The notes under the pieces were generated by a model. It was not told where the DNA came from. It saw only the letters and a list, made by a program, of their open reading frames with translations, and ran no database searches. A stretch of DNA of 64,000 nt from Ktedonobacterales bacterium (lineage in GTDB: Bacteria; Chloroflexota; Ktedonobacteria; Ktedonobacterales; JADMIN01), in NCBI GenBank assembly GCA_035716045.1, contig DASTKI010000165.1, forward strand, positions 80 to 64,079. Reading direction: 5' to 3'. Both the position numbers and the translations under genes were made by a program. The first letter of the stretch is position 1. Each line of letters opens with the position of its first letter. This document shows, piece by piece, positions 1 to 64,000 of this stretch.

Positions 1-782
1 AACGGGCTCCAGCCGTAGAACAGCGCGCCCGCCAGCCGCCGCTCCGGCGCGATCCGCCCCAGAATCGCCCACACCAGCGCCACATTCACCAGATGCGCCA
101 GTAGCCCCACTAGCTTGAACAGCGCCACATACGCCGCCAGCCCACCGCCCAGGGCCGCCGCCAGCCGCGCCACCACATCCGACAGCCCCAGCCACACCGG
201 CCCGTAGACCGACCGCGTCGTCTGCCAGTACACCAGCGACAGGAACGGATCGCGCGGGAAGTCCGCTGGCGTCGCGATCAGCGGGTTCGCGTGATGCAGC
301 GCGCTGATGCGCCCGTAGAGGATATAGGAGAAGACATCATCTGAGGGCAGCGACGGCAGCAGCGCCAGCGTCACCCCCATCACCGCCGCCCCACCCAGCG
401 CCAGCCACAGCCCCCATCGAACGCCGCCCGCAGTGGTGCGGGGAGCTTGCGAAGGCAGGCTTGGCGGCGGAACGCCCTTAGGCGGTGTTTCAACCGCCCG
501 CGCCTCCCACGCCCGCCAGACTGCCAGCCCCCAGGCGCAGATCGCCCCCACCAGCAGCGTCGCGAACAGCGCCAGTTGCGGCCATCCCTGCGACGGCGTC
601 ACGCTCGCGTCCACCAGCGCCGCGCCGAACACCGTCCGCGCCGGCCAGAGCAGCCACGGCCACGCCCGCGCCAGCGGCGAGATCGTCTGTGTCACCCCAC
701 CCAGCGGCGCTACCGCGAACAGCGCCAGCAGAAATGCCTCGATTCCCGCCCCTGCCAGGATGACCCGTCGCCACACCGCCAT
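1..782 (-). CDS. Integral membrane GT-C-type glycosyltransferase (DUF2029/GT87-like), partial; the C-terminus runs off the window
   Basis: Reverse-strand ATG at 782 opens a frame with no stop down to position 1 (absent from the ORF track because it is open-ended). Own translation: MAVWRRVILAGAGIEAFLLALFAVAPLGG...SDDVFSYILYGRISALHHANPL...YGPVWLGLS. It is multi-TM and has the SxDVxxYxxxGR loop motif typical of this mannosyltransferase family. Confidence 0.55.
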   Translation of the reverse strand, partial: MAVWRRVILAGAGIEAFLLALFAVAPLGGVTQTISPLARAWPWLLWPARTVFGAALVDASVTPSQGWPQLALFATLLVGAICAWGLAVWRAWEARAVETPPKGVPPPSLPSQAPRTTAGGVRWGLWLALGGAAVMGVTLALLPSLPSDDVFSYILYGRISALHHANPLIATPADFPRDPFLSLVYWQTTRSVYGPVWLGLSDVVARLAAALGGGLAAYVALFKLVGLLAHLVNVALVWAILGRIAPERRLAGALFYGWSP

Positions 783-788
783 CCGCTT

Positions 789-822
789 CTCCCTCTCCCC
801 ATGGGAGAGGGAGCCAGGGGCC
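789..822 (+). repeat. Family A palindromic repeat (ccctctccc-loop-gggagaggg plus G-rich tail), copy 1
   Basis: ctccctctccc/cat/gggagagggag forms a perfect 11-bp stem followed by ccaggggcc. It lies between the stop of 833..2599 and the start of 1..782. Confidence 0.85.
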
Positions 823-832
823 GCCGCCCGCC

Positions 833-2599
833 CTATCGCCGCCACGACTGCCCGCCAGGCCCACCACCTGGCCCCTCCGGCGCGGATGGCCACAGCGGCG
901 CAGCTCCTTGCTGCGCGCCCGGCGACCCCGGCTGCGGCGTGGGCGGCTGCGCGCCCGACCATTGTGCGGGTCGCCTGCCCTCCGCGGGCCACAGCGGCGC
1001 GCCCGGCGCCTGTACGGGCGGCGCGGGTTGAGCGGGCGGCGCCTGTCCTGGGCGCGCGCCCGGCGGCGGAGGCTGCCCCACTCCTTGTGGCGCTGGCTGT
1101 GGCGTTGGTGGCTGCCATGGAGCCGGGGGAGCGGGCGTGGATTGCGGCGGTTGCCACGGCCCGCTCGGCGGCTGCGCAAGCTGGCCACCCGGCGGCGTCA
1201 TCGGCTGGGATCCCACCGGGCGGGCGGGCGGATTGCCAATGGACGCCACCGGCCCCATCGCCGCCCTGGCGCCCTCACCCGCCGGCGCGCCTCCCGGCGT
1301 TGCCTGTGGCTTGCGCGACCCCATCCGCACCCAGATCGCCCAGCCGAACAGCGCCATCGCTCCAGTCTGCGTGATCCCCAGCAGAATCGCGTCCAGCCGC
1401 CCAACGCTCTGTAGCTGGATGTATTGCGAGAACGTCCCCGCCACCAGCAAGAACGCCAGCGACAGCACCGGCCAGCGCCACAGCCCCGACCGCCGGTCGC
1501 GCAGCGTGGAGAACTCCCAGACCACGATAAAGATGAACGGCTCCAGATAGTAGTAGGGCCACACCTGCTTGCTCAACATCGGCGTCGCCAGCGCGCCCAA
1601 CGCCACCAGCGCCCACACGTCCTCGTCACGCGCCGTCAGTCGTAGCCGCCGCGCCGCCAGCCACGTCACTACCGCTACCACCAGGATCACGGCATACATG
1701 TCCAGCCGCCGCGCCGCCGCGTCCACCAGATACCGCAGATGGTTGAGCGTCCCATCCGGCGAGCCCGTATACGCGAACAGCGCCCAGATCGAATCGCTGC
1801 CGATCTGCGCGCTGCCGCGCCACGAGACGAAGGTATACATCGCGTCCGCCCGGTCGAAGAGGAAGAACGGCGCCAGCCCCAGCGCCGCCACCAGCGCGCT
1901 CACCCCACCGAACGCCGCCAGCGTCCGCCATGCCCGCGTCAGCAGCAACAGCAGCCCCAGCGCGATCAGCGGGATCTGCGCCGTCGTCCGCGTCAGGAAC
2001 GCCAGCCCCGCCAGCAGACCCGCCAACTCCGGCCTATTCCGCTGCAGGAGCAAGACCGCCCCGAGCAGCAGGCACAGCATCAACGGCTGCTCGACGTGGT
2101 ACCAGATCGAATACGTCTGCCATGTCAACGGCGAGAGCGTCACCAGCGCATAGACCAGCAGCCGCTGCGCCTCCGGCGCGCCAGGATACAGCCGGTCCAT
2201 CACGCGCAGGCACAGATAGCCCAGCGCCGGGACCAGCACGATGAACGGCAGCGTTACGAACGTGATCAGCTCGCCATAATTCCCCGCGAACCCCAACGTC
2301 CGCGCCAGTCCCAGTAGCGGCGTCATCAGGAAGATGCTCAGCGGCGGATTGTAGTTTGGATACGTCAGGTCAGCCCGCACCGCGTACATCTGCCACACCT
2401 GCCCGCGCAGGATGTAGTCCGCCGACTTCAGGAAGAAGTTCGTCAGGTCGCTGTCAGCGATCGTCACTACGGCCCGCGTGCCGCGCACGATCGAGGTCGC
2501 GCCCAGCAGCAGGGAGATCGCCGTGACCAGCGCGAACATCCAGCGCGGCGCCCGCACGGGCACATTGGCGGAAGCGGCATCTGGGGCGGGTGATCGCAT
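833..2599 (-). CDS. Polytopic membrane protein, probable GT-C glycosyltransferase, with a long Pro/Gln-rich C-terminal tail
   Basis: ORF 833..2875 trimmed to ATG 2599 (MRSPAPDAAS...). The upstream extension reads through two family A repeats and is not credible. The body has at least 10 hydrophobic segments. The last ~190 aa are low-complexity PPxxPWQPP-type sequence. Confidence 0.6.
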   Translation of the reverse strand: MRSPAPDAASANVPVRAPRWMFALVTAISLLLGATSIVRGTRAVVTIADSDLTNFFLKSADYILRGQVWQMYAVRADLTYPNYNPPLSIFLMTPLLGLARTLGFAGNYGELITFVTLPFIVLVPALGYLCLRVMDRLYPGAPEAQRLLVYALVTLSPLTWQTYSIWYHVEQPLMLCLLLGAVLLLQRNRPELAGLLAGLAFLTRTTAQIPLIALGLLLLLTRAWRTLAAFGGVSALVAALGLAPFFLFDRADAMYTFVSWRGSAQIGSDSIWALFAYTGSPDGTLNHLRYLVDAAARRLDMYAVILVVAVVTWLAARRLRLTARDEDVWALVALGALATPMLSKQVWPYYYLEPFIFIVVWEFSTLRDRRSGLWRWPVLSLAFLLVAGTFSQYIQLQSVGRLDAILLGITQTGAMALFGWAIWVRMGSRKPQATPGGAPAGEGARAAMGPVASIGNPPARPVGSQPMTPPGGQLAQPPSGPWQPPQSTPAPPAPWQPPTPQPAPQGVGQPPPPGARPGQAPPAQPAPPVQAPGAPLWPAEGRRPAQWSGAQPPTPQPGSPGAQQGAAPLWPSAPEGPGGGPGGQSWRR

Positions 2600-2690
2600 A
2601 TTGTCTGTTATCCTCGCACTCCGCGCCGTCCACAACCCGCTCCGCCCTAACAAGCGAATGCGCGCCATCTCCTGCCCGCTTGCGTCGCGG

Positions 2691-2727
2691 CCCCTCTCCC
2701 CACAAGGAGAGAGGTAGGGGGTGAGGC
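2691..2727 (+). repeat. Family A palindromic repeat, copy 2
   Basis: cccctctccccacaaggagagaggtagggggtgaggc. Confidence 0.85.
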
Positions 2728-2862
2728 CCGGCGCCCCATGCGACCGCGCGCGCTCCACGCGCGCAGCCGACATCCGAAGCGAGTGTAGCACACCTCTGGC
2801 CAGCCGCGCGCGCCGCCTGCCCCATCGGGCCAAACTCGCCAAATCCCGCGCCCACAAAAAGG

Positions 2863-2899
2863 CCCCTCTCCCCAAAGGGAGAGGGGGTTGGGGTGAGGT
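2863..2899 (+). repeat. Family A palindromic repeat, copy 3
   Basis: cccctctccccaaagggagagggggttggggtgaggtc. Confidence 0.85.
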
Positions 2900-2905
2900 C
2901 TGCCC

Positions 2906-3493
2906 CTACCATACCCGCGGCAGCCGCTCCGCCAGCGCGCGCCGCCATTCCGCCGACGCGTCCGCCCGCACCAGCCAGCCGCCGACACCCAGCGCCAGCC
3001 CGGCGCCTGCGATCCACACGCTCCAGGCGATCTCCTCTGGCCCCGGCGTCGCCAGCAGTTGCAGCACATCAGGCCCGAGCCGCATCGCGGCGCCCGCCAG
3101 CCCGCTCTCGGGATATGTCCGCCACCATATGCCCACCGCCACGATCAGCGCCACCACTACCCCCACCAGGCGCAGGCCTGGCCCGCGCCAGAATACCGCC
3201 CGCGCCTGCCACGTCGCCATGCGCCGCATGCGCGCGCGCGCCAACTCAGCCGCCCGCTGCGCCTCATAAGCCGCCACGCGCCGCATGATCTGGTCCGCCA
3301 GTTCCGATGGGACCTGCGCCCGCGCCATCGGGTCCGCCTCGCGCAGCGCCGGCTCCGCCAGCCGCAGCCGCGCCAGGTCCCGCCGACACCCAGCGCACCC
3401 CGCCAGGTGGCGCTCCAACTGGAGCGCCCCGCGCGCATTCAGCCGCTCATCCAGATACAGGTTCATCAAGACGCCAGCGCGCGCATGCCTCAT
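2906..3493 (-). CDS. Anti-sigma factor (zf-HC2 type, single TM)
   Basis: N-terminal LDERLNARGALQLERHLAGCAGCRRDL matches the HxxxCxxC anti-sigma zinc motif. There is a central TM (LVGVVVALIVAVGIWW). The ATGA start/stop overlap with the upstream sigma gene (3490-3493) suggests translational coupling. Confidence 0.75.
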   Translation of the reverse strand: MRHARAGVLMNLYLDERLNARGALQLERHLAGCAGCRRDLARLRLAEPALREADPMARAQVPSELADQIMRRVAAYEAQRAAELARARMRRMATWQARAVFWRGPGLRLVGVVVALIVAVGIWWRTYPESGLAGAAMRLGPDVLQLLATPGPEEIAWSVWIAGAGLALGVGGWLVRADASAEWRRALAERLPRVW

Positions 3494-4335
3494 GACCGCT
3501 CCTCCTCACCCGGCGTCTCCGCCATCCCTGACGCCTCGTGCCCACGCTCGAACCATGCGCGCAAACCCGCCTCGATGGAGTCAATCGTCGCTTGCAAGCT
3601 GGCGCGCAGATCATCCGCGCGCGACAACCCCTCGTCGCGCGCGCGCTCCAGGTCGCTCAGCCGCTCTTTAAGGAGCGCCCGCGCCCGGAAGAGGTGCGTC
3701 TTCACCGTCCCAATCGGCACGCGCATGACCTCGGCGATCTCCTCGTAGCTCAGCTCCTGCAAGTGCCGCAGCACCAGCGCGTAGCAGTATTTCGCCGGCA
3801 GCAGCGCGATCTCCGCGCGCACCGCCTCGCGCACCTCCGCCTCCGCGGCGCGCGCCAGCCCGCTGGCTAGCGCCCCCTGCTCACGCGCGCGCTCGGCGAC
3901 CATCTCCGCCCGCGCCGCCTCATCGCGCCGCCGCCCCTCGCTCACCTTCAGACAATGCCGGTACGTAATGCGGTACAACCACGTCGCGAAGCGCGCCTCC
4001 TCACGGAACCGCCCTAGCCCCTGCCACGCCGCCAGAAACACATCCTGCGTCGCTTCGCTCGCCTCCTCAGGATCCCGCAGCATCCGCAAGGCAAGCGCGT
4101 ACACCTGCCGCTGGTGCAGCCGCACCAGCGCCCCAAACGCCTCCTGATCGCCCGCACGCGCCCGGCCGATCAACGCCGCCTCGCTAGCCACCAGCGCGTC
4201 TCCGCGCGCCGCGTCGCCAGGGCGCGGCAGCGAGACGCCATCGAGGCCGCCCGCCGTCGCCATATAGCTTGTCACCCACTCATCCATACCGGGATGGAGC
4301 GGCTGACTCGAAGAAATGTTTCGCGCGTCGTCCAA
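3490..4335 (-). CDS. ECF-type RNA polymerase sigma-70 family factor
   Basis: Region 2 (QEAFGALVRLHQRQVYALALRMLRDPEEASEATQDVFLAAW) and region 4 HTH (LSYEEIAEVMRVPIGTVKTHLFRAR). The true start may be an internal Met (4287 or 4263). Confidence 0.85.
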   Translation of the reverse strand: MDDARNISSSQPLHPGMDEWVTSYMATAGGLDGVSLPRPGDAARGDALVASEAALIGRARAGDQEAFGALVRLHQRQVYALALRMLRDPEEASEATQDVFLAAWQGLGRFREEARFATWLYRITYRHCLKVSEGRRRDEAARAEMVAERAREQGALASGLARAAEAEVREAVRAEIALLPAKYCYALVLRHLQELSYEEIAEVMRVPIGTVKTHLFRARALLKERLSDLERARDEGLSRADDLRASLQATIDSIEAGLRAWFERGHEASGMAETPGEEERS

Positions 4336-4402
4336 CTCGCCTGCCTGCGTCTCTCATGACCGCTCGCCACGCTACTCGCGCCGAACCCGCCCCTCCACGC
4401 GC

Positions 4403-4440
4403 CCCCTCTCCCTGTGGGAGAGAGGGCCGGGGGTGAGGTC
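4403..4440 (+). repeat. Family A palindromic repeat, copy 4
   Basis: ccccctctccctgtgggagagagggccgggggtgaggtc, upstream of the sigma factor gene. Confidence 0.85.
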
Positions 4441-4640
4441 GCCCCCATCGTACACCATCTGGCATACCATGGCTACCAAGGGAGCGCGGCTACATAGTCT
4501 TTCCATGCTCACGGACAGCGGACCTTGCGCAAGCGCGGCGCCTTACGATACGGATGCGCCGCGCAACGCCACATCCCATTCACCCATGCGCCACGAGCGT
4601 GGCTCTCGCGGAGGGATACGCAAACACAGCGCGCCATCAT

Positions 4641-5291
4641 TCAGCCAGCGCCCTCGGCATCCGCAGTGGCATGTTCCTCAAGCGCTGATCGCAGGAGCGC
4701 GCTCGCCGACCAGCCCATCAGTTCGACCGCCTCCTCACGGGATAGCCCGGCGACATCCGTCAGCCAGACGAGCGCCTCGATCCCTACGGCGCTCCTGATC
4801 GCGAGCGCGAGCCTGTGGAGTTGCGGCTCCGGCAGCCGCCCGCGCAGCGGCGCGAGCGCCTCCTCGATCCAGACGACCGCTCGCCCTGTGCGGAACGGCA
4901 AGTCGGGGCGCGCGGCGCCAGCGCCGTCGTCGGCCTCGTCACGCTCGAGTGAGAGCCGGAGTTGGGCGCGCAGTTCTGGCTCATGCTCGACGATCAGGCG
5001 CCCAAGCGCTTCGACAGCCGCCGCCAGGCGCGCCTCCGGGTCCTGCGACGTGTGCTCCGGCAGGAGCGACGGCGCCGTGACCTGAGGGAACGTCGCAACC
5101 AGCAGCGCGCGCTGGTTCGGGAAATAGCGATACGCGGTCGTGCGCGACACCCCAGCCGCGTCGGCCGCCTGCTCAACCGTTGGCGTCACGCCCTGGGAGA
5201 GCAGCTCGCGCGCGGCCTCGACGAGTGCCCGGCGTGTGCGCGCTTTCTGCTGGACACGCCCAGTGCGCTCATATGGCATTGACATACTCAT
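4641..5291 (-). CDS. TetR family transcriptional regulator
   Basis: The 406-aa ORF 4641..5861 trimmed to MSMSMPYERTGRVQQKARTRRALVEAARELLSQGVTPTVEQAADAAGVSRTTAYRYF (TetR HTH). The upstream part of the ORF is antisense to the cupin gene. Divergent from 5379..5864. Confidence 0.85.
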   Translation of the reverse strand: MSMSMPYERTGRVQQKARTRRALVEAARELLSQGVTPTVEQAADAAGVSRTTAYRYFPNQRALLVATFPQVTAPSLLPEHTSQDPEARLAAAVEALGRLIVEHEPELRAQLRLSLERDEADDGAGAARPDLPFRTGRAVVWIEEALAPLRGRLPEPQLHRLALAIRSAVGIEALVWLTDVAGLSREEAVELMGWSASALLRSALEEHATADAEGAG

Positions 5292-5378
5292 GATGATAGT
5301 ATAACATACCATCATGGTACTTGAGTCCCATGTTCTCGTTGATGCCCCCTCTAGCAGTCGAAGAGAAAGGAACCAGCC

Positions 5379-5864
5379 ATGAGTGGCGCTCCGCTCATGC
5401 TCGCCGCGCGCGATGGCGAGAACCTCTTCTATGACGGCGGCCTCTTGACGTTCAAGGCCACTGGCGCCCAGACCGACGACGCGCTGTTGCTGTTCGAAGT
5501 CCATATGCCTCAGGGCAAGGCCACCCCGCTGCACGTCCACCCCGATGCGGACGAAACCTTCTATGTGCTCGATGGCGAGGTGCGGGTACACGTCGAGGGC
5601 GCGGATGACCGGACCGTCTCCAAAGACAGCGTCGTCATGATTCCTCGTGGCGCGGCCCACGCCTTCATGGTCGTCTCGCAGGTCGCGCACCTGCTGGTAA
5701 TCATGACGCCAGCCAGCACGATCAGCGAAACCTTCTTCCGCCTGGCCGGTGAGCCCGCGCCCGACCCCACGCTGCCGCCGCCACCATCCAACATGGAGCG
5801 CTTCGCCGCCGCCGCCGCGCAATCGGGAATGAAGGTCCTCGGCCCGCCGCCATTCGGCCACTAG
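5379..5864 (+). CDS. Cupin domain protein
   Basis: PLHVHPDADETFYVLDGEVRV...IPRGAAHAF matches the two cupin motifs. An AGGAA-type RBS (gaaaggaacc) precedes the ATG. Confidence 0.8.
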   Translation: MSGAPLMLAARDGENLFYDGGLLTFKATGAQTDDALLLFEVHMPQGKATPLHVHPDADETFYVLDGEVRVHVEGADDRTVSKDSVVMIPRGAAHAFMVVSQVAHLLVIMTPASTISETFFRLAGEPAPDPTLPPPPSNMERFAAAAAQSGMKVLGPPPFGH

Positions 5865-6233
5865 GTGAGCCCGGCCCTCCGGTGGCGGCCGGCGGCGCCG
5901 GCGGCGGTCCCTGCCGCTCCAGCCACAGCGGATTCCCGCTCATACCGCGGCGACACGAAGTCGAAGATGGCTGGCTATGAGCTGTGGCCCCACCCAGCAT
6001 GGCCAGTCATGGCACAGGATGCGGTTCGCTTGGCATGTACCCTGATTTCACATGAGCCCTGCCCCACGTGTCGCTGCGATACCGAAGCAAATCTCCGGAT
6101 TAGGTGGACGCCGCGGTGTGATCGCATGAGACGCTCGAGCAAACGCTCTCATCTTTGATTCAAGCGCTTGCCGAGGCCGAAAGCGCGCTCTACCGCGGCG
6201 TGGCAGAGCCAGTCGCGGTGCTCCCCCAGGCGC

Positions 6234-6272
6234 CCATGTCAGCCCACCATGTCAGCCCACCATGTCAGCCCA
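6234..6272 (+). repeat. Perfect 13-nt x3 tandem repeat (ccatgtcagccca) in the leader of the secreted-protein gene
   Basis: Counted directly: three identical units at 6234-6246, 6247-6259 and 6260-6272, just upstream of the RBS aggaagag and GTG 6296. Confidence 0.95.
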
Positions 6273-6295
6273 ATACAGAAAGGAAGAGACTTTCC

Positions 6296-6853
6296 GTGAA
6301 GCGTTTGTTCCTTGGGAAGCGTTTGTTTCTTGGCAGTCTGCTCGCTGTGACGCTAGTCGCCGCCCTGGCGATCAGCCGCGTCCAGGCGGCACATGCGGAT
6401 ACCACGAATCCCGACTTCGGCAGCGTCTTGTCGGCGATTGACCGCACCCAGCAGACCAATGCAACCCTCGCGAGCCTCTCCGGTGTCGTTGCAGGCGATA
6501 TCAGCCTTGTCAATGTGGCGCCACTCCTTCCGCCCAATCCGATCCTTCCGCCCAATCCGATCCTTCCGCCTAGCCCGATCCTCGCGTTCCATGAGGCAGT
6601 GGCCCGCAACGCAGTCGATATCCTGACGCTGCGGACAACGTTCACTAACCTGAATGTCCTCGAGCAGTCGAACTGCACAGACTGCACGCTGGGAACCCTT
6701 GACGGGTATCTCAGTGACCACGGTATCGCCTTGAATGACGTGGTCACGGCCGACCTGTCCGGCGCGCGGCTCACTGTGTACTACTTCATTCCTACGGAAC
6801 CCTGCGTTCAAAACCCGCTGAGCGCCTGCGACGAGCCGGGACTCAGCGGCTAG
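6296..6853 (+). CDS. Secreted hypothetical protein with internal tandem repeats
   Basis: GTG 6296 is in frame with ORF 6155..6853 and preceded by gaaaggaagag. Signal-peptide-like KRLFLGKRLFLGSLLAVTLVAALAISRVQAAHA. An 18-nt duplication gives KRLFLG x2 and an 18-nt x3 repeat gives PPNPIL/PPNPIL/PPSPIL. Locally lower GC. Confidence 0.55.
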   Translation: MKRLFLGKRLFLGSLLAVTLVAALAISRVQAAHADTTNPDFGSVLSAIDRTQQTNATLASLSGVVAGDISLVNVAPLLPPNPILPPNPILPPSPILAFHEAVARNAVDILTLRTTFTNLNVLEQSNCTDCTLGTLDGYLSDHGIALNDVVTADLSGARLTVYYFIPTEPCVQNPLSACDEPGLSG

Positions 6854-7083
6854 CGCTGGCTAGCGGCGCGATTTGGGAGCCGTGAGCGGAGACTTCCAGC
6901 CCGGATGGTGCGCGAGTAGCGGGACGCACGAGCATATCATTGGATCGAGGCTGGACCGAGGCGCCCGGGAGGAGGCGTAGGCGCGCTCATCGCCCGCTAC
7001 CCACCCGAAGAGGCCTGAGCCACTGCCTCAAAGCGACCGCTCCGCGCAAACAGGCAAGCGCGACCCGAAGAATATCTGAACAA

Positions 7084-7121
7084 TCGAACGGCCCTGAGAG
7101 CATGCTCTCAGGGCCGTTCGA
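7084..7121. repeat. 38-nt perfect palindrome (possible terminator or operator)
   Basis: tcgaacggccctgagagca|tgctctcagggccgttcga; the two arms are exact reverse complements. Intergenic, with no T-tract. Confidence 0.9.
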
Positions 7122-7459
7122 TGTCTGAGAGCGACCAGGCGGGATTTGGTGGACGCCGAGCGCCACCCATCCGATCCAGATCGCCGCTGCGCGCTGTACT
7201 ACTGCTGATATACTGAAGGGTCGGTTTTCACAAATCATCTGGCGCGCCATCGTGTCGCTGTCAGGAAGAAGGAGCCGCCGCCATGCGCCCGCCCGCGACC
7301 ATCATACTGCTCAACGGCGTGCGGTACGCGACTTCATCGCCCATCACGCCCCCACGGCGTTTGGTCTCCTCCGCCAATCGCCGCCCCCACTGCCGTAGGG
7401 ACAGGACCAGGCGCCACATGCTCTTGAGATGATCGCGCGGATGGAAAGGAAGAGAGGCG

Positions 7460-7975
7460 ATGCAGTTCCCGGCGATCGTCATCGTTCCTGCCCAGAGCAA
7501 CAATGTCGTGGCGGATGTCACGCGCCTGATGGAACCATATGATTTCGCGCGAACCGTACCGCCGCGCAAGGAATATGTGCCGCAAGATGAGCTCGACTAT
7601 CTGCTCGAGGTCTACGGTCCGTACGGGCTCCACCGCGACAACGTGGAGGCGGTCGTGGCCGAGCTGGAAGAGGATACAGGCTTCGAGTGTGGACACGATG
7701 AAGGCGGATTCTGGTATATGACCACGGACAATCCCCAGGGCAAGTGGGACGGTTGGATGCTGCAGAGCCTGCAGACCGACTCCTGGCCGGCCACGGCGGC
7801 TCTGCCCGAGCGTCTCAATCCCGCTGCCATCGTCACGCCAGATGGCATTTGGTATGACTTAGAGGCGCGGTGGGACATGAGCGACGAGCAGAAAGAGGCG
7901 CTGCGGGCACGCGCCGCCGAACGCCTGGCGCAGTACCCATCTCATCTGGCAGTCCTGTTGCATTGCCACAGCTAA
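7460..7975 (+). CDS. Hypothetical protein
   Basis: 171-aa ORF with an RBS (ggaaaggaagagagg) before the ATG, acidic soluble composition and no antisense competitor of similar quality. No family recognised. Confidence 0.55.
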   Translation: MQFPAIVIVPAQSNNVVADVTRLMEPYDFARTVPPRKEYVPQDELDYLLEVYGPYGLHRDNVEAVVAELEEDTGFECGHDEGGFWYMTTDNPQGKWDGWMLQSLQTDSWPATAALPERLNPAAIVTPDGIWYDLEARWDMSDEQKEALRARAAERLAQYPSHLAVLLHCHS

Positions 7976-8054
7976 GCTACCAGCCATTCAGGCTCCCGAG
8001 CGGCTTAGTCAACGCATCACCAGTAGCTGTAGCGCTCGACTTCCGAAAACGCTT

Positions 8055-9410
8055 TTAGCCCTCCAGCAGCAGCGACTCCGGATCCTCCACCAGCTCCTTG
8101 ATGCGGACCAGGAAGCGTACCGCCTCGTTCCCGTCCACAATGCGGTGGTCGTACGACAGTGCGACGTACATCATCGGATGGACGACCACCTGCCCATTCA
8201 CCGCGACCGGGCGCTCCTGGATCTTGTGCATGCCGAGGATGCCGACCTGCGGCCCGTTCAGGATCGGCGTCGAGAGCAGCGAGCCGAAGACGCCGCCGTT
8301 GGTGATGGTGAACGTGCCGCCGCGAATGTCCTCCAGGCTCAGCTGGTTCTTGCGCGCCTTATCGGCGAAGACCGCGATGCGTCGCTCGATCTCGGCGAAC
8401 GACATCCGGTCCGCGTCGCCCAGCACTGGCACCACCAGCCCCTCCTCCACGCCGACCGCGATACCGATATCGTAATGGCGCTTCAGCACCATCTCATCGC
8501 CCTGGATCTCGGCGTTCAAGCGTGGGAAGGCCTTCAGCGCGCCGATCACCGCCTTGGTGAAGAACGACATGTAGCCCAGGCTCACGCCGTAGCGCTCCTT
8601 GAAGGCGTCGCGCCGTCGCTTGCGCACCTCCATCACCGCTGACATGTCAATCTCATTGAACGTCGTCAGCATCGCCGCCGTATGCTGCGCCTCCACCAGC
8701 CGCCGCGCGATGGTCTGCCGCCGCCGCGACATCCGCACCCGCTCCTCCCGTGGCGCCACCGCCGCAACCGGCGCGCTGACGAGCGGCTGAACGGGAGCTG
8801 GCGCTGGGCGTGCCGCGGGTTGTGGCGCTGGGTGCGGCATGGGCTGCGGCGTGGGCTGGGCAGGCTCAGGCGCCACGGGCGCGGCCTGCGTGGTGGTAGT
8901 AGTAGTGAGCGCCTCATGGCCCGCGAGATACGCCTCGACATCCTCCTGCGTGATCTTGCCTCCCGCGCCGGTCCCGCTGATCGCATGCAGGTCCACATGC
9001 CGCTCGGCGGCGATGCGCCGCGCCACCGGCGTCGCGCGCGCGCCGTTCATCGGCTGCGCCTCCGTGGCCGCCTCCGCGGGGGCTGGGGTCGCCGCTTGAG
9101 GTGGCGCTGCGGTCATCGGGACTGAAGTCGCCGCGGCGCCATCGCGCGTGGCGGACGCCTCGCGCTCCGGCTGGCCCTCGCTCACCCGCGCCAGGACCTC
9201 GCCCACGCCGACCGTCTCACCCTCGCCCTTGACGATGCTGGCGAGCGTCCCATCGCCCGGCGAGGTCACCTCGACATTGACCTTGTCCGTCTCCAGCTCC
9301 ACCAGCGGCTCGCCTGCCGTCACCGCGTCGCCCTCGCCCTTGCGCCATTTGCCCACCGTCGCCTCGACGATGGATTCGCCAAGCTGCGGGACCGTGATCT
9401 CAGTCAACAT
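8055..9410 (-). CDS. sucB: Dihydrolipoamide succinyltransferase (2-oxoglutarate dehydrogenase E2)
   Basis: Trimmed to [22 protein letters not shown]. Lipoyl motif [12 protein letters not shown]3-binding domain [33 protein letters not shown], and catalytic [10 protein letters not shown]. Confidence 0.9.
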
Positions 9411-12300
9411 ATTGTCCCTCGCGTGTCTCCACGCTGGCCGGCCGCTCGCCGCCGAGCGCCTCGCCCATGATTCTCGCCTGCTCCGCCGCGTGCGCATCGG
9501 GCAGGCCCTCCGCCGTGCTCGCTCGCTCGGGCCGGCCCACATAACGCAGCGTTACGCCCGCCGGCAATTGCGCCGCCAGCCGCGGCGCGATATAGTTCCA
9601 CGCCGCCATGTTGCGCGGCTCCTCTTGCAGCCAGACCACCTCGCCCAGATGCGGATAGCGCCGCAGCGTCGCCGCGAGCGCCGCCTCGGGGTATGGGTAC
9701 AGCTGCTCCACCCGCGCCACGGCGACCCACTCGCGCGATTCCGGCTGCCCGGCCATCGCCGCCTCCAGGTCCACCGCCACCTTCCCGCTGCAGAGAATCA
9801 GCCGCCGTACGGCCTCCGGCCGCGCGCGCGCATCATCCAGAACAGGCTGAAACGCCCCTTCAGTCAGGTCGCGCAGGCTCGATCCCGCCTTCGGATGCCG
9901 CAGCAGGCTCTTGGGCGTCATCACGATCAGCGGGCGCGGCGCCACGGCGAGCAGCTTCGCTTGCGCCCGCAGTAGGTGGAAGTACTGCGCCGCCGTCGTG
10001 CAGTTCACCACACGCAGATTGTCCTCAGCCGCCAGCTGCAGATAACGCTCTAGCCGCCCGCTCGAATGCTCCGGCCCCTGTCCCTCGTAGCCATGGGGCA
10101 GCAGCAGAGCAAGTCCTGGTAGCTGCCGCCACTTCGCCCGCGCCGCCGCGATGAATTGATCAATCAGCACCTGCCCGGCATTGGCGAAGTCGCCAAACTG
10201 CGCCTCCCATAGGACCAGCGCGCCTGGCGCGTGGACGCTGTAGCCATACTCGAAGCCCAGCGCCGCCGCCTCCGAGAGCGGGCTATTGTAGATCGCGAAC
10301 GAGGCTCGCGCCTGCGGCAGCGCCTGCAGCGGGATGTAGACCTCGCCCGTCTCGGCATCGTGCAGCGCGTCGTGGCGCTGGCTGAACGTGCCGCGCTCAG
10401 TGTCCTGCCCCGCCAGCCGGATCGGCGTGCCGTCCGCCAGGATCGCCGCGAAGGCCAGCGTCTCGGCAAGGCCCCAGTCAATCCCGCCCGGCTTCTCGAT
10501 CGCCTCGCGCCGTCGCGCCAGCAGCCGCTCCAGCTTGGGATTCGGCGTGAAGCCCTCCGGGCGCGCCAGCAGCGCCTCGTTATAGGCCCGCAGCGCGTCC
10601 GCGGACGCCGCCGTCTCCGCGCTCACCAGCGCGGGCGACTCTTCTAGCGTCGCCTGCTCCTCAGGCACATTCCCCGCCAGCAGCTCGGCGTGCGCCCGCT
10701 TCAACCGCTCCTGCGCCTCGCTCAGCATCGCCTCAGCGTCCTGCGGCGTGGCGACGCCCTCCGCCTCTAATGCCTCCGCGTAGAGCGCCCGCGTGGTCGG
10801 ATGTCCAGCGATGGCGGCGTAAAGGCGCGGCTGCGTGAATGCCGGCTCGTCGCCCTCGTTATGGCCCCAGCGCCGGTAGCCGATCAGATCAACCAGGAAG
10901 TCCTTGTGATAGCGCTGGCGGTAGGCGTGGGCCAGCGCGACCGCGCTGAGGCAGGCCTCGGGATCGTCGGCGTTGACATGGATGATGGGGATCTCGAAGC
11001 CCTTGGCTAGGTCGCTCGCGTAGAGCGTCGAGCGGCCCTGCTCGGCGGCGGTCGTGAAGCCGATCTGGTTGTTGGCGATGATGTGGACGGTTCCACCCGT
11101 CTGATAGCCCGGCAGCCGCGAGAGGTTGAGCGTCTCGGCCACTACCCCCTCGCCGGGGAACGCCGCGTCGCCGTGGATGGTGACGCACAGCGCCTTGTCC
11201 ACGTTCTGCCGCGGCGCGCCGCGCTCGCCGCGCCGCTCCTGCGCCGCCCGCGTGAAGCCCTCCACGACCGGGTTGACGAACTCCAGATGGCTAGGGTTGT
11301 GCGCCAGCGTCAGCGCCACCTGGGCTAGCTCACTCTCGCGCACCGTCCGTCGCGCGCCCAGGTGATACTTCACGTCGCCCGTCCAGCCGTAGTTGATGCC
11401 CGCCGAGCCCTCCGATGGGACCATCTCCTTGTCCGGCGCCGTGTGGAATTCCGAGAAGATCTTCACATACGGCTTGCCCAGGATGTGCGCCAAGACATTC
11501 AGCCGCCCGCGATGCGCCATGCCGATCAGGACCTCGCGCGTCCCGACCTCGGCCGCGTCGTGGATCAGCGCGTCCAGCATCGGGATCAGCGTGTCCGTCC
11601 CTTCGATGGAGAAGCGCTTCTGGCCAACGAATGCGCTGTGCAGGAAGCGTTCGAATGCCTCAACCTCCGCGAGCCGCCGCAGCAATTCGCGCCGCTCGTC
11701 CACCGCCAGCGGCTGGCGGAACACGCCCGATTCGACTGCGTCGTGCAGCCAGCCCCGCTCCTGCTCATCCTGGATGTGGGCGAACTCGTAGCCGAGCGTA
11801 TCGCAGTAGATCGCGCGTAGGCGGTCAATCGCCTCTAGCGCATCGCGCGCGCCGCGCGTATCGCCGCTGGGCCAGACGATGCTCGCGGGCAGCCGCGCCA
11901 GCGCGTCCTCGGTCAGCCCATTCGCTGCCAGGGTGAGCGTCTCTTTCCCTGGCGGCGGCGCACCCAGCGGATCGAGCCGCGCCGCTAGATGCCCGTACTG
12001 CCGGATCATGCGCGCCAGCTTCGCCGCCCCCACGACGACCCGGATCTCCCCATCCGTGACGCCCGCACCCGCCCTGGGCGCGACCGCCACAGGCGCGGCA
12101 GGCGTGGGATACGTGGGTGGCGCGCTCTCCACCGCGACGCTAACACGTGGCGGAGAAGCCGCCCGCTCGAAGAACGCGCGCGTCGTCGCGTCAACTGATG
12201 AGGGGTCTTGCAGGTAGCGCTCGTAGAGCTCCTGCGCATAGCCCGCGTTCGGGCCAAAGAAGGTATCCCAGCCATCCATGGGCGCCAATCCCCATCCCAT
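9400..12300 (-). CDS. sucA: 2-oxoglutarate dehydrogenase E1 component
   Basis: 966 aa. N-terminus [24 protein letters not shown], ThDP-enzyme length and motifs ([21 protein letters not shown]). Overlaps the sucB start by 11 nt. Confidence 0.92.
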
Positions 12301-12666
12301 CCGTCCTCACGCGAGATCGCGCTGTACCATCACGCCGCGCGCCTTCCCGAGCAGGACCATCTTTAACTATACCACCAGCGCCCCATACCGCCTGCCGCTT
12401 CCCTCACAATCGCATAACAAACGGGCGGTATGACTCGGCCTATTTCGCCATCCAGACCGACACCGTCTCTCCACCAGGGCTACCAGGGCGTCACCGCCGC
12501 CACGACCACCATCTACCCGCCCGGAAAAAAGTCAGGACTCGCCTCCTCCGTCAAGCTCACCACCTGAGCCGGAACGATCTACCTGTCACCCATCGTGGCC
12601 AGCGAAAGCAGCCTCTGACTGGCGCCCCGCCCCGTCCGCCACCGCCTTCGTGTCCCAGCCCGCGCA

Positions 12667-12713
12667 GGGGGCTTCGCGGCCGCCAGGCCCTTAGCCACGG
12701 CTTCAGCCGCCCG
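12667..12713 (+). repeat. Family B repeat (gggcttcgcggccgccaggcccttagccacggcttcagccgcccg)
   Basis: Near-identical to the units at 17607-17730. Abuts the stop codon of 12716..15061. Confidence 0.8.
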
Positions 12714-12715
12714 TC

Positions 12716-15061
12716 TCACCACCCAGCCGACAGCGGCGGCGTGATCGTCGCCGCGTCAAGCTCCGCCTGCGTGGGGCGCGCCAGCCCTGGCCCATATTCT
12801 CGCGAGAGCGGCAGGACCACCAGATCGAGGAACAACTCCTTCGCCGTCTCCAGCGTCAGCCCGCCAATCTGTGGCCGCCACCAGCTATGCGTCTCGCGCG
12901 AGACGATCACGCCCGGCGCCACATCCGCCCGCGCGCCCGATGGCAGCGGCGCCACCACCACCGCGCCCTCGCCCGCGACCCAGCTTCCCGGCGCGCAGGT
13001 CGCCCGCGCCGAGAGCGGCTTCCCGCCCGCTCCCTGGAACAGGAAATGGAAGTGATAGAGCGCCACCGCTGGCCCCGGCGGCGCCGAGCGCAGCGCCGCC
13101 CACAGCGTCACCAGCCGCGCCGGCAGCCCGCCGCCCGCTGGCAGGATGAATGCCCGGTCCAGCCGCAGCTCCCCATTCACCACCGCCAGCCCGCTCGCGC
13201 GCGGCCCCTCCGGGTTCGGCGCGACCGCCACTAGTGGATACGTCGCGCCCCGCGCTAGCGCCAGCCTGCCGATCTCGCGCGTCCCCGGCGCGCTCAGCAG
13301 CGCGCGGATCGCCAGCCCCGACCCATCCATCACCAGCGTCGGCGCCGCCCCATCCCCAGCCGGCGGCGTCAGCGCGCAGGCATCCGAGGTATACGCCGTC
13401 CACAGCGGCCCGCCGCCCGCCAGATTGTTTCCCCGCTGCGCCCAGTACAGCCCCATGAAGGGGTCGCCGGGATCGCCCGCCAGGAAAACCTGACGCGCAT
13501 GCAGCGCGACCGCCGCGCGCCCCGTCGCTGCCATCGCTGCCATATAGCTCGTCGTCGGGATTGCCCCCCACGTCGGCGCGGGCGACTCCCCGCTCGCCAG
13601 CGTCAGCGCGAACGCCCCCGTCAGCGCCACCTGCGCCACGATCACCACTCCCGCCACCGCCGCCATCGCCCCACCCGGCGCCGCCCGTCCCAACCTCCCC
13701 AGCCGTCCCAACCGCCCCAACCATGCATGCCATCCCCCCTCTCCTCTCCGGAGAGGGGGCCAGGGGAGGCCCCACACCCACCGCGCCGCCCGCCGCGCCT
13801 GCCCCGGCAGCCCCGCCACAAACGCGCCGACCGCCACATACAGCGGCGGCGTCACCACAAACGCATAGTGGACGTAGATCGGGCTCGCATGCCGCAGCGT
13901 CAGCGCCAGAAACACCGCAGGCGCGCCCACGACCAGCAGCCGCGCCCGCCACACGCGCCACCGCTCCCGCTCGCCTTGGGCCAGTTGAGGCCGCGAGAGA
14001 ATCCCCCAACCCTTCCTCGTCTCTCCCTCTCCCACGGGGAGAGGGGGCCGCCGGGGGGTGAGGTCCCGCAACGGCCGCCCTATCACCATCAGCGCCAGCC
14101 ATCCCAGGCTCAGCGCCACCAGCCCATCGAGCGCCGGCTCCAGCCAGGGCAGCGCCCGCGCCACCGCCGCATACCGCGTATCCGTCCCCAGCCAGTCCCA
14201 TGGTCGCGGCCCTAGCGCCGCGCTGATCTGCTGGACAGCCTGCCCGTCCAGGGCCCGCGGGGTCGCCAGATACGCCAGATAGATCGGCAGGTCATAGCCA
14301 TGGCTGGCCACCTCGAAGAGCGTGGTTGGGATATACAGCGCCAGCGCGCCCGCCACGCCGAGGTAGAAGTCGTACCACGTCACCGCCTCCCAACCCATCG
14401 CCAGACCCACCACGCTCAAAGGCAGTAACGCCGCCGTGATCGGGTGGACCTGGACCGCAGCCGCCATCAGCAGCGCATGGGGGATGAACCAGTGCCGCCG
14501 TCGCTCGACCATCCCCAGATGCAGCGTATAGAGCGCGCCGATGACCAGCGGCAGCACCAGACACTGCTGCCAGATGAACCCGCCCAAGTACGTATCATAG
14601 AGCGCCGTCGCGAACAGCAGCCCGCCCGCCAGCGCCGCCCACCGCCCAAACGCCCGTTCCGTCCAGATATACAGCAGCCCCACCGCCACCACATTCGCCA
14701 TCGCCTGGACCAGCGTCCATCGCTGCGGGTCATTGGCGAAGGGGTACAAGAGCAGCGTGTAGAGCGAAGTGTTCAGCGCCAGCAGCGAGTTATAGATCCC
14801 CGTCCCCGGCAGCAGATGATCGTGCGCCGCCCGCGCCACCTCCAGATACAGCAGCGCGCTATCGCTATAGAACGGCGACCGCCCCAGCCAGGAGAGCCGC
14901 AGGAACGCGCCCACCGCCAGCGTCAGCCAGAACTGCCACTGCCGCGCCCACCCCGGCGTCCGCGCCCCCAGCCATGCCGCCGCGCGCCATCCCCACGCGC
15001 CCCACACCCGCGCCCGCGCCTTCCACGTCACCGCGTCCTTCACCGCCGCCATCGCTTCCAT
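12716..15061 (-). CDS. Polytopic membrane glycosyltransferase (GT39/ArnT-like N-terminal half) with a large extracytoplasmic C-terminal domain
   Basis: 781 aa. The N-terminal half has many TM segments and an early SPFYSDSALLYLEVAR loop typical of PMT_2/ArnT-type GT-C enzymes. It contains two in-frame family A repeat insertions and a GRLGRLGRLGR tract. Confidence 0.65.
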   Translation of the reverse strand: MEAMAAVKDAVTWKARARVWGAWGWRAAAWLGARTPGWARQWQFWLTLAVGAFLRLSWLGRSPFYSDSALLYLEVARAAHDHLLPGTGIYNSLLALNTSLYTLLLYPFANDPQRWTLVQAMANVVAVGLLYIWTERAFGRWAALAGGLLFATALYDTYLGGFIWQQCLVLPLVIGALYTLHLGMVERRRHWFIPHALLMAAAVQVHPITAALLPLSVVGLAMGWEAVTWYDFYLGVAGALALYIPTTLFEVASHGYDLPIYLAYLATPRALDGQAVQQISAALGPRPWDWLGTDTRYAAVARALPWLEPALDGLVALSLGWLALMVIGRPLRDLTPRRPPLPVGEGETRKGWGILSRPQLAQGERERWRVWRARLLVVGAPAVFLALTLRHASPIYVHYAFVVTPPLYVAVGAFVAGLPGQARRAARWVWGLPWPPLRRGEGGWHAWLGRLGRLGRLGRAAPGGAMAAVAGVVIVAQVALTGAFALTLASGESPAPTWGAIPTTSYMAAMAATGRAAVALHARQVFLAGDPGDPFMGLYWAQRGNNLAGGGPLWTAYTSDACALTPPAGDGAAPTLVMDGSGLAIRALLSAPGTREIGRLALARGATYPLVAVAPNPEGPRASGLAVVNGELRLDRAFILPAGGGLPARLVTLWAALRSAPPGPAVALYHFHFLFQGAGGKPLSARATCAPGSWVAGEGAVVVAPLPSGARADVAPGVIVSRETHSWWRPQIGGLTLETAKELFLDLVVLPLSREYGPGLARPTQAELDAATITPPLSAGW
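13734..13775 (+). repeat. Family A repeat, copy 5, in-frame inside CDS 12716..15061
   Basis: cccccctctcctctccggagagggggccaggggaggcccc, translated on the minus strand as ...GLPWPPLRRGEGGWH... Confidence 0.8.
14022..14064 (+). repeat. Family A repeat, copy 6, in-frame inside CDS 12716..15061
   Basis: ctctccctctcccacggggagagggggccgccggggggtgaggtc, translated on the minus strand as ...RDLTPRRPPLPVGEGETRKG... Confidence 0.8.
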
Positions 15062-15171
15062 CCCTCACTCCGCGCGCCATCCCCACTCCTTATATCTCCC
15101 CCCTTGATTGTGCCAGACCCGCTCGCTTCCCGCAATGCCCCGCTAGCCTCCGCCAACCCGCTCGCACGGCT

Positions 15172-15214
15172 GCCCCGCTTCCCGCAAGAAGAGGGGTAGG
15201 GGGCGAGGCCCCTC
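15172..15214 (+). repeat. Family A repeat, copy 7 (diverged)
   Basis: ccccgcttcccgcaagaagaggggtagggggcgaggcccctc. Confidence 0.7.
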
Positions 15215-15291
15215 ACAACAGCGAGCGCCCCAGCCACAAAGAGCTGGAGCGCTCACACATCACGTCGCGCGCCGGGCGGATGATGCTATAG

Positions 15292-16011
15292 CTAACTGGG
15301 CAGACCGCGCCGATCTCGGTCGCGCTCGCCCTCGCCCCCGCGCGAGCGGTACAGCATCCACAGCAGGTACGCGCCCACCGCGATCAGCGCCACCGGCCAC
15401 AGCATGCCAAGCGCCTGGAGGACACCGACGCCCCCAGGACCGGCCAGGATAGCCAGCGCGACGACCAGCAGGATGCCACCGGGAATAGACGGCCACCAGT
15501 GGAAATGCCCCTCCGCCATCTGCGACAGCGGCATGATCGCCAGGAAGCCCAGCGCCAGGCCCAGCACGACGATCCCGCCGCGCGCTTCACCATTCGCCGT
15601 CACGAGCAGCGTCTGCTGCGCGAGCGTGCCCAAACCCAGGCCAGTCAAGATGCCGCCAGGAATCATTAGCCCACCGCTGCGCTGCAGGTAGCCCCATACG
15701 ATGAACATCACACCTAGCACGGGTAGCACGAGTGTTCCGATCAGCGCCGAGTTCCAGATGTTCGCCGCCAGCGCCATCAGGCCGAGCACGACGAGCATTG
15801 CGCCCCAAACGCCCCGGTCTATGTTCTTGCGCCGCCGCTCCGCTTCGGCCCTGGCCGCCGCCTCAGGCTGGGTGGTCTCAGGCCTGGCTACCTCAGGCTG
15901 GGCCGCCTCAATCCGCGGCGTGGGCTGAGCCGTCTCAGGTTGAGCCGCCTCAGGCTGGATCACCGGAGCCTGCGCCGCCTGGAGCCGTGTTTCTTCGTCT
16001 TGCCCTAACAT
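15292..16011 (-). CDS. Membrane protein with an N-terminal AQPE-type repeat region
   Basis: ORF 15292..16089, probably starting at MLGQDEE (ATG 16011). Repeats AAQPETAQPTPRIEAAQPEVARPETTQPEAA are followed by about 6 TM segments. Confidence 0.55.
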   Translation of the reverse strand: MLGQDEETRLQAAQAPVIQPEAAQPETAQPTPRIEAAQPEVARPETTQPEAAARAEAERRRKNIDRGVWGAMLVVLGLMALAANIWNSALIGTLVLPVLGVMFIVWGYLQRSGGLMIPGGILTGLGLGTLAQQTLLVTANGEARGGIVVLGLALGFLAIMPLSQMAEGHFHWWPSIPGGILLVVALAILAGPGGVGVLQALGMLWPVALIAVGAYLLWMLYRSRGGEGERDRDRRGLPS

Positions 16012-16184
16012 GATTGCGCCTGCTTTCCACTCGTCCGCCAGCGGCGCCTCCCGCCTGTCTGGACGGAGTTGGGATATCCACCACCCCACTCATCATTCAG
16101 CGCGGCGCCACGTCACAGGCGCGTCACGGCCACACCGCGCCAGCGCACGAACGGAGCGCAACCATCCTCGGCGCGCTTGCCCCG

Positions 16185-17516
16185 TCATCGCGCGCCCAGC
16201 GCGCCGGCCAGCGACGGGAAGAAGCCCGCCAGCGCCACCGGCGCCAGGCACACCCACAATGCGAAGATCAGCGCCATCCACAGCCGCGACCGCTTCGCCA
16301 GGCCCACCAGCAGCGGCGCCGCCCAGAGCAGCGCCAGCAGGCTCCCAGTCGAGAGCCGGAAGGCCGAGATCATGTACCATGACGCCGCGCGCAGCAGCAC
16401 ACAGAAGAAGAGGCTTTGCAGCGCCAGCGCCCAGAGCTCCGGCGCCGCCGGCCGCCGCCACAGCCCCCACACCGCCAGCCCCAGCAGCAGCGCGCCTGGA
16501 ATCCCGACGAACAGCGCCGACGCCCACAGCGACGGCGCCCACGGCCACAGCGCCGCCAGCCCCTGGAACGGGACCAGCGTCGGGACCAGCTCGGACGGCA
16601 CACCCTCCGACCCCATCCAGACCAGCACGAATCCCTTCCAGGCCAGATACGGCGCCATCACCCCCGCCAGCCACAGCGCCGGACGCCACGCCGCCTCGAT
16701 CACCCCGTACGCCGACCATTCATGGCCGCGAATCCGCGCCCCGCGCCCGCGCGCCGCCAGCCCGCCGCTAATCGCCGCGCCAAGCGCCAACGCCAGCGGG
16801 AACGCCGCCGCCGTCTCGCGCGTCAGGATCGCCAGCGCGAACGCGACGCCTGGCCACAGCCACACTCGCCGCTCTCCCCGCTCCCACAGCCACAGCCCCA
16901 GCGCCACCAGCGCGTACGCCAGCGGCTCCGTCACATCGGCGTGCAGCGCCGCCAGCGTACCCGGAAACGCAACGTAGATGAGCGTCAGCCACGGCGAGAG
17001 CCTGCGCCGCCGCAAGACATCCCCCAGCGCCAGCGCCGTCCCGCCGATCGCCAGCCAGTTGATCAACAGCATCACCCATGGGACCAGCCACGGCTGGCCC
17101 AGCGCCAGCGCCCGCGCCAGCATCGGGTATAGCGGCCGCGACAGGCGATAGGCGGGCTCATCCATATACGCCGCCGCATGCGCCGGGTCTATCGCGAAGA
17201 AATAGTAGAACTGCCCATCATAGCCAATCCCGTCAGCCGGATATCCGTGATACGACGGATCGTAGCGAATGACCGCGCTGGCGTCCCCGCCCTTCGCGAG
17301 AAACTGCCGCCCGATATGCAAAAAGTCCCGCACATCCCCGCCCAGCGCCAGATACGCCCCCAGCAGCGCCCCCACCCCCACGAACACCACCACCGCCGGC
17401 CCCCACGCCCCACGCGCCCACGCCGCCAACCGCCAGCCGCGCGCGGACGCCACCCGCGATGAAACCGGAGAAGCCACGACCACCCGCCCTTTGCTGACAT
17501 CCATGCGTCTCTCCAC
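16185..17516 (-). CDS. Polytopic membrane protein, probable GT-C-type glycopolymer/glycosyl transferase
   Basis: 443 aa, more than 10 TM segments, periplasmic-loop motif GIGYDGQFYYFFAIDP. Functional assignment is tentative. Confidence 0.55.
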   Translation of the reverse strand: MERRMDVSKGRVVVASPVSSRVASARGWRLAAWARGAWGPAVVVFVGVGALLGAYLALGGDVRDFLHIGRQFLAKGGDASAVIRYDPSYHGYPADGIGYDGQFYYFFAIDPAHAAAYMDEPAYRLSRPLYPMLARALALGQPWLVPWVMLLINWLAIGGTALALGDVLRRRRLSPWLTLIYVAFPGTLAALHADVTEPLAYALVALGLWLWERGERRVWLWPGVAFALAILTRETAAAFPLALALGAAISGGLAARGRGARIRGHEWSAYGVIEAAWRPALWLAGVMAPYLAWKGFVLVWMGSEGVPSELVPTLVPFQGLAALWPWAPSLWASALFVGIPGALLLGLAVWGLWRRPAAPELWALALQSLFFCVLLRAASWYMISAFRLSTGSLLALLWAAPLLVGLAKRSRLWMALIFALWVCLAPVALAGFFPSLAGALGAR

Positions 17517-17606
17517 GCATCCCGGCCAACTCTAGCATCTCGCCGCCGACCTGGCAACGCCCCCAAGCAGGCTTCAGCGGCACAAGACGCGATCGCCGAG
17601 AGATTT

Positions 17607-17730
17607 AGCCCGCGAAGGCGGGCTTCGTGGCCGTCAGGCCCTTAGCCGCGGGTTCACCCGCCCGGCCCTGGCGGGCTTCGCGGCCACCAGGCGAGCGGAG
17701 CGAAGGGGCCCAGCGAGTTCACCCGCCCGT
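17607..17730 (+). repeat. Family B repeats, two adjacent units
   Basis: agcccgcgaaggcgggcttcgtggccgtcaggcccttagccgcgggttcacccgcccg followed by ggcgggcttcgcggccaccaggcgagcggagcgaaggggcccagcgagttcacccgcccg. Same orientation as the copy at 12667. Confidence 0.75.
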
Positions 17731-17877
17731 CGCCCTCATCACTCCCGCTTGACAGAACACCACACCTGCTACAAAATGCGCATAAACTCCGATGCGGAGC
17801 GGCGCGGCGGCGCGCGCTCCAGGCCGCGTGAGACGCTCGCTAGCAGGCGCCATCGCTGGCGCGGGAGGTGACATCCC

Positions 17878-19626
17878 ATGACCCAGACCACTACAGCCAC
17901 CGACACAGCTGGACAGAATCGCGGCTCGCTCTCCTGGAGCTACGTCAGCGGCGTCAGCGATACACCTCTGCTCGGCGTCACCATCGGCGACCTCTTCGAC
18001 GCCACCGTCGCCCGCTTCCCCGACCGCGAGGCCCTCATCTCACGCCACCAGGATCTCCGCTATACCTGGCGCGAGCTACAGGACGAAGTCAACCGCTGCG
18101 CTCGCGGCCTCCTGGCCATCGGCGTCAAGAAGGGCGACCGCGTCGGCATCTGGGCCCCTAACCGCGCCGAGTGGGCCATCACCCAGTTCGCCACCGCCAA
18201 GATCGGCGCGATCCTCGTCAACATCAACCCCGCCTATCGCCTCCACGAGCTCGAATACGCTCTCAACCAGTCTGGCTGCTCCACCCTCGTCTTCTCCCCC
18301 ATGTTCCGCACGACCAACTATACCGAGATGGTCATGACTCTCTGCCCGGAGCTCAACTCCTGCGCCCCCGGCCAGCTCGACAGCCACCGCATCCCCCACC
18401 TGCGCCACGTCATTCGCATGGGGACCGAGCGCGCCCCCGGCATGTGGGTCTGGGGCGAGATCCTGGAGCGCTCCAAAGAGATCAGCTCCGCCATCCTCGC
18501 CGAGCGCCAGGCCGAGCAGGAGTTCGACGACCCGATCAACATTCAGTACACCAGCGGCACCACTGGCAACCCCAAAGGCGCGACGCTGAGCCACCACAAC
18601 ATCCTCAACAACGGCTACTTCGTCGCCCGCCTGCAAGAATTCACCGAGAACGACCGCCTCTGCATCCCCGTCCCCCTCTATCACTGCTTCGGCATGGTCA
18701 TGGGCAACCTCGGCTGCGCCACCCACGGCGCCACCATGATCTATCCCGCCGAGGCCTTCGAGCCCGCCGCCACGCTCGAAGCCGTTCAGGCCGAGCGCTG
18801 CACCTCGCTCTACGGCGTGCCCACCATGTTCATCGCCGAGCTGGCCCATCCCGACTTCGAGCAATACGACCTCTCCAGCCTGCGCACCGGCGTCATGGCC
18901 GGCTCGCCCTGCCCTGTTCAGGTCATGCGCCAGGTCATTGACCGCATGAACATGCGCGACGTCGAGATCTGCTACGGCATGACCGAGACTAGCCCCGTCT
19001 CCTTCCAGACCCATACCGACGACCCGCTGGAGAAGCGCGTTGGCACCGTCGGCCAGATTCACCCCCACGTCGAGGTCAAGCTCGTTGACCCCGCCACCGG
19101 CAAGGTCGTCCCGCGCGGCATGCCCGGCGAGCTGCTCACCCGCGGGTACTCCGTCATGATCGGCTACTGGGAGAACGCCGACGCCACCGCCAAGGCCATT
19201 GACGGCGCCCGCTGGATGCACACCGGCGACCTCGCCACCATGGACGCTGACGGCTACGTCAACATCGTCGGCCGCCTCAAGGACATGGTGATTCGCGGCG
19301 GCGAGAACATCTACCCCCGCGAAGTCGAGGAGTTCCTCTACACCAACCCCAAGATCAGCGACGTGCAGGTCATCGGCGTCCCCGACGCCCGCTACGGCGA
19401 GGAGTTGATGGCCTGGGTCAAGCTGAAGGACGGCGAAGTCGCCACCACCGAGGAGCTGCAAGACTTCTGCCGCGGCCAGATCGCCACCTACAAGATCCCG
19501 CGCTACTGGAAGTTCGTTGACGGCTTCCCGATGACCGTCACCGGCAAGATCCAGAAGTTCCTCATGCGCCAGCAAGCCATCGAGGAGCTCGGCCTCCAGC
19601 ACGCCGCCACCATCCAGACCGCCTGA
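17878..19626 (+). CDS. AMP-dependent acyl-CoA synthetase/ligase
   Basis: 582 aa. AMP-binding signature [20 protein letters not shown], plus [21 protein letters not shown] and a C-terminal GKIQKF. RBS gggaggtg. Confidence 0.9.
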
Positions 19627-19660
19627 CGCAGCGGACAGTATCCCACCTCCGCTCACCAGC

Positions 19661-19748
19661 CGCTCTCCCCTCTCCTCCCAGGAGAGCGGCCACAGGTGAG
19701 GCCCCTCATCTCCCCTCCCCCCATGGGAGAGGGGCCGGAGGTGAGGTC
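19661..19748 (+). repeat. Family A repeats, copies 8 and 9 in tandem (possible terminator of the acyl-CoA synthetase gene)
   Basis: ccgctctcccctctcctcccaggagagcggccacaggtgaggcccc followed by tcccctccccccatgggagaggggccggaggtgaggtc. Confidence 0.85.
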
Positions 19749-19774
19749 GCGCCCCGCTTGCGCCCGCCCGCCGC

Positions 19775-21259
19775 ATGCCCGCCGTCTTCATCTCCTACCG
19801 CCGCGCCGATAGCGCCAGCACCGCCGGTCGCATAGACGATCAACTCGTCGCCCGCTTCGGTCGTGCGCATGTCTTCAAGGACGTGGACTCCATCCCGCCC
19901 GGCGTGGACTTCGAGCGCTACATCGAAGACGCCATCCGCCGCTCCCACGCCGTCCTCCTCATCATCGGCCCCCGCTGGCTCAGCGCCTCCGCCGGCCTCT
20001 TCCGCCGCCGCCTCGACGACCCCGCCGACTTCGTGCGCGTCGAGATCGAGATCGCCCTGCGCCTCGGCGTCCCGATCATCCCGCTGCTGGTGGAAAACGC
20101 CGCCATGCCGCCCGCCGCGCGTCTGCCCGCCTCCCTGCGCCCACTCGCCACGCTCAACGCGCTGCCCGTCCGTCCCGACCCCGACTTCCACCGCGATATG
20201 GAGCGCGTCCTGCCCGCCATCGAGCGCCTGATGGCCGGCCCGCCTCCCACCCCGCCCATGCCCTCTGAACCCACGCCGCCAGCGCCCACCCTCACACAAG
20301 CGCCCGCCATCCCTACCACGCCCGAGCAGCCACCAACCCGCCAGCCGCCAGATGAACCAACACTCCCCCCTACCCTGCCCGCCGCGCCTCCCCTCTCCCC
20401 GCAAGGAGAGGGGGCAGGGGGTGAGGCCACCCATAAGCGCCCCGCCATCGCCCTTACCCAGCGGATGGGCGTCAAGCCCTCCCGGAGCCCCGCGCTGGGC
20501 AGGCTGGTGGCGACCATCTCCGCTCTCGTCCTGATCGCTGTCACTGTCCCTCTCCTTCTCAGTGCGCAGCCATCCCCTCTCACTGCGATCTTCACTGATA
20601 CCAGCGCCACCTCCACCGCGAGCAGCGGTACTGTCACTACGCAGGCCTATGCCACCAGCTTTGCAGCCACGCAGACCGCCCAGGCGATCGACCGGGCCAA
20701 GGAATACAAGCCTACCGGTGTTGGACCATGCGATACCGCTGAAGGTGAGAAATATCAACGCCCCGATAACCCGTACTACTGGTCCTGGTCCCACGATAAG
20801 GGCCATGCGGTAACCTGCGCACCCGGGAATGTGGCCAAGCTAACCGGCAGTGGAACACTTACGTTCTACGGCATTCCTGCCGGCTTTCCATCCGAGTTCA
20901 AGGCCACGCTTACACTGTCCTTCCACGCCACCGCAGGTGATGGCTCCTCCTGCTTCTACCTCTATGTCGGCACGGACGTTTCCCCCGACATCCCTCCCTT
21001 TGTCAGATTCTGCGATAACGGAACCTGGTGGCCCAGAGGCGCTACCTCGCAGCGTTGCTGCGTCTCAGCATCCGGTACGTTGGACTTCCTCGTGATCGTC
21101 ACCACCAACACCATCGCGATCAGCGTCAATGACCATGTATTGCTCTCCGGGACAGACTATTCCCGGACAGTGAGTTACATTTCCATCCAGGGGCAGGACA
21201 TCGCGACCGGCGGCTGGCTCGGCGCCTCCAACTTCGACCTCAAGCCCACCACGCCATGA
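19775..21259 (+). CDS. TIR domain protein with a single TM and an extracytoplasmic C-terminal domain
   Basis: N-terminus VFISYRRADSASTAGRIDDQL...VFKDVDSIPPGVDFERYIEDAIRRSHAVLLIIGPRWL...FVRVEIEIAL matches the bacterial TIR_2 pattern. A Pro-rich linker containing family A copy 10 in-frame follows, then TM LVATISALVLIAVTVPLLL and a ~230-aa lower-GC beta-rich domain with Cys pairs. Confidence 0.8.
   Translation: MPAVFISYRRADSASTAGRIDDQLVARFGRAHVFKDVDSIPPGVDFERYIEDAIRRSHAVLLIIGPRWLSASAGLFRRRLDDPADFVRVEIEIALRLGVPIIPLLVENAAMPPAARLPASLRPLATLNALPVRPDPDFHRDMERVLPAIERLMAGPPPTPPMPSEPTPPAPTLTQAPAIPTTPEQPPTRQPPDEPTLPPTLPAAPPLSPQGEGAGGEATHKRPAIALTQRMGVKPSRSPALGRLVATISALVLIAVTVPLLLSAQPSPLTAIFTDTSATSTASSGTVTTQAYATSFAATQTAQAIDRAKEYKPTGVGPCDTAEGEKYQRPDNPYYWSWSHDKGHAVTCAPGNVAKLTGSGTLTFYGIPAGFPSEFKATLTLSFHATAGDGSSCFYLYVGTDVSPDIPPFVRFCDNGTWWPRGATSQRCCVSASGTLDFLVIVTTNTIAISVNDHVLLSGTDYSRTVSYISIQGQDIATGGWLGASNFDLKPTTP
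20389..20427 (+). repeat. Family A repeat, copy 10, in-frame inside the TIR gene linker
   Basis: cccctctccccgcaaggagagggggcagggggtgaggcc, translated as PPLSPQGEGAGGEA. Confidence 0.8.
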
Positions 21260-21297
21260 CCTCACCCACGCCCCACCATGCCGGCTTCACCAGCGCC

Positions 21298-21323
21298 GTG
21301 CGCCAGCCATTCATGGCTGCGCC
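21298..21323 (+). repeat. Family C repeat (gtgcgccagccattcatggcNgcgcc)
   Basis: Lies between the convergent TIR and MCP genes. Confidence 0.8.
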
Positions 21324-21339
21324 CACCGCCCGCTCACCG

Positions 21340-23517
21340 CTACTCGCTGGACCCCGCGGACGGCCCATCGCCGTATGGCCGCGTTGGCGCGCCTAACCGC
21401 CTGCGCCTCATCGCGGGCGTCTCCGGCATCGTCTCCTGCAAGAGCGCCGCCTCATCCGAAGCGGACAGCGCTGGCGGCTTCGCAATGGATGGCAATAGCG
21501 TCGTTTCCACCATATCCGCTGATTCCACCGGCGTCCGCGCCAAAGGCATCACCACCGTCGGCTGCTCGGAGGCGTCACCCACCGCCACATCGGGCGCGCC
21601 CACCGGCCATTCATGGCCGCGCCCCTCACTCCCAGCGTGCGCCAGCCATTCATGACCGCGGCCCTCACTCCCAGCGTGCGCCAGCCATTCATGGTCGCGC
21701 CGTTCCCCCGCCGTGTCCCCGCGCCCGGCGACCACTGGACGGGCTGTCGGCTTCAGATGCCCCGTCAGCCCACCCGGCTCCGGAAGCCAGCGCGTCATGC
21801 GCGCGGCGGCTGGTCGCTCTGGCTCTAGCGCAGGCGCCTCGATCTCCTGATCATGCTCCCGCAGGCGGAACTGCGCGATCTGCTCCTGCAGCGCCTGCGC
21901 CAGGTCCACCAAATAGTCCATCGAGGCCCGCGCCTGCTCCATGCTATCCCGCGTCTGCGTCGAGACCGCCGCCAGCTCCTGGATCGCCTCCACCACCTGC
22001 GAGGCCACCCCCGCCTGCTCTATCGCGATATCGCTGATCTGCTGGATCGCCCCCGCCATCCGCTGGGTATACCCATCCACCGCCTCCAGCGCCGAGCCCG
22101 CCCGCGCCACCAGCTCCGACTGCAAGACCACCTCTTCCGCGCTGTGCTCGATCTGCCGCGCCACCTGCCCCGTCTCGTTCTGCACTGCCTGGATGCGGGC
22201 GTGGATCTGCCGCGTCGCCTCCGCGCTGTTATTCGCCAGGCTGCGCACCTCATGCGCCACCACCGCGAAGCCGCGCCCGTGCTCCCCGGCGCGCGCCGCC
22301 TCGATCGCCGCGTTCAGCGCCAGCAGATTCGTCTTAGCCGCGAAATCCTCCACCACGCGCACGATCATGCCGATATCCTGCACCGTCTCGCCCAGCCGCT
22401 TGACCTTCTTCGTCGTCTGCAGCGTCAGCTCGCGCACCCGCAGCATCCCCTCCGACGCCACCTCCGCGTCGTGGCTCCCATCCCGCGATACCTCGCTCGC
22501 CACCTGCGCCAGCCCGCTCGACTCCCCCGCCGTCGTCGCGATCTGCCGGACGTTCTCCGCCATCCCCTCTACGACATGTGACAGCTCGAGAATTCGGTCC
22601 GCCTGGTCCTGCGCGCCCTCCGCCAGATAGGTCGCCGCCGCCCGTACCTCGCTCGCGTGCTGGTTCACCATCTCGCTCGCCGAGCGCACCTCCAGCAGCA
22701 GCCCATTCAGCGTCAGCAGCAGGTCATTCAGCGAGCTTGCCAGCGGCGCCAGCCCCACGCTCAGCGGCGGCGCGGGCTGGCTCAGGTCATGGTCGCGCGC
22801 CAGCTCCAGGCTCCGCCGCAGCAGCGCCAGCCCCTCATCCAGCATCCTGCGCTCTTGCTCGCGCTCGGCGAACAGGCGGCTCGTGTCAATCGCCAGCGCC
22901 GCCTGGTCGGCGAACAGCTCGATGATCTCGATTGTCTCCAGCGTGGGAACCTGCCGGTCCTCCGGCTGATCGAGCGACAGCAGCCCCAGCAGCCGCCCCG
23001 TCCGCGGGCTAACCAGCGGCGTCAGCAGCACATCCTCCGGGTCCCACTCATCGGGCGCCCCGGTCGCTGGCTCCGGAGGCGGCTCCACCACGCCGGTCGC
23101 CGGGATCACCTGGCTGTCCTGATGCGGGATGAAATACGAGCGGCTGCGGCGAAAGCGCGCCTGCATGCCCGCCCGCAACTCCTCTAGGCGCGGTGGCCGT
23201 TCCAGCAGCTCGCGCTGGTTCGCCGGGCTCAGGCCCGTCGTCGCCACCACATCCATGAACTCGCTATCCTGCCGCGCCAGGTTCAGCGCCGCCACGCGAA
23301 AGCCCGTCGAGCCGCTCACCGCCTCCACCACTTGCGCGCAGATCCGCTCGATCCCCATCTCCGCCCGCAGCGCCGCCCCCAGCCGCACCATCTCCTTCAC
23401 CTGGCGCATGCGCCGCTCCGCGTCCCGCGCCGCTCCCAGCGTATGCGCGGCGCCTGCGTCCCCAGCGTCCCGCCCGTCCCCAGCGTCTCGCTTCGACCAG
23501 CGCGGCCCAGTTGTCAT
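21340..23517 (-). CDS. Soluble GAF-domain methyl-accepting chemotaxis protein
   Basis: MCP signalling hairpin [34 protein letters not shown]-terminal GAF-like region (...[41 protein letters not shown]). Start trimmed to ATG 23517 because the longer ORF reads through a family C repeat. The C-terminal tail contains in-frame family C repeats. Confidence 0.8.
21595..21702 (+). repeat. Family C tandem array (39-nt period, ~2.7 units) inside the MCP C-terminal tail
   Basis: Units gtgcgccagccattcatgaccgcggccctcactcccagc. On the minus strand they read in-frame as [13 protein letters not shown] repeated. Confidence 0.85.
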
Positions 23518-23597
23518 GCGCCTCGCCTCCCTCTCGGCCCGTACCCGTGCGGCCTCTCGTCCACTATGCCCGCCATGCCTGGCTTCGCTCAGCCGCC

Positions 23598-23622
23598 GTG
23601 CGCCAGCCATTCATGGCCGCGC
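23598..23622 (+). repeat. Family C repeat
   Basis: gtgcgccagccattcatggccgcgc, upstream of the MCP start. Confidence 0.8.
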
Positions 23623-23726
23623 GGCGCCTGCGCACCCTCCAGGCCCTAAAGGGCCGGGGCACGGTACGCAACCTTAAAACGTACTGGGGGCAGAGGCCTG
23701 GGGCATTTATGCCCTAAGCCCGCGCC

Positions 23727-23752
23727 GTGCGCCGGCCATTCATGGCCGCGCC
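23727..23752 (+). repeat. Family C repeat
   Basis: gtgcgccggccattcatggccgcgcc, just downstream of the DinB-like gene stop. Confidence 0.8.
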
Positions 23753-23763
23753 GTCCCCTCGCC

Positions 23764-24303
23764 CTACGATCGCGCCAGCGCCTCCGTCAGCCAGTCTACA
23801 TGCTGACCATCGTGCCGCGCCATCTGCTTGAACAAGCCGCGCACCGTCCCAGGGGGAAACGGCGAATGCGGCGACTCCTGGTCCAATTGCTCATCGCTGA
23901 GCGACGCCAGCAGCGCCAGCGTCGCCTGCCGTGTCTCGCCCAGCCGCACCAGCAGCGCCGCCACCGGCTCGTCGCGATACTTCGCCAGCGCCCGCTCGTT
24001 CGACGCATTGGCCACGCGCGCCACCGCCTCGTGCGTCAGCGAGCCAGCTTCTGTATAAAATCCCGCGGGATCATCGGCCCCCGCCAGCGTCCGCTTCACC
24101 GCGCCCTGTAGATACCGCTCCACACCCAGCGCATGCGCCAGATGGTCTTTGACCCGCCACATCGCGCCGCCCGGTATCTCGCTCGGCGTCACGGGCCGCT
24201 CCATCTCCTCCGGCGTCCGCGCCGCAATCCACCGCTCCAGCCGCCCCCGCTGCTCTGTCAACGCCGCGAGCAACGCCTCGCGCGTCGGCGCCGTATCAGT
24301 CAT
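23764..24303 (-). CDS. DinB-family (four-helix bundle metal-binding) protein
   Basis: Trimmed to MTDTAPTREALLAALTEQRGRLERWI. His-containing helices KDHLAHALGVERYL and MARHDGQHVDWL are typical of DinB_2/MDMPI_N-like proteins. Confidence 0.7.
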   Translation of the reverse strand: MTDTAPTREALLAALTEQRGRLERWIAARTPEEMERPVTPSEIPGGAMWRVKDHLAHALGVERYLQGAVKRTLAGADDPAGFYTEAGSLTHEAVARVANASNERALAKYRDEPVAALLVRLGETRQATLALLASLSDEQLDQESPHSPFPPGTVRGLFKQMARHDGQHVDWLTEALARS

Positions 24304-24563
24304 CGTAGACTCCCCTTCACGCTGCATGGCTGCTCCCGCGCCAACGCGCCCGCCAGGCCCCATGGCGACCTGCCGCCCGCGCGGCGACATCGAATGCGCG
24401 ACCGCTGGCTCGACTGTAGCCGCTCTCGATCGGGAGAGAGCGACAGGCCAAGTCACGCCACCCTCCAGTATGGCACACCTACCAGTGGAAAAAGTCAGCG
24501 CCACGAAGACGGCATGTCCTCGTGGCGCTGAATGAGCGGCCAGACTGGCCCGCGCGCTTCCCC

Positions 24564-25592
24564 CTACTGGCCGGGGAAGTGGCACGCCGCCTGGTGATTC
24601 ACGCTCGTCCCTGGCTTCACTTCCAGCGGCGGGACCTTCTCGCGGCAGATCGCCTGCGCCTTCCAGCAGCGAGGGTGGAACGGGCAGCCCGACGGCGGGT
24701 TCACCGGGCTTGGCACGTCACCCGTCAGGATGATCCGCTTCCGCGTCTTCTCCAGGTCGGGGTCAGGGAATGGGCTGGCCGAGAGCAGCGCGATGGTGTA
24801 CGGATGCTGCGGATTCAAGTACACCTCATCCGCCGTGCCAAGCTCCACGATATGCCCCAGATACATCACCGCGACCCGCGTGCTGATATGCTTGATCGCC
24901 GACAGGTTATGGGCGATGAACATGTACGTTAGGTTGAACTCCGCTCGCAGTTCCGCCAGCAGATTCAACACCTGCGCCTGGATGGACACATCCAGCGCCG
25001 AGATCGGCTCGTCAGCCACGATGAACTTCGGATTCAGCGCCAGCGCCCGCGCGATGCCGATGCGCTGTCGCTGCCCGCCGCTGAACTCATGCGCGTAGCG
25101 GTTCAGAATGTTCGGGCTCATCCCCACCACCCGCAACAGGTAGCGGATGCGCTCGTCCATCTGATCGCGCGACCCATAATTGAAGTTGGTCAGCGGCTCG
25201 GCGATCACCGTGCCCACCGTGAAGCGCGGGTCGAGCGAGCTATATGGGTCCTGGAAGACCATCTGCATATCGGCCCGGCGCTGGCGCAGCCTCTCCGGCC
25301 GCATCGTCACCAGGTCCTCGCCCTCGAAGAACACATGGCCCGCCGTCGGCTTGATCAACTGCAGCGCCGCCCGTCCCAACGTCGACTTGCCACAGCCGCT
25401 CTCACCCACCAGGCCCAGCACCTCGCCGCGCTTGACCTGTAGATCAACCCCATCCACCGCCTTGACCGAGGCCACCGTCCGGCCGAACAGCCCGCCGCGA
25501 ATGGGGAAATGGACCTTGAGGTCCCGAATGTCTATCAGCGTTTCGCCTAGCGCGGGGGAAGCCGCATTAGGCTGAGGCAACGTCGTCTCCAA
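24564..25592 (-). CDS. Oligopeptide/dipeptide ABC transporter ATP-binding protein (OppF/DppF-like)
   Basis: Walker [10 protein letters not shown], signature FSGGQRQRIGIARAL, Walker B FIVADEPISALD, and a C-terminal oligopeptide-type extension with CPFHPRC. Confidence 0.9.
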   Translation of the reverse strand: METTLPQPNAASPALGETLIDIRDLKVHFPIRGGLFGRTVASVKAVDGVDLQVKRGEVLGLVGESGCGKSTLGRAALQLIKPTAGHVFFEGEDLVTMRPERLRQRRADMQMVFQDPYSSLDPRFTVGTVIAEPLTNFNYGSRDQMDERIRYLLRVVGMSPNILNRYAHEFSGGQRQRIGIARALALNPKFIVADEPISALDVSIQAQVLNLLAELRAEFNLTYMFIAHNLSAIKHISTRVAVMYLGHIVELGTADEVYLNPQHPYTIALLSASPFPDPDLEKTRKRIILTGDVPSPVNPPSGCPFHPRCWKAQAICREKVPPLEVKPGTSVNHQAACHFPGQ

Positions 25593-25692
25593 CGGGAGTC
25601 GCTCCCTTCACCATCGTAACCTGCTCATAACGCCTCGTGATGCGCGTCAGGTCGCGCTTCTCAGGCCCCGCGCGCCCGCCTCACCGTGTGGT

Positions 25693-25725
25693 CGCGTCAT
25701 ATCGCGACCGTCGCGATATGACGCG
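25693..25725. repeat. 33-nt perfect palindrome in the intercistronic gap of the ABC operon
   Basis: cgcgtcatatcgcgac c gtcgcgatatgacgcg; the arms are exact reverse complements (checked base by base). Confidence 0.9.
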
Positions 25726-25750
25726 GCGCGCCGGGCGCGGTCCCGCCGGA

Positions 25751-26722
25751 TTAGAACGGATAGAAACATGCCGCCTGCTGGCCCGGACCCACCGTCTCCA
25801 GGATCGGCAGCTCCGCCCGGCAGCGTGGCTGCGCCTTGCGGCAGCGCGGCGCGAACGGACATCCCGGCGGCAGATTCACCAGGTTCGGCGGCTGCCCGCC
25901 AATCGCCGCGAGCTTCGTCCCAGGCGCCATATCGGCCCGCGGCACCGCGTTCAGCAGCGCCTGCGTATACGGGTGCGCCGGGTTCTTGAACAGCGTTCGC
26001 GTCGGCGCCGACTCCACGATCCGGCCCGCGTACATCACCGCCACCCGGTCGCACGTCCCCGCTACCACGCCCAGGTCGTGCGTGATCAGCAGCGTCGCCG
26101 TATTGAACTCCTGCGCCAGGCCCTTCATCAGGTCCAGCACCTGCGCCTGAATCGTCACATCCAGCGCCGTCGTCGGCTCATCCGCCACCAGCAGCTTCGG
26201 ATTGCACGACAGCGCGATGGCGATCATCACGCGCTGCCGCATGCCGCCGCTAAACTCGTGCGGATAGTGGTTCAGCCGCCGCCGCGCCTCCGGGATGCGC
26301 ACCAGGTCGAGCATCTGCGTCGCCCGGTCCATCGCCGCCCGGTCATCCAGCTTGAGGTGGGTCTTCACCGCCTCAGCGATCTGGAACCCGACCGTATACA
26401 CTGGATTCAGCGACGTCATCGGGTCCTGGAAGATCATCGCGATCTTGCCGCCGCGCAGCTTGCCGAGATCGTCCTCCGGAATCGCCGTGATGTCGTCGCC
26501 CTGAAACAGGATCTTGCCACCGACGATCTTCCCGGGGGGACTCTCGATCAGCCGCATCAGCGAGAGCGAAGTCACACTCTTTCCGCAGCCGCTCTCGCCC
26601 ACCAGGCCGAGCGTCTCACCCTCATCAATGTGAAACGTCACGTCCTCCACAGCTTTCACGACTCCCCCACGAGTGAAGAAGTGCGTCTGCAAGTGCTGGA
26701 CGTCCAGGAGCCGTTCTGCCAT
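25751..26722 (-). CDS. Oligopeptide/dipeptide ABC transporter ATP-binding protein (OppD/DppD-like)
   Basis: Trimmed to [15 protein letters not shown]. Walker [11 protein letters not shown], signature [15 protein letters not shown], Walker [14 protein letters not shown]-terminal CPFAPRC. Confidence 0.9.
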
Positions 26723-26914
26723 GCTCGATGTCGCTCCGTCGCTCGCCCCTCCGCCAGCCGCGAGCGGCTCAGCGGAAGGGCATTTCGCCGATTGACGCCA
26801 CATACGCGCCTCGCGCGCATCTGGCGTATACGCCGGACAGGCTCGCCGCCCGCCCGCGCCGGAGAGTCCCCCAGCGCCAACGGGCAGGCGCCCGCCATAT
26901 CATCTTGCCCCGTC

Positions 26915-28036
26915 TTAGTCTTTCGTGCGCGGATTGAAAGCGTCCTGCACGCCATCGCCCACAAAGGAGAAAGCCAGCACCAGGATGGCTAGCACGAGCG
27001 TCGGCCAGACCACCTCCCAGGGATTCACGTAGATCTGCTGGATGGCGTCGTTGATCATCAGCCCCAGGCTGGAACCCGGCGTCTGCACGCCCAGCCCCAG
27101 CAGCGAGATGATCGCCTCGGCGACGATCGTTACCACCATGTCCAGCACCGCCGCCACCACGACGATATTGAACAGGTTGGGCACGATGTGCTGCACGATG
27201 ATGCGCACGTTCGAGCTGCCCACCGTCCGCGACGCCTCGATGAACTGCTGTTCACGCAACTGTAACGTCTGCCCACGCACGAGCCGCGCCATGAACGGCC
27301 AGACCGCGACGCCTAGGGCTAGCGCCACCAGGATCAGCCGCCCCGGCAGGCCAAACCTGTTCGAGAAGGCGGTGCCGAGGGTCGCTGCCGCCAGGATGGC
27401 GAAGAGCAGGCCGGGGAAGGCGAACATAATGTCGGTGAAGCGCTCCAGGAACATCGCCAGCCAGCCGCCATAGTAGCCAGCCAGCGTGCCGATGGTGACG
27501 CCCAGGCCCACATCGAGAATCTCCACCAGGATGGCGACCTCGATCGAGACATTGACGCCCGCCATCAGCCGCGCCAGAATATCGCGCCCGATCGCGTCGG
27601 TCCCCAGCGGATGAATGATGGAGAAGGAGGGGTATAGGTCCTGCCGGCTGGTATCGGTCTGCACATAGTTATGATATTGCGCGGGGGTGAGCACATCCGT
27701 GCCGGTCACGCCGCCGGTGATATTGGGGCCTACCCGCGTATAGATCAGCGGGCCGACATAGGCCAGGACAACAATCGTCAGTGTGATCGCCGCGAAGATC
27801 ATCGCTCGGCGGTCGCGTCCGAGGCGCCGCAGCGACGCCTGCGTCGGTGAGAGCGACTGGCCTTCCGTGACCAGCTCAACTCCAGCCGCCTGACGATCGA
27901 GGGTCGCCTGCGATGGCGCCTCCATGACCCCAGGATCTAGCCCGCCAATCGCGTTAATCGTCTCCGGCGTGGTCGCCATCCCGCCCCCGATAGTATCGAG
28001 CGCCTGTGCGTTTTCCGGCGTCTCGTCAATCTTCAT
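26915..28036 (-). CDS. ABC transporter permease (OppC/DppC-like)
   Basis: BPD_transp_1-type core (EASRTVGSSNVRIIVQHIVPN EAA-loop) and 6 TM segments, with a long N-terminal extension. Confidence 0.85.
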   Translation of the reverse strand: MKIDETPENAQALDTIGGGMATTPETINAIGGLDPGVMEAPSQATLDRQAAGVELVTEGQSLSPTQASLRRLGRDRRAMIFAAITLTIVVLAYVGPLIYTRVGPNITGGVTGTDVLTPAQYHNYVQTDTSRQDLYPSFSIIHPLGTDAIGRDILARLMAGVNVSIEVAILVEILDVGLGVTIGTLAGYYGGWLAMFLERFTDIMFAFPGLLFAILAAATLGTAFSNRFGLPGRLILVALALGVAVWPFMARLVRGQTLQLREQQFIEASRTVGSSNVRIIVQHIVPNLFNIVVVAAVLDMVVTIVAEAIISLLGLGVQTPGSSLGLMINDAIQQIYVNPWEVVWPTLVLAILVLAFSFVGDGVQDAFNPRTKD

Positions 28037-28192
28037 GCCTCTATCCTCCTCTCATCCCGGACCATCCCGACCCCGCGCCAGGGTGTTCCTGGCGGAGTCT
28101 GGCGCTGCGGTGAAAGCCCGTGACTATGGTGAATGCCATCAGCGCATCGCATGAATGGGGCCTTCGCCTCTGAGCGAGAAGCCCCATCCATC

Positions 28193-29206
28193 CTATGAGA
28201 CCTTAATGCGCGGGTCTACAATGCCGTAGACCACGTCAGCGACCAGATTCATCAGCGCAACCGCCACCGCCAGCAGGATGCCAATACCCTGCACTACTGG
28301 GAAATCGCGCGCGACAATCGCGTTGATGCCTTCCTGGCCAACACCAGGGATGTTGAAGAGGTTTTCGGTAATGAACAGGCCCGTCACCACAAAACCAATC
28401 GCCGGGCCGAGAATCGTGATCAGCGGCAAGACCGCGTTGCGGAATGCATGCCGCCAGAGGACGATGCGCTCGTTCAAGCCCTTCGCCCGCGCCGTTCGCA
28501 CGTAGTCTTGTCGTAGCACCTCGATCAGGCTCGTGCGCGTAAAGCGCAAATAGAATGCGAAGCTCGTCACGCCGGTAATCGCGATCGGCGCGATCATCGT
28601 GTCCCACGTGCCCCAGCCCGACGGCTGCAAGTGCGGCAGCCCGTTATTGCTCAGCTGTACCATCGCCAGTTGGTAGAAGGGGATGATCACAAAAATCGGC
28701 ACGGCGAACATCACCAGGCCGATCGTCTGAATCACGGTGTCATAGCGCGTGTTGGCCCGCACGGCCGCCAGCATTCCCAGCGGCACTCCAATCACCAGCG
28801 CCACCACGATGCTGCTCAGTCCCAGCGTCATCGAGGCTGGCACGTACAGTCGGAGGATGTCCCAGACATCACGCGTCCGATCAACCCAGGACGGGCCAAG
28901 ATCGAAGTGCAGCAGGCGATAGAGGAAATTGCCATACTGCGTATACCAGGGGAGGTCAAGCCCATATAAGTGGCGCAGCGCTCTAGCGTTCTGAGGTGTG
29001 TAATGCTGCCCGAGCTGGGCTATCACCGCGTCGCCCGGAGCGAAATAGCCCAGGATGAACGTAATGAACGTTACACCCAGAACGACGAAGAGAAGACCCG
29101 CAAGCCGGCGCACCAGGAATTGGGGTCCCAATCGGAAACCGGTGAAGACCAGGAACGCCAGGACGACCACCGCGGTGATGATCGCCGGAAGATCCGAGAG
29201 GTTCAT
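28193..29206 (-). CDS. ABC transporter permease (OppB/DppB-like)
   Basis: 337 aa. Motif QDYVRTARAKGLNERIVLWRHAFRNA (EAA loop) and 6 TM segments. Confidence 0.9.
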   Translation of the reverse strand: MNLSDLPAIITAVVVLAFLVFTGFRLGPQFLVRRLAGLLFVVLGVTFITFILGYFAPGDAVIAQLGQHYTPQNARALRHLYGLDLPWYTQYGNFLYRLLHFDLGPSWVDRTRDVWDILRLYVPASMTLGLSSIVVALVIGVPLGMLAAVRANTRYDTVIQTIGLVMFAVPIFVIIPFYQLAMVQLSNNGLPHLQPSGWGTWDTMIAPIAITGVTSFAFYLRFTRTSLIEVLRQDYVRTARAKGLNERIVLWRHAFRNAVLPLITILGPAIGFVVTGLFITENLFNIPGVGQEGINAIVARDFPVVQGIGILLAVAVALMNLVADVVYGIVDPRIKVS

Positions 29207-29400
29207 ACGTCACCTTTCGTCCATCAACTGAGGCTCCAGCCTGCGCGTTCAGCCCAGCGCGTTCAGCGTGGCGCTTTCTTGCGCGAATGACTAGCTTGCC
29301 TCACCGCGTGTTCACGCCACCCCGGCGCCAGGCTGTCGCGCCGGCTTGGGGATTGCCGGCATCGGCGCCGCGTCGAGGGCGCCCGGCGTGATTGTGTCGC

Positions 29401-29409
29401 ATTATAGCA
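29401..29409 (-). promoter_or_regulatory. Candidate extended -10 promoter element (TGcTATAAT) for the ABC operon
   Basis: Plus-strand attatagca reverse-complements to tgctataat, about 190 nt upstream of the first permease start. No convincing -35. Confidence 0.35.
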
Positions 29410-30091
29410 TACACAGGGCCACGAAAACGCTTCGTTCCGCGTCATCTTCATTGGGCGCGACCGGCCTACAAGGCCGGACTACGAGACCAGCCTACGATGC
29501 TCACGCGGCTAAAGAAACCCGCCGCTCCTCCATAACGGCCGCCAGCGGTCGTCCGGTCATCCCATCGCCCACCCGCTGGACAGCGCGCCATCGCCAATAA
29601 CCACCAACCGCTTTGCCGACCGATGGCCCGTCGCCTCCTGCGCCCAACTCTGCTCAGTGGACAACCCCAAAGGGCGCCAGACGCCACATCCGCCCGGTCA
29701 CTGTAGCCACCGCCAACTGTGAGCTATCCGCCGCCACCGCCGCAGAGCCCAGCGTCACCGCTGAGAGCCATGTGAACGGGCCTCGCACCTGCCTTGACGC
29801 GAACGCCCACGCTAGTTTTACAACGGGTTCAGCGCGCTCGCCCGCGCCAGCATCCTGAGAGCGCGTCCTATTGAGTCCATTGAGCCCGACCAGTAGTCAG
29901 GCGAACCCCTCCGAGGGCGCGCGGCAGCCTGTGGGGATGAGGGGATGAGGGGGCCTCCAGGCCATTCGATGCGGTGTCACACCAGTTTCGATCGGGTTGT
30001 TGGCGCCCACGCGAGACTCGCGCTCCCTACCGCCTCCGTGCGCCGGTCCTTCAGGGCTGCGCCAGCCCAACGCGAATCGGCGCCAGAAGTA

Positions 30092-31288
30092 TCAGTTCAG
30101 CAGCGAAGAAGTCGGCAGATAGAACGTCACGAACTTACTCTCCGGAGCGTTCTGTCCGGCCCCGCGCGCGATCACATCCAGCACATCCGCGTTCGCCCCC
30201 AGCGGCGCGCGCAAGCCCGCCGTGGGGTCTACCCCGGCGATCCGCGTGGAGAGCCGGGTAGGGCGCAGCGCGGCCAGCGTCGTCGGCCTCAGCGCCGCGG
30301 CGACCTGCGTGAGCGCATAGGATGTCATCCCATCGCGCTGGTCGCCCGTGATCCAGAAGATAACCCCATCGCGCTCGAAGATCAGCAGGCTCCGGGTACC
30401 GCGCTGCCAGGTCTGGCGTCCACCCTGCGTCACGACCCACATCCCATCCACATACACCGCCGGCTGCCCATCCACGCTCGTCTTGGTCGCCGAGCCATTC
30501 TGCACGGCCAGCAAGACCGCGAGGTACTGACTTGAAAGCTGGAACTCCCGAATATCCAGCAGCCCCGTGCCGCCCTTCGTCACAGCGGCTGGCGTTTGCT
30601 CTGGCTGCGCCGACTGCCCTGGCTCCATCAGCGCGTACTGGAGGTCCAGAATCTGCCCGTTCGACCATTCCTGCTGGTCCAGCAGATTCATTCCAATATA
30701 GGCGTACGGCCCTAGCGCCTGTCCCGGCCATAATACCGGCATCGGCGCGCCCTGCCGCGCCAGCGGCCCCAGGCGCTTGATCGCCTTCGACACATTCGTC
30801 GGATAGCTGTCAATCTGCTGCGCGCCTGACTGCCCCAGCAGCAACCGCAGCCCCTCCGCGAAGGATGGCGTCGCCAGATACACGCTGCCGACGACTAGCG
30901 CCATCAGCAGGGAGAGCGCCGCCAGCACCGGCGCGCCCGCCCGGCGCGCCGGCTCCGTCAGCGCGCGCAGCGTCATGCCCTCAGGCAGCCCCAGCGGCCC
31001 GCGACGTGGCGTCAGCGGGCGAAGCGGAAGATCGAGCCGCCGCATCACGCGATAGATCAGTTTGCGGGTATAGCCTTTGCTCAGCGGCGCGCGCAGCTCA
31101 TCATCGAGCAGCGTCTGCACAAAGAGTGGCGGCAGAGTCTCATCCTCGATCGGAAACAACTCCCGCAACTCCGCGGCGAATTGCCTCTCCTCAGGACTGA
31201 AGTCCTCTGGCCACTGCTGCCCGTCATGCTCCTGGGCCTCGTGGACCTCAGGAAACTCCGGGCTGTCTGAGCGCTCGAACCCGCTCAT
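30092..31288 (-). CDS. Putative anti-sigma factor / membrane-anchored extracytoplasmic protein
   Basis: Trimmed to MSGFERSD (ATG 31288). Single TM APVLAALSLLMALVVGSVYL after a ~110-aa cytoplasmic segment. Lies immediately downstream of, and overlapping, the ECF sigma gene. No zf-HC2 motif. Confidence 0.5.
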   Translation of the reverse strand: MSGFERSDSPEFPEVHEAQEHDGQQWPEDFSPEERQFAAELRELFPIEDETLPPLFVQTLLDDELRAPLSKGYTRKLIYRVMRRLDLPLRPLTPRRGPLGLPEGMTLRALTEPARRAGAPVLAALSLLMALVVGSVYLATPSFAEGLRLLLGQSGAQQIDSYPTNVSKAIKRLGPLARQGAPMPVLWPGQALGPYAYIGMNLLDQQEWSNGQILDLQYALMEPGQSAQPEQTPAAVTKGGTGLLDIREFQLSSQYLAVLLAVQNGSATKTSVDGQPAVYVDGMWVVTQGGRQTWQRGTRSLLIFERDGVIFWITGDQRDGMTSYALTQVAAALRPTTLAALRPTRLSTRIAGVDPTAGLRAPLGANADVLDVIARGAGQNAPESKFVTFYLPTSSLLN

Positions 31289-31898
31289 AGGTCTGCTCCT
31301 CGAGGGCGTCGCGCAGCGTTTTGCGCGCTCGCCAGAGACGCGTATCAATAGCATGGCGGGTGAGGCCCGTCTTCTCGGAGATGTCCTCAGTGCTCGCCAG
31401 CCGGAAATACCGCATATAGACGAGATAGCGGTCAAGCTCTGGCAACGCTTCCAACGCCGAGCGAAGCTCCTCTCGCCGCTCACGCTGTTCGAGAAGACCT
31501 TCCATGTTGTGGTCCGTCAGATGGGATGGTGGGCGCTCGCCAGCGGGCGTCGAGCCCGATCGCGCGCCCGTCCCATCACTATCCAGCGAGGTCACGGTCG
31601 CCTGACGGCGCCGCAGCTGGCGCAGACGGTCCAGCGCGATATACTTCGCCCGCATCGTCAGCCAGGTCCGCAGCGAACCACGAGTCGGGGTGAACGTCTC
31701 GATCTCCTGCCACGCGGTGACAAAGAGATCTTGCGCGCACTCCTCGGCGTCCTGGGCTGTTCCCGTTCCATTCAGGAGCGCCCGAATGAAATAGGTGATC
31801 TCGCGCGCGTACTGCCGCATCAGCGCTTCGAGCGCTCGCGGATTGCGCGCGATCAGCCCCGCGTACAGAGCGTCATCAGGCCAATCATCTTGCACCAC
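31248..31898 (-). CDS. ECF-type RNA polymerase sigma factor
   Basis: Region 2 (AEECAQDLFVTAWQEIETF, RTWLTMRAKYIALDRLR) and region 4 (LASTEDISEKTGLTRHAIDTRLWRARKTL). Confidence 0.85.
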   Translation of the reverse strand: MVQDDWPDDALYAGLIARNPRALEALMRQYAREITYFIRALLNGTGTAQDAEECAQDLFVTAWQEIETFTPTRGSLRTWLTMRAKYIALDRLRQLRRRQATVTSLDSDGTGARSGSTPAGERPPSHLTDHNMEGLLEQRERREELRSALEALPELDRYLVYMRYFRLASTEDISEKTGLTRHAIDTRLWRARKTLRDALEEQTYERVRALRQPGVS

Positions 31899-32727
31899 GT
31901 CACTCCTGAAAGGCGCCTGACTTCTTCCCTCGCTGGCGCCATTGCCAGCGAACGCGCCATCCCGCCTATCACCGCCCTCCCACGCGCATCAGTCGCGCGC
32001 GATAGAGGCGTCAGCGTGCTGGCTCAGCGAGGCCGCCGGAACGGGTTCCGCCGGGTTCCGCGCGTCTCGCGGCTCTCGGGATGGTCAGTGACTACGGTGT
32101 CATGCCGTCCAATGTGTAGGTCTGACTGGTGGGGCGCATAGCCCGAAGACCGCCTGAATGGCTATCTCTTGTGACATACTACGTCACACCAGAACCATAT
32201 CTCACCCCCGACCGGCCTCATCCCCCATCTGGCTATGCCGCCAGTCCCTCGCCCGGGGCGCATCCGCGCCCGAAGCGCTGGGAGGTTGGTGATGTGAGCG
32301 GCCGTGGCATTGACGGACCACGGGCGACGAGCCCACGATTCTTCGCTGGTTACAGGATGTATCCAGCGTCTCGGAACTACCCGCCGCGATTCCATAGCGC
32401 CCCAGGCGCCATATCTAGGCCATCCCGGCTATACGGGCTATCCAGGCTATCCAGGCGCCGCCTACCCCACGGACAAGCCCACGGACAAGCCCATGCGCGC
32501 ACCCTCACGCGACATCGCGTGAAGCCCTAAAGCCACATCAAGCTGAAAATAGCCTGAGATCGCTTGGGACGCTCCCCCGAACGGCGCGAGCGCGGCAGGG
32601 CGGCGTCGTTAGGTACGCGTATTCTGAAGGAGTCACAGCCTTTCTGTCAAGTGGCCAGCGCGACGAGCCGCTGGACCGGTGACCCGCGCGCGGCGCCGAT
32701 CCCGGACGCAGCCGTGGCTATGCCCCG

Positions 32728-33213
32728 CTACGCCCTCGCCTTCGGCTCCTCACGCACATCCGCCACCAGACCACCCGTCATCCGCGCCAGCTCGGCGGGC
32801 GTCGTCTCGAATACAGCATTCGGCGTGCCTGCCGCGGCCCAGATCGTCGCGAAATCCATCAAATCCTGATCTATCACCGTGCGCAGTGTCTCCGCATGCC
32901 CCACCGGCGGCACCCCGCCAATCGGATATCCCGTCGCCCGCCGCACAACCTCCGCGTCCGCCCGCCGCACAGTCGCCCCCAGCAAGCGCGCCAGCTTCCC
33001 CGTATCCACCCGGTTCACCCCCGAGGCGATCACCAGCGCGGGCGCATCCCCCACCAGAAACACCAGGCTTTTCGCGATCTGCGCCACCGACGTCCCAATC
33101 GCCGCCGCCGCCTCAGCCGACGTGCGCGTAGACGCCGCGAGCTCCATGGGCTCCGCCATCACACCGCGCTCGGCCAGCGCCGCCCGCACACGCTCCACGT
33201 TCGGATGCCCCAT
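32728..33213 (-). CDS. YbaK/EbsC-family aminoacyl-tRNA editing (deacylase) domain protein
   Basis: 161 aa. IAKSLVFLVGDAPALVIASGVNRVDTGKLA...GYPIGGVPPVGH is typical of the YbaK/ProX fold. Confidence 0.75.
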   Translation of the reverse strand: MGHPNVERVRAALAERGVMAEPMELAASTRTSAEAAAAIGTSVAQIAKSLVFLVGDAPALVIASGVNRVDTGKLARLLGATVRRADAEVVRRATGYPIGGVPPVGHAETLRTVIDQDLMDFATIWAAAGTPNAVFETTPAELARMTGGLVADVREEPKARA

Positions 33214-33518
33214 CCCTTCACCTCTCGTCTCGCCATCTCAACACCCCATCGCCTCCCAGGCCCCATCCCCACGCTCAGCGGTTATACCACGCCATCACCC
33301 ACCCGCCCGACCTGTCACCCATCCCAGGCCCCATCAGCTGTGGCCCGCGCCATACCCACCCGCGCCTACCGCATGCTATGCTCACCATGCGCTCAACCGA
33401 CTCTCGCGCGTCATAGTAAGTGAACGCGCCACAGAGCGCGAAGCCAGAGCTTCGGGGGAGTCTCGCGAACGCGCGGCGAGCGCGAGCGCGCGGCGCGCAA
33501 GCGCGGAGGAGTGATGAG

Positions 33519-34544
33519 ATGAGCATCGCGGCGCGGACGTCACAGCTATCGCGACCATCTGATGCGGGGCGCTCTGCGGCCCGCGCGCGGCTCGGCGCGA
33601 CAGGCGCCATCATCGCGCTCTGCGCCTTGCTCGCCGCCTGCGGCCCAAGCGGCGGCTCCTCCACCACCGGCGGCGGCGCCACCGCCACCGTGGGCGCCAC
33701 CGCGAGCGCGTCCGCCACCGCCACGACTGCGCCCACCTCGACCCCGCTCGCCACCGCCTTCCACGTCTCCCCCGCCAACACCGCCGGGCTCTGCAATGGC
33801 TCCTTCGGCCCCAACGCCTCCTCGGTCTACGCCTTCAGCAAGACAGTCTACGCTGAGGCCGCCTTCGCCCTCAGCTACCCATCGTACGCCATGCCCTCCG
33901 GCGCCGGGTTCAAGCCCTTCAAGCTCGGAAACAGCATGGACTTCCCCGTGCTCGACCAGGTCTTCGGCGGTTCTCCCAGCGCCAACCCCGCTATCTCGCA
34001 GCCGGGCGGCATCCTCTTCTCGGTCTGCAACAACGGCTCGCAGTCCATCACCGTGAGCGGCGTCGGCATGGCCATCACTCACGTCACATCTCACGCCAGC
34101 CCGATTGACACCTGGCAGCCCTGCGACGGAGCCTACCAGCCCAGCGTCGGCGTCACCGGCGGCGGCTGCGGCGGCGCCGTCCTGGCCGACGAAGACATGC
34201 GCGCCACCTTCGCAGCCAGCGCGGGCGTGGGCGCGACCACCAGCGCCACCATGATCAGCGCCAACGGCCCCAACGGCTATAGCCCGCTGCCCGTTACCCT
34301 CAAGCCCGGCCACACGCTCCAGATCACCGTCGCTGTCACCATGCCCACTACGCCGGGAATCTACACCCTCGCTCTCACCGTCAAGGCCACCGGCGTCAGC
34401 GGCCCCGCCGCCTACGCGCCCCTCACGCCGCAGCTGTTCGCCGCCACCGCTCACAAGTGGAATGGTCAGAACTGCAAAGCTTCCGCTATGCTCAGCCAGA
34501 TCCCCACCAAGGCCACCTCGTCCTACTTCATCTGTCCCAAATAG
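33519..34544 (+). CDS. Hypothetical lipoprotein
   Basis: Start moved to ATG 33519. Lipobox ALLAACG follows a hydrophobic segment, then a Ser/Thr/Gly/Ala-rich linker and a Cys-containing beta-rich domain. Confidence 0.6.
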   Translation: MSIAARTSQLSRPSDAGRSAARARLGATGAIIALCALLAACGPSGGSSTTGGGATATVGATASASATATTAPTSTPLATAFHVSPANTAGLCNGSFGPNASSVYAFSKTVYAEAAFALSYPSYAMPSGAGFKPFKLGNSMDFPVLDQVFGGSPSANPAISQPGGILFSVCNNGSQSITVSGVGMAITHVTSHASPIDTWQPCDGAYQPSVGVTGGGCGGAVLADEDMRATFAASAGVGATTSATMISANGPNGYSPLPVTLKPGHTLQITVAVTMPTTPGIYTLALTVKATGVSGPAAYAPLTPQLFAATAHKWNGQNCKASAMLSQIPTKATSSYFICPK

Positions 34545-34624
34545 CGCCTGGCGCAAACCATGCTGGGCTGGCTACACTTTGAGGGTAGCCAGCCCGCTAC
34601 CATCCAGCCAGGAGTCAAGCCGCC

Positions 34625-34993
34625 ATGAGCCAGCCCGACAACACCAGAACCGCCAGCCCGGAGATCAGCATCGAAGACTTCCAGCGCGTAGATATCCGCG
34701 TCGGGTGTATCCTCTCCGCCGAGCCGCTGGCGGGCGCGCGCAAGCCCGCCTACGCCCTGCGCATCGACTTCGGCCCCCAAATCGGCGTCAAGCAGTCCAG
34801 CGCCCAGGTCACGGCCCACTACACGCCCGAAGCGCTCGTCGGCTCGCTCGTCCTCGCCGTCGTCAACTTCCCGCCGCGTCGGATCGCCGGCTACCGCTCC
34901 GAAGTCCTCACCCTCGGCGTCCCTGACGAGAACGGCGACGTCATCCTCATCGCCCCGCGCGCCGGCGCGCCCCTCGGCGCCCGCCTCTTCTGA
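34625..34993 (+). CDS. tRNA-binding domain protein (CsaA/EMAP-type)
   Basis: IEDFQRVDIRVGCILSAEPLAGARKPAYALRIDFGPQIGVKQSSAQVT...VVNFPPRRIAGYRSEVLTLG matches the CsaA pattern. Confidence 0.8.
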   Translation: MSQPDNTRTASPEISIEDFQRVDIRVGCILSAEPLAGARKPAYALRIDFGPQIGVKQSSAQVTAHYTPEALVGSLVLAVVNFPPRRIAGYRSEVLTLGVPDENGDVILIAPRAGAPLGARLF

Positions 34994-35087
34994 AGATCAC
35001 GCGGCTATGAGCGCAGAAGGACTTGCCGTCCCCCAGCCCTTGTTCAGAGCCAGGGAACGGCAACGGTAGCGATGGGGCGCTGGAATA

Positions 35088-35897
35088 TCAGCTTCTGCGC
35101 CTGCGGATGAAAGGCACGAGCATCGGCGTGGCTCGCTGGTAGGCGACATAGTCCTCGCCAAGGGCGGCGACCAGGTCGCGCTCCTCCAGGAAGCGCACCG
35201 CAAGCAGGATGTAGGCGGTCAGCGCGAGGGCGAGCAGCAGATGACCAGTCGTCATCTGTGGCGCCGCCCAGAACGCGATCAGCAAGCCCAGCATCATTGG
35301 GTGGCGTATCAGCTTGTAGAACAGCGGCGTGCGGAACGGCAGGCTGGTGTACGCCTTGCGCCGCCAGGCGAGATAGACCTGGCGCAGGCCCAGCATATCG
35401 AAGTGGTTGATGAGAAAGGTCGAGACGAACGCCAGCAGCCAGCCCGCCACTGATAGACCCAGCAACGCGCCCGCGGCCAGCGTATTATCCACACGCCAGA
35501 TCACGGCTGTCAGTGGACACCACTGCCAGCTGAGCAGGAGCAGAGACAGGCCCGCCACGGCCACGTACACGCTTCGCTCGAGACTGTGTGGAACGATGCG
35601 CGTCCACCACGCCTTGAACCCGGGCCGCGCCATCAGGCTATGTATCCCCGCGAAGAACGCAAGCAGTCCCGCGTCAATCGCTACTGCGCTCCACACCGGC
35701 GTCGCCAGCCCCGCGTCAATACCCTTCGGCGCGCCCACGCCCTCCACAAACCAGACGAAATACAGGAATCCCGCCAGACCAGTCACGTAGCAGATAACCC
35801 CGATAAGCAGCGCCAGCGTCGCGCCCACGCGCGTCGCCAGCGACGGAGCCTGGTCCGCGCTGGCGACCCATGGTGCACGCTGTGATTCCACGCTCAT
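35088..35897 (-). CDS. Membrane methyltransferase of the ICMT/PEMT (MddA-like) family
   Basis: Multi-TM protein with C-terminal motifs FLINHFDMLGLRQV...PLFYKLIRHPMMLGLLIAFWA...LEERDLVAALGEDYVAYQ. Confidence 0.65.
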   Translation of the reverse strand: MSVESQRAPWVASADQAPSLATRVGATLALLIGVICYVTGLAGFLYFVWFVEGVGAPKGIDAGLATPVWSAVAIDAGLLAFFAGIHSLMARPGFKAWWTRIVPHSLERSVYVAVAGLSLLLLSWQWCPLTAVIWRVDNTLAAGALLGLSVAGWLLAFVSTFLINHFDMLGLRQVYLAWRRKAYTSLPFRTPLFYKLIRHPMMLGLLIAFWAAPQMTTGHLLLALALTAYILLAVRFLEERDLVAALGEDYVAYQRATPMLVPFIRRRRS

Positions 35898-35945
35898 GTG
35901 TTCATCCCTCCCTCATGCCGAAAATAACGAGAGTCAGGTTGCGCG

Positions 35946-38051
35946 CTAGAGCAACTCGGCAATACAGGCGGCCGCGCGAGCCGCTCCGCCCGGCTCGACA
36001 TCGCGGTACCTGACCTCCCGGCCTAACTCCTGCGCGATGGCATCCGCGATGATCTCTGGCGAGGCCGTGTCATACTCCATGCGCCGCCCGGCGCCGTAGC
36101 GATCAAGGCGGTAGCTGACCTGATACCACTGCTCGAAGTGGCGGCGCAGCGGGAAATAGAGGAATGGCCGCCTGGCGGCTGTCAGCTCCATGCACGTCGT
36201 CAACCCACCCTGCACGATCGCCAGATCGCAGGCGGCCAGATGCTGGTAGAGATCGGGGACATACCCGCGCGCTTCCAGCCCGCTCAGGGACGGCAGTGAC
36301 GCCAGATCGATGCGCGGGCCGGTGACGACGATCATGCGCAGCGCGGGCACGCGGCGCTTCGCCTGGGGATACGCCGCGACCACCCGCCGCAGCAGCGCCT
36401 CCCCAACACCCGACCCGCCAACAGCCACGACACAGACCTGCTCGCCGGGCTGGTAGCCGAGCCGCGCCCGCAGCGCCTCCCGGTCGCCCGTCTCGCTCAC
36501 ATCGAAGCCGGTAATGTAGCCGCAGAAATCGTAATGCCGCTCGGTCCACTCGCGAATGGACGGCAAGCCGGGGCCAAAAGAGCCTGGTGGGATATCGTCG
36601 GGATCGCCCACGAAGATCGCCCGGTCGCGAATGCGCGGCAGGCGCTCGACATGCTCGATCATCTCGGCGTTGAAATCGGCGACGAGCATCGCCTCGCGCT
36701 CTCCGCCCTCCGGCGTGGGCAGCGCGCCGACGAAATCCGTCAGCCACGCGAAGGCCGCGCGCTTCTCCTCGGGATTCTCGTGGAGGAAGAAGTCCAGCTC
36801 CCAGGCCTCGTCGCCGATCCACAGATCGTACGGCGTCTCGCGCACGACATCGTGGAAGAGCATGTAGTTCGCGGTCATGATGGCGTCCATCCGGCGGAAG
36901 GCCTGAAAGATGTTCAGGTCGTGCTCGGCCGCTTCGCCCTCCAGATGGCGCGACTCGCTGGCGAGCAGCGCGCTCGCCGGATGGATGCGCTCGTGGCGTG
37001 CGGCAAGCGCCTGCGTCACGGGATGCTGCGCCAGCCAATCAATCTGCAAACCGGGCCGCAGCTTGCGCAGCTCATCAGCGATCGCCAGGTCACGCCGTAC
37101 ATGCCCAAGCCCGATGGGCGAAGACACATATAACGCGCGCAGCGGGCGCTTGCGCACGGGCGCCCAGACAGCGCGGCGCGGCGTCTGCGGCGTAATGAAG
37201 TCTCGCAGCAGCAGATTGACTTGCACTGGATCGCGCCCATGCGGCGCGTGGCCGCCGCCCTCGATGACGGCCAGCGACCCACCCGTCCACTCGGCCAGCG
37301 CCTCCGCTGTGGACAGCGGGACGACCCGATCCTCGGTCCCATGAATGACCAGCGTTGGGCAGCGCACGCGCCGCGCGTACTCCTCCACCGTCCTCCGCGA
37401 GACACGATGCGGCGCGAGAATGGTCGCGATCAGCGTCTGAGGCGTCGTCTCCAGTCCCCAGCCCACGCAATCTTCGATCTGCTTGCTGGAGTGCGGCTCA
37501 CTGAACACCTGGCCGAAGAAGAACTCGACGAAGCCGGGATAATCCTTGAGCCAGTAGTGGAGGTTGAACTTGGCCCAGCCCTCTTCAGTATCGAGCGGCT
37601 TGGTAAAGGAGTAGGTCGGCCCGACGGGCGGGACAGATGGGTCCTGCGGTATGGGCAGTTGCGGGCCGATGAAGACCGCGCCGGCGACGCGCTCAGGATG
37701 CTCCGCCACGAGAAACAGCCCCCAGTTGGCCCCTTTGGAGTGCGAGACGATCACCGCGCGCTCGACGCCCACGGCGTCGAGCACCGCTAGCGCGTCAGCG
37801 GCGAACTCGCTATCCGTGTACGCCTCCGGCTGCTCAGGGCAGCTCGACCGGCCATTGCCTCGCCCATCGAAGGCAACCACGCGACAGTGGCGCGCCAGAT
37901 CGGGGATTTGCGCGCGCCAGGAGGCCGAGTGCGCGATAGACCAGGGCGGCAGGAGCAGCACAGTTGGCTCCCCCGCGCCGAATACCTCGTAATAAATCGA
38001 GATCCCGTCACGGGTAACGACCCCCTGATGGTCAGGCTCACGCGCGCGCAT
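35946..38051 (-). CDS. Fusion protein: N-terminal alpha/beta hydrolase plus C-terminal GT-B fold glycosyltransferase
   Basis: The N-terminal ~290 aa have VLLLPPWSIAHSASW, nucleophile elbow VSHSKGA and C-terminal GGHAPH. The C-terminal ~400 aa have the GT-B nucleotide-sugar half (VAVGGSGVGE...DLAIVQGGLTTCMELTAARRPFLYFPL). One uninterrupted 701-aa frame. Confidence 0.75.
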   Translation of the reverse strand: MRAREPDHQGVVTRDGISIYYEVFGAGEPTVLLLPPWSIAHSASWRAQIPDLARHCRVVAFDGRGNGRSSCPEQPEAYTDSEFAADALAVLDAVGVERAVIVSHSKGANWGLFLVAEHPERVAGAVFIGPQLPIPQDPSVPPVGPTYSFTKPLDTEEGWAKFNLHYWLKDYPGFVEFFFGQVFSEPHSSKQIEDCVGWGLETTPQTLIATILAPHRVSRRTVEEYARRVRCPTLVIHGTEDRVVPLSTAEALAEWTGGSLAVIEGGGHAPHGRDPVQVNLLLRDFITPQTPRRAVWAPVRKRPLRALYVSSPIGLGHVRRDLAIADELRKLRPGLQIDWLAQHPVTQALAARHERIHPASALLASESRHLEGEAAEHDLNIFQAFRRMDAIMTANYMLFHDVVRETPYDLWIGDEAWELDFFLHENPEEKRAAFAWLTDFVGALPTPEGGEREAMLVADFNAEMIEHVERLPRIRDRAIFVGDPDDIPPGSFGPGLPSIREWTERHYDFCGYITGFDVSETGDREALRARLGYQPGEQVCVVAVGGSGVGEALLRRVVAAYPQAKRRVPALRMIVVTGPRIDLASLPSLSGLEARGYVPDLYQHLAACDLAIVQGGLTTCMELTAARRPFLYFPLRRHFEQWYQVSYRLDRYGAGRRMEYDTASPEIIADAIAQELGREVRYRDVEPGGAARAAACIAELL

Positions 38052-38134
38052 GCCGTTCCCCTCCCTCTCTCGCCTCCTGGCCGGCGCCTGCCCGGCGCTT
38101 CCGCGAGGACTCTGACGCCACGAGAAATGCCGCG

Positions 38135-38809
38135 CTACACAGCTTGCCCTGTCCCTCCGACCGACGGATCAGACAGGCCTGCTTCCCGATCGAGGCGCGT
38201 CAGCAAGTCCTGCATGGCCTGCAATGACTCCTGGAAATGCCCCTCCTCCTCGGATATCCCCACCAGCATCGCGAACTCTATCCCCGCCCAGAAGCCCACG
38301 ATCCAGGTCGCGATGACATCCGAGGAGAATGGCAGCTCGACGTGATAGGCGGCCAGCGCCTCGTGCACCGCTGCGTGCACCACACGCCGCCACTCCAGCA
38401 GGCGCGGCTTCACATCCTCACGCAGCGTCCGGTTCGAGATGCTCGCCGCCCAGAGCTCCAGCTGCACCCGCACGAAGCCGGACGCCAGGTCTTCTTCATA
38501 GAAGGCGCGCGCCATCGCCCACTTCTCGGCAAAGCCGCCCGGCGCGGCGTACATGCGCTCCTGGCGCGCGATCAGCGCGCGGTTGGCCTCATCGAGCGCG
38601 GCGATGACGAGCCGGTCTTTCGTGCCAAAGTAGTAATGCACGAGCGCATGGTTCACTCCGGCCTCAGCTGCGATCTCGCGTGTGCTCAGCCGCGCATAGC
38701 CGTCGCGCGCGAGCAGCGTCATAGTCGCGGCGAGCAGCTTCGCCCGCGTCTCGAGCGTCGCTTGCGATTCAGGCGCTGAATTCATGCTCGGCCTTCCCTT
38801 GTTAACCAT
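38135..38809 (-). CDS. TetR family transcriptional regulator
   Basis: HTH LLARDGYARLSTREIAAEAGVNHALVHYYFGTKDRL. Confidence 0.85.
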   Translation of the reverse strand: MVNKGRPSMNSAPESQATLETRAKLLAATMTLLARDGYARLSTREIAAEAGVNHALVHYYFGTKDRLVIAALDEANRALIARQERMYAAPGGFAEKWAMARAFYEEDLASGFVRVQLELWAASISNRTLREDVKPRLLEWRRVVHAAVHEALAAYHVELPFSSDVIATWIVGFWAGIEFAMLVGISEEEGHFQESLQAMQDLLTRLDREAGLSDPSVGGTGQAV

Positions 38810-39011
38810 CGGTTCAACCAGTGGTTAACAAGATACATGAGCAAGGGGCGCTGTGTCAAGAGTTGGCGCGCGCGCCTGTGTCGCTCTCCGCTCCCGATCT
38901 CGTCGCACCTGGTTGCGCCTCTGCCATCTCTCATGATAGACTTCGCGCCGTCTGGCGGGTCATACGCTCTGCAAGCGCCTAACTGGACATCGCACGGAGA
39001 GGAGTCACCTC

Positions 39012-39494
39012 ATGCGCCTGCTCGCCACCGCCTGCGACGCCAACCACTATGACCTCACCCGCGATGACCAGCCGGTCGCCAGCCTGCGCCTCAAGGTAGG
39101 TGGCGCTGGACGCATCGAGCTAACGGATGGCGCCGCGCTCCTCCTGCGCCGCGAAGATGCGCTCGGCGCGCGCTACGTTATCACCTACGACATGCCCACC
39201 GGCGCCGAGCCGCCCGCGCCTCTCCTGCGCGCCACGCGCTCCAATCCTCTATTCAGGAGCTACGCTGTCACCATTGATGGCCGCCAGTTTACGTTGCGCG
39301 CCCGGTCGCCCTGGCATGGCGACTACCAGCTCGACGAAGGCGGCGCCTTGGCCGGCCTCATCACGCCCGCAGGCCAATCGCGCAACGCCAGCGCCACCCT
39401 CCCCGACGATCTCCCGCAGGACGCCGCCCTCGCGCTCTTCTGCCTCATCCTCACCATCTGGCGGCAGGGATACGCCCGCGTCGACACCTTGTAA
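39012..39494 (+). CDS. Hypothetical protein
   Basis: 160-aa ORF preceded by ggagaggag, upstream of the GT39 gene. A hydrophobic C-terminal segment may be a TM. No family recognised. Confidence 0.5.
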   Translation: MRLLATACDANHYDLTRDDQPVASLRLKVGGAGRIELTDGAALLLRREDALGARYVITYDMPTGAEPPAPLLRATRSNPLFRSYAVTIDGRQFTLRARSPWHGDYQLDEGGALAGLITPAGQSRNASATLPDDLPQDAALALFCLILTIWRQGYARVDTL

Positions 39495-39524
39495 CCTCTG
39501 CCGTATGTATCACCGGAGGAACCG

Positions 39525-41090
39525 ATGTCATCCCTGAGCGATACCACGACGCCATCTCTCGCCACACGCCTACGGTCCGCGCTAACCAGCGATCTCGCTC
39601 CCGCCGCTACCCTGGCGCTGCTCATCTTCATCGCCCACATGCTCATGGCCGGGAACTACGGCTACTTCCGTGACGAGCTGTACTACCTCGTGGCCGGGAT
39701 GCGTCTCGCTCCCGGCTATGTAGATTTTCCGCCCATGATCGCCCTGCTCGCCGCCCTGACCCATCTCATCGTGCGCGACAACCTCGTCGCCATCCACATC
39801 ATCCCCGCCCTCGCCGCCGCCGCGCTCGTCTTCATCACCGCCCTCATGGCCCGCGCGCTCGGCGGCGGGCGCTTCGCCCAGACCCTCGCCGCGCTCGGCA
39901 GCGCCGCCAGCGTCGTCTTTCTCGCCACCGGCTCTATCTTCTCCATGGACATCCTCGACGCCCTCTGGTGGGCGCTCGGCGCCTACGTGCTCATCCAGCT
40001 CGTTCGGCGCGACGATCCGCGCCTGTGGCTGGCCTTCGGCCTTGTCGCCGGGCTGGGCCTCACGACCAAGCTCACCATGCTCTTCTTCGGCTTCGCCATC
40101 TTCACTGGCGCCCTTCTCACCTCGCGCCGCCGCGACTTCCGCACACCTTGGCCCTGGCTCGGCGGCCTGATCGCCTTCGTCTTCCTCCTCCCCTACCTCC
40201 TCTGGAACGCCGCCAACGGCTGGCCCACAGTCGCGTTCTGGGGTCATTACGGCGGCCTCACCGGCGGCGGACCCATCGGCTTCCTCGCCAACCAGATCCT
40301 CGCCGTCAACCCGCTCAACATCCCGCTCGTCATCGCGGGCCTCGTGTTCTACTTTCGCGGCGCCGCTGGCAAACCCTGGCGTATGCTTGGCTGGTCCTAC
40401 GTCATTCTCTACGTCCTGCTGACTCTCATCAACGCGAAGACCTACTTCCTCGCCCCCGCGTATCCCATGCTCTTCGCCGCCGGCGGTGTCCGACTCTCTG
40501 AGGCCTTCACCTCTCCCCGCTGGCGCTGGGCGCGGCTGGCCTATCCCACCGCCATCGCCTTCTTCGCCATCGCCCTCGCGCCGCTCGCCATGCCGATCCT
40601 CCCGCCTGCCACATTCGTCGCGGACTACGGCTGGCTGACCGGCGCAGGCAACTCCGCCGCCGGTCAGGGGCAGGCCACCATGCCGCAGTACCTCGGCGAC
40701 CGCTTTGGATGGGATACGATGACCGCTGACGTCACCCGCGTCTACGATAGCCTACCGCCCGCCGAGCGCGCCCAAGCCTGCGTCTTCACCGCCAATTACG
40801 GCGAGGCCAGCGCCCTTACTCTGCTCGCCGCTCCCGGCAGCCTCCCGCCGATCATCAGTGGGCATAACACCTACTGGCTCTGGGGTCCCGGCTCTTGCTC
40901 CGGGCGCGTCATCATCGCCGTCGGCATCCCTCGCTCCGACCTGGCGCAATCCTACGCCTCCATCACCTCCGCTGGAGTTGTCCGCTGCATCTACTGCCAG
41001 CCCGAGGAAAACGGAGCGCCCATCTACATCTGCGCCGGCCCTAAGCTCGCCGTCCCCGCCCTTTGGCCTCGCGTTCGCCGCTTCAACTGA
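39525..41090 (+). CDS. GT39/GT83-type (ArnT/PMT-like) membrane glycosyltransferase
   Basis: 521 aa. First-loop motif GNYGYFRDELYYLVAGMRLAPGYVDFPPM, more than 10 TM segments and a C-terminal soluble domain. Confidence 0.8.
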   Translation: MSSLSDTTTPSLATRLRSALTSDLAPAATLALLIFIAHMLMAGNYGYFRDELYYLVAGMRLAPGYVDFPPMIALLAALTHLIVRDNLVAIHIIPALAAAALVFITALMARALGGGRFAQTLAALGSAASVVFLATGSIFSMDILDALWWALGAYVLIQLVRRDDPRLWLAFGLVAGLGLTTKLTMLFFGFAIFTGALLTSRRRDFRTPWPWLGGLIAFVFLLPYLLWNAANGWPTVAFWGHYGGLTGGGPIGFLANQILAVNPLNIPLVIAGLVFYFRGAAGKPWRMLGWSYVILYVLLTLINAKTYFLAPAYPMLFAAGGVRLSEAFTSPRWRWARLAYPTAIAFFAIALAPLAMPILPPATFVADYGWLTGAGNSAAGQGQATMPQYLGDRFGWDTMTADVTRVYDSLPPAERAQACVFTANYGEASALTLLAAPGSLPPIISGHNTYWLWGPGSCSGRVIIAVGIPRSDLAQSYASITSAGVVRCIYCQPEENGAPIYICAGPKLAVPALWPRVRRFN

Positions 41091-41123
41091 CGCCTCTGCC
41101 TCAAACCGCCCGGCGCGAGATGT

Positions 41124-41168
41124 GCCCCCTCGCCTGCGCGCCGAGACGAGAGGATTAGGGAGTGAGGC
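41124..41168 (+). repeat. Degenerate family A-like repeat
   Basis: ccccctcgcctgcgcgccgagacgagaggattagggagtgaggcc. Confidence 0.5.
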
Positions 41169-41283
41169 CACGTTGGGGTCATGCGGAGACAGGAGTCGCG
41201 CTGTGCAATCAGCCGTCACGCCGAAACCGCGCCAGAGCTATGCCCTTCGCGCGGTATGAGAAGCTATGAGAAGCCATGAAAAT

Positions 41284-41325
41284 CCCCTCTCCCGTGCGCG
41301 GGAGAGGGGGTCAAGGGTGAAGGAC
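41284..41325 (+). repeat. Family A repeat, copy 11, abutting the stop of the KGG gene
   Basis: cccctctcccgtgcgcgggagagggggtcaagggtgaaggac. Confidence 0.8.
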
Positions 41326-41526
41326 TCACCCGCTCGCCAGCGACTCGCTCTCGTCATGGCGGCCCGACGCTCCTCCTTTGCGGCCCGCCTGGCGCGCCTC
41401 GTTGCTGTCCCACTCATGCGCTGTGCCATGCAGATGCGCCGCGCGCCCGCCCTTGCTGGCGATCTCGCGCTGCTTCTTGGGGTCCATCGCCGCGAATCCC
41501 CGGCGGCGGGTTTTGCGTTCCTGCAT
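41326..41526 (-). CDS. KGG-repeat general stress protein (YciG-like)
   Basis: Trimmed to MQERKTRRRGFAAMDPKKQREIASKGGRAAH...EARQAGRKGGASG (two KGG motifs). Confidence 0.7.
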   Translation of the reverse strand: MQERKTRRRGFAAMDPKKQREIASKGGRAAHLHGTAHEWDSNEARQAGRKGGASGRHDESESLASG

Positions 41527-42022
41527 CGTGCGCCTTACCTCTCGCTCCAGACGCCATCGCGCGCTCCAGCGGGGAACCCTCCCCCCAACGAGCGCCTGCG
41601 GGCCGAGTTGCCTGTATGGCGTAGCCGCCCTCGCGCACGCAACATCCATGCCGAACCACGCGCCGCGCCGCGCGCCGCCCAAGAAAACACGTGAAAACAA
41701 GAGCGTGACTTGGCATGGCGCGTGCTTGCTGGCGGGTCGTCCGCGCTACGTGATAGCATGCGGCTATCGTCCCGAAATCCCGGCCAGCAGCCGGCGGAGC
41801 CTGGTAGCGCGTCACGCTGGATCGCCTCAGGCGCCGCCCGCAACGTTCACCCCCGCCACGTAGCCCTTCCCCGGCCCCGTCTGGATGCGGGCGCCCGTGG
41901 GCCAGGGCGGCGGAGCCAAGGCGCGACGTCGCGCGATGTCAAGACGCCAGGGCGAGCCTGGGTCCGCTCCCATGCCGCCAGGCGTCGCCATGAGGAACCG
42001 GATACAGATTGAGGAGAGTACT

Positions 42023-42532
42023 ATGGGACGCTCCAGCACGGGATCACGTGGCCAGGCCAAGCGGCAGCGCCGCATCACCCAGGACCTCGTCCTGGAACGG
42101 CTCACCCTCGAAGATAGCGACTGGCTCCTGCGGACCTCCGCCGGTATGATGAAGCTCGAGCCCGCCGCGCGTGACGCCGTTCTCGTCCGCAGGATCGCCT
42201 TCCGCTACCGCCCCGGCAAGATGGGCATCGCCGACGCCCTCGACGCCGTCGAGGACCTTTTCGCCCCTTTCGCCGCCCTCGGCGCCGTTATCGAGCCACG
42301 CGACGACTGGGAGATCATTGATGAAGAGGCCGAGGCGGGCGCGCTCGCCTCCCTCGGCCCCTCCGCCAGCTTCGCCGAGGCCATGCGCCGCACCATGCTG
42401 CGCCAGCGCCGCATGCCCGACGGCGTAGACCTCATCGTGGACGCCGTCGTCACCTTCGACGCCGAGGTCAGCGACCTCGCCGCCGCCGCGCTGCACTGGC
42501 TCACCCTCGGCCTGCGCGCGCGCGAACCGTAA
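42023..42532 (+). CDS. Hypothetical protein
   Basis: ATG 42023 with RBS gaggagag, 169 aa, acidic and soluble. No family recognised. Confidence 0.5.
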   Translation: MGRSSTGSRGQAKRQRRITQDLVLERLTLEDSDWLLRTSAGMMKLEPAARDAVLVRRIAFRYRPGKMGIADALDAVEDLFAPFAALGAVIEPRDDWEIIDEEAEAGALASLGPSASFAEAMRRTMLRQRRMPDGVDLIVDAVVTFDAEVSDLAAAALHWLTLGLRAREP

Positions 42533-42573
42533 CTACCCGCACGCTCAGTATCCCCACTGCCAGGAGAGACCGC

Positions 42574-43398
42574 ATGCGCGTAATGATCTGGGCCGACATG
42601 GAGGGCATGGCTGGCATCGAGGTCTGGGAGCAGGTCACCGGCGGCCATCCTCAGTACGAGGAAGGCCGCCGCCTGATGACCGGCGAGGTCAACGCCGCCG
42701 TGCTCGGCGCGAAGGCCGCGGGCGCCGATGACATCATCGTCGTGGACTGCCACGGCGCGGGCGGCTCCTACAGCTTCAAGACGCTGATTCCCGACAAGCT
42801 GGAGCCCGGCGCGAGCTACGTGCTCGGCTACCCCTGGCTGCGCTATGTCGAGCCGCTGCGCGCTGGCTGTGACGCCTGCCTGCTCATCGGCGCGCACGCC
42901 ATGGCCGGGACGGCGAACGGCGTCCTCTGCCATACCGTCAGCAGCGAGGCGTGGTACAACGCCCGCATCAACGAGACGCTGGTAGGCGAGAGCGGACTGG
43001 AGGCCGCCGTCTTCGGCGCATTCGACGTCCCCGTCGCCTTCGTCTCCGGCGACCGCGCCACCTGCGACGAGGTGACGGCCCTACTCGGCCCTAAAGTCGT
43101 GACCGCCGAGACGAAAGAGGGCCTGGGCCGCTTCTCCGCCCGCACCCTCAGCCACGCCGACGCCTGCGACCTGATCGAGGCGCGCGTGCGCGAGGCGCTG
43201 GAGCGACACGACTGGCCCGACCCCTGGAAGCCCGCCCAGCCGATCACCTTCACCGTCGAGCTCGCCGCCCCCGACCATGCCCAGTCCTATATCGGTCGCC
43301 CCGGCCTGGAGGTCGTCAACGCCCGTACCGTCATCGCTCGTGGCGCCCCCGACCACACCTTCTGGGACATCTGGGACAACTTCTGGTATCGCCGCTGA
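42574..43398 (+). CDS. D-aminopeptidase, peptidase family M55 (DppA-type)
   Basis: MRVMIWADMEGMAGI...VVDCHGAGG...IGAHAMAG matches the M55 metal-ligand pattern. Confidence 0.8.
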   Translation: MRVMIWADMEGMAGIEVWEQVTGGHPQYEEGRRLMTGEVNAAVLGAKAAGADDIIVVDCHGAGGSYSFKTLIPDKLEPGASYVLGYPWLRYVEPLRAGCDACLLIGAHAMAGTANGVLCHTVSSEAWYNARINETLVGESGLEAAVFGAFDVPVAFVSGDRATCDEVTALLGPKVVTAETKEGLGRFSARTLSHADACDLIEARVREALERHDWPDPWKPAQPITFTVELAAPDHAQSYIGRPGLEVVNARTVIARGAPDHTFWDIWDNFWYRR

Positions 43399-43878
43399 CA
43401 GGCGCACCCGGCAGGCGCGCGCCACAGCTGAGCGACGGCGCCAGACGATTCGCGTGACGAATGGCGCCCGTAACGCTCGCCGTAACGAGTCCGTTACGGG
43501 CTCCCCCTAGAATGATGGGAGAAGGATGGGAGAGAAGGAAACCTCTTCTGTCCAGGGCGCTCGTCGTTCGTGTCGTCGCGCTCGCCCAGACGTAGCCCGT
43601 TTGCGCCGTTTCCCTGTTTGTCCCCGGGCGACCATCTCCGCGGCCACGACGCGGATGAGGAGCGCATGATGCCAGGTCCAGGTTCGGCAGGCATATTCCG
43701 ATACGCCGGCTGGTCAGCATAGCGATCGCCGTCCTGACGGTCGCCGGTTTCCTGGTATGCTTCTTAGGTTCGCTGATCTGGCTCTTCGGCCTGGGGCCGG
43801 CTTCTCGCCACCGCGGTGATGGATTACGGCGCATCCCTATCCCACTGAGCGCGCTCGCGAGGGAAAGGATGGAGAACC

Positions 43879-44307
43879 ATGTTTACTCGGGCCATGCGAT
43901 GGACGTACCTGGTGTGGGCGTGGATCATTCTGGCGGCAGTGATCGTGCAGTTCTTCCTTGCTGGGCTGGGAGTCTTCGCTGGCGTGAGCAACTTTCAGAC
44001 GCACGCGAATTGGGGCTACACGCTCTTCTTCGTCATGCTGCTCTGGCTCGCGCCTGCGTTCGCCGCCCGGCTTCCGTGGGGGACGATTGGCCTGACCGCC
44101 CTGGCGCCCGTCCTTGTCCTCCTCCAGTCAGTCTTCATCGCGATGTGGCATGGCGGCTTGCCCGCCGTGGCGGCGCTACATGTCGTGAACGGCCTGGCCA
44201 TCTTCGCGCTGTCAGGCTTCCTGGCGCTTCAGGCGAGGCAATATCTCACCACGCATCTCCCCGCGCATGAGCCCGCATCCATGGACGCGGGCGCGTCAAC
44301 AGGATGA
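43879..44307 (+). CDS. Small 4-TM membrane protein, function unknown
   Basis: 142 aa with four hydrophobic helices. RBS ggaaaggatggag lies upstream. Confidence 0.55.
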   Translation: MFTRAMRWTYLVWAWIILAAVIVQFFLAGLGVFAGVSNFQTHANWGYTLFFVMLLWLAPAFAARLPWGTIGLTALAPVLVLLQSVFIAMWHGGLPAVAALHVVNGLAIFALSGFLALQARQYLTTHLPAHEPASMDAGASTG

Positions 44308-44578
44308 CCCGAATGCCGTGACACGTGAGGCTCCGCGAACGATCGCGCCGCTTGCGCCCATGCCGGCGCATCACAAGGCTCGTGGATGGCGTAGAGCATG
44401 GCGCGCCAGCATACTCGAGCGCGTCATGCTCCACACCGCCTCATCGCGCCATAGTCGCGCGCCTAGCCGTACTCCACTCTTGGCGTCACGCCCGCCCGCT
44501 GGGCCACTGCGGCCGCAAAGACTGCGCCAGGCGACTCCCCGGACGCGAGCGACGCAGCGCCGCCCACATCACGCCCGG

Positions 44579-44719
44579 CTAGTGGCTGAATCTCACCGCG
44601 TCGGTGTTGCCGCCGCAGATGATGACGCCGACGCGCTCGCCCGGCGCCGACTGGTACTTGCCGGAGAGGAGGGCGGCGATGCCGCCTTTGCCGTTTAGAT
44701 GCGTTGGCGCTAGAACTGG
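44579..44719 (-). pseudogene. Displaced remnant of a threonine-dehydratase 3' end (attR-like copy)
   Basis: Own translation ...NGKGGIAALLSGKYQSAPGERVGVIICGGNTDAVRFSH* compared with the intact gene end ...GGATAFAALLSGKYQPAPGERVGVIICGGNTDAVAFHH*. 54 nt are identical (caccgcgtcggtgttgccgccgcagatgatgacgccgacgcgctcgcccggcgc). Confidence 0.75.
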
Positions 44720-44803
44720 CATAGCGCGGGCTCATTGCGGCGCCGCCTCGCATGATATGCTATACCCATCGTTCCCGCCATCCGCATCGAGGAGAGAAAC
44801 GCG

Positions 44804-45034
44804 ATGGGCGCACTGCCAGACCGCATCGTCATAGATCCCGCGATCAATCATGGCAAACCCGTCATTCGCGGCCTGCGCTATCCAGTCGAGACATTGCTCG
44901 AACTGTTGAGCGCTGGTATGACGATTGACGACATCCTCGCGGACTATGAAGACCTAGAACGTGAAGATGTGCTTGCCGCGCTGGCCTTCGCCGCGCGCCT
45001 CACACATATCCAACGTATAGAATCCATCGCATGA
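44804..45034 (+). CDS. DUF433-family antitoxin-like protein
   Basis: IDPAINHGKPVIRGLRYPVETLLELLSAGMTIDDILADYEDLEREDVLAALAFA is the canonical DUF433 pattern. Confidence 0.85.
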   Translation: MGALPDRIVIDPAINHGKPVIRGLRYPVETLLELLSAGMTIDDILADYEDLEREDVLAALAFAARLTHIQRIESIA

Positions 45035-45047
45035 TTGGCTCGGTGGC

Positions 45048-45401
45048 ATGAGGTTTCTGGTGGATGCGCAACTGCCTCGCCGGATCGTCTATCGCATGCG
45101 CGAGACGGGCCACGATGCGTTGCATACACTGGACCTGCCGCATGGGAACCGTACGCCTGATGCGGAGATCATCGCGATTGCTTCGCGTGATGATCGTATT
45201 GTCGCAACAAAAGACGCCGACTTCGTGAACTCGTTTGTGCTGCTGCGCCAACCACCCCGCTTGCTCTTGATCTCCACTGGCAACATCAAGAACGCTGATC
45301 TGGAAACACTACTGCTATCACAGATGGCGAACATTGAGGCCGCATTCACCACATGCGATTTCGTCGAGCTGACCCGCCAGGCGCTTGTCCTGCGCGCGTG
45401 A
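45048..45401 (+). CDS. DUF5615-family PIN-like putative toxin
   Basis: MRFLVDAQLPRRIVYRMRETGHDALH...DAEIIAIASRDDRIVATKDADF. Starts 14 nt after the DUF433 gene, the usual two-gene arrangement. Confidence 0.85.
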   Translation: MRFLVDAQLPRRIVYRMRETGHDALHTLDLPHGNRTPDAEIIAIASRDDRIVATKDADFVNSFVLLRQPPRLLLISTGNIKNADLETLLLSQMANIEAAFTTCDFVELTRQALVLRA

Positions 45402-45450
45402 GCACGCGCCTATTTGATAGAGCCCTGGCCTTCGGCCCGAACAACGCCGC

Positions 45451-46395
45451 TCAGTGGTGGAAGGCCACCGCGTCGGTGTTGCCGCCGCAGATGATGACGC
45501 CGACGCGCTCGCCCGGCGCTGGCTGGTATTTGCCGGAGAGGAGGGCGGCGAAAGCCGTCGCGCCGCCTGGCTCGGCCACCAACCGCAGCGCCTTCCACAG
45601 CGCCTCTTGCGCCGCACGGATGTCGTCGTCACTCACCAGCGTCACGCCAGAGACATACTCTTGCGCCAGTGGGAACATCAGCGAGCCGACCTGGCGCGGG
45701 GCCAGTGAGTCGGCGGCGATGCTGCCGGTGGGCGCGTCCACCGGATGGCCCGCCTCCAGCGCGTTGTAGAGCGTCGGCGCGCCCTCCGGCTCGACGCCAA
45801 CAACCTTCACCGCGCCGCGATACCACGCCGCGACGCCGCCGATCAGCCCACCGCCGCCAACCGCCACGAGTAGCGTATCAATCGCGCCGTCCTGCTCCTG
45901 CAGCTCGCGGCCCAGCGTCCCCTGGCCCAGCAGCGTCTCCACCTGCTCGAAGGGATGCACAGGGAGCGCGCCGCTGCGCACGCGGAACTCCTCGCTGGCG
46001 GCGTGCGCGTCAGCAAAGCGCTCGCCCGTCACGACCAGCTCCGCGCCCAGTTCGCGGATGCGCGCGATCTTGGCCGGCGAGGAGATGGTAGGAACGAAGA
46101 TCGTCGCCGGGACGCCGAGCCGTTGCGCGGCGAACGCCACCGCCACACCGTGATTGCCGCCCGACGCCGCCACCACGCCCGCCTCGGGAATATCACGCAG
46201 CAGCAGATTGGCGAAAGCCCCGCGCGCCTTAAACGAGCCCGCGTGCTGCAGCAACTCCAGCTTCACCGCCAGCGGCCCGGCGGGCAGGCCGAAGTCCTGG
46301 CCATCCACCGCGATGAGCGGCGTGCGGCGGATGTAGGGGGCGATGCGCTCGTGGGCCTCCGCGATGTGCTCCGGCGCGATCGGCGATTCGGTCAT
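45451..46395 (-). CDS. Threonine/serine dehydratase (PLP-dependent, fold type II)
   Basis: PLP-lysine motif LQHAGSFKARGA, glycine loop ASGGNHG, 314 aa. Confidence 0.85.
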   Translation of the reverse strand: MTESPIAPEHIAEAHERIAPYIRRTPLIAVDGQDFGLPAGPLAVKLELLQHAGSFKARGAFANLLLRDIPEAGVVAASGGNHGVAVAFAAQRLGVPATIFVPTISSPAKIARIRELGAELVVTGERFADAHAASEEFRVRSGALPVHPFEQVETLLGQGTLGRELQEQDGAIDTLLVAVGGGGLIGGVAAWYRGAVKVVGVEPEGAPTLYNALEAGHPVDAPTGSIAADSLAPRQVGSLMFPLAQEYVSGVTLVSDDDIRAAQEALWKALRLVAEPGGATAFAALLSGKYQPAPGERVGVIICGGNTDAVAFHH

Positions 46396-46430
46396 GTCGT
46401 CTCCATTGACTATTCGTGGCTATTCGGTCG

Positions 46431-47162
46431 CTACTCAGCGGGCAGGCGGGCGCTCTCTTCGAGCAGGCCGCCCTCGCGCAGGTGGGTGATGTCGTTGAGG
46501 GCCATCAGCAGGCGGCGCTCGCCCAGCGCGCGCGCCACCGAGACGCTGGTATTGGCGGCAGGGAAGAAGTAGTCACGGTCGAGGCTGAGGATGCTGGCGA
46601 AGAAGGCGTTGATCGCGCCGCCATGCGAGAAGACCGCCACCCGCTCGCCGGGGTGCGCCGCGTGGATACGCGCCACCGCCGCGTTCACACGCGCCCGTAG
46701 CGCCTCAGATGGCTCGCTGCCCGGGATCACGCTCCACTTGCCCACCTCCACGGCGATGCCAGCGATCTCGCGCAGGCGCTGGCGCAGCAGCTTCGCTACC
46801 GCCGCCGGGTCGGTCAATCCCTCCACCTCGCCGCCGACCGGCCCCAGCTCCACCTCACGCAGATCGTTGTCGAGCTGGACTTCCAGCCCCAACGTATCGG
46901 CCGTCGGGCGGGCAGTCTGCACGGCGCGGCCCGTCGGACTGCTGTAGATCGCCGTGGGCTTGTAGAGCGCCAAGCGCCGCGCCAGCGCCTGGGCTTGACG
47001 TCGTCCCAGGTCGCTCAGCGCCTGCGCGTCATAATCGCCCATCACGATCTCGTCCTGGTCCGGCAGGGCGTCGCCATGCCGCACGAAATAGATCTCCGTC
47101 CCGCCGCTCTTCAGGCCCAGGAATGGGTCGCGCGCCTCGCGCCCGGTCTCGTCAGATGCCAT
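46431..47162 (-). CDS. Histidine phosphatase family protein (PGAM-like)
   Basis: RHG motif EIYFVRHGDALP, plus LSDLGRRQA and a C-terminal SHGG. Confidence 0.8.
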   Translation of the reverse strand: MASDETGREARDPFLGLKSGGTEIYFVRHGDALPDQDEIVMGDYDAQALSDLGRRQAQALARRLALYKPTAIYSSPTGRAVQTARPTADTLGLEVQLDNDLREVELGPVGGEVEGLTDPAAVAKLLRQRLREIAGIAVEVGKWSVIPGSEPSEALRARVNAAVARIHAAHPGERVAVFSHGGAINAFFASILSLDRDYFFPAANTSVSVARALGERRLLMALNDITHLREGGLLEESARLPAE

Positions 47163-47253
47163 GTATCCTCACAAGTACAAGCAATGTATGCGCGGCGCCC
47201 GTTGCGCCGCAGCCAGCGCGGCCATAAATGGCCGGGATTCCCCGCCCCTCACC

Positions 47254-48354
47254 CTAGAAGCGCTCCTCGCCCCGGCAGACGCCCAGCGCCCGCGCAGCTA
47301 GCATCGGCACACCCGCATCTAGCGTCTTGAAGAACGGGTCGTCGGTGGTCCCGGCCAGGTGGCGCTTGTAGCTGCCCTCCAGCAGGATCGCCAGCTTCCA
47401 GATCGCCAGCGCCACGTAGAACGCCAGGTGGTCTACCTGCCGCCCCGTGCGCGCCGCGTAGCGCGCGATCAACTGGGCGCGCGTCGGGAAGCCAGGCTGC
47501 GCCGTCACATTCCATGAGGCGTCGCCCAGGTGGCGCAGCGGCCCCGCGTCGGGGTCGCCCGGCTCGCGCCAAAAGGAGAGCAGGTAGCCAAGGTCCGCCA
47601 GCGGATCGCCGAGCGTCGCCATCTCCCAGTCGAGGATCGCCAGCGCGCGGGCGGGCGGCTCCGGCGCGAAGATCAGGTTATCCAGCCGGTAGTCGCCGTG
47701 CACAATCGTCGCGGGCGGCGACTCAGGCAGATTGGCCGCCAGCCAGGCCGTTGTCGCGTCGAGATCAGGCAGCGGGCGCGAGCGCGAGGCGTCGAGCTGG
47801 CCCGTCCAGCGGCGTAACTGCCGCTCCAGGTAGCCCGCTGGCTTGCCCAGGTCGGCCAGCCCCACCGCCTGCCAGTCTACCGCGTGCAGGTCGGCCAGCC
47901 GGTCTATCAATTCCTCACCCAGACCCATGCGCGCCGCCACATCCTCCTCGAACGCGGGCGGCAGCCCGGCGCGGATCACTACGCCCTCGATGCGCTCCAT
48001 CAGGTAGAAGGGCGCGCCGATCACGCTGGCGTCATCGCACATCAGCACCGGTTTGGGAACAGGGACATTCGTATGCTCCAGCCCGCGCAGCACGCGATAC
48101 TCGCGCCCAACGTCATGCGCCGTAGGCAGCAGCGGCCCGCGCGGCGGGCGGCGCAGCGCCCAGCGGCTCGCCCCGCGCGTCACAAAGAACGTCTCGTTCG
48201 AGTGCCCCCCGCGAATGCGCTCCACCTGCAGCGACGCCTCGGCGTCCGGCCCCGGAATCTCCCGCGCCAGGTAGCGCCCCAGCGCCACTGGGTCCACCAG
48301 CGGCGGCTGCGCCGTTCCCGCTGGCGCTTCGCGCGCGTCGTGTGTCTCGCTCAT
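47254..48354 (-). CDS. Phosphotransferase (APH/choline-kinase-like) family protein
   Basis: Trimmed to MSETHDAREAP. Catalytic loop IVHGDYRLDNLIF, then ILDWEMATLGDPLADL. Confidence 0.8.
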   Translation of the reverse strand: MSETHDAREAPAGTAQPPLVDPVALGRYLAREIPGPDAEASLQVERIRGGHSNETFFVTRGASRWALRRPPRGPLLPTAHDVGREYRVLRGLEHTNVPVPKPVLMCDDASVIGAPFYLMERIEGVVIRAGLPPAFEEDVAARMGLGEELIDRLADLHAVDWQAVGLADLGKPAGYLERQLRRWTGQLDASRSRPLPDLDATTAWLAANLPESPPATIVHGDYRLDNLIFAPEPPARALAILDWEMATLGDPLADLGYLLSFWREPGDPDAGPLRHLGDASWNVTAQPGFPTRAQLIARYAARTGRQVDHLAFYVALAIWKLAILLEGSYKRHLAGTTDDPFFKTLDAGVPMLAARALGVCRGEERF

Positions 48355-48666
48355 GCGCCGCCACCCCGCTCTCGTCGCGTACGGCCACTGGTCCACATGG
48401 ATTCGCACATCCAGTATACGCCAGCCCGCCGACGCATGAGCGACCCGCGCCTACCAGACCGGTGAGGGACAGAAGGGCCAGCCCGCTTGGGCCGGGCGCT
48501 TGACGCCGCGCGCGTTTGCTTGCATGATGCGTCATATGCTCATCAATCAGCGCGCGCTCGCTTGCCACGAACGGCGTCTCATGGCGTGGGCGCCAGCTGG
48601 ACACGCAGCCCCTCGCGAGTAAGGCGCTATGCGGGTGGGGGAAACAAGACGAGGAGGCGCCACCGC

Positions 48667-49281
48667 ATGCTGGACATCACGACCTTTACCCGGACACCCT
48701 TTCACGTGCTCTATCTCGTGCGCCACGGGCAATACCAGCGCGCGTTCTCGCCGCCCGAGACACCCGACGGCCCGCTGACCGAGCTGGGCGCGGCGCAGGC
48801 CGAGCTGACTGGGCGGCGCCTCGCGCGGCTGCCCATCTGCGTCATCCACCACAGCACCCTCATCCGCGCGCGCCAAACAGCCGAGATCATCGCCCAATAC
48901 TTCCCGGATGTCGAGTTACGTCCTTCGCCGTTGCTGCGCGAGTGCCTGCCCACCGTCCCGCCCGCCTACATCCCCTACCTGGAGGGCGCCTCACCCGCCG
49001 ACTTCGCCCAGGGCGACCGCCAGGCGCGCGAGGTCTATCGCAAGTGGTTCAAGCCGCCCGCAGCGGACGCGACCGAATCCACGCGCGAGATCGTCGTCTC
49101 CAGCGGCAACCTCATCAGCTACCTCGTCGCGCGCACGCTCGGCGCCACCGGCAAGCAGTGGGTCGCCACCAGCATTCAGCACTGCGGCGTCACCGAAGTC
49201 GCGCTCGGCGGCCCGCGCAAGACGCTGCTTCTGCGCCACAGCGACACCGGCCACCTGCCCCCCTACCTCCAGACCATCTGA
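48667..49281 (+). CDS. Histidine phosphatase family protein (PGAM-like); its 3' end is the island integration site
   Basis: Trimmed to MLDITTFTRTPFHVLYLVRHGQY (RHG motif), plus LTELGAAQA and HHSTLIRARQTA. Ends ...LLLRHSDTGHLPPYLQTI*. Confidence 0.75.
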   Translation: MLDITTFTRTPFHVLYLVRHGQYQRAFSPPETPDGPLTELGAAQAELTGRRLARLPICVIHHSTLIRARQTAEIIAQYFPDVELRPSPLLRECLPTVPPAYIPYLEGASPADFAQGDRQAREVYRKWFKPPAADATESTREIVVSSGNLISYLVARTLGATGKQWVATSIQHCGVTEVALGGPRKTLLLRHSDTGHLPPYLQTI

Positions 49282-49424
49282 TGGGAGATGCGCTAGCCAT
49301 ACGTCATCCGCAACGCTCCTGCGCGCATGCCTGCTAATTCTTCGTCATAATAGAAATGTCTCATCGCATAACTTGACTCTTTGCAGCGATAAGTTGTAAA
49401 CTTCCAGCGGTATTCTGCTCCCGT

Positions 49425-49453
49425 GTGACAGAGTATGCTCTACTATATATAGT
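49425..49453 (+). promoter_or_regulatory. Candidate sigma-70-type promoter for the island plus-strand gene pair
   Basis: GTGACA (49425-49430), 17-nt spacer, TATAGT (49448-49453), in an AT-rich stretch about 200 nt upstream of ATG 49653. Confidence 0.3.
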
Positions 49454-49652
49454 GCGGCCAGGTTCAGTATGACACCAATTCAATGAGGAGGGAGAATTGA
49501 TGTAGATCGGGCGTCCCCCGCCTCAATGAGCCCGCGTTCACGCTCCCACTCGCAAACGCTCCTGAGGCAGTCCCCGCTGGACAACCTCATGCGCCACCCA
49601 ACGGACAGATGTACGAAACGATACGCCCGCAACAACGAAGGAGGGGCTCATC

Positions 49653-50885
49653 ATGGTCAATAATCCACCACGCGCAGCCCGCGCAGCCCAGCAGCCCGGC
49701 GCTGTAACGATAGGAATCGAATTATCCGCCACACACAAGCGCATCTGCGCCCTACCCGTTGGAGCCGAGCCGAATAAAGACGAGTCCAACATTGAGAAGC
49801 GGCTTAAATTCCTCGACAGTAAAGCTGACCCCTGGGCTTCGCCCCCATTTGCGCCTCTCGGGAGTCTCATTCCCCGGCAAACGACAGAGGTTATCCAGTT
49901 TGTCAACGCCTTTATCAAGACCAGCAATATCAACCCAGATGACGTCACCGGCGTGGGTGTGGCCATCGTCGCCAGCTTCGCACCACACACGGGCATCGCG
50001 AGCGTCACCCGAGCGAGCGATCTCGAGCAGCAACTATCCACCATTTTCAAGAAGGCCACCCGCGTGCGGTGCTTCAACCGGTCCCAAATCTCTTGCTTGC
50101 TGGAGCGCGGCCAAGGAATGGCGGCGGGCCTACGAAATGACGACATGGTCTACATTACTGTCAGCAACAACATCAATCTCGGCGTCATTCAACAGGACGC
50201 GCGCGGCGATGGATGGAATTGGGGCAACGCGGGCGGCATCCCCCATATCCCTTTGACGCAGAACCGGCTCACTGACGTAGCGAGTCGAATGAACCCGCCG
50301 CTCGAATTGGCCCTCCCCAAGGAGGTATGCCCTGTTTGCGGTGAACTGCTCTGCCTGACCAACCTCGCCTCTGGCCGCGCCATCGTCACCGCCGCCCGGC
50401 GCGCGATCTCCGGGGCCACGCCCACGAAGATCATTGACATGATGCGGGCAAGACCGAACTCCGCGCACGCCCAGATCATTCCACCTGATTCGGGTGGAAG
50501 TGTCGCGATTTCTCCAGCCATCCAGGGTGTGACCTCGATAGATACGCGCGCGGTCATCGAAGCAGCGGAAGATCAGGATCCTATCGCGCTCCAGATCATT
50601 CGCCAAGCCGGGCTGGCCCTGGGGCTCGTCATAGCGCTTCGGGTCATTCCGAGCTTCAACCCATTCATCGTTACATTGGGCAGCGCTGGGGCCAGAAGTG
50701 ACACCCTGCTCGATGTGGTCAGACAGGTCGCGGTCAGTGTACAGGGCGGCTTGATCCGACATCCCACCGGCGGCGCGAATGTGGCCGTCAATTTCCTCCC
50801 GACGGCGTTCCCCGGCTATACGGGCCTGCTTGGCGCCGCCTGGTGCATCCAGGCGATGAGCGACGAGGAGATACCCTTGTTCTGA
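49653..50885 (+). CDS. ROK/ASKHA-superfamily protein with degenerate phosphate-binding motifs
   Basis: RBS gaaggagggg. ROK-type zinc motif CPVCGELLCLTNLASGRAI, GNAGGIPHIPL (compare GxAGEIGH) and adenosine-motif-like FIVTLGSAGA. However, phosphate-1 is IGIELSATH (not DxGGT) and phosphate-2 is ITVSNNINLGV (not GTGIGGG). Confidence 0.65.
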   Translation: MVNNPPRAARAAQQPGAVTIGIELSATHKRICALPVGAEPNKDESNIEKRLKFLDSKADPWASPPFAPLGSLIPRQTTEVIQFVNAFIKTSNINPDDVTGVGVAIVASFAPHTGIASVTRASDLEQQLSTIFKKATRVRCFNRSQISCLLERGQGMAAGLRNDDMVYITVSNNINLGVIQQDARGDGWNWGNAGGIPHIPLTQNRLTDVASRMNPPLELALPKEVCPVCGELLCLTNLASGRAIVTAARRAISGATPTKIIDMMRARPNSAHAQIIPPDSGGSVAISPAIQGVTSIDTRAVIEAAEDQDPIALQIIRQAGLALGLVIALRVIPSFNPFIVTLGSAGARSDTLLDVVRQVAVSVQGGLIRHPTGGANVAVNFLPTAFPGYTGLLGAAWCIQAMSDEEIPLF

Positions 50886-50897
50886 TCCGGACGCGCA

Positions 50898-53174
50898 GTG
50901 GCGTGTGAGGGCGAGACGATCGCGGCTCCCGCCGCCGCGCGGCATATCCAGCTTGCCATCCCCTATCGTTTATTGCTAGTGAGCGATTGGTTACAGCGAA
51001 TGACACGATATGCGCTCCTCGCGGCATGCGCTGGCGCTCAGAGCGCGCCATCTGAGCGCCGATTGAGGTTTGCGGAATCTGATATCACCGAACTGCTGCT
51101 GCCATGGTTGCTTGAGGACCCCGCATGGAGAGACGGCGGAGACATAGCCCTGTGCGGAGTGAGCGCGCCAACGACGGCGACAAGTGGCGTCAGGCAGATC
51201 GCTGATCGCCATTTCCTCGCCGAATTGAAGCGAATCGTGTCGCACGCGGAGGATGACGACTTCGTTCTCATCTACTTCTCTGGACACGCAGTCTTGCGCG
51301 AGATCCGCGGCGTTGAGAAGACCTGCCTGGAGTTTCCATCCACTTGGGTCCCGATTGATGAGGTTCGCAACACCTGTCGAGAGAATATGCGCGGCGCCGC
51401 TATCCTCTTAACGCTTGATTGCTGTTATCCCATATCCGGCGATGCAGAGCCGGAGAAATCCCGTCTCTCCAGGATCATATCCGCATTGGGCTCACTCATT
51501 CAGGAAGCGGACATCGAGAGAGCCAATAGCCACCACTCAGGTTCGCTCGTATATATTGGCGCCTGTTTGCCTGGCCAGGAGTCCTTCGAATCGAATCGCG
51601 AGCAAAGCGGCTACTTTCTGAGCGCGTTCATCAGAGGTTGCGACGGAGGCGGCGAGTCACTTCCCTCCGTGGATGGCGGTGTGGTGACAACCGGCAGTCT
51701 CATCCAGTTCATTCAATGTGACCTGAGAGGCTGGCAGATTCCCGTCGCGTACAGCGCAGACCCATTGGGACTTCGACTGAAGGAGCTCAGCGCGTGGCAA
51801 GGGCCACGACACGACTGGAACGGGCCATCACATCCAATCATGCTGAACAGCGAGCGGTGCAGCAGACTCGGGCGGAAACTGATGGCGCGTTCGGAATTCG
51901 TGGTCAAGTCCAGTGCGCAGCCAAAGTGGTCCACCAGTCAGTTTCTCAGCACGCGTGACCTGTTTGTGCAAAGCTGCGCATCTGTTTTACCCCCATTGGG
52001 CGCCCGGCTAACGTTGGAGGTAGGCTTCACCAATCAGACGCTCACGTTCGTTGAACAGTGTCCCGCGCATCTCAATCCTGTGGAAGCGGAAAAAGGCCCA
52101 CGCTATCTCGTCGAGAGCAAGCCGCCAGTAGTCATGGCGGAGGGCGCATACAACATCTCGCTCACGGAGCACAAGAATCATGGCCATAATGAACAACTCT
52201 TGGTTCTGTCCCAACATACACCGCAACCAACCCTGTATGTGTATCGCGGCTTGAAGACAACCTTGGCTATTGATGATCGCGCCCCACGAAAGCTGGGACC
52301 AGGCACGAGTTCCGCGCTCCATCCGGCGTCTGGCAGAGTATTCGCCCTCGATTCGGGGGGCGCCCTCACCGTGTGGCCACTCGAACAGTCAGAACGAGCC
52401 GCGCCTGTCTCGTGGGCAGGGCATCAAGCGTCGTGGATGGCGCTGAGCGAAAATGCGTTTGCGGTGGCGGCGGACGGTGATTCCGTGTATTTTTGGAGAC
52501 TGAACTCGGCCTGGACACAGGAAATCGGTTTGCGCGCTCTCCCCCAGGCGCCCCAGGGCTTGGGACGGATCCAGGCTCTTGCCGCAAAGTCGGAAAAGGC
52601 CGTCAATTCCTGGGCGCCTGGAACTCATGTCGCCGCCGGATTTGGCTTTGGAGCCGTCTCGCAAGGAGCGCTACTCCTGTGGAACACCGAGCCAGGGTCA
52701 AACACACAATTCAGCCCACCGCAACTCGTTGCGACTGAACACCATTCAGTTGACGCCATCGCGTTTTCGGATGATGGCGGGCGGCTGGCCTTTGCCGCGG
52801 GCCCCATCGTGCGCGTGAAACAGCGAGCCAAAACAGGAGATTACGGAAGACGACAAGTCGTGCTGGACATATCAGACTATATAAAGACTCCGCCACCGCC
52901 AGCCGGCGCGCCCCAATTAGCGATAACTCGTCTCGCATTCTCGCCGAGGATATTTGCGGGATCCGTGCTGGCGATTGGAACGAATTATGGTGATGTGCTG
53001 CTGTGGGAATATCGAAGGCACAGACCCCCTGTATCGCTACCCAGCGACCGCGCCCTCGTTCAGGACCTCTCGATAGAGGCATGGAACCGTTATGAGGCGC
53101 GCCTCATCGTGAGAGGCGCCAAGAGCGTGGAAGTCTGGGCGCTGGCCACGCAGAGAGTAGCACGTGTACGATAA
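50898..53174 (+). CDS. Caspase-like (peptidase C14) protease fused to a WD40-like beta-propeller
   Basis: His-Cys dyad contexts FVLIYFSGHA (His codon 51285-51287) and AAILLTLDCCYPISG (Cys codons 51420-51425). p10-like SGYFLSAFIRGCDGG...DGGVVTTGSLIQFIQ. The C-terminus has at least 5 repeats ending in aromatic-W (LTVWPL, VYFWRL, LLLWNT, VLLWEY, VEVWAL). The start is either GTG 50898 or ATG 51000 (MTRYALL). Confidence 0.75.
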   Translation: MACEGETIAAPAAARHIQLAIPYRLLLVSDWLQRMTRYALLAACAGAQSAPSERRLRFAESDITELLLPWLLEDPAWRDGGDIALCGVSAPTTATSGVRQIADRHFLAELKRIVSHAEDDDFVLIYFSGHAVLREIRGVEKTCLEFPSTWVPIDEVRNTCRENMRGAAILLTLDCCYPISGDAEPEKSRLSRIISALGSLIQEADIERANSHHSGSLVYIGACLPGQESFESNREQSGYFLSAFIRGCDGGGESLPSVDGGVVTTGSLIQFIQCDLRGWQIPVAYSADPLGLRLKELSAWQGPRHDWNGPSHPIMLNSERCSRLGRKLMARSEFVVKSSAQPKWSTSQFLSTRDLFVQSCASVLPPLGARLTLEVGFTNQTLTFVEQCPAHLNPVEAEKGPRYLVESKPPVVMAEGAYNISLTEHKNHGHNEQLLVLSQHTPQPTLYVYRGLKTTLAIDDRAPRKLGPGTSSALHPASGRVFALDSGGALTVWPLEQSERAAPVSWAGHQASWMALSENAFAVAADGDSVYFWRLNSAWTQEIGLRALPQAPQGLGRIQALAAKSEKAVNSWAPGTHVAAGFGFGAVSQGALLLWNTEPGSNTQFSPPQLVATEHHSVDAIAFSDDGGRLAFAAGPIVRVKQRAKTGDYGRRQVVLDISDYIKTPPPPAGAPQLAITRLAFSPRIFAGSVLAIGTNYGDVLLWEYRRHRPPVSLPSDRALVQDLSIEAWNRYEARLIVRGAKSVEVWALATQRVARVR

Positions 53175-53236
53175 GCGCTGGCCGTAGGCATCCGCCTAGA
53201 CGAGCCTCGCGGAGGCCCATGCTGATGTGTTGGCGG

Positions 53237-53749
53237 CTACCGCAGGAGGGCCACAAACAACTGCAGCGCTGCGATAACCAGCGAAGCCAGAGAAACGATG
53301 ATACCGAACTTCGCTATGCGCAGCGAAGTTCGTTCCGCTTCCGCATCCCGTTTCTCCAGGTTCACCTCCTGCTTGATCACGAAGAGCTGAATCACGACCG
53401 GATCTGATTGGGCTGGCTCCTTGGTTATTGTTCCATGCGGGTGACGCTCAGCCAGCTTCGCATTGATGTAGTTGGCGATTGTGTCGCTGTCATCGAAAAC
53501 CTTCCCGACCGATTTCTTTGTCGCATCGCCAAGCAGGAGGTTGTCCACAGGCTCGCTGGTCTGGTCGCTCAGCCTTTTCAAGTGCTCATCAATGACGCTG
53601 GCTCGGGCCTTGAGAGATCCTCGGAAATATCGTGCGACAAGAAAAGCGATCGCCGAGACCGTTAAGGAGATGAGGAATAGATACACGGAAAGAAGCTGCG
53701 AAGACAACATATACCCCCCGCCAAGACTCTTGGTTAGCTGGATAATCAT
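53237..53749 (-). CDS. Hypothetical 2-TM membrane protein (terminal TM helices flanking a charged soluble segment)
   Basis: TM1 LLSVYLFLISLTVSAIAFLVA and TM2 FGIIVSLASLVIAALQLFVALL. AT-rich island codon usage. Alternative start at ATG 53710. Confidence 0.5.
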   Translation of the reverse strand: MIIQLTKSLGGGYMLSSQLLSVYLFLISLTVSAIAFLVARYFRGSLKARASVIDEHLKRLSDQTSEPVDNLLLGDATKKSVGKVFDDSDTIANYINAKLAERHPHGTITKEPAQSDPVVIQLFVIKQEVNLEKRDAEAERTSLRIAKFGIIVSLASLVIAALQLFVALLR

Positions 53750-53886
53750 TGCACGCCAGGAATCAATAATGGCGTGCAGAAGTACAAACCAAAGCGATAT
53801 TTCAACGAGGTAATCGCGTCATGGATCTTCTCCGCGAGCCACACGTCTCGCGCGTACCTCACCACATATCTACCGGTTTGCTGAAT

Positions 53887-54306
53887 TCACCTTTCTGTAG
53901 AATTATTGGTATGCCCCACGACCACATCGAGCGCGCCCTGCTCATCAAGCCAGAGCCCGATTACGCTCTCATGTGTGCCCAGCGACACAACCTGCTGAAC
54001 GCAGCGGCGAATTTGAGCAAGATGCTCCGCCTTAGTCGCTGGATTGGCTGAACATGGAGCATGCCCGACAACCGCAACAACTCGTGAGCGATGTGACTTA
54101 GCGCTCTCTTGAAGGCAGGTCTTGACCATAATCCACTCGGGGCTTACTTCTTCTGCGCTGAGTCTCTTGTCTGGTCCAAAGAGAGAGATATTGTCTACAT
54201 AGTCTGCATTGTATTGTTTTCGCATCCAGGTGGAGACTGGTTCCTGCACAAAGCCATCAGAGCAGTTGATCACTGCGACAAATCGTTCTGTTCCCACTGC
54301 GTACAA
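53887..54306 (-). CDS. Hypothetical small protein with CSD...HxxC motif pair (possible beta-carbonic-anhydrase-like zinc site; speculative)
   Basis: 139 aa. VAVINCSDGF and VVGHAPCSA lie about 67 residues apart, reminiscent of the beta-CA CxDxR...HxxC pattern but lacking the Arg. Start is TTG 54306 or GTG 54297. Confidence 0.45.
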   Translation of the reverse strand: MYAVGTERFVAVINCSDGFVQEPVSTWMRKQYNADYVDNISLFGPDKRLSAEEVSPEWIMVKTCLQESAKSHRSRVVAVVGHAPCSANPATKAEHLAQIRRCVQQVVSLGTHESVIGLWLDEQGALDVVVGHTNNSTER

Positions 54307-54360
54307 CTTTCCACTATACAGAGTGCGCGATACGCCAGCAGCGCAAGAATGACAAGAAAG

Positions 54361-54369
54361 AATATAGCA
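54361..54369 (-). promoter_or_regulatory. Candidate extended -10 element (TGcTATATT) for the island minus-strand gene pair
   Basis: Plus-strand aatatagca reverse-complements to tgctatatt, about 55 nt upstream of the ORF start. Confidence 0.3.
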
Positions 54370-54405
54370 TACAGTATTTGAAAGCGCCAGCGCTATGGCA
54401 GGTTA

Positions 54406-54457
54406 TTCTACGTCACAGCGATACTGGCCATCTGCCCCCTACCTCCAGACCATCTGA
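54406..54457 (+). pseudogene. Displaced, frameshifted copy of the histidine-phosphatase 3' end (attR-like)
   Basis: Aligned base by base to 49229-49281: 5 substitutions, all at third codon positions and all G/C to A/T, plus a 1-nt deletion in the C6 tract. The last 27 nt are otherwise identical through the TGA. Confidence 0.8.
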
Positions 54458-54509
54458 GCCGCAAGCCCTTGACGGCTGCTGTGGTCGGTGGCCAGGCGCA
54501 GACCTCATC

Positions 54510-54540
54510 CCCTCGCCTCTCTGCTTGAGAGGCGAGGGGG
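54510..54540. terminator. Perfect 13-bp stem / 5-nt loop hairpin (family A-related), candidate bidirectional terminator
   Basis: cccctcgcctctc tgctt gagaggcgagggg. Lies between the phosphatase 3' remnant and the convergent cupredoxin gene. No U-tract. Confidence 0.5.
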
Positions 54541-54610
54541 CATCAGACAAGCGAACGCTGGGTAGCGAGCGCTCGTAGCTATCAAACTGGCTATCAAACC
54601 GGATGTGGGG

Positions 54611-55051
54611 TCACTTGACCGTGATGCTCATACGCATGCCCGCCTCGTAGTGTCCAGCCTTATGGCAGGCGAACTCGAGCGTTCCCGCTGCGGCCGCCTG
54701 GGTGAATGTGTAGACCCCCGTCTTCAATTGCCCAGGATTCACATCCTCGATTTCGAAGAGGCGCGCCGCGTCTATCTCTTCCTCGGACGCTTGGCCGGTG
54801 GAACTGGGTACCGCCATCAACTCATGCTGCGTCTGACCGCTATTGGTCACGACAAAGCGATAAGGGACCCCAACGGTAAACTCGGTCTGTGACGCTTTAA
54901 TGGCGAAATCAGTGAGAGTGATCTGGACCTCAGTAGCTTGCTTTGTGGGGCTGGGAGCGCCTGAGCTCGGAGTGGTTGTGGTCGCGCCACATGCCGCGAC
55001 AGCAAGCAAGATGAGGAACAGACTACTCGTGAGCAGGAGACGCGCTTTCAT
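54611..55051 (-). CDS. Cupredoxin-like (type-1 copper) lipoprotein
   Basis: Trimmed to MKARLLLTSSLFLILLAVAACG (lipobox). C-terminal copper ligand motif EFACHKAGHYEAGM. RBS ggaggtg. Confidence 0.75.
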   Translation of the reverse strand: MKARLLLTSSLFLILLAVAACGATTTTPSSGAPSPTKQATEVQITLTDFAIKASQTEFTVGVPYRFVVTNSGQTQHELMAVPSSTGQASEEEIDAARLFEIEDVNPGQLKTGVYTFTQAAAAGTLEFACHKAGHYEAGMRMSITVK

Positions 55052-55516
55052 CGTAGCACCTCCGAAAGGCGAAAGGCCGAGAGGAGACATCGCCCCCCCA
55101 GCGTGGTGTCCCACAAAGGCCCCTGATGGGCCAGACGCGGGTAGAGTTGACCTCGACATAGTCCGTTCATCGCGCAGGGAGCTACGGCGGCTCCCTTGAA
55201 GTGACGTAATGGAGCTGGTCACAATATGGCGCCATCGCTCCATAAAGGGGATGCTCGTTGCAGCCGAAGCGCGGCACAGGCGCGCTCGCTCGCAAACAAG
55301 CAGTCTGTACTGCTCACGGACTGGAAATCAGGGACTGCAAATAGTAGCGCCAGAGCGGCATTCGCACGCAGGCGCTGTGCCAAGTGATGCGCAGATAGCG
55401 GGAGCCAGAAATGCGCGGCGCGATTGCGCCAGGACACACTTCTGACTCCCGATTGGTGACGCGCGAGGCTGGCGATCTGGCCAGCGCCAGCGCCATATAG
55501 AGTCTCCAGCGCATCC

Positions 55517-55831
55517 TCAGGACGCGCTGGCCGCCTGCGTGTGCGCCTCGCGCGCCCGCTGTTCGACCTTCGCCTGCCAGTCCCTCGTCTGCCGCCGCTC
55601 GAAGCGCACGGCGAAGAGATAGTGCATCGTCAGGCCGATGCCCCAGCCAACCAGCGGGAACACGAACCAGAGGAAGCCTGGCACAAACACCAGGTTGATG
55701 ACGATCAACAGGATGTTCACCAGCACATAGACCGCCGCGTGAACGTAGAAGCTGGTGCGCCCTTCCTCGACCCGCACCTGAGCCTCGGCGCGCTCATACT
55801 CTGACACCGTGATGGGTTCATTCATGCTCAT
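55517..55831 (-). CDS. 2TM-domain membrane protein
   Basis: FYVHAAVYVLVNILLIVINLVF...WFVFPLVGWGIGLTMHY matches the 2TM (PF13239-type) pattern. The start is at one of the clustered Met codons (55846, 55831 or 55825). Confidence 0.7.
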   Translation of the reverse strand: MSMNEPITVSEYERAEAQVRVEEGRTSFYVHAAVYVLVNILLIVINLVFVPGFLWFVFPLVGWGIGLTMHYLFAVRFERRQTRDWQAKVEQRAREAHTQAASAS

Positions 55832-55924
55832 CACCCCCTCTCTCACCTATGTTGTCGCATCCACGACTCACGCGCATCACACATGGGCAGAGGGGGTTTA
55901 CACAGGAAAGTCACGGGCGCCTGG

Positions 55925-57358
55925 CTAGTTCTGGACAGAACCTGCGCTGGCAGGCGCGCTCTGCGCCACGCGCTCGACGTGGATCGCCCGCGCCGCGTGG
56001 CCGTCTCCCTCCTTGCGCCCGGTCACGCGCAAGAGATCACCAGCGGTGACGCGCGACAGCGTGCTCAGGAGCGACTGGCTCTGCCCCGAGCCATCGTCGA
56101 ATGTCGTATCAGGGCTGATGCTGAAGCGCATGACGCGCCCATTCTTGACACGCGCGGCGGTGAGCGATTCGACGCCGACCTCCAGCGCCGTCACGCGCCA
56201 CCGTTTGCCCTTCTGGCCGCCTTTCCCGCCTTTGGACGCCTTCCGCTCCACAGAGACGGGTTCGCCAGCCTCACCAGCCTCACCAGCCTCGGCGGACTCA
56301 GCGGATTCGAGCGGCTCGACAGATGTGGCGGCTTTGCTGGCTGCGGCGGCGCCCTTGGCCGGGACAGGCTCCAGCTCAGGCTCGGGCGAGATGGTCGCCA
56401 GGCGGGCGGGCTTGAATAGTTCGCCGCTGTACGTCTTCGGCACAAGCATCGTCACCGCGCGCGCCAGGATCGAGAACTCGTAGATCGTGCCCGCCGGTGT
56501 GGGCTTCTCATGTTTCAGCTTGACCGAGCCGCCATCCACCTGGAGCGGCAGTGTGACCGGCGCGGCGATCCTGACATGGGACGCGCGATAGAACTGCGCG
56601 ACGTCCGAGCTTGGCTGCCGCTGGCACAGGAGCGAGCCCAGCAGCCGCCCGGCGCTGAGCGGCCCCGTCGCCGTAATCAGGCACACATCGAATAGACCGT
56701 CATCGGCGAACGCGTTGGCCGTGAGGTTGGTCATGCCAGCGTAGCGCCGCGTATTGCTGATAATGATCTCCGAGACGCGCCCGCGCCAGTGAAGATCGTC
56801 CAGCTCGACACGAACAGGGACGGCCCTGGCCTCCGGCAGCGCCTGGAGCGTGGCCAGCCCGATGGCCGCCGGGCCGATGCGATTCTTGAGCGGCTTGCTT
56901 ACATGATCAATGATCGCCCCGTCCAGCCCCACGCCCGCCATCAGGACGAAGTGATTCTTGTGCTTGCCGTTGACAGTGACCTCTCCGACGTCCACCCGGC
57001 GGCGCTCAGAAGCGACGAGCTGCATGGCGGCCATTTGCAGCCGCGACGCGACGCCGACTTCGTGCGCCCAGACATTGGCGGTGCCGCCCGGCAAGACGCC
57101 CACCGCCGTCTCCGTCCCCAGCACTCCCTCCACCAGCTCGTTGAGCGTGCCATCGCCGCCGCAGTCCACGACGACATGGCAGCCATCGCGCGCCGCCTCG
57201 CGCGCCAGCTCGGTGGCATGGCCGCCATGCAGCTTCTGCCGCACGGAAACATCCCAGCCCTGCTCGCGCAGGATGCTCAGCGGCTCCGAGAGGTCCACGC
57301 CCCCACGGCCTGAGCGCGGATTGGTGATCAGGCGCGCCTTGATCGCGCTTTGCGTCAT
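55925..57358 (-). CDS. Diacylglycerol/lipid kinase family protein (YegS/DAGK catalytic domain) with a C-terminal extension
   Basis: RLITNPRSGRGG...VVVDCGGDGTLNELVEG...GVLPGGTANVWA. The ~170-aa C-terminal extension includes a GEAGEAGE tract. Confidence 0.85.
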   Translation of the reverse strand: MTQSAIKARLITNPRSGRGGVDLSEPLSILREQGWDVSVRQKLHGGHATELAREAARDGCHVVVDCGGDGTLNELVEGVLGTETAVGVLPGGTANVWAHEVGVASRLQMAAMQLVASERRRVDVGEVTVNGKHKNHFVLMAGVGLDGAIIDHVSKPLKNRIGPAAIGLATLQALPEARAVPVRVELDDLHWRGRVSEIIISNTRRYAGMTNLTANAFADDGLFDVCLITATGPLSAGRLLGSLLCQRQPSSDVAQFYRASHVRIAAPVTLPLQVDGGSVKLKHEKPTPAGTIYEFSILARAVTMLVPKTYSGELFKPARLATISPEPELEPVPAKGAAAASKAATSVEPLESAESAEAGEAGEAGEPVSVERKASKGGKGGQKGKRWRVTALEVGVESLTAARVKNGRVMRFSISPDTTFDDGSGQSQSLLSTLSRVTAGDLLRVTGRKEGDGHAARAIHVERVAQSAPASAGSVQN

Positions 57359-57397
57359 CTCAGCTCTCCCCTCATGGGCATGTGTCAGCGCCCCGCG

Positions 57398-59104
57398 TCA
57401 GGCGACTCGAATACGGCGATACCGCGCCTGCGCGAGCGAGTAGACCCCGTATGCGAGCAGCCCCAGCGCGATCACCGCGAGCAGGACGCTGCCAAATGGC
57501 TCGCGCAGCGCCACCTCCAGCGCTCCCGACAATCCCTTCGCCTGGCTGGGATCATGCCGCAGGGCCGCGACGATGAAGAACGCGCCGATGATGGCGAAGA
57601 CGCACCCCAGGGAGGTGTATCCCACCCGGCCAAGTAGGACCACGCCCGCCCGCACGTTGTCTGGAGCCTGGGTCAGGTCGAGCTGCCTGCGAAACTCGGC
57701 GCTGTACGCCCGGTAGAACAGCGCGCCCGCGACACCCAGCGTGACCACCCCAACCAGGATGACCAGCGCCACACCTCCCGGCGCGTTGAGCAGGCGAGCC
57801 GTCCAGTCGTGCGCCTGGGCGTTGGAGCTCTTGCCGCCGCTGCTCTTGCCGGTCGCGAGCTCAAAGGCGAGCAACGCCAGACCGCCATAGATCACGCCGA
57901 TCGCGGCGTAGCCGAGCCGGGCGATGACGCCCTTGGCGTCCGTCCCGTAATGTTCCGTATCGAACACCGCCTGGACCAGACACCACAGCCCGTAGCCGAA
58001 CCAGCCCACCGCGGCCAGGATGAGCAGGAACGCCCCGAAGGGCTGATGGTAGATCACCCGCGTCGCGCCCGCCTGGTCCGTGAGGCTGCCGCCAATGTGG
58101 AGCGCGGCGGCCATCGCCAGACCGCCGATGATCAAATAGACGACCCCTTTGGCGGCATAGCCAGCATGGGCAAGCGTCGTGACAACTGGGCTATCGGCGG
58201 CGCGGCGCGCCGTGCGGGCGGTGTCCTCCGCGACCTCGTCGCTCGTGCGCGTCTCACTCTTAGGCATCCGTACCCTCCCCAGCGCCTGATAGATCAGGAT
58301 GACGACGACAAGCGCCATGCTCCCTAGCAAATAGCTCGCCAGCACATCGCTCGGCCAGTGCTCGCCCTCCAGCAGGCGCGACAGGCCAATGAAGACGAGA
58401 AAATAGAGGCAGACCGCCTGCACGACCCGAATCCAGGGCGTCCAGCGCGGATGGATGCGTAGCTCTTGCAGGGAGAGGAACAGCAGAAATCCATAAAACG
58501 CCGTCACATGCGAGACATGCCCCGACGGAAAGCTGCTCAGCCCGATATTCTTGACCGCATGGATGTGGACATTATTCGGGCGCGGGCGCGCCACCCAGCC
58601 ATTCAGCGCGAAGCTCGCGCCATCGGCCAGGAAGCCAGCGATGAGTGTCGCCACCGCATACCGCCAGCGCCGGAAGATCACGAATGTGAGTATGACGGCG
58701 AAGACGATGATCCCCGCTGGCGTTGGCCAGTTGGCGTCGCTGGCGAAGTTGATGAAGGCCACGACCGCTGGCGCTTTGATGCGCTGAATCAGCAGCAGCA
58801 GCCCGACATCGCCGGGAAACAGGGTGGAGGAGTGGGCGCGCAGCGTGAGCGCCATGCCCAACACGGCGGCGAGCGCCAGGACCCACAGCGCTGCGACGAT
58901 GGCGACGCGCCTCCGGCTGTATGGCAGCCAGCCTGATCGAGCGCCGGGCTGTTGTGACGCCTCCGCCCCGGTGGAGGTGACTGTATCAGTATCGAGATTC
59001 GCCACGATTGCCCCTTTCAGCGGTGCGGGCATAGACTCCGCCGCCACGCGCGCGTGACGCCGACCCGTAGCGGCGCGCCCGTCAGGAATGGTGGCGTGGG
59101 TCAT
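57398..59104 (-). CDS. PAP2-family phosphatase fused to DUF1206-type membrane repeats
   Basis: PAP2 motifs RPRP, SFPSGHV and SRLLEGEHWPSDV, followed by three GYAAKGVVYLIIGGLA-like repeats. The start is uncertain (ATG 59110, 59104 or 59032). Confidence 0.7.
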   Translation of the reverse strand: MTHATIPDGRAATGRRHARVAAESMPAPLKGAIVANLDTDTVTSTGAEASQQPGARSGWLPYSRRRVAIVAALWVLALAAVLGMALTLRAHSSTLFPGDVGLLLLIQRIKAPAVVAFINFASDANWPTPAGIIVFAVILTFVIFRRWRYAVATLIAGFLADGASFALNGWVARPRPNNVHIHAVKNIGLSSFPSGHVSHVTAFYGFLLFLSLQELRIHPRWTPWIRVVQAVCLYFLVFIGLSRLLEGEHWPSDVLASYLLGSMALVVVILIYQALGRVRMPKSETRTSDEVAEDTARTARRAADSPVVTTLAHAGYAAKGVVYLIIGGLAMAAALHIGGSLTDQAGATRVIYHQPFGAFLLILAAVGWFGYGLWCLVQAVFDTEHYGTDAKGVIARLGYAAIGVIYGGLALLAFELATGKSSGGKSSNAQAHDWTARLLNAPGGVALVILVGVVTLGVAGALFYRAYSAEFRRQLDLTQAPDNVRAGVVLLGRVGYTSLGCVFAIIGAFFIVAALRHDPSQAKGLSGALEVALREPFGSVLLAVIALGLLAYGVYSLAQARYRRIRVA

Positions 59105-60974
59105 TCGCATCCGCTGCGCCAATGTCAGGAGCCGTCGCCAGCTCATTCGCGGTCGGTTTGGGCAGGGCGCGTGACGCCGCCTCAGCCTGCCGGCTCTTGG
59201 CCCGCCAGTACAACTCCAGCACTCCACCCAGATACATGGCGCCGATCAGATAGCCCGCAACGACATCGCTGGGCCAGTGGGCGCCAAGGTAGACACGCGA
59301 TGCGCCAACCAGCGCGATCAGGGAACCGCCCGCGGCCGTGATCGCGCGCCGCAGCGCCGATGGCCGTAGGTTCGCCAGCGCCGCCGCCACCAGAAACCCG
59401 AGGGAGCTGACGTAGAACATCACATGGCCGCTGGGGAAGCTCGGCTCCCGGATCAGCCGCAGCACGCGCACGCGAGGCTCGGTTGGGCGCTCTCGCCGCA
59501 CGATGCGCTTGAGGACAAAGTTCAGCCCGCTGACGCTCCCGGCGAGCAGCAGGTAGAGCGCCTCCAGGTGGAAGCGAGCGCGCCAGAGGGCGAGCGTTAT
59601 CCCGGATATGACCAGGGTCGCTGGCCCCGGAAATCCCGCCCAGGCCACCCCGCGCCAGAACCGGTCCATGCGCGCCGACCGCGTGCGCTGGAGCGTCTGG
59701 GTGATCGCCAGGTCGCCGGGAAGGATGCTGGCGCGGCGCGCCGCGACCCCCGTGGCGACCGCCACGCCAGCGGCGCCGAGATAGAGCGTGCGGATCAGCG
59801 CGGCGCGGCGCGCGGCGCGGCGCGGCGGCTCCGTGACGTCCCGCACGGCGCTTTCGAGCGCGGCGCTCCCCGCCGCGACAACGGCGGCGGGTGAAGGCGG
59901 CTTGGCGGGCGAGCGTTTCAGCATCGAGGCGAGCGCCCGCCACGCCGTTCGCCATGGCCGCGCCTCGAGCCGCGCGGGCGCGGGGAGCGCCGCCAGCCGG
60001 AGCGCATGCGGCAGGACGTAGGCTTCGATACGCCGCCAGCGCCCCTCAGGACCGCAATCGCCATCAACATGGCCATCCACTTCCATGGCCCACGTCGCAC
60101 GCGATGAAGCGCCATCCGGCTCCACAACCACGCTCCTGGCGCGATACCGCCGTACCCGCTGGTCGTAGGCGCGGCGCCCGCCGATGCGGCGAATGACATG
60201 GGCCAGCAGCTCCAGGGGGCGGAAGCGCTCGTAGACCACGACATCGAGCAGCCCATCATCCATGCGAGCGCCTGGCGCGACGTTCATGCGCATAGCGATG
60301 GCGGGCGCGTTGCACAGCAGGACATGCAGGGCATGAAAGTGGTGGGCGCGACCATCCAGCCTGAGCGTCAGTGGCGCCGGCTGATACCGCGCGAGCGCCT
60401 GTCCTACCTGGATGGCGGCCGCTGGAGCCGCCAGGCTGTTCTGCTTGACGGACTCGCCGATGCCCATCAGTTCGGACAGCATCCCGAATCCCGCCGCTTC
60501 GATGAAGATCGTGTCGCCAATGCGCGCCAGGTCCAGCGGGCGAAAGCGCCCCGTGCGCAGGGTCTCGGCGACGCCGTCGAGCGCCGCGTCCGCGTCCATC
60601 GGCACGCCAAGCGCCGCGGCAATGTTGTTCATCGTGCCAGCGGGCAGAATACCTAGCGCCGCGCCCGCGCCCGCGCGGCTCGCGCGCCAGAGCCCCCTGG
60701 CCACGTCATGAATGGTTCCGTCGCCGCCCACCGCGACTACCACCCGGGCGCCATCCAGCGCCGCGCGCTCCGCGACCGCCGCCAGGTCGTCGGCGGCGCC
60801 AAGCGCGATCACCTCGCCATCCAGCCCGCGCCGCCGCAGCGCCGATTCCAGCGCGTCGGCGGCGAAAGCGCCCTCGCCTGTCTGGTGGGCGCTTTCGTGC
60901 ATGAGCGCGACAACTCGCCGGGACGCGGGCGCGCTCCTCGGCGCAGGCGCCGACGATGACGCGTGTGGTTGCAT
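59082..60974 (-). CDS. Fusion protein: N-terminal DAGK-type lipid kinase plus C-terminal PAP2 lipid phosphatase
   Basis: Trimmed to MQPHASSS (ATG 60974). Kinase motif VVVAVGGDGTIHDV...GILPAGTMNNIA. PAP2 motifs RRERP, SFPSGHV and SRVYLGAHWPSDV, all in one frame. Confidence 0.8.
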   Translation of the reverse strand: MQPHASSSAPAPRSAPASRRVVALMHESAHQTGEGAFAADALESALRRRGLDGEVIALGAADDLAAVAERAALDGARVVVAVGGDGTIHDVARGLWRASRAGAGAALGILPAGTMNNIAAALGVPMDADAALDGVAETLRTGRFRPLDLARIGDTIFIEAAGFGMLSELMGIGESVKQNSLAAPAAAIQVGQALARYQPAPLTLRLDGRAHHFHALHVLLCNAPAIAMRMNVAPGARMDDGLLDVVVYERFRPLELLAHVIRRIGGRRAYDQRVRRYRARSVVVEPDGASSRATWAMEVDGHVDGDCGPEGRWRRIEAYVLPHALRLAALPAPARLEARPWRTAWRALASMLKRSPAKPPSPAAVVAAGSAALESAVRDVTEPPRRAARRAALIRTLYLGAAGVAVATGVAARRASILPGDLAITQTLQRTRSARMDRFWRGVAWAGFPGPATLVISGITLALWRARFHLEALYLLLAGSVSGLNFVLKRIVRRERPTEPRVRVLRLIREPSFPSGHVMFYVSSLGFLVAAALANLRPSALRRAITAAGGSLIALVGASRVYLGAHWPSDVVAGYLIGAMYLGGVLELYWRAKSRQAEAASRALPKPTANELATAPDIGAADANDPRHHS

Positions 60975-61080
60975 GTTGGCCCCTTCATAATGCGCCCACC
61001 AGGCAGGCCCCATGTCGCGGCGTGTAGGCGTCGCGGCGCGGCTATTCCGCTGCGCTCTTCCGTAGCGCAAATGCGGCGCC

Positions 61081-61132
61081 ACCCGCCTTCGCCACCCGCC
61101 TTCGCCACCCACCTTCGCCACCCACCGTCGCC
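61081..61132. repeat. 13-nt x4 tandem repeat upstream of the kinase-phosphatase fusion gene
   Basis: acccgccttcgcc acccgccttcgcc acccaccttcgcc acccaccgtcgcc. Confidence 0.9.
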
Positions 61133-61390
61133 GCATGGCTCGCTCGTGGCGTCCGGGCTCGCGCTCTCACGGCCACATCACAGCGGCGCGCTCACATTCA
61201 CAGACACGTCACAGCACGGCCGAAATGCGACTTTTGTCGCGTCATACGGCGAATGCCGCCAACTACTGTGGACGGTAGGGGGCATGGCTAGCTGGCGGCG
61301 CGATCTCGCCCGCGGCAGGACGCTTCCCCCTGGATACGCCACCGAATTCGATCATCACCGATTTCGATCACCGACGAGGGGGAACATCTC

Positions 61391-62557
61391 ATGAGCATCC
61401 ATCCTGGGCCGATCCCGACCAGAGAGCGCGAGGACGCATCTCCCGTCTCACAGCCGCTCGCGCCAATCAGCGCGCCGCCGAACGGCGCGGCGCCCGCTAC
61501 CCAGCCTGGCGCGCTGCGCAAGGAATGGGATGCCATCACACGTCGCGACGCTACCGCGCTCAAGCACATCTTCGTGGGCGCGCTGAGCGCCATTCTCGTC
61601 TTCACTGTGGCGATGGGCGCCTACGCCGCCTTCACGGGCGCTCCCGCCTCGACGGCGGCCCCATCCGGCTCGTCCGCGTCATCGGCGTCATCGGCCAAGG
61701 TGGCTCAGGTCGCCGTCCCCAAGTACCAGCCCTACAACGCGCAGCCGGCCGCAGCGCCCAGCGGGCCGACCGCCAATATCACGCTGACCGTCAAAGAGGG
61801 GCTGGTCACAATCGCGCCGAACGTCGCCTACAACGCCTGGACCTTCGATGGCACAATCCCCGGCCCGATCCTGCGCGTGCGCCAGGGGCAGACCGTCAAC
61901 TTCACGCTGATCAACGATGGGAAGATGGGCCACTCGATAGACTTCCACGCGGCTCAGGTCGCGCCGAATGTTGACTACCGGCCCATCCCGGCGGGCGACA
62001 AGATCAGCTTCACCTTCACGCCCAAGTACCCCGGCGTCTTCATGTACCACTGCGGCATGTCGCCGGTGATGGACCACATCGCCAACGGCATGTACGGCGC
62101 GATCATCGTGGACCCGGCGAATGGCTGGTCGTCCGCCAAGGAGTACGCGCTGGTGCAGAGTGAGTTCTACACCCAGAAGGGCGCCGACGGCTCCTACAGC
62201 CTGGACCAGAAGAAGATGATGTCCGCGATGCCTGACTACGTCGTCTTCAACGGCTACTCCGCCCAGTACGTCAGCAACCCGCTGACCGCGAAGCCAGGCG
62301 AGAAGATCCGCCTGTTCATCGTCAACGCCGGGCCGACCGGGTTCTCGGCCTTCCATGTGATCGGCGCGATCTTCAGCGACTACTACCCTGACGGCAACCC
62401 CGCCAACCATATGGTCGGCGCGCAGACGATCACCATCCCGCCCGGCGGCGGCGCGGTCGTCGAGCTGACGATCCCCGACAAGGGCTCGTACAACTTCGTC
62501 ACCCACTCCTTCGCCGCCGCGATGTCTGGCGCGATCGGCGCCATCAAAGTCGGCTAG
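61391..62557 (+). CDS. Membrane-anchored two-domain copper protein, copper-containing nitrite reductase (NirK)-like
   Basis: GHSIDFHAA (compare NirK HNxDFHA), FMYHCGMSPVMDHIANGMYG (H-C...H....M ligand spacing) and second-domain AFHVIG. N-terminal TM plus a Ser/Ala-rich linker. Confidence 0.7.
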   Translation: MSIHPGPIPTREREDASPVSQPLAPISAPPNGAAPATQPGALRKEWDAITRRDATALKHIFVGALSAILVFTVAMGAYAAFTGAPASTAAPSGSSASSASSAKVAQVAVPKYQPYNAQPAAAPSGPTANITLTVKEGLVTIAPNVAYNAWTFDGTIPGPILRVRQGQTVNFTLINDGKMGHSIDFHAAQVAPNVDYRPIPAGDKISFTFTPKYPGVFMYHCGMSPVMDHIANGMYGAIIVDPANGWSSAKEYALVQSEFYTQKGADGSYSLDQKKMMSAMPDYVVFNGYSAQYVSNPLTAKPGEKIRLFIVNAGPTGFSAFHVIGAIFSDYYPDGNPANHMVGAQTITIPPGGGAVVELTIPDKGSYNFVTHSFAAAMSGAIGAIKVG

Positions 62558-62790
62558 TCCGCAGCTGAAGCCCTACCTCACCAAGGCTTCACATCAGCGC
62601 GCCCGCCCATCCCGCCATTGCCCCCCGGCGGCGGTGGGTGGGCGCCACTTGTATGCGGGCTCCACCCCATCCCTCCCACGCCCCCTCCGCGGCGCGCAAG
62701 TAGACAGCCTGTGTATACTGGGAATACACCCTGGGCGCGTGGCCTTCCGTTCGGGGCTGTGACGCCTGAATGGCCGAGGAGACGACGCCC

Positions 62791-64000
62791 ATGCAGCCAG
62801 CGCCCGCGGCGAAATGTCCAGTCTGTGAGAGGCCGGTCTACGCCGACTCAGCGGGCTTTCTAGAATGCGCCTGCGGCTGGGGCGGGCCGGGTGATCCAGC
62901 CGAGGCGGCGCGCGGGCTCTCGCGCGCGGTGACGCTCTTCGACCGCCGGATGGCGGCGCGCATCGCCTGGCGCGACCTCAAGCGCATTACCGAAAACAAA
63001 GGCGCCACCAGCCCGCGCGGCCCGCTCTACCTGCTGGCGCTGCTAGCGCTGAGCACGCTGGTCTATCTCGCGCTGGGCGCGTTGATCGCGGGCGCCATCG
63101 GGCTGATGGTCTACTATGTCACGGACGGCCTGTGGGTAGGCGTCGTCCTCGACGCGGTCGTTCTCCTCTATCTCTACACAGCGCTCTTCGGCTTCCCCAC
63201 CCGCTCGCGCGCCATCGTCGCGCCGCTCTCCGCCTATCCCCGCCTGGAGGCGCTGACGCGCGAGGTAGCGGGGCGGGTGAAGGTCAAGCCGCCGCGCTGG
63301 GTGATCCTCGTCCCTGGCGCGAACTTCTTCATCTCGCGGCGGATGCTCTGGGGCAAAGCGCTCCTGCCGCAAACCGTGCTCGGCGTCGGCGTCGCGGGTC
63401 TGGCGCTGCTCTCCGAGCAGGAGCTGCGCGCGCTTCTGGCGCATGAGCTGGCCCACCACCGCTACGCCCACACGCTCAGCGCGCTCTACTTCGGCTATGC
63501 GGAGCGCGCGCTCCACAGCGTCATCAGCGCCGCGCGGCAGGGCATCGAGACGAACACCCGCGGAACCCGCGGCGTTCATGGCATGAACGATGTCGGCCTG
63601 AACGTCGGTATCATGCTCGCGGTGGTCGTCGTCTGGATTGTGACCCTGCCGCTGCGGCTGCTCTGGGTCACCTTCCACCTGCTGCGCCTGCGCATCAGCC
63701 GCTCGCACGAGTTCCAGGCCGACGCTGAAGCCGTGCGCATCTACGGCACGGAAACGTTCATCAATATGGAGACGGGCGTCTTAGCGGCCGCGGCCACCAT
63801 GCGCGGCGCGGGCGAGGGGCTGCTCAAGGCGATGCGGCAGCGCGACACCCCCAACTTCTTCGCCGAGCTGCGCCGTCACTACGCCGAGCTGCCCGCGGAT
63901 TATCTGGGCGAGATGCGCATGAAGGCCACACGCGAGTACCGCACGCTACTGAGCACGCATCCCATCATGCCCGACCGCATCCGCGCCGCGCTGATCGAGG
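62791..64000 (+). CDS. M48-family (HtpX-like) zinc metallopeptidase with an N-terminal zinc ribbon, partial; runs off the window
   Basis: ATG 62791 after gaggag. Own translation MQPAPAAKCPVCERPVYADSAGFLECACGW..., TM segments and the HExxH motif LLAHELAHHRY (around 63435). No stop before 64000, so it is absent from the ORF track. Confidence 0.7.
   Translation, partial: MQPAPAAKCPVCERPVYADSAGFLECACGWGGPGDPAEAARGLSRAVTLFDRRMAARIAWRDLKRITENKGATSPRGPLYLLALLALSTLVYLALGALIAGAIGLMVYYVTDGLWVGVVLDAVVLLYLYTALFGFPTRSRAIVAPLSAYPRLEALTREVAGRVKVKPPRWVILVPGANFFISRRMLWGKALLPQTVLGVGVAGLALLSEQELRALLAHELAHHRYAHTLSALYFGYAERALHSVISAARQGIETNTRGTRGVHGMNDVGLNVGIMLAVVVVWIVTLPLRLLWVTFHLLRLRISRSHEFQADAEAVRIYGTETFINMETGVLAAAATMRGAGEGLLKAMRQRDTPNFFAELRRHYAELPADYLGEMRMKATREYRTLLSTHPIMPDRIRAALIE

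Follow-up and report, generated by a model that had tools for sequence, protein, structure and literature searches.

The repeat known as BoxC, PIT (potential intrastrand triplex) or TMECO, a G/C-rich class II triplex motif, is on record for E. coli and further Proteobacteria (Holder 2015, PMC4666352, where earlier studies by Bachellier and by Hoyne and Maher are cited). The TMECO pattern itself was reported in Proteobacteria, with other G/C-rich triplex motifs in Cyanobacteria, and TMECO loci were found to be unstable in E. coli; no evidence of a stable TMECO triplex in double-stranded DNA or in vivo was found (Holder 2015, PMC4666352). According to work cited in PMC4666352, PIT elements act neither as promoters nor as terminators in E. 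coli. The family is widespread and highly conserved, and still has neither a known function nor a known copying mechanism. Palindromic repeats of the form CCCTCTCCCXX(X)GGGAGAGGG are also present, in about 100 unevenly distributed copies, in Enterobacter sp. 638 (PMC2869309).

A related element, here called Family A, was followed up in a stretch of 64,000 nucleotides from a Ktedonobacterales bacterium (Chloroflexota; contig C165 of its MAG), referred to below as the window. With a probability of about 0.65, Family A would be the Chloroflexota form of BoxC/PIT/TMECO, selfish or neutral, with its orientation set by strand and with replication-linked gain favoured over selection. On this identification, which an earlier sequence-only reading had missed, BoxC/PIT/TMECO would be abundant in a second, distant phylum and its copies could lie in frame inside Chloroflexota genes. 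Also new is that the direction of the copies tracks a transcription-independent strand asymmetry, as seen in the skewed parts of the MAG and in two or more closed genomes.

The Repeat in the Window

Family A has the layout CCCCTCTCCCC-loop-GGGAGAGGGG-CC-GGGGGTGAGGTC and spans about 41 nt. A 41-position profile, trained on the copies in the genome and used to scan the MAG, detected 11 copies in the window, all of them on the plus strand, with E-values from 6e-9 to 0.02 (Table 1); the best E-value of the same profile in a reversed-genome control was 4.2. The exact core CCCTCTCCC-N3-8-GGGAGAGGG is found four times in the window and in none of 100 dinucleotide shuffles, which bears out the enrichment over a shuffled background. 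The sequence-only reading had listed at least 12 copies, and the motif is indeed visible by sequence at all of its coordinates, but the number by profile is 11: the site at 41124 was rejected with no profile match at E<10, and that at 54510, on the opposite strand and with a different palindrome, reached only E=4.2. The single orientation irrespective of gene strand, claimed in the same reading, was confirmed, with genes on both strands: minus-strand genes flank or contain most of the copies, and plus-strand genes adjoin or contain those at 19666, 19711, 20389 and 41283.

Table 1. Copies of Family A in the window and the features beside or around them.
Feature	Coordinates	Strand	Remarks
Strand asymmetry, extreme	800..42000	.	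plus-strand GC3 skew -0.2 to -0.65 in most genes, both orientations
Copy, hairpin intact, G-tail degenerate	789..820	+	between two minus-strand genes; E=2e-5
Copy	2691..2728	+	upstream of minus-strand GT87 gene; E=2.8e-6
Copy	2863..2900	+	6 nt from stop of zf-HC2 anti-sigma-like gene; E=4.8e-6
zf-HC2 anti-sigma-like gene	2906-3466	-	stop end at 2906
Copy	4402..4440	+	between ECF sigma and TetR genes, both minus; E=6.3e-9
Conserved 781-aa GT-C/PMT-like membrane protein, host gene	12716..15061	-	80% and 72% identity to full-length orthologs
Copy in frame, antisense to the 781-aa GT-C-like gene	13735..13767	+	read as PWPPLRRGEGG
Probable decayed copy, same gene	13960..13996 (approximate)	+	counterpart of L002 copy
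Copy in frame, same gene	14023..14065	+	read as DLTPRRPPLPVGEGE
Copy, diverged	15173..15210	+	between two minus-strand genes; E=0.02
Copy, diverged, first of direct tandem pair	19666..19703	+	E=0.0099
Copy, second of direct tandem pair	19711..19748	+	upstream of TIR gene; E=4.5e-8
Copy in open frame of TIR-domain protein, sense	20389..20428	+	read as PLSPQGEGAGGEA; E=2.1e-8
Copy, tail diverged	41283..41320	+	~190 nt past stop of plus-strand PMT_2 gene; E=0.0013

At least three copies lie in frame inside real genes, and such copies lengthen the proteins by 13-15 residues. In the 781-aa GT-C-like protein they occupy two variable loops; the second of the two copies is found in the ortholog L002 and is missing from L003, and L002 carries an intact tandem copy at the counterpart of the probable decayed one. 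The copy in the TIR-domain protein falls in a Pro-rich linker, its in-frame status being taken from the ORF alone. Coding signal was seen on both flanks of about 6 of the 135 copies in the MAG, and the intragenic share is about 4-6%. Annotators should note that, on one strand, every frame stays open through these 40-nt elements, with fused or extended ORFs as the outcome in high-GC genomes.

Structure, Distribution and Identity

The consensus of 135 copies, CCCCCTCTCCCC-AT-GGGAGAGGGGG-CC-GGGGGTGAGGTC, is that of a non-coding element in three parts: a C-rich block, a G-rich block that pairs with it in a hairpin of 10-11 bp, and another G-rich block, which is a mirror image of the first G-rich one. 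Covariation is seen at the pair that closes the stem (CG 38, UA 17, UG 11), and the DNA fold of the copy at 4402..4440, with the hairpin only, has -15 kcal/mol. When GGGGGTGAGG is reversed and set against GGAGAGGGGG, 10 allowed triads (G*G-C, A*A-T, T*A-T) result at the consensus level, and the single strand could thus fold as a hairpin with a purine-motif third strand; no covariation for this third strand was found in the copies.

About 135 copies were counted in the MAG, and the congeners have at least 77 to 150 or more. The three-block pattern was found in 104 of 251 sampled Chloroflexota genomes, with no match for the reversed pattern, and in the MAG itself it gave 40 matches against none in reverse. 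The copies are mostly intergenic and are arranged as singles, direct tandems or tail-outward inverted pairs. All eight inverted pairs in the MAG point tail-outward, seven of them with gaps of 8-44 nt; the doublets have inverted ends, the single copies do not. Of the target-site duplication that a MITE would have besides its terminal inverted repeats, one clean empty site (G009:129098 versus C100) gave no clear sign, at most TCA.

Judged by its letters and layout, Family A is the Chloroflexota form of BoxC/PIT/TMECO, and the family as such is not new. The consensus is close to the E. coli TMECO type B, CCCTCTCCCTGTGGGAGAGGGCCGGGGTGAGGGC, which the window-derived profile aligns over positions 4-38 of 41 (19.4 bits, E=0.004 at a 4-Mb scale). 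Compared with the TMECO pattern CCCTCNCCC N3-6 GGGNGAGGG N3 GGGNGAGGG, blocks 1 and 2 are exact and block 3, GGGTGAGGT, agrees in 8 of 9 positions with GGGNGAGGG; the longer arms of Family A make its spacing different. Both have the same three-block order in nearly the same letters (CCCTCTCCC / GGGAGAGGG / GGGTGAGG), a mirror third block in which A*A-T and T*A-T triads fall on the same pair of positions, and dispersed, mostly intergenic copies in tens to hundreds per genome, including tail-outward inverted pairs; copy number varies greatly among close relatives, and no transposase is known. Family A differs in its host phylum, in its longer arms with a shifted register (GG-AGA-GGGGG versus GGG-AGA-GGG), in a second loop of 2-3 nt, in ending with TC and in having some copies in frame inside genes. 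It also differs in being polar relative to GC skew, whereas for E. coli our own count of the single copies in Table 1 of PMC4666352 gave 8 leading-strand and 5 lagging-strand ones, i.e., no such polarity.

Orientation and Strand Asymmetry

The uniform orientation of the window does not extend over the genome: with C165 excluded, as in all counts given as outside this contig, 44 of 86 same-contig pairs agree (51%), and a 318-kb contig of a congener carries 14 plus and 21 minus copies, interleaved. What the orientation follows is skew. The strand with the blocks in the order C-G-G lies on the locally C-rich strand in 90 of the 135 MAG copies and, outside C165, in 79 of 124 (logistic LR p=0.0016; contig-flip permutation p=0.0002); the probability of a plus copy falls from 0.78 at a skew of -0.1 to 0.28 at +0.1, and where the absolute skew is at least 0.1, 19 of 21 copies are on the C-rich strand. 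The single-contig genome G273 has 76 of 86 copies on the C-rich strand (windows 40:6, p=3e-7; Spearman -0.705), and where copies deviate within its long plus domain, the skew is inverted locally. In G106 the direction is the same: plus copies prevail by 31:6 in negative skew and are outnumbered by 2:19 in mostly positive skew.

Gene direction has no such relation to the copies. Those in the MAG between co-directional genes are oriented with them in 30 cases and against them in 32, and in G273 43 of 86 agree with the majority gene strand. The skew in windows is unrelated to gene-strand bias (r=-0.01), GC3 skew agrees between plus and minus genes (r=0.82-0.84), and the whole-genome coding-strand skew is 0.007. 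Copy orientation tracks a strand asymmetry that is independent of transcription. All 11 copies of the window belong to its skewed stretch, and their co-orientation is explained by these 42 kb of unusually strong and uniform skew. In weakly skewed DNA of the same genus polarity is weak (20 of 35 in G009:C6), and six genomes of other families gave none (30:25), in a small sample with weak skew in which the profile missed many shorter variants. Skew is patchy in these genomes and not tied to a mapped origin or terminus, and in G106, whose genome has 3.0 Mb, the point at which it turns from negative to positive is about 1.65 Mb away from dnaA, so that the terms leading and lagging are not assignable.

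It has only the slightest probability that the 11 of 11 reflects chance or a local duplication history and that the elements are terminators or gene-tied RNA elements. Several copies do lie just past stop codons, the GC hairpin is stable, and 23 of the MAG copies fall in convergent intergenic regions against 8 in divergent ones. The abutment noted in the sequence-only reading stands for the copies at 789 (about 12 nt from the stop, 833, of a minus-strand GT87 gene) and 19666 (40 nt past the stop, 19626, of a plus-strand AMP-binding gene), and the copy at 2863 also abuts a stop (at 2906); the third case listed there fell away, as the 124-aa ORF ending at 41326 is without support as a gene. No support was found for the terminator role suggested in that reading: there is no T-run on either side of the hairpin (flank T 0.14-0.18), the position relative to gene ends is not consistent, the split by gene direction is 30:32, G273 has a divergent excess (23 versus 18 convergent), and PIT is reported to be inactive as a terminator in E. 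coli. As to chance, 11 of 11 has a two-sided probability of 0.001, and polarity of this kind is seen again elsewhere; as to duplication, the flanks of the window copies are unrelated, and they are therefore not segmental duplicates.

Gain, Loss and a Possible Link to the Replication Fork

A polar repeat with a hairpin and an asymmetric flank, whose inverted doublets resemble REPINs, recalls a REP/REPIN-type element moved by a RAYT (a Y1 HUH transposase) as single-stranded DNA into one replication strand, and the orientation of IS200/IS605 insertions is likewise polar relative to skew. This analogy, drawn by the sequence-only reading, is largely refuted and very unlikely to hold. That reading correctly saw no RAYT in the window. 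The one Y1_Tnp match in the MAG has DRVYL at the HUH position and F for the catalytic Tyr, so that it apparently lacks both; no Family A copy lies on its 110-kb contig, and orthologs of its class occur even in the relative G019, which is without the exact core palindrome. No Y1 HUH gene flanked by inverted copies was found in the MAG, which is 76% complete (absence is not proof), bracketing by copies was likewise not seen at any of about 30 Y1 loci in relatives, and Y1 gene numbers do not track copy number. The absence of a GT[AG]G-type (GTAG-type) head beside the palindrome, in the consensus and the flanks alike, is another point against a RAYT.

Compatible with the polarity, although unlikely, is that Family A comprises non-autonomous derivatives of a small cassette in which a DUF559 (Vsr-like) putative nuclease gene is bracketed by three-block repeats; the nuclease would nick the folded repeat and drive its copying. 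One to three full-length DUF559 genes were found in 9 of 10 repeat-rich Chloroflexota genomes examined, and the two with readable flanks, in G142 and G273, are bracketed by repeats with a hairpin and a mirror G-block. The sequence of these repeats, however, differs from that of the abundant family; a canonical DUF559 is missing from G106, with its 132 copies, and also from the MAG, where only a 21.9-bit fragment within a 636-aa ORF was seen.

The explanation that we favour is replication-linked gain. Family A would be a selfish or neutral dispersed repeat, a few copies of which are tolerated in frame in protein loops, and its C-G-G strand tends toward the locally C-rich strand. If skew reflects the direction of replication, one orientation with respect to the fork would be favoured in the gain of copies or in their survival, and this bias might arise from the element acting as folded single-stranded DNA during replication. 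More specifically, and as a tentative proposal somewhat short of even odds, BoxC-type repeats may be copied or fixed in a replication-strand-specific manner as folded single-stranded DNA at the fork, with the C-G-G strand entering one defined template. Of the replication link suggested in the sequence-only reading, the part that stands is that orientation follows skew and not genes; the uniform orientation does not hold over the genome (51% agreement within contigs), and the choice between gain and selection is inferred.

It is also conceivable, if improbable, that insertion occurs in either orientation and that forks stall at copies whose structure-prone G-rich strand occupies the more exposed template, with the loss of these copies. 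In vitro, polymerases are reported to be blocked by purine-motif triplex and by G4-prone strands; in E. coli, instability of TMECO loci is known, and the 229168 site shows one apparent deletion of the hairpin with a remnant of the tail left. Against such selection, its action over time predicts the oldest copies to be the most polar, and E. coli has no polarity. Biased gain is favoured because the youngest copies, near-identical to each other in G273, are the most polar, and the least polar are the old copies common to species of the window's genus, although the genomes also differ in how strong their skew is, which confounds this argument from age. Many copies of G000 and G009 are orthologous, at about 80% nucleotide identity; at two such sites the tail lies on opposite sides, so that either orientation can change after insertion or the sites were hit twice.

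The polarity makes the spread testable as replication-coupled single-strand gain versus selection on structure-forming strands. If replication-strand-specific copying is true, a repeat family orphaned for thirty years would gain its first mechanistic handle, and copy orientation could be used to trace fork direction and past inversions in weak-skew Chloroflexota contigs.

Comparison with Other Known Systems

The repeats of Enterobacter sp. 638 have a hairpin core identical to that of Family A and often occur in twos or threes near gene 3′ ends; they were described only as hairpins and presumed terminators, and their third block and orientation were not analysed (PMC2869309). REP, BIME and REPIN elements share with Family A the short GC-rich hairpins arranged as singles, tandems and inverted doublets, and the vertical persistence at orthologous sites, but Family A has no RAYT partner or GTAG-type head and does have a mirror third block. 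Rickettsia palindromic elements (RPE) are likewise tolerated in frame in protein loops; they are 100-150 bp long and unrelated in sequence, and Family A has an intragenic share of only about 4-6%. Single-strand transposition of IS200/IS605 was reportedly found by Ton-Hoang et al. in 2010 to be coupled to replication. Unlike these elements, Family A is without a transposase gene, defined ends or cleavage sites, and its link to the fork is drawn from skew only; it resembles them in an orientation bias that appears tied to the replication strand and in an active form that would be folded single-stranded DNA.

Family A in the window and in the genome

Family A, the repeat of about 41 nt whose C-G-G strand reads as a C-rich block, a G-rich block and a second G-rich block (the tail), is abundant in the MAG, and its orientation is independent of gene direction and linked to local strand skew. 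The MAG (3.97 Mb in 252 contigs, 76% complete, G+C about 68%) was searched with a profile that was seeded with the window copies and then refined on the genome; genes were called with a codon-bias caller made for the analysis. With the consensus CCCCCCTCTCCCCATGGGAGAGGGGGCCGGGGGTGAGGTCC, the profile found 135 loci at E<0.05 in the MAG, the best match in a reversed-genome control having E=4.2, and the density on the contig of the window is five times the MAG mean. Eleven copies lie in the window, where the exact palindrome core occurs four times, compared with none in 100 shuffles, and the repeat is thus over-represented against a shuffled background. Inspection of the sequence found the motif at all eleven sites that the sequence-only reading had listed as clear copies; the two that it had taken for diverged relatives, at 41124 and 54510, fell outside the family by the profile. 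The palindrome at 54501-54540, CCCTCGCCTCTC-TGCT-TGAGAGGCGAGGG, is a non-member (E=4.2, on the other strand) and borders a low-GC island. A scan of the window at the Rfam gathering thresholds returned no families.

The hairpin consists of 10-11 G/C base pairs and a loop of 3-4 nt, with a computed energy of about -15 kcal/mol as single-stranded DNA, and is followed on its 3' side by a 2-3-nt spacer, then GGGGGTGAGG, then TC. The loop-closing pair covaries (C-G 38, U-A 17, U-G 11), the remaining stem pairs being almost invariant, and neither the third block nor the lengths of the G-runs covaried detectably with the hairpin. Read in reverse, the tail is the purine arm with one A to T exception, and this mirror relation would give ten G*G-C, A*A-T or T*A-T triads. 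Copies are arranged singly, as direct tandems (19666/19711) or as inverted pairs, the latter with their tails outward in every case (8 pairs in the MAG, 7 of them with gaps of 8-44 nt, and 3 on a contig from a congener). The complementary strand is stop-free in all frames, which also explains many spurious ORF extensions. In G273, a single-contig Chloroflexota genome, some copies are regularly spaced, for example 198 nt apart (513138/513336/513534) or 232 nt apart (1210913/1211145/1211377), so the element is also carried in longer tandem array units. Several genomes of the phylum-wide pattern search contain symmetric, two-tailed copies (e.g., G091:C25:2091-2139), where the mirror block flanks one hairpin on both sides and the full three-block motif is present on both strands.

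Orientation and strand skew

The uniform orientation seen by the sequence-only reading was upheld within the window, where 11/11 copies are on the plus strand, and was lost beyond that contig: with it left out, 18/44 neighbouring pairs and 44/86 same-contig pairs were co-oriented, and a 318-kb contig of a congener carries 14 plus and 21 minus copies, interleaved. These counts rule out an orientation that is uniform across a replichore in the MAG and its genus. The same reading had held that orientation does not follow the genes, and between co-directional genes of the MAG 30 copies indeed run in the same direction and 32 in the opposite one. It had further proposed to plot orientation against GC skew, and with the skew measured in flanks of ±5 kb, the elements masked, the C-G-G strand was the locally C-rich strand in 90 of the 135 copies (79 of 124 without the contig of the window). 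Agreement rises with the strength of the skew, to 19 of 21 copies at |skew| >= 0.1; a logistic fit without that contig gave P(+)=0.78 at a skew of -0.1 and 0.28 at +0.1 (LR p=0.0016), and random flipping of whole contigs, again with it left out, gave p=0.0002. Polarity did not rise across the conservation classes of the MAG copies (26/40, 27/42, 26/42), and copies were not significantly enriched where the DNA is strongly skewed, the contig of the window left out.

The co-orientation of all eleven window copies is accounted for by the extreme skew of this DNA. Between about 0.8 and 42 kb, the plus-strand GC3 skew lies at -0.2 to -0.65 in most genes of either orientation, and about 15 of the only 28 genes in the MAG with a GC3 skew below -0.4 lie inside the window, the MAG-wide distribution being centred on 0. 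Within 800-42000, the genes at 4641-5690, 26915-29206 and 35946-38051 do not have this asymmetry. That the skew is a by-product of gene direction was ruled out by the coding-strand skew of the whole MAG, which is 0.007, by the correlation across contigs between the plus-strand third-position skews of plus and minus genes (r=0.84), and by the data from G273 described below. The asymmetry in the window may stem from a long stretch of replichore that has escaped rearrangement, or from another replicon or history.

Polarity in other genomes

G273, which belongs to another family than the MAG, is a single contig of 3.78 Mb with 120 near-identical exact copies, 100 of which were listed with their positions. 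Among the matches listed, the copies form one-strand domains, 44/46 being on the plus strand at 407-1348 kb and 15/15 on the minus strand at 2890-3061 kb. When the skew was sampled in sixty 20-kb pieces, 76 of 86 copies lay on the C-rich strand of their own piece; by piece, 40 were concordant, 6 discordant and 1 tied (p=3e-7; Spearman -0.705), and the rare minus copies in the plus domain sit in pieces whose local skew is inverted. Of the 86 copies, 43 matched the majority gene strand in orientation, piece skew and gene-strand bias were uncorrelated (r=-0.01), and the GC3 skews of plus and minus genes were correlated (r=0.82).

For G106, a single 3.0-Mb contig from the same genus as G273, the full copy list was merged from two complementary searches. 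Plus copies outnumber minus copies 31:6 at 1.35-2.10 Mb, where the skew is negative, and the ratio is 2:19 at 2.11-2.96 Mb, where the skew stays weakly negative until about 2.4 Mb and has turned positive by about 2.5 Mb. Both contigs have a patchy GC skew. The main negative-to-positive switch lies at about 2.45 Mb in G106 and about 1.39 Mb in G273, with dnaA at 0.80 and 0.19 Mb, respectively, the distance from switch to dnaA in G106 being about 1.65 Mb; either dnaA is off the origin, or these Chloroflexota follow an unusual skew convention or undergo frequent rearrangement. A small sample of copies taken from six genomes of other families, in which G+C is lower and the skew weak, showed no general polarity (30:25), and clear concordance within it was confined to the strongly skewed pieces of one genome, G068 (7:1).

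We infer that the skew marks the direction of replication, and that activity of the element in the form of folded single-stranded DNA leads to the gain or retention of copies in one orientation relative to the fork. Biased gain is favoured over later selection because polarity is strongest among the youngest copies (those of G273) and weakest among the oldest (those of the MAG genus), an argument that is confounded by skew strength.

Age, turnover and copies inside genes

A contig of a congener, G009, and the MAG share about 80% nucleotide identity, and many copies, one inverted pair included, are orthologous between them and hence old. At the one clean empty site, the copy is immediately preceded by the stop of a gene on the minus strand, and no clear target-site duplication was found at this single site. 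At one site, the hairpin seems to have been deleted with a tail remnant left behind. Two orthologous intergenic sites have the hairpin in common and the tail on opposite sides in the two congeners (see table), which may reflect more than one insertion at a hot spot, an ancestor with two tails that decayed, or flipping.

The minus-strand ORF of 781 aa at 12716-15061 is a real gene, since it has full-length orthologs in two other MAGs (80% and 72% identity). Its product is a GT-C/PMT-like membrane protein with no Pfam matches that is conserved in the three MAGs, and two of its variable loops contain in-frame copies, at 14023 (DLTPRRPPLPVGEGE) and 13735 (PWPPLRRGEGG). These two periplasmic or linker loops are mostly repeat copies. 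Both copies are also present in the closer ortholog, together with an intact tandem copy of which the window retains a decayed remnant; the more distant one is about 17 residues shorter at the repeat loops. The copy at 20389 falls in a TIR-domain protein, within its Pro-rich linker. A widespread in-frame lifestyle was rejected, as only about 6 of the 135 copies pass a two-flank coding test.

What spreads the element

Mobilisation by an IS200/IS605-RAYT transposase, an analogy drawn by the sequence-only reading, found no support in the search of the MAG and 40 relatives. The sole Y1-transposase-like gene of the MAG has, by our reading of its product, DRVYL at the position of the HUH motif and F at that of the catalytic Tyr; its contig, of 110 kb, is free of Family A copies, and its class also occurs in a relative without the exact core palindrome. 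Moreover, none of about 30 Y1 loci of relatives was bracketed by copies in the flanks scanned. As far as can be seen, the spreader is not a RAYT. The Y1-like protein of the MAG (159 aa; C157:41267-41596, L001:1399-1878, minus strand) is encoded beside a ClpC-like ATPase gene and apparently lacks both the histidines of the HUH motif (DRVYL) and the catalytic Tyr (RRFEAAL). Nearly all relatives sampled have an ortholog of comparable score and length, which suggests a Y1 fold that has been domesticated and is inactive.

A DUF559 nuclease is suggested, not decisively, as a partner of BoxC-type repeats. One to three DUF559 genes were present in 9 of 10 relatives, a sample of repeat-rich genomes only, with none in G106, and the MAG has no canonical DUF559. 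The two such genes whose flanks were examined are bracketed by three-block (hairpin-plus-mirror-G-block) repeats whose sequence is unlike that of the abundant family.

Orthologous sites with opposite tails (G009, congener; G000, the MAG) and DUF559 genes bracketed by repeats (G142 and G273, relatives)
Feature	Position	Counterpart or bracketing repeats
Opposite-tail site	G009:C6:134330	G000:C100:41763
Opposite-tail site	G009:C6:5287	G000:C100 about 1340
DUF559 nuclease gene (L131)	G142:C1:151054-151368	GGGGAGGG/GGGGTAGGG
DUF559 nuclease gene (L061)	G273:C1:554439-554759	130-nt array unit with CCCTCATCCC...CCTTCTCCC

Comparison with the BoxC family

A full-text literature search identified the three-block layout in Holder et al. 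2015 (PMC4666352), where the E. coli element known as BoxC, PIT or "TMECO" is described by the pattern CCCTCNCCC N3-6 GGGNGAGGG N3 GGGNGAGGG, its type B being CCCTCTCCCTGTGGGAGAGGGCCGGGGTGAGGGC. The Family A profile aligns with type B over positions 4-38 of 41 (19.4 bits), and Family A is therefore the Chloroflexota form of BoxC/PIT/TMECO, a known kind of element. The exact core was found in 12/12 congeners sampled (4-133 copies each). Most genera of that family have it as well, compared with 0/16 genomes from other families of the order. The full three-block pattern is present in 104 of 251 Chloroflexota genomes and 63 of 146 genera, the reversed-pattern control being zero in all, and a covariance model found 77 copies in one of four relatives and about 150 or more in each of the other three.

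TMECO has been reported with 3610 copies in 262 proteobacterial genomes (PMC4666352), and the same hairpin core occurs 100 times in Enterobacter sp. 638 (PMC2869309). In E. coli the element is intergenic, includes inverted pairs and is associated with local genome instability; its isolated strand forms a stable triplex in vitro, with none in duplex DNA or in vivo, and earlier work cited there found no promoter or terminator activity (PMC4666352). That paper contains no analysis of leading and lagging strands or of skew. When the single copies in its Table 1 were assigned by the textbook positions of oriC and ter, 8 fell on the leading and 5 on the lagging strand, i.e., the E. coli element has no such polarity. 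The Chloroflexota form differs further from TMECO of E. coli in its longer arms and shifted register.

Follow-up and report, generated by a model that had tools for sequence, protein, structure and literature searches.

To our knowledge, the bacterial TIR systems known so far sense their triggers inside the cell, whether these are cyclic nucleotides, nucleic acids or phage proteins. In SARM1, TIR-SAVED, TIR-STING and AbTir, the assembly of TIR domains with one another forms a composite active site. Some of the known systems close to the protein analyzed here carry a TIR domain fused directly to a sensor module, as in TIR-SAVED of CBASS, TIR-STING, TIR-APAZ of SPARTA and the single-gene TIR systems of Escherichia coli (PMC11350192). 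These single-protein effectors are activated by oligomerisation and deplete NAD+ with no separate effector, and their sensors are cytoplasmic (for cyclic nucleotides, guide/target nucleic acid or phage proteins), whereas the sensor of the present protein is predicted to lie outside. The single-gene systems, one of which contains a transmembrane (TM) segment, protect E. coli from phage, and the same recent survey of E. coli remarked that TIR systems of bacteria seem to lack TLR-like membrane features (PMC11350192).

Lectin-fold sensors joined to TIR domains have been described in multicellular bacteria as NPCBM-TIR and FGS-TIR (Kaur et al. 2021, PMC8195603). The present protein shares with them a lectin-fold sensor, a TIR domain, a multicellular host and a diversifying sensor; on the other hand, their sensors were described as intracellular, with discoidin or C-type-lectin folds, and the one reported here is ConA-like and predicted to be extracytoplasmic. 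According to that study, a concanavalin-fold (SPRY-like) sensor had not yet been observed in any conflict system of prokaryotes (PMC8195603). The TIR domain of SARM1 is thought to derive from a bacterial TIR clade (PMC13142454). In the literature searched, the coverage of which was incomplete, no bacterial TIR-TM-extracytoplasmic lectin protein was described.

The product of the gene analyzed here is predicted to have this arrangement. As judged from its sequence and structure models, it resembles an outside-in receptor that would serve death or immunity in a bacterium, with a SARM1-like, predicted NAD-cleaving TIR domain inside and a lectin-fold domain outside. The host, a filamentous and multicellular member of the Ktedonobacterales, is described as a soil member of the Chloroflexota.

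The gene and its genomic context

The gene was analyzed in a window of 64,000 nucleotides of the Ktedonobacterales bacterium assembly GCA_035716045.1 (contig DASTKI010000165.1, positions 80 to 64,079 of the forward strand). The features of the gene and of the adjacent spacers, numbered by position in the window, are as follows.

19681..19746, + strand: REP-like hairpin repeat, two copies within the 148-bp spacer upstream of the gene
19775..21259, + strand: TIR-TM-ectodomain gene, a complete ORF with an ATG start, 494 aa plus stop
19775..20239, + strand: predicted cytoplasmic SARM1-type TIR domain, aa 1-155 (Pfam TIR_2, PDB sequence match, AF2/Foldseek)
20042..20044, + strand: E90 codon; the residue, within DFVRVEIEIAL, aligns with SARM1 E642 and is predicted to be the catalytic glutamate
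20240..20503, + strand: Pro-rich linker, predicted cytoplasmic, aa 156-243 (31% Pro)
20390..20427, + strand: in-frame copy of the REP-like hairpin repeat within the linker, of the same family as the intergenic copies, encoding PLSPQGEGAGGE
20504..20560, + strand: single TM helix, aa 244-262, predicted N-in/C-out (hydropathy, K/R bias)
20561..20689, + strand: Ser/Thr/Ala-rich stalk, predicted extracytoplasmic, aa 263-305 (65% S+T+A)
20690..21256, + strand: predicted extracytoplasmic ConA-like (distantly galectin-like) beta-sandwich, aa 306-494 (AF2, Foldseek)
20729..21013, + strand: four conserved cysteines, C319, C348, C393 and C413, putatively in disulfides (codons at 20729, 20816, 20951 and 21011)
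21280..21333, + strand: second family of palindromic repeats, one copy within the 80 bp that separate the TIR gene from the convergent GAF-MCP gene

The 494-aa product was 100% identical to the NCBI protein P0001, deposited as "TIR domain-containing protein [Ktedonobacterales bacterium]", and approximately 15 full-length homologues of P0001 were found, of which P0002 to P0006 share with it the start MPAVFISYRR. Two antisense ORFs, 19706..20806 and 19918..20637 (both on the - strand), were dismissed as high-GC artefacts; it is the plus-strand product that is identical to the deposited protein and has these homologues. The five segments follow in the order TIR domain, Pro-rich linker, TM helix, Ser/Thr/Ala stalk and ConA-like ectodomain, and each element described in the initial annotation, including the Pro-rich linker, was found at its coordinates within 19775..21259 (+). 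The linker was poorly conserved among homologues (mean pairwise identity of 30%, with numerous indels), and its REP-like segment was present in P0001 and P0002 only, the other homologues showing a gap. The REP-like hairpin repeat gave 5 matches in the window versus 0.32 expected by chance, and the second palindromic repeat was found in 6 copies between 21200 and 23800. Scans for sigma-70 promoters and intrinsic terminators found nothing.

The neighbours of the TIR gene encode an acyl-CoA synthetase, a GAF-MCP protein (convergent), a DinB_2 protein and Opp transporter ATPases, and the locus is part of a conserved syntenic block of housekeeping genes. The initial annotation had pointed to the lack of an adjacent ThsA-like partner; in agreement with this, neither a ThsA-like nor another defence gene was found within about 7 kb on either side. 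The PADLOC matches of the neighbours were generic ABC-ATPase cross-matches on the Opp ATPases, which have oligo_HPY domains, and a defence island was therefore rejected. The placement in a housekeeping syntenic block with no defence island speaks against the receptor reading favoured below. At the homologous loci no conserved partner or neighbourhood was found outside the synteny block. A functional link to NAD biosynthesis was not adopted, because adjacency to nadB-nadC-nadA was seen at a single homologous locus (L001).

The TIR domain and its predicted orientation in the membrane

The TIR assignment made in the initial annotation was upheld and refined to a SARM1-type domain. In a Pfam scan of the whole protein the sole domain found was TIR_2 (PF13676), which covered aa 4-119 with E=6.2e-14 and 53 bits against a gathering cutoff of 28. 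The best PDB sequence match of the domain was the TIR domain of SARM1 (E=2e-4), at an identity of only about 24%. The AF2 model of the domain had a pLDDT of 92.7 and a beta-alpha pattern, and in Foldseek it matched TIR structures only, the top 33 being all SARM1 or TIR-1 TIR domains (TM 0.80/0.90, RMSD 1.7 Å). The TIR domains of MyD88 and IL-18R were much weaker structural matches.

The conserved glutamate context that had been noted in DFVRVEIEIAL was borne out, since E90 pairs with SARM1 E642 (DWVHKEIVTAL) in the sequence alignment and was invariant in 15 family members and 34 TIR-clade sequences. Likewise, FISYRR, D36 and G43 pair with FISYRR, D594 and G601 of SARM1, which belong to the NAD pocket and BB loop, and together with E90 they were invariant or at least 90% conserved in the 34 TIR-clade sequences. 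From this alignment and the model, the domain looks like a catalytically competent SARM1-type TIR that is predicted to cleave NAD+, although a conserved glutamate in a TIR domain is no guarantee of NADase activity (PMC7075850).

The likeness to SARM1 and TIR-1 comprises the FISYRR box and the pairs D36/D594, G43/G601 and E90/E642, with TIR self-association as the expected mode of activation, and is confined to the TIR domain. The ARM and SAM domains, the octameric ring and the NMN/NAD allosteric site of SARM1 are absent here, and the TIR domain is N-terminal, membrane-tethered and accompanied by an ectodomain. A SARM1 orthologue was therefore rejected, the ARM-SAM-SAM-TIR architecture being replaced by TIR-TM-ectodomain; the protein is a bacterial member of the clade that presumably gave rise to the TIR domain of SARM1.

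Known bacterial TIR systems were also considered. No SAVED, STING or APAZ domain was found in the protein with Pfam or PADLOC. Assignment to CBASS TIR-SAVED was rejected because the PADLOC SAVED_TIR match spans only aa 4-70 of the TIR domain and the C-terminal part consists of a TM segment and a ConA-like domain. Thoeris was rejected as well: the NCBIfam ThcB4 model scored 31 bits against a cutoff of 220, the PADLOC ThsB match was restricted to aa 4-70, and no adjacent effector (SIR2, SLOG, Macro, TM or other) was found.

The segment aa 244-262 (LVATISALVLIAVTVPLLL) was the sole hydrophobic segment of the protein (Kyte-Doolittle 2.64), as expected from the single TM helix of the initial annotation, and was preceded by 4 K/R in 20 aa and followed by none in 20 aa. 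Hydropathy and the positive-inside rule thus place the TIR domain inside and the C-terminal domain outside, so that the protein is predicted to be a type II (N-in, C-out) single-pass membrane protein with a cytoplasmic TIR domain. A TM segment with N-side K/R bias stood ahead of the ectodomain in nearly all family members, and the same orientation was predicted in all checked members with a detectable TM. The four conserved cysteines of the ectodomain also fit an oxidising location outside the cell.

The initial annotation had spoken of a Toll-like receptor topology. Toll-like and IL-1 receptors combine a single membrane pass and a TIR domain inside with a binding domain outside; a comparable layout is predicted for the present protein, and oligomerisation on ligand is a presumed common logic. 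However, the predicted orientation is the reversed type II, the ectodomain is ConA-like and not LRR or Ig, adaptor proteins are absent, and the TIR domain is of the enzymatic SARM1 type, the scaffold-type TIRs of the TLR pathway ranking far lower in Foldseek. Because of the reversed orientation, the non-LRR ectodomain and a TIR domain that is SARM1-like rather than TLR-like, the Toll-like label is an analogy and not homology of the receptor.

The predicted extracytoplasmic domain and its family

The C-terminal part (aa 263-494) proved to be cysteine-containing, Ser/Thr-rich and of lower GC, as had been annotated: it contains 6 cysteines, Thr and Ser make up 14% and 10% of its residues, and it has a GC content of 0.58-0.60 versus about 0.70 in the TIR domain and flanks, and a GC3 of 0.72 versus 0.91. 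A single horizontal transfer as the source of this composition was rejected because the lower GC3 recurs in most of the homologous genes, in other genomes. The stalk (aa 263-305) had a mean identity of 28%.

The suggestion of a beta-sandwich or lectin-like domain was supported by structure prediction. The AF2 model of the ectodomain, with a pLDDT of 92.3, was all-beta with 13 strands and gave 249 Foldseek matches in the PDB at E<=1e-3. The top matches listed were ConA-like lectin/glucanase domains, and the matches included trans-sialidase lectin domains, BoNT HCN, the L-type lectin Emp47p and GH16, PL7 and GH43 C-domains, as well as, among viral structures, ConA-like phage tail proteins, including tail-fibre and Mtd-like proteins. 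In the alignment of ectodomains the beta strands were conserved and the loops were rich in indels. Across 31 ectodomains, cysteines C319, C348, C393 and C413 either did not vary or were conserved at 90% or more, and P0002 had lost C393 and C413 together.

No family of Pfam or NCBIfam matched the ectodomain. An exhaustive HMMER search found only 24 cluster representatives with a matching domain among 1.84 billion proteins (1.84e9). This type of search was needed to find relatives, since a word-indexed search gave only 3 proteins with the ectodomain profile and, with the ectodomain sequence, failed to return even its own protein. When GTDB representative genomes were scanned with the protein as a single query, TIR-only matches were found in many phyla and no ectodomain was seen.

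At the profile level, similarity to galectins was weak. In the PDB, the family profile matched two marginal stretches of the galectin-fold chain 2wsu with E=2.4e-6, while E was about 0.02 for galectins 9 and 3, hhalign with galectin-3 gave a probability of 7% (E=0.005), and the family motifs C..G.W and VN pair with C173...W181 and AVND of galectin-3. However, the galectin signature H-x-N-x-R ... N ... W-G-x-E-x-R was not conserved in the ectodomains, which keep the Trp (W418) and the VN strand alone, and the preceding strand had no conserved H, N or R across the family. There was no Pfam galectin match, and membership of the galectin family (Gal-bind_lectin, PF00337) was not accepted, given the hhalign probability and the missing sugar-binding signature. 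The jelly-roll beta-sandwich is common to galectin CRDs, the ConA-like superfamily and this domain, which differs from galectins in its four conserved cysteines and membrane anchor. On the profile and model evidence the ectodomain is best treated as an undescribed family within the ConA-like lectin/glucanase superfamily. Its most likely ligand is a glycan or a surface protein, glycan binding being a fold-based guess because the residues with which galectins canonically bind sugar have not been kept.

A survey of cytoplasmic partners, which had been proposed with the initial annotation, found only TIR_2 domains or none. The ectodomain was joined to the SARM1-like TIR clade, to other TIR_2 types (P0121, P0124, P0128 and P0129), making at least 2-3 TIR_2 types in all, or to no cytoplasmic domain, and no fusion to any other cytoplasmic effector was found among the family members surveyed. 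One related genome carried three TIR-less TM-ectodomain genes in the same syntenic slot, one of them with tandem domains, indicating that the ectodomain has a function independent of the TIR domain. The genomes of the homologues encode many TIR proteins with other partners, and FGE-sulfatase (FGS) fusions were found in the same TIR clade. Among the closest relatives of the TIR domain, 35 of 106 were single-TM proteins with 180-490 aa outside, and in a further class the TIR was C-terminal, in a topology typical of classical two-TM sensors.

Mean identity was 72% in the TIR domain versus 30% in the ectodomain, which by this comparison is evolving much faster than the TIR domain. Between the DNA pairs available, the ectodomains were no more than 47% identical in amino acids. 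With tandem paralogues also present, the aligned sequences place the protein in a small, tandemly expanding, fast-diverging paralogous family.

Possible modes of action

We favour, at somewhat less than even confidence, the reading that the protein is a clustering-activated outside-in TIR NADase receptor with a ConA-like ectodomain, and infer its activation and outcome as follows. The flexible Pro-rich linker of about 90 aa would tether the SARM1-type TIR domain to the membrane, and the stalk would bear the probably disulfide-stabilised beta-sandwich outside. A multivalent external ligand, perhaps a phage particle, a fragment of cell wall or an adjacent filament with its surface, would cluster the ectodomains and so bring the tethered TIR domains together. 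TIR-TIR assembly would then form a composite active site dependent on E90 that cleaves NAD+, and as the outcome that cell of the filament would stop growing or die. The lack of a partner gene and of a conserved neighbourhood outside the synteny block fits such a self-contained sensor-effector. Since a single flexible TM helix and a disordered linker of 90 aa pass conformational signals poorly, only mechanisms of clustering or of release are plausible.

Release would make the protein a sensor of envelope integrity. The membrane anchor would hold the TIR domain monomeric and silent until the wall or ectodomain was damaged or the linker was cut by a protease, which would release or concentrate the TIR domain for self-assembly and NAD+ depletion, and the ectodomain would bind the cell's own wall glycans and report their loss rather than a foreign ligand. 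The long, disordered and poorly conserved linker is a plausible protease substrate, a stalked lectin-fold ectodomain could bind self cell-wall polymers, and the presence of TIR-less paralogues at this locus points to a basal function in association with the wall; moreover, removal of the N-terminal TM tether of Dictyostelium TirC unleashes a bacterial-derived TIR NADase (PMC13142454). However, no protease or site-2-protease-type gene was found near the TIR gene, and ectodomain divergence to 30% identity is more typical of variable non-self recognition than of a conserved self polymer. We regard release as unlikely.

The TIR-less TM-ectodomain genes in the same syntenic slot, one of them with tandem domains, also mean that the TIR domain may be an add-on with another role. 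The protein would then be a constitutive surface lectin or adhesin, with wall organisation, filament adhesion or binding of nutrient glycans as its primary role, and the TIR domain would serve for oligomerisation or as a scaffold, or metabolise NAD at a low level, with no cue-dependent killing. The housekeeping context and the homologue next to nadB-nadC-nadA agree with this, and many TIR domains serve as scaffolds (PMC7075850). On the other hand, neither the catalytic glutamate nor the residues of the NAD pocket vary within the clade, the constraint on the TIR domain is much stronger than that on the ectodomain, and the ectodomain has been fused repeatedly and independently to different TIR types and to no other oligomerisation domain, which argues that TIR chemistry matters and leaves a constitutive lectin rather improbable.

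It is just as improbable that the TIR domain acts in a Thoeris-like way, making a cADPR isomer or related nucleotide that activates an effector encoded elsewhere with no bulk depletion of NAD+, because, against the ThsB and ThcB4 models that match weakly and within the TIR domain only, the diverse effectors of many newly described Thoeris types (10.64898/2025.12.03.692087) and the many TIR proteins with other partners in these genomes, there stand a TIR structure that is SARM1-like and not ThsB-like, the NCBIfam Thoeris score far below its cutoff and the lack of an adjacent effector here or at any homologous locus examined.

The clustering-activated receptor can be extended to a bolder proposal, that the transmembrane TIR proteins of the SARM1-like clade, this family included, are outside-in receptors whose diversifying paralogous lectin-fold sensors detect phage or non-kin filaments and kill the contacted cell by E90-dependent NAD+ depletion. 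We consider this doubtful. If true, bacteria would possess an equivalent of TLR-type surface sensing that is connected to an executioner of the SARM1 type, and multicellular Chloroflexota would use it for allorecognition or for antiviral defence before entry.

In any case, the extracytoplasmic domain family is new and previously undescribed. If a surface lectin carries the TIR domain as a passive addition, the finding shrinks to this new domain family and an unusual fusion. According to the predictions, a close bacterial relative of the SARM1 NADase sits at the cytoplasmic side of a single-pass protein with a lectin fold outside, and about one third of the nearest TIR relatives likewise span the membrane, with two topologies among them. 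If the coupling between the two sides is real, surface sensing tied to a TIR output arose in bacteria, and the protein would offer a simple one-protein model for clustering-activated TIR NADases. The family would then amount to a repertoire of diversifying receptors in a lineage of multicellular bacteria, with a bearing on the origin of programmed cell death and allorecognition.

Layout of the gene and its surroundings

The TIR gene was found where the initial annotation had placed it, with the following features in and around it (window positions; aa refer to its protein, P0001).

17878-19626, +, acyl-CoA synthetase gene, before the TIR gene
19775-21259, +, TIR gene, ATG start, 494 aa
aa 156-243, linker, 31% proline
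aa 244-262, LVATISALVLIAVTVPLLL, transmembrane (TM) segment, the single strongly hydrophobic segment
aa 263-305, stalk, 65% Ser/Thr/Ala
21340-23610, -, GAF-MCP-signal gene, convergent with the TIR gene
beyond the GAF-MCP gene, DinB_2, two Opp ATPases and an Opp permease
2706-2726, 2878-2898 and 15188-15208, REP-like repeat
19681-19701 and 19726-19746, REP-like repeat, spacer upstream of the TIR gene
20390-20427, REP-like repeat inside the TIR gene, 1-nt indel, in frame, linker-coding region
21280-21333, second repeat, spacer past the TIR gene stop codon
21580-21711, second repeat in three tandem copies spaced 39 nt apart, within the 3' part of the GAF-MCP ORF
23580-23633 and 23709-23762, second repeat, at or near the 5' end of the GAF-MCP ORF

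The annotated order of a Pro-rich linker, one TM and a Cys-containing, Ser/Thr-rich C-terminal part of lower GC was thus recovered: the C-terminal region has six cysteines, GC falls from about 0.70-0.75 to 0.58-0.60 across 20550-21150, and GC3 within the gene drops from 0.91 to 0.72. P0001 is 100% identical to a deposited 'MAG TPA: toll/interleukin-1 receptor domain-containing protein [Ktedonobacterales bacterium]', and its source thus falls within class Ktedonobacteria of the Chloroflexota. Long antisense ORFs over the gene were rejected as high-GC artefacts. No defence genes were found among its neighbours in the window, in agreement with the annotated absence of an adjacent ThsA-like partner.

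The REP-like hairpin repeat ('CCCCTCTCC-loop-GGAGAGGGG-NN-GGNGGTGAGG') had 5 matches in the window against 0.32 expected by chance. The in-gene copy is translated as PLSPQGEGAGGE, a segment carried only by P0001 and its homologue P0002, indicating that the coding region has taken up a small palindromic repeat. The second repeat family has the palindromic core 'GCCAGCCATTCATGGC'; its three tandem copies encode a repeated peptide in the GAF-MCP ORF, and one of the two 5'-end copies overlaps the first codons of that ORF. The DinB_2 ORF (23764-24585, -, 273 aa) shares 22 nt with an Opp ATPase ORF, and no domain was matched in its first ~135 residues; syntenic homologues are 178-181 aa long, and translation probably begins at an internal Met close to 'MTDTAPTREALL'.

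TIR domain and ectodomain

The Pfam TIR_2 profile matched aa 4-119 of P0001 (E=6.2e-14, 53 bits, gathering score 28), bearing out the TIR_2-type assignment. The nearest solved relative by sequence was the SARM1 TIR (E=2e-4), with 'DFVRVE90IEIAL' opposite 'DWVHKE642IVTAL', the same FISYRR, and D36/D594 and G43/G601 paired. In an alignment of 34 clade sequences (mutual identity up to about 80%), the predicted catalytic E90 as well as Y8, R9, R10 and D36 were invariant and G43 was present in at least 90%. When an AlphaFold2 model built on this alignment (pLDDT 92.7) was compared with the PDB, the top 33 matches were all SARM1 or C. elegans TIR-1 TIR domains (TM 0.80/0.90, RMSD 1.7 Å, E=1e-9), followed with much weaker scores by SPARTA TIR-APAZ, plant TIRs, AbTir and MyD88. 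Alignment, conservation and structure ranking together identify this domain as a bacterial member of the SARM1-like clade with its catalytic constellation intact, a placement that fits published phylogenies in which the SARM1 TIR is nested inside a bacterial lineage (PMC13142454). Since a conserved Glu is no proof of TIR activity (PMC7075850), NADase activity is put forward as a prediction. Defence-system models gave sub-threshold matches on the TIR portion only: PADLOC ThsB and SAVED-TIR were confined to aa 4-70, and NCBIfam Thoeris ThcB4 reached 31 bits, where the cutoff is 220.

The ectodomain (aa 306-494) had no match in Pfam or NCBIfam, and when 1.84 billion cluster representatives were searched exhaustively with phmmer, 24 proteins were returned, which marks the family as rare and undescribed. 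In an alignment of 31 ectodomains the strands are conserved and the loops between them indel-rich, C319, C348, C393 and C413 are near-invariant, and the motifs GPCD, YYW, FYG.P, FP..F.A, C.DG.W, VNG and S.F.L.P are kept. P0002 is the sole sequence in it without C393 and also lacks C413, a joint loss that suggests a putative C393-C413 disulfide. A vicinal pair, C428-C429 (window 21056-21061), follows W418 in a loop corresponding to the galectin W-G-x-E-x-R ligand-binding loop; it is common only to the closest homologues, P0003-P0005, and absent from the remaining family.

The AlphaFold2 model of the ectodomain was all-beta (pLDDT 92.3, pTM 0.89) and gave 249 Foldseek matches in the PDB at E<=1e-3. 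The top matches were ConA-like superfamily domains (TM about 0.5-0.6, 8-16% identity): lectin-like domains of trans-sialidase and bacterial sialidases, BoNT HCN, the L-type lectin Emp47p, GH16 glucanase, PL7 lyases, and accessory domains of GH43 and galactocerebrosidase. A viral library yielded ConA-like phage tail-fibre and Mtd-type proteins. Sequence-profile matches in the PDB were galectin-fold chains only, namely adenovirus fibre galectin domains (2wsu, E=2.4e-6, two marginal stretches) and galectins 9, 3, 10 and 4 (E=0.02-0.8). The 'C..G.W' motif lies opposite galectin-3 C173...W181 and 'VN' opposite 'AVND'; hhalign of the family against galectin-3 gave a probability of just 7%, and the sugar-binding residues H-x-N-x-R / W-G-x-E-x-R are not conserved in the 31 sequences. 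The structural matches bear out the initial description of the domain as beta-sandwich or lectin-like; with the weak galectin signal they place it as a new family in the ConA-like lectin/glucanase superfamily, possibly with a distant relationship to galectins.

Topology, family and wider clade

Wherever a hydrophobic segment could be detected in a family member, it was a single TM 50-70 residues before the GPC motif, and with one or two exceptions K/R are enriched N-terminal of it (in P0001, four in the 20 residues before and none in the 20 after). This bias, the single TM and the conserved cysteines support the annotated arrangement, in which the beta-sandwich is predicted to be extracytoplasmic and the pre-TM part cytoplasmic. 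The pre-TM parts are as follows.

SARM1-like TIR: P0001-P0015, P0133, P0136
other TIR_2 types with distinct signature sequences: P0121, P0124, P0128, P0129
20-45-residue tail only: P0122, P0123, P0125-P0127, P0131, P0132, P0134

Among the family members examined, the ectodomain was thus joined to TIR_2 types or a short tail, and no other effector domain was found. That a single rare ectodomain has been joined repeatedly to several kinds of TIR is, among the indirect evidence, what speaks most strongly for joint function of the two halves. Mean pairwise identity within the family was 72% for the TIR versus 30% for the ectodomain. Of six homologous loci examined, all but L087 showed lower GC3 in the ectodomain, with ranges in the window and loci L001, L002, L082 and L086 of 0.67-0.75 for the ectodomain, 0.77-0.91 for its own TIR and 0.75-0.91 for neighbour genes. 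A single transfer was ruled out as the source, since the drop recurs in five loci; fast evolution, paralogue recombination or relaxed codon usage might account for it.

In four assemblies the homologue P0005 is flanked by the gene order seen in the window, apart from an inserted epimerase. In JGI sample 3300047160 the syntenic slot (10.6-kb contig, 628-3760) holds three consecutive TIR-less family genes, P0130 (two ectodomains in tandem), P0134 and P0138. On a 154-kb contig of that sample (4466-7338 of the locus), P0121 directly follows a 462-aa TIR_2 gene of the size of P0124, suggesting that the two are probably tandem TIR-TM-ectodomain paralogues with different TIR heads, the ectodomain of the 462-aa gene being putative. 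Other homologues lie in unrelated contexts. Synteny, tandem arrays and TIR-less copies thus indicate a chromosomal family that expands in tandem and varies in TIR presence. P0007 lies ~480 bp upstream of nadB-nadC-nadA on the same strand (L001, 1479-7527); these genes serve de novo NAD synthesis, a suggestive neighbourhood for a NAD-consuming-type TIR, seen at this locus only.

Related TIRs (45-67% identity) occur in hundreds of proteins with different C-terminal parts, including FGE-sulfatase, WD40, TPR, FHA, Peripla_BP_6, YeaQ/YmgE and DUF308. One TM plus 180-490 further residues was found in 35 of the 106 closest non-family relatives, whose ectodomains have no Pfam match. The 31-sequence profile marked P0009 as a clear family member and picked up remote ectodomain versions in P0017, P0043, P0032, P0029 and P0030. 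A two-TM class (P0039, P0047, P0051, P0056, P0061, P0088, P0118; also P0046, P0065) has an N-terminal signal-anchor, an unannotated outside domain of ~195 or 395 aa and, after another TM, a cytoplasmic TIR at the C-terminus. This resembles the topology classically found in histidine kinases and chemoreceptors (MCPs), with TIR as output instead. Among GTDB representative genomes, members of the TIR clade were found in Chloroflexota, Planctomycetota, Nitrospirota, Cyanobacteria, Proteobacteria and others; the ectodomain was not recovered there.

Possible mode of action and relation to known systems

P0001 combines two confident domains on either side of a predicted single TM with an intact SARM1-type catalytic site; a partner gene is absent and the TIR-ectodomain fusion is recurrent. 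The initial observation is thereby confirmed, and its reading as an outside-sensing TIR receptor is supported in part. The ectodomain may bind a glycan or surface ligand, and a multivalent ligand would cluster the receptors; the flexibly tethered TIRs could then come together as an active, NAD+-cleaving oligomer, leading to cell arrest or death. A single TM and a 90-residue disordered linker could hardly carry a conformational change, so that clustering or proteolytic release would be the plausible route. Release of the TIR by proteolysis is a plausible alternative by analogy with Dictyostelium TirC, for which it has been suggested (PMC13142454). TIR-less paralogues and the housekeeping context leave more mundane readings open; the paralogues occupy the same slot, lending weight to a surface lectin family with TIR as accessory scaffold. 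Further rivals to receptor clustering are a Thoeris-like signal generator with its effector encoded far away and an envelope-integrity sensor.

In predicted working mode P0001 is closest to single-chain bacterial TIR NADase effectors (TIR-SAVED, TIR-STING, SPARTA and single-gene E. coli TIR systems; PMC11350192). It is also akin to the lectin-fold-sensor and TIR fusions described by Kaur et al in multicellular bacteria (PMC8195603). Unlike both, its sensor is predicted to lie outside the membrane, and its fold is of the concanavalin type, said to be unseen in prokaryotic conflict systems (PMC8195603). Of the initially annotated Toll-like receptor topology, the inside TIR and outside domain stand as predicted; the likeness to TLRs is by analogy only, as P0001 has the reverse orientation, an ectodomain that is not LRR and a TIR of the SARM1 type. 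No published description of a TIR-TM-extracytoplasmic lectin architecture was found in the literature, of which coverage was incomplete. The gene was already deposited with a generic TIR annotation; what appears new is the predicted TIR-TM-ectodomain architecture, with a candidate domain family as by-product. Robust and unusual, this architecture, whose function is a predicted one, extends more widely to transmembrane proteins with SARM1-like TIRs, a class that is both sizeable and unstudied.

Follow-up and report, generated by a model that had tools for sequence, protein, structure and literature searches.

How a toxin-antitoxin (TA) operon can enter a chromosome at the 3' end of a gene, with the gene left unbroken and with no recombinase of its own, is the question raised by a locus in the 64,000-nt stretch of DNA analysed here (the window), in which a two-gene TA cassette follows a dehydratase gene whose end is found a second time on the far side of the cassette. 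The original prediction held that the pair arrived as a minimal mobile cassette by site-specific insertion. Its description of an inserted, foreign and minimal cassette, placed at a gene 3' end without a recombinase, is retained below, whereas site-specificity is not, because more than 20 unrelated genes without a common site serve as targets of related cassettes; an att-specific integrase accounts for the locus no better than a homology-guided event of the Campbell type does.

Anatomy of the repeated gene end

The target gene and the two copies of its end are located as follows.

45451..46395, minus strand: PALP-family threonine/serine dehydratase gene, 314 aa, the target gene (Pfam PF00291, E = 3e-69)
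45451..45551, minus strand: working gene end, repeat copy I, the last 33 codons and the stop (...AALLSGKYQPAPGERVGVIICGGNTDAVAFHH, then stop), core at 45466-45519
44579..44679, minus strand: displaced spare gene end, repeat copy P (...AALLSGKYQSAPGERVGVIICGGNTDAVRFSH, then stop), core at 44594-44647

The two copies are 101-nt direct repeats (44579-44679 and 45451-45551) spaced 872 nt apart, with 91 of 101 bases the same according to direct reading, MAFFT, a repeat search and a script, all of which were concordant; the intervals first proposed, 44579-44680 and 45451-45545, were right to within a few bases. An identical core of 54 nt (44594-44647 = 45466-45519) lies between diverged arms, as the original prediction had it, with three differences in the 32-nt arm toward the gene body (codons AAA/AAG and CCA/TCG) and seven in the terminal 15 nt (GCC/AGA, CAC/AGC and the stop TGA/TAG). 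These ten differences are confined to five codons, with zero indels, and the two stop codons are two bases apart and both still stops. The spare copy is in frame with its own stop, again as first read (...DAVRFSH and stop, versus ...DAVAFHH and stop in the working copy), and upstream of the repeats the homology breaks off sharply, with 10 matches over the next 30 nt. Given about ten differences per 101 nt, the chance of a mismatch-free run of 54 nt is ~0.004, a rough estimate from the difference counts. In the 3.97-Mb assembly, the gene-end sequence occurs in two copies only, the second being found at E = 4e-35, and further matches are at most 42 nt long with E of at least 0.005. The core holds an imperfect 17-nt dyad, and a repeat search found no inverted repeats at the cassette ends (44680/45450).

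Spare ends such as this one are pseudogene fragments, for which gene callers may report small ORFs (e.g., 44579..44722). As for the dehydratase itself, orthologues of 84–90% amino acid identity are called threonine dehydratase in public sources, the name used in the original prediction, whereas Pfam supports only the PALP fold.

Contents of the cassette

Between the two copies, the following features are recognized.

44680..44803, plus strand: cassette leader, 124 nt, presumed promoter/operator and ribosome-binding site GGAGAG
44804..45034, plus strand: DUF433 (COG2442) antitoxin gene, 76 aa (Pfam E = 6e-25, 56 of 56 profile positions)
45048..45401, plus strand: DUF5615 PIN-like toxin gene, 117 aa, intact (Pfam DUF5615 2e-25, PIN_10 3.5e-6, Mut7-C 1e-5)
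45394..45409, plus strand: G+C-rich hairpin over the toxin stop (GCGCGTGAGCACGCGC then CTATTTGATA), a consensus match only
45402..45450, no strand: 49-nt spacer from the toxin stop to the dehydratase stop, cassette-side, without homologue in relatives

The 771 nt separating the copies are foreign in composition, with a GC content of 0.56–0.60 versus 0.70–0.72 in the flanks and 0.668 genome-wide, and DUF433 and DUF5615 are the only Pfam-supported genes therein, in agreement with the original prediction. The two genes share a strand, with 13 nt between the antitoxin gene and the toxin gene that follows it, and the toxin retains D6, D23, H26, T27, D29, N34, D38, K55, D56, D58, N79, N82 and E107; when it is compared with the columns conserved in at least 90% of 81 homologues, all are present except two non-acidic ones, M17 and R116. 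The closest toxin matches elsewhere share 68% amino acid identity and come from genome contigs and metagenome contigs. By antitoxin family, gene order and toxin residues, the predicted pair fits the VapBC-like PIN-COG2442 class of type II TA systems, of which a single member, VapBC10 (ssr2962/slr1767) of Synechocystis, has bench evidence of growth arrest and neutralisation (PMC3834315). The two are likened by class, both being operons in which a DUF433/COG2442 antitoxin precedes a PIN-type toxin; the VapBC10 paper does not deal with locus insertion (PMC3834315).

No sigma-70 consensus promoter was found in the cassette leader, whose final 55 nt are common to the cassette of a same-genus genome (G002) and the rest of which is without a match elsewhere. 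The hairpin at 45394..45409 is possibly the terminator of the TA operon, one such site being present versus 0.8 expected by chance, and Rfam gave no match over 43400-46500. Neither ORFs nor Pfam revealed a recombinase or transposase within 44680-45450. The assembly, which is 76% complete, holds only two tyrosine-recombinase matches and one large serine recombinase, none near the cassette; PF00589 and PF00239 matches are confined to contigs C58, C104 and C24.

Two classes of mobile element were rejected: a transposon or insertion sequence, in view of the lack of terminal inverted repeats and transposase and a repeat length that is not fixed (21–379 nt), and an integron gene cassette, as the repeats are a neighbour's coding end, with no terminal inverted repeats and no integrase nearby.

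Relatives of the same genus

Three genomes of the same genus (G009, G007 and G002) each have a single gene end, with no partial dehydratase copy within 14–16 kb of the locus, and both flanks of the window locus are syntenic with relatives. The uninterrupted end anticipated in the original prediction is thereby found, and the refuting case named there, a decayed paralogue that relatives carry without the TA pair, does not arise; with one gene end only in all three genomes, a decayed paralogue is excluded as the source of the spare copy. The nearest dehydratase proteins among 5.8 billion share at most 90% amino acid identity, so that the databases offer no empty site from the same species.

The G009 and G007 assemblies contain nothing that matches the cassette DNA. 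G002 carries, near its dehydratase (88% nucleotide identity), an antitoxin gene with 93% amino acid and 85% nucleotide identity to the window copy, and a low-GC HAD gene stands in the toxin's place. Because G002 has the antitoxin near its dehydratase, the cassette may have occupied this locus for a long time, and later gene conversion could account for the perfect core.

Which of the two tails is native can be approached through the DNA beyond the spare copy, where one further feature is found.

44421..44554, minus strand: remnant, the last ~32 codons, of the membrane-protein gene that lies 3' of the dehydratase in G009 and G007

This remnant is matched by blastn at L029 6500-6637 (79%) and L031 9721-9817 (78%); about 1.6 kb of the membrane-protein gene is deleted here, and the deletion junction adjoins the spare copy. 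The final three sense codons of the spare copy, TTC AGC CAC, are those of G009, and the 10 nt directly past its stop, GCGTGATGTG, equal the native downstream sequence of G009. The working tail AFHH is unusual for the genus, in which close orthologues end in xFSH, xFRH or xFNH. At the same time, the tail distance to G009 or G007 is a tie (11 of 15 matches to G009 for each copy), and sliding identity along the dehydratase gene gave no clear breakpoint. By synteny and the xFSH pattern, with the distance tied, the spare tail is taken as the probable native one, and its contiguity with native context (10 nt equal to G009, then the neighbour-gene remnant) would support the import of the working tail.

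Recurrence around related cassettes

Homologous TA pairs lie between direct repeats at 5 of 7 family loci, at 20 of 80 loci in genomes spanning many phyla and at 19 of 50 metagenome loci, versus 3 of 120 and 1 of 27 in shifted controls. The recurrence includes the complete genome of Roseithermus sacchariphilus (CP030158.1, L108) and contigs of 0.8–1.6 Mb; the Nostoc and Chthonomonadaceae loci, with 86% identity throughout, are not independent of each other. The repeats elsewhere are the ends of unrelated genes, for instance MutS, ABC-F, an ABC transporter, MMPL, the 5' end of a pseudouridine synthase and tRNA-Arg, and the duplicated termini belong to more than 20 unrelated genes without a common site; inspection by eye of 30 loci found no motif common to the cassette/repeat junctions. 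The non-repeated part is the TA operon alone, with median gaps of 92 and 45 nt. Repeat lengths range from 21 to 379 nt, the spare copies adjoining one cassette end at one target vary in length, several repeats at other loci are 96–100% identical, and in one homologous cassette (G021) a tRNA-Arg(TCT) is duplicated from the anticodon stem to the 3' end.

A cassette at an ettA-like gene contains a fossil of a mutS tail (15 nt identical, AAGCTGGTGTAAGAT), which indicates that cassettes carry along a piece of a former neighbour's end. A remnant of an earlier target gene was likewise searched for inside the window's own cassette, and none was found. Elsewhere in this genome, C212 carries a TA pair and a WD40 gene within an array of three repeats, and a tRNA-linked 3.2-kb element (C9) keeps a 63-aa N-terminal integrase fragment.

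Divergence between repeat copies

Synonymous and non-synonymous differences between repeat copies were counted only at L141, L158, L104 and L142, where reading frames were checked by hand or by Pfam. In the long repeats at L141, 41 synonymous codon differences stand against 4 non-synonymous ones, and in those at L158, 14 against 3, including a TCT/AGC serine switch; moreover, stop codons that differ between copies are still stops in 6 of 6 cases. Because the differences are mostly synonymous and the stops are kept, the copies are read as the ends of two diverged working alleles rather than as a fresh duplication. Similarly, the codon-clustered differences and kept stop in the window would fit two coding alleles that had diverged before being joined within the core, rather than the decay of a duplicate. 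Pooled short repeats are enriched for differences at third codon positions (29 of 53, p = 0.001), an excess that is not decisive, given an extreme GC3 and a working copy under constraint. The synonymous excess could alternatively stem from later replacement of the working copy by ordinary allelic recombination.

Proposed origin and rival explanations

The explanation towards which we lean is that the cassette came linked to a replacement gene end and recombined within the shared stretch in a Campbell-type manner, without a recombinase of its own. A VapBC-like TA operon of foreign composition would have arrived joined to the last ~100 nt of another lineage's dehydratase gene, and a single reciprocal exchange within the stretch common to both gene ends, marked by the 54-nt core, would have set the cassette directly after the stop codon. 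The same exchange would create a hybrid, complete working gene from the resident body and the imported tail (AFHH and stop), and it would displace the resident tail (RFSH and stop) 872 nt downstream as a spare copy, still attached to its old downstream DNA. The exchange would most likely be the work of the host's homologous recombination on the common gene end, rather than of a recombinase supplied in trans, and it would proceed by way of either a circle or a one-sided homologous event coupled with an illegitimate one. Against host recombination counts the fact that RecA acts poorly on homology as short as 54–100 nt, or 21–50 nt at some other loci. The pair, once established, would presumably serve as an addiction or stress module, with a toxin that cleaves RNA and a labile antitoxin that binds both the toxin and the operon promoter.

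The rival that survives best, although we regard it as rather unlikely, is site-specific insertion, either of a non-autonomous element (CIME-like or satellite), with the gene-end copy as its att site and an integrase that resides elsewhere, or of a larger island that has lost its integrase and cargo by deletion and of which only a remnant keeping the addictive TA pair is left. Integrase-bearing islands tend to drop out in MAG binning, which would favour this rival, as would the 17-nt dyad in the core, imperfect as it is, the truncated integrase N-terminus of 63 aa in the tRNA-linked element (C9) and the tRNA-Arg(TCT) duplication in G021, which looks exactly like an integrase att site. The layout also equals that of e14 at icd, where the working end reaches into the element and a displaced C-terminal pseudogene is left (PMC13626634). 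However, one TA family has more than 20 unrelated targets with no common motif, so that a separate integrase per target would be needed, and repeats that vary from 21 to 379 nt even where target and cassette end are unchanged misfit a fixed att site. Moreover, the unique part is just the operon, with gaps of tens of nucleotides on both sides, in ~30 independent cases, an outcome that random island decay would not yield, and the two tyrosine and one serine recombinase matches of this assembly all lie away from the cassette.

Still less probable is a true long target duplication, in which staggered breaks ~100 nt apart would have been filled in at capture, so that both copies are resident and the spare one has drifted since. 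This is the published reading (Nobusato 2000, via Furuta 2010, PMC2853133) for restriction-modification genes with long variable repeats and no mobility gene, and it would account for the repeats of 96–100% identity at several other loci and for the spare copies of unequal length that meet the same cassette end at one target. In the window, however, the differences cluster by whole codon with frame and stop kept, and the genus-atypical tail is the working AFHH rather than the spare; at other loci, the synonymous to non-synonymous ratios of 41:4 (L141) and 14:3 (L158) contrast with the ~0.7:1 estimated for decay of a spare copy, and all six changed stops are still stops.

An assembly artefact, in which two strain variants were joined via the 54-nt core, is very improbable: the source is indeed a MAG, with 252 contigs and 76% completeness, but the junction of leader and spare copy at 44679/44680 is unique and would not be created by a strain mixture, the flanks are syntenic with relatives on both sides, and the same architecture is found in independent assemblies, including the complete CP030158.1 and the 0.8–1.6 Mb contigs. 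Least credible of all is a decayed tandem paralogous dehydratase, of which the spare copy would be the final stretch and the TA pair would have replaced the remainder, for, despite the open frame and stop of the spare copy, the homology ends sharply 33 codons before the stop, G009, G002 and G007 are single-copy at the locus, the genome's three other PALP-family matches share only 27–34% amino acid identity, and the same layout recurs at many unrelated genes.

Comparison with known systems

The closest published precedent for the window cassette is the insertion with long target duplication (ILTD) described for complexes of restriction-modification genes (Nobusato et al. 2000, Gene 259:99, via Furuta, Abe and Kobayashi 2010, PMC2853133). 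There, the inserted gene pair is addictive, is atypical in composition and has no mobility gene, and it lies between variable direct repeats of more than 30 bp that are single-copy at the related empty site and often lie over a gene 3' end. Here, too, the 101-nt repeats are single-copy in G009, G002 and G007, and no mobility gene is in or beside the insert. However, the derivation of both copies from the resident target is contradicted at L141 and L158, where the copies are homeologues; in the window, the differences run by codon, the stop is changed yet still a stop, and the tails are equally distant from G009. The cargo also differs, being a type II TA pair rather than a restriction-modification system, as do the copies, which at informative loci are diverged alleles under purifying selection rather than two resident copies; moreover, the restriction-enzyme double-strand break of the restriction-modification model has no counterpart in an RNase-type toxin. 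No paper joining ILTD with TA cassettes was found.

A second likeness is to e14, and to phage 21, at icd. As described in PMC13626634 (citing Hill et al. 1989), e14 brings a replacement 3' end for icd and leaves the resident one beyond the element as the icdC pseudogene, and excision rebuilds a chimeric gene. The window locus has a putative replacement end, a displaced pseudogene end and an identity block inside the repeat, and its cassette lacks a recombinase gene; e14 is 15 kb long, with its own integrase/excisionase and a defined att site, whereas the window cassette is 0.77 kb of TA operon only.

Likewise, the window cassette resembles cis-mobilizable elements (CIMEs) in having cargo between two att-type direct repeats without recombination genes of its own, and it differs from them in that no matching integrase-bearing element was found and in that the targets differ by locus. 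CIMEs have their att site in common with a known ICE, whose integrase mobilises them. CIMEs and other integrase-less derivatives of integrative elements were reportedly described by Pavlovic et al. in 2004 for the ICESt1 family of Streptococcus thermophilus. With regard to integrons, one- or two-gene TA cassettes in repeat-separated arrays bring to mind the array on C212, but here no attC sites, integron integrase or attI are recognizable, and the repeats are the coding end of the neighbour gene. The Vibrio superintegrons are chromosomal integrons holding toxin-antitoxin gene cassettes.

Significance

The spread of chromosomal TA loci is usually credited to carriers, namely plasmids, phages, integrons and transposons. 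The window locus and ~45 sister loci point instead to TA operons entering chromosomes alone, at the ends of housekeeping genes, with those genes unbroken and without a cassette recombinase. A broader proposal, which we put forward only tentatively, is that TA operons, and here also other cassettes of one to three genes, are widespread enzyme-free mobile elements that use a short stretch from the terminus of a conserved neighbour gene as a portable homology tag. Host recombination would insert such a cassette at the orthologous gene of a new host, where the working gene would become a hybrid and the spare end would be displaced, and recombination between the two ends would free it again; rare imprecise events would shift the cassette to a new gene and leave fossils of the old tag inside, such as the mutS tail.

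If host recombination on a carried tag suffices, it would explain why TA and restriction-modification genes so often occur as isolated islets between conserved genes. If true, the proposal would also provide a sequence signature by which transfers may be dated and traced, made up of the working end, its spare counterpart and any fossils left by earlier ends, and the 25-year-old question of the ILTD mechanism would become testable with a 0.9-kb construct.

The duplicated gene end and the cassette between its copies

In the window, the end of a dehydratase gene is present twice, and the two copies enclose a small toxin-antitoxin (TA) cassette. The genes concerned are as follows.

45451-46395, minus strand, PALP-fold enzyme gene, 314 aa (Pfam E = 3e-69)
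44804-45034, plus strand, DUF433 (antitoxin) gene (Pfam E = 6e-25)
45048-45401, plus strand, DUF5615/PIN_10/Mut7-C (toxin) gene (Pfam E = 2e-25)

Orthologues of the PALP-fold enzyme are named threonine or threonine/serine dehydratase in public sources. The last 101 nt of its gene (45451-45551, the working copy) are found again 872 nt downstream as a direct repeat (44579-44679, the spare copy), with 91 of 101 bases identical. A mismatch-free block of 54 nt (44594-44647 = 45466-45519) is accompanied by three differences on the gene-body side and by seven in the final 15 nt, which include the stop codon (working copy TGA, spare copy TAG). Upstream of the repeat, similarity falls to chance level (10/30 matches), and the genome assembly holds no third copy of the gene end. 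The identical core also contains an imperfect 17-nt inverted repeat (45463-45479 / 45497-45513; likewise 44591-44607 / 44625-44641; 82% complementary, spacer 17 nt), which is probably a product of chance in G+C-rich coding sequence, because it is not conserved in the same-genus genome G009.

The 771 nt between the copies have a GC content of 0.56-0.60, vs 0.70-0.72 in the flanks and 0.668 genome-wide, and hold two genes with Pfam support, DUF433 and DUF5615, separated by 13 nt. The original prediction of a duplicated end with its core and its own stop, around a low-GC insert of two genes, was thus confirmed in every particular. In the predicted toxin, all positions at least 90% conserved among 81 homologues are present, except two non-acidic ones, and a hairpin overlaps its stop codon. 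An Rfam search of the locus gave no match, and no terminal inverted repeats of the cassette were found. The pair is a member of the PIN-COG2442 class, which comparative genomics had predicted and of which VapBC10 of Synechocystis is the validated example; growth arrest, rescue, antitoxin promoter binding and ClpXP-dependent activation are among the results reported for it (PMC3834315).

The locus in related genomes

A dehydratase orthologue occurs in 3 of 12 same-genus genomes (G009, G002 and G007, with 89%, 88% and 84% amino acid identity) and thus, with the window's own genome counted, in 4 of 13 across the genus. The gene end is uninterrupted in these relatives: each has one, with no partial copy within 14-16 kb of the dehydratase. 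The competing scenario, in which the spare copy is the remnant of a decayed paralogue standing in relatives apart from the TA pair, is ruled out by the same three genomes. Cassette DNA has no match in the G009 and G007 assemblies.

In G009 and G007, the dehydratase is followed by a gene for a membrane protein of ~560 aa, of which the window retains the last ~32 codons (44421-44554), separated by a few bases from the spare copy. Because of this adjoining remnant, and because the 10 nt past the spare-copy stop (GCGTGATGTG) are identical to native G009 sequence, the spare copy is the one to which the old downstream DNA remains joined. The spare tail RFSH* is of the kind seen in the closest orthologues (xFSH, xFRH and xFNH), and AFHH* in the working copy is atypical. 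Relative to G009 and G007, ~1.6 kb of the membrane-protein gene is deleted in the window (44421-44578 region), with a junction at most ~25 nt from the displaced gene end, so that this rearrangement lies directly beside the insertion.

G002 carries a DUF433 gene 85% identical (93% in amino acids) to the window's at 1.3 kb from the dehydratase, where a low-GC HAD hydrolase gene takes the place of the toxin gene from about codon 4 on (G002:C87, 5592-7216); no spare gene end was found in G002. Upstream, at most 28 nt separate this orphan DUF433 gene from the stop codon of a gene for acyl-CoA synthetase, and DUF433 without a toxin occurs in four further family genomes (L044, L050, L054, L055). Since G002 has the antitoxin gene too, the cassette may be old at the dehydratase locus, in which case the perfect core may partly reflect later gene conversion. 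The interval from the M55 peptidase gene to the dehydratase differs in all four genomes (window 42574-46395 vs the relatives' loci L029, L030 and L031) and is therefore a hot spot. It contains dehydrogenase, HAD-type dehalogenase and acyl-CoA synthetase genes in G009 and G002, and a DUF6220 gene in the window.

Recurrence of bracketed cassettes

Homologous TA pairs in the same family (~70% nucleotide identity) lie at unrelated loci, and five of seven complete pairs stand between directly repeated stretches of local sequence (period 728-932 nt, in one case 1.9 kb). The targets are tRNA-Arg(TCT) (3' part), an MMPL gene (final 27 codons), a 427-aa gene (final 7 codons) and, at its 5' end, a pentapeptide-repeat gene. 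Across many phyla, 20 of 80 genome loci are bracketed, vs 3 of 120 shifted, size-matched controls; similarly, an independent set of metagenome contigs yielded 19 of 50, vs 1 of 27 controls. Pfam-confirmed targets include MutS, an ABC transporter, an ABC-F ATPase and, at their 5' ends, an APH-type kinase and a pseudouridine synthase. The repeats enclose the TA operon alone (median gaps: 92 nt on the side of the antitoxin gene, 45 nt on that of the toxin gene), and their cassette-side boundary usually lies a few bases from the target's stop codon. One contig labelled 'Nostoc sp. CHAB 5824' (L115; 2.4 kb, coverage about 2.4) matches contig L133 of a Chthonomonadaceae MAG at 86% identity over the length compared, flanking pseudouridine-synthase gene included, and is probably a contaminant of the Nostoc assembly.

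The window's own genome holds further small low-GC cassettes with the same bracket.

C134 6127-7988, AbiEii/AbiEi pair; the repeat contains a terminator-like hairpin
C232 7116-7809, dodecin cassette
C57 32463-33626, CsbD-like cassette
C103 1632-2687, Clp_N-domain protein cassette
C212 43885-46075, three-repeat array with two cassettes

On contig C212, three copies of a methyltransferase 3' end (intact gene 45972..46787, minus strand) separate two cassettes in a tandem array, one with another, distant DUF433/DUF5615 pair and the other with a WD40 gene of 297 aa; the middle copy keeps its stop (TAA vs TGA). Low-GC cassettes are also found at C97 13569-14940 and C47 8745-11213, where the cargo includes a membrane protein of 370 aa and two ORFs without annotation; the repeats around these two and the first four cassettes listed measure 60-180 nt, and several end at the neighbouring gene's stop. 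A different repeat in the window (21272-21322 and 23569-23622; 51-54 nt, 89% identical) brackets a high-GC 756-aa ORF and may be dispersed rather than a cassette bracket, because similar PCASHSW-coding motifs recur nearby.

Nature of the copies and cassette ends

The longest repeats indicate how the copies differ. At an ABC-F gene end (locus L141; 379 nt, 86% identity, stops TAG and TAA), 41 synonymous codon differences accompany 4 non-synonymous ones, and at a mutS end (L158; 254 nt) the figures are 14 and 3, a TCT/AGC serine switch among them, against an estimate of ~0.7 synonymous changes for each non-synonymous one if a spare copy decayed next to a constrained copy. Changed stops remain stops in six of six cases (window, L086, C97, C232, C212-B and L141). 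At the long-repeat loci the copies thus differ in the manner of orthologues, and the synonymous excess and kept stops indicate that each pair represents the ends of two alleles, both once working genes, rather than an on-the-spot duplication. The window repeat is consistent with this reading, because its ten differences are confined to five codons without an indel, its stop differs by two bases with function kept, and its perfect core stands between diverged arms, an arrangement with a roughly estimated chance of ~0.004.

Two pairs of orthologous loci share a cassette and its right end (...GCTGAC(C/A)C(C)GTTT...), and the adjoining spare copies are of unequal length: 67 nt (L086 1061-1170) vs 254 nt (L158 3342-3635) after mutS, and ~48 nt (L159 1465-1556) vs 379 nt (L141 3339-3760) after the ettA-like ABC-F gene. 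This reflects either recurrent deletion up to the border of the cassette or a cassette end that serves as a defined point of joining. Moreover, the cassettes after the ettA-like gene contain, ~45 nt before the DUF433 start, the sequence AAGCTGGTGTAAGAT (four codons, a stop and three more bases), which is identical to the mutS end beside the sister cassettes in L086 and L158. This mutS-tail fossil indicates that a cassette moving between genes carried a piece of its former gene end along.

Mechanism of insertion and relation to known systems

The locus has the topology of one reciprocal exchange, in which the resident gene end recombined with a homologous, cassette-linked end; the product consists of the gene body, a hybrid working end, the cassette, a hybrid spare end and the old downstream DNA, in that order. 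Host homologous recombination could act on circular DNA, or on a linear fragment joined homologously at one end and illegitimately at the other. This route is somewhat favoured, because the targets of one TA family number more than 20, are unrelated and share no motif, the cassette lacks a recombinase, very few recombinases are present in the assembly, the repeats range in length from 21 to 379 nt, and own-genome cargo extends beyond TA pairs. Against it, the homologies are short and the MAG is incomplete. A recombinase supplied in trans, or an island that has since decayed, is a distinctly less probable source; the tRNA case resembles a textbook integrase site, and one tRNA-linked element in the genome retains an integrase fragment. 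The element on contig C9 (15687-18974) spans 3.2 kb between 56-nt repeats, 98% identical and tRNA-derived in appearance; it starts with a 63-aa fragment resembling a phage integrase N-terminal domain, includes an HNH-like ORF and appears to be a decayed integrase-borne islet. True target duplication is improbable, as the copies at the long-repeat loci are homeologues, the ends of two working alleles; paralogue decay and assembly artefact jointly take the slight probability left over. As for the original prediction, a minimal recombinase-free TA cassette at a gene 3' end stands, and its site-specificity is unproven.

Insertion with long target duplication (ILTD) was reported for restriction-modification genes, its mechanism given as unknown (PMC2853133). 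The cassette insertion has the descriptive features of ILTD; unlike in that concept, the copies at the long-repeat loci are homeologues. No paper extending ILTD to TA cassettes was found in the literature. The e14 element of Escherichia coli, as reported at icd/icdC (PMC13626634), has the same structure as the exchange product proposed for the window; nevertheless, the cassette differs from e14-type elements, CIMEs, integron cassettes and transposons, each in features tested. The dehydratase locus clearly exemplifies a widespread variant of a known insertion type, one that is apparently undescribed for TA systems.
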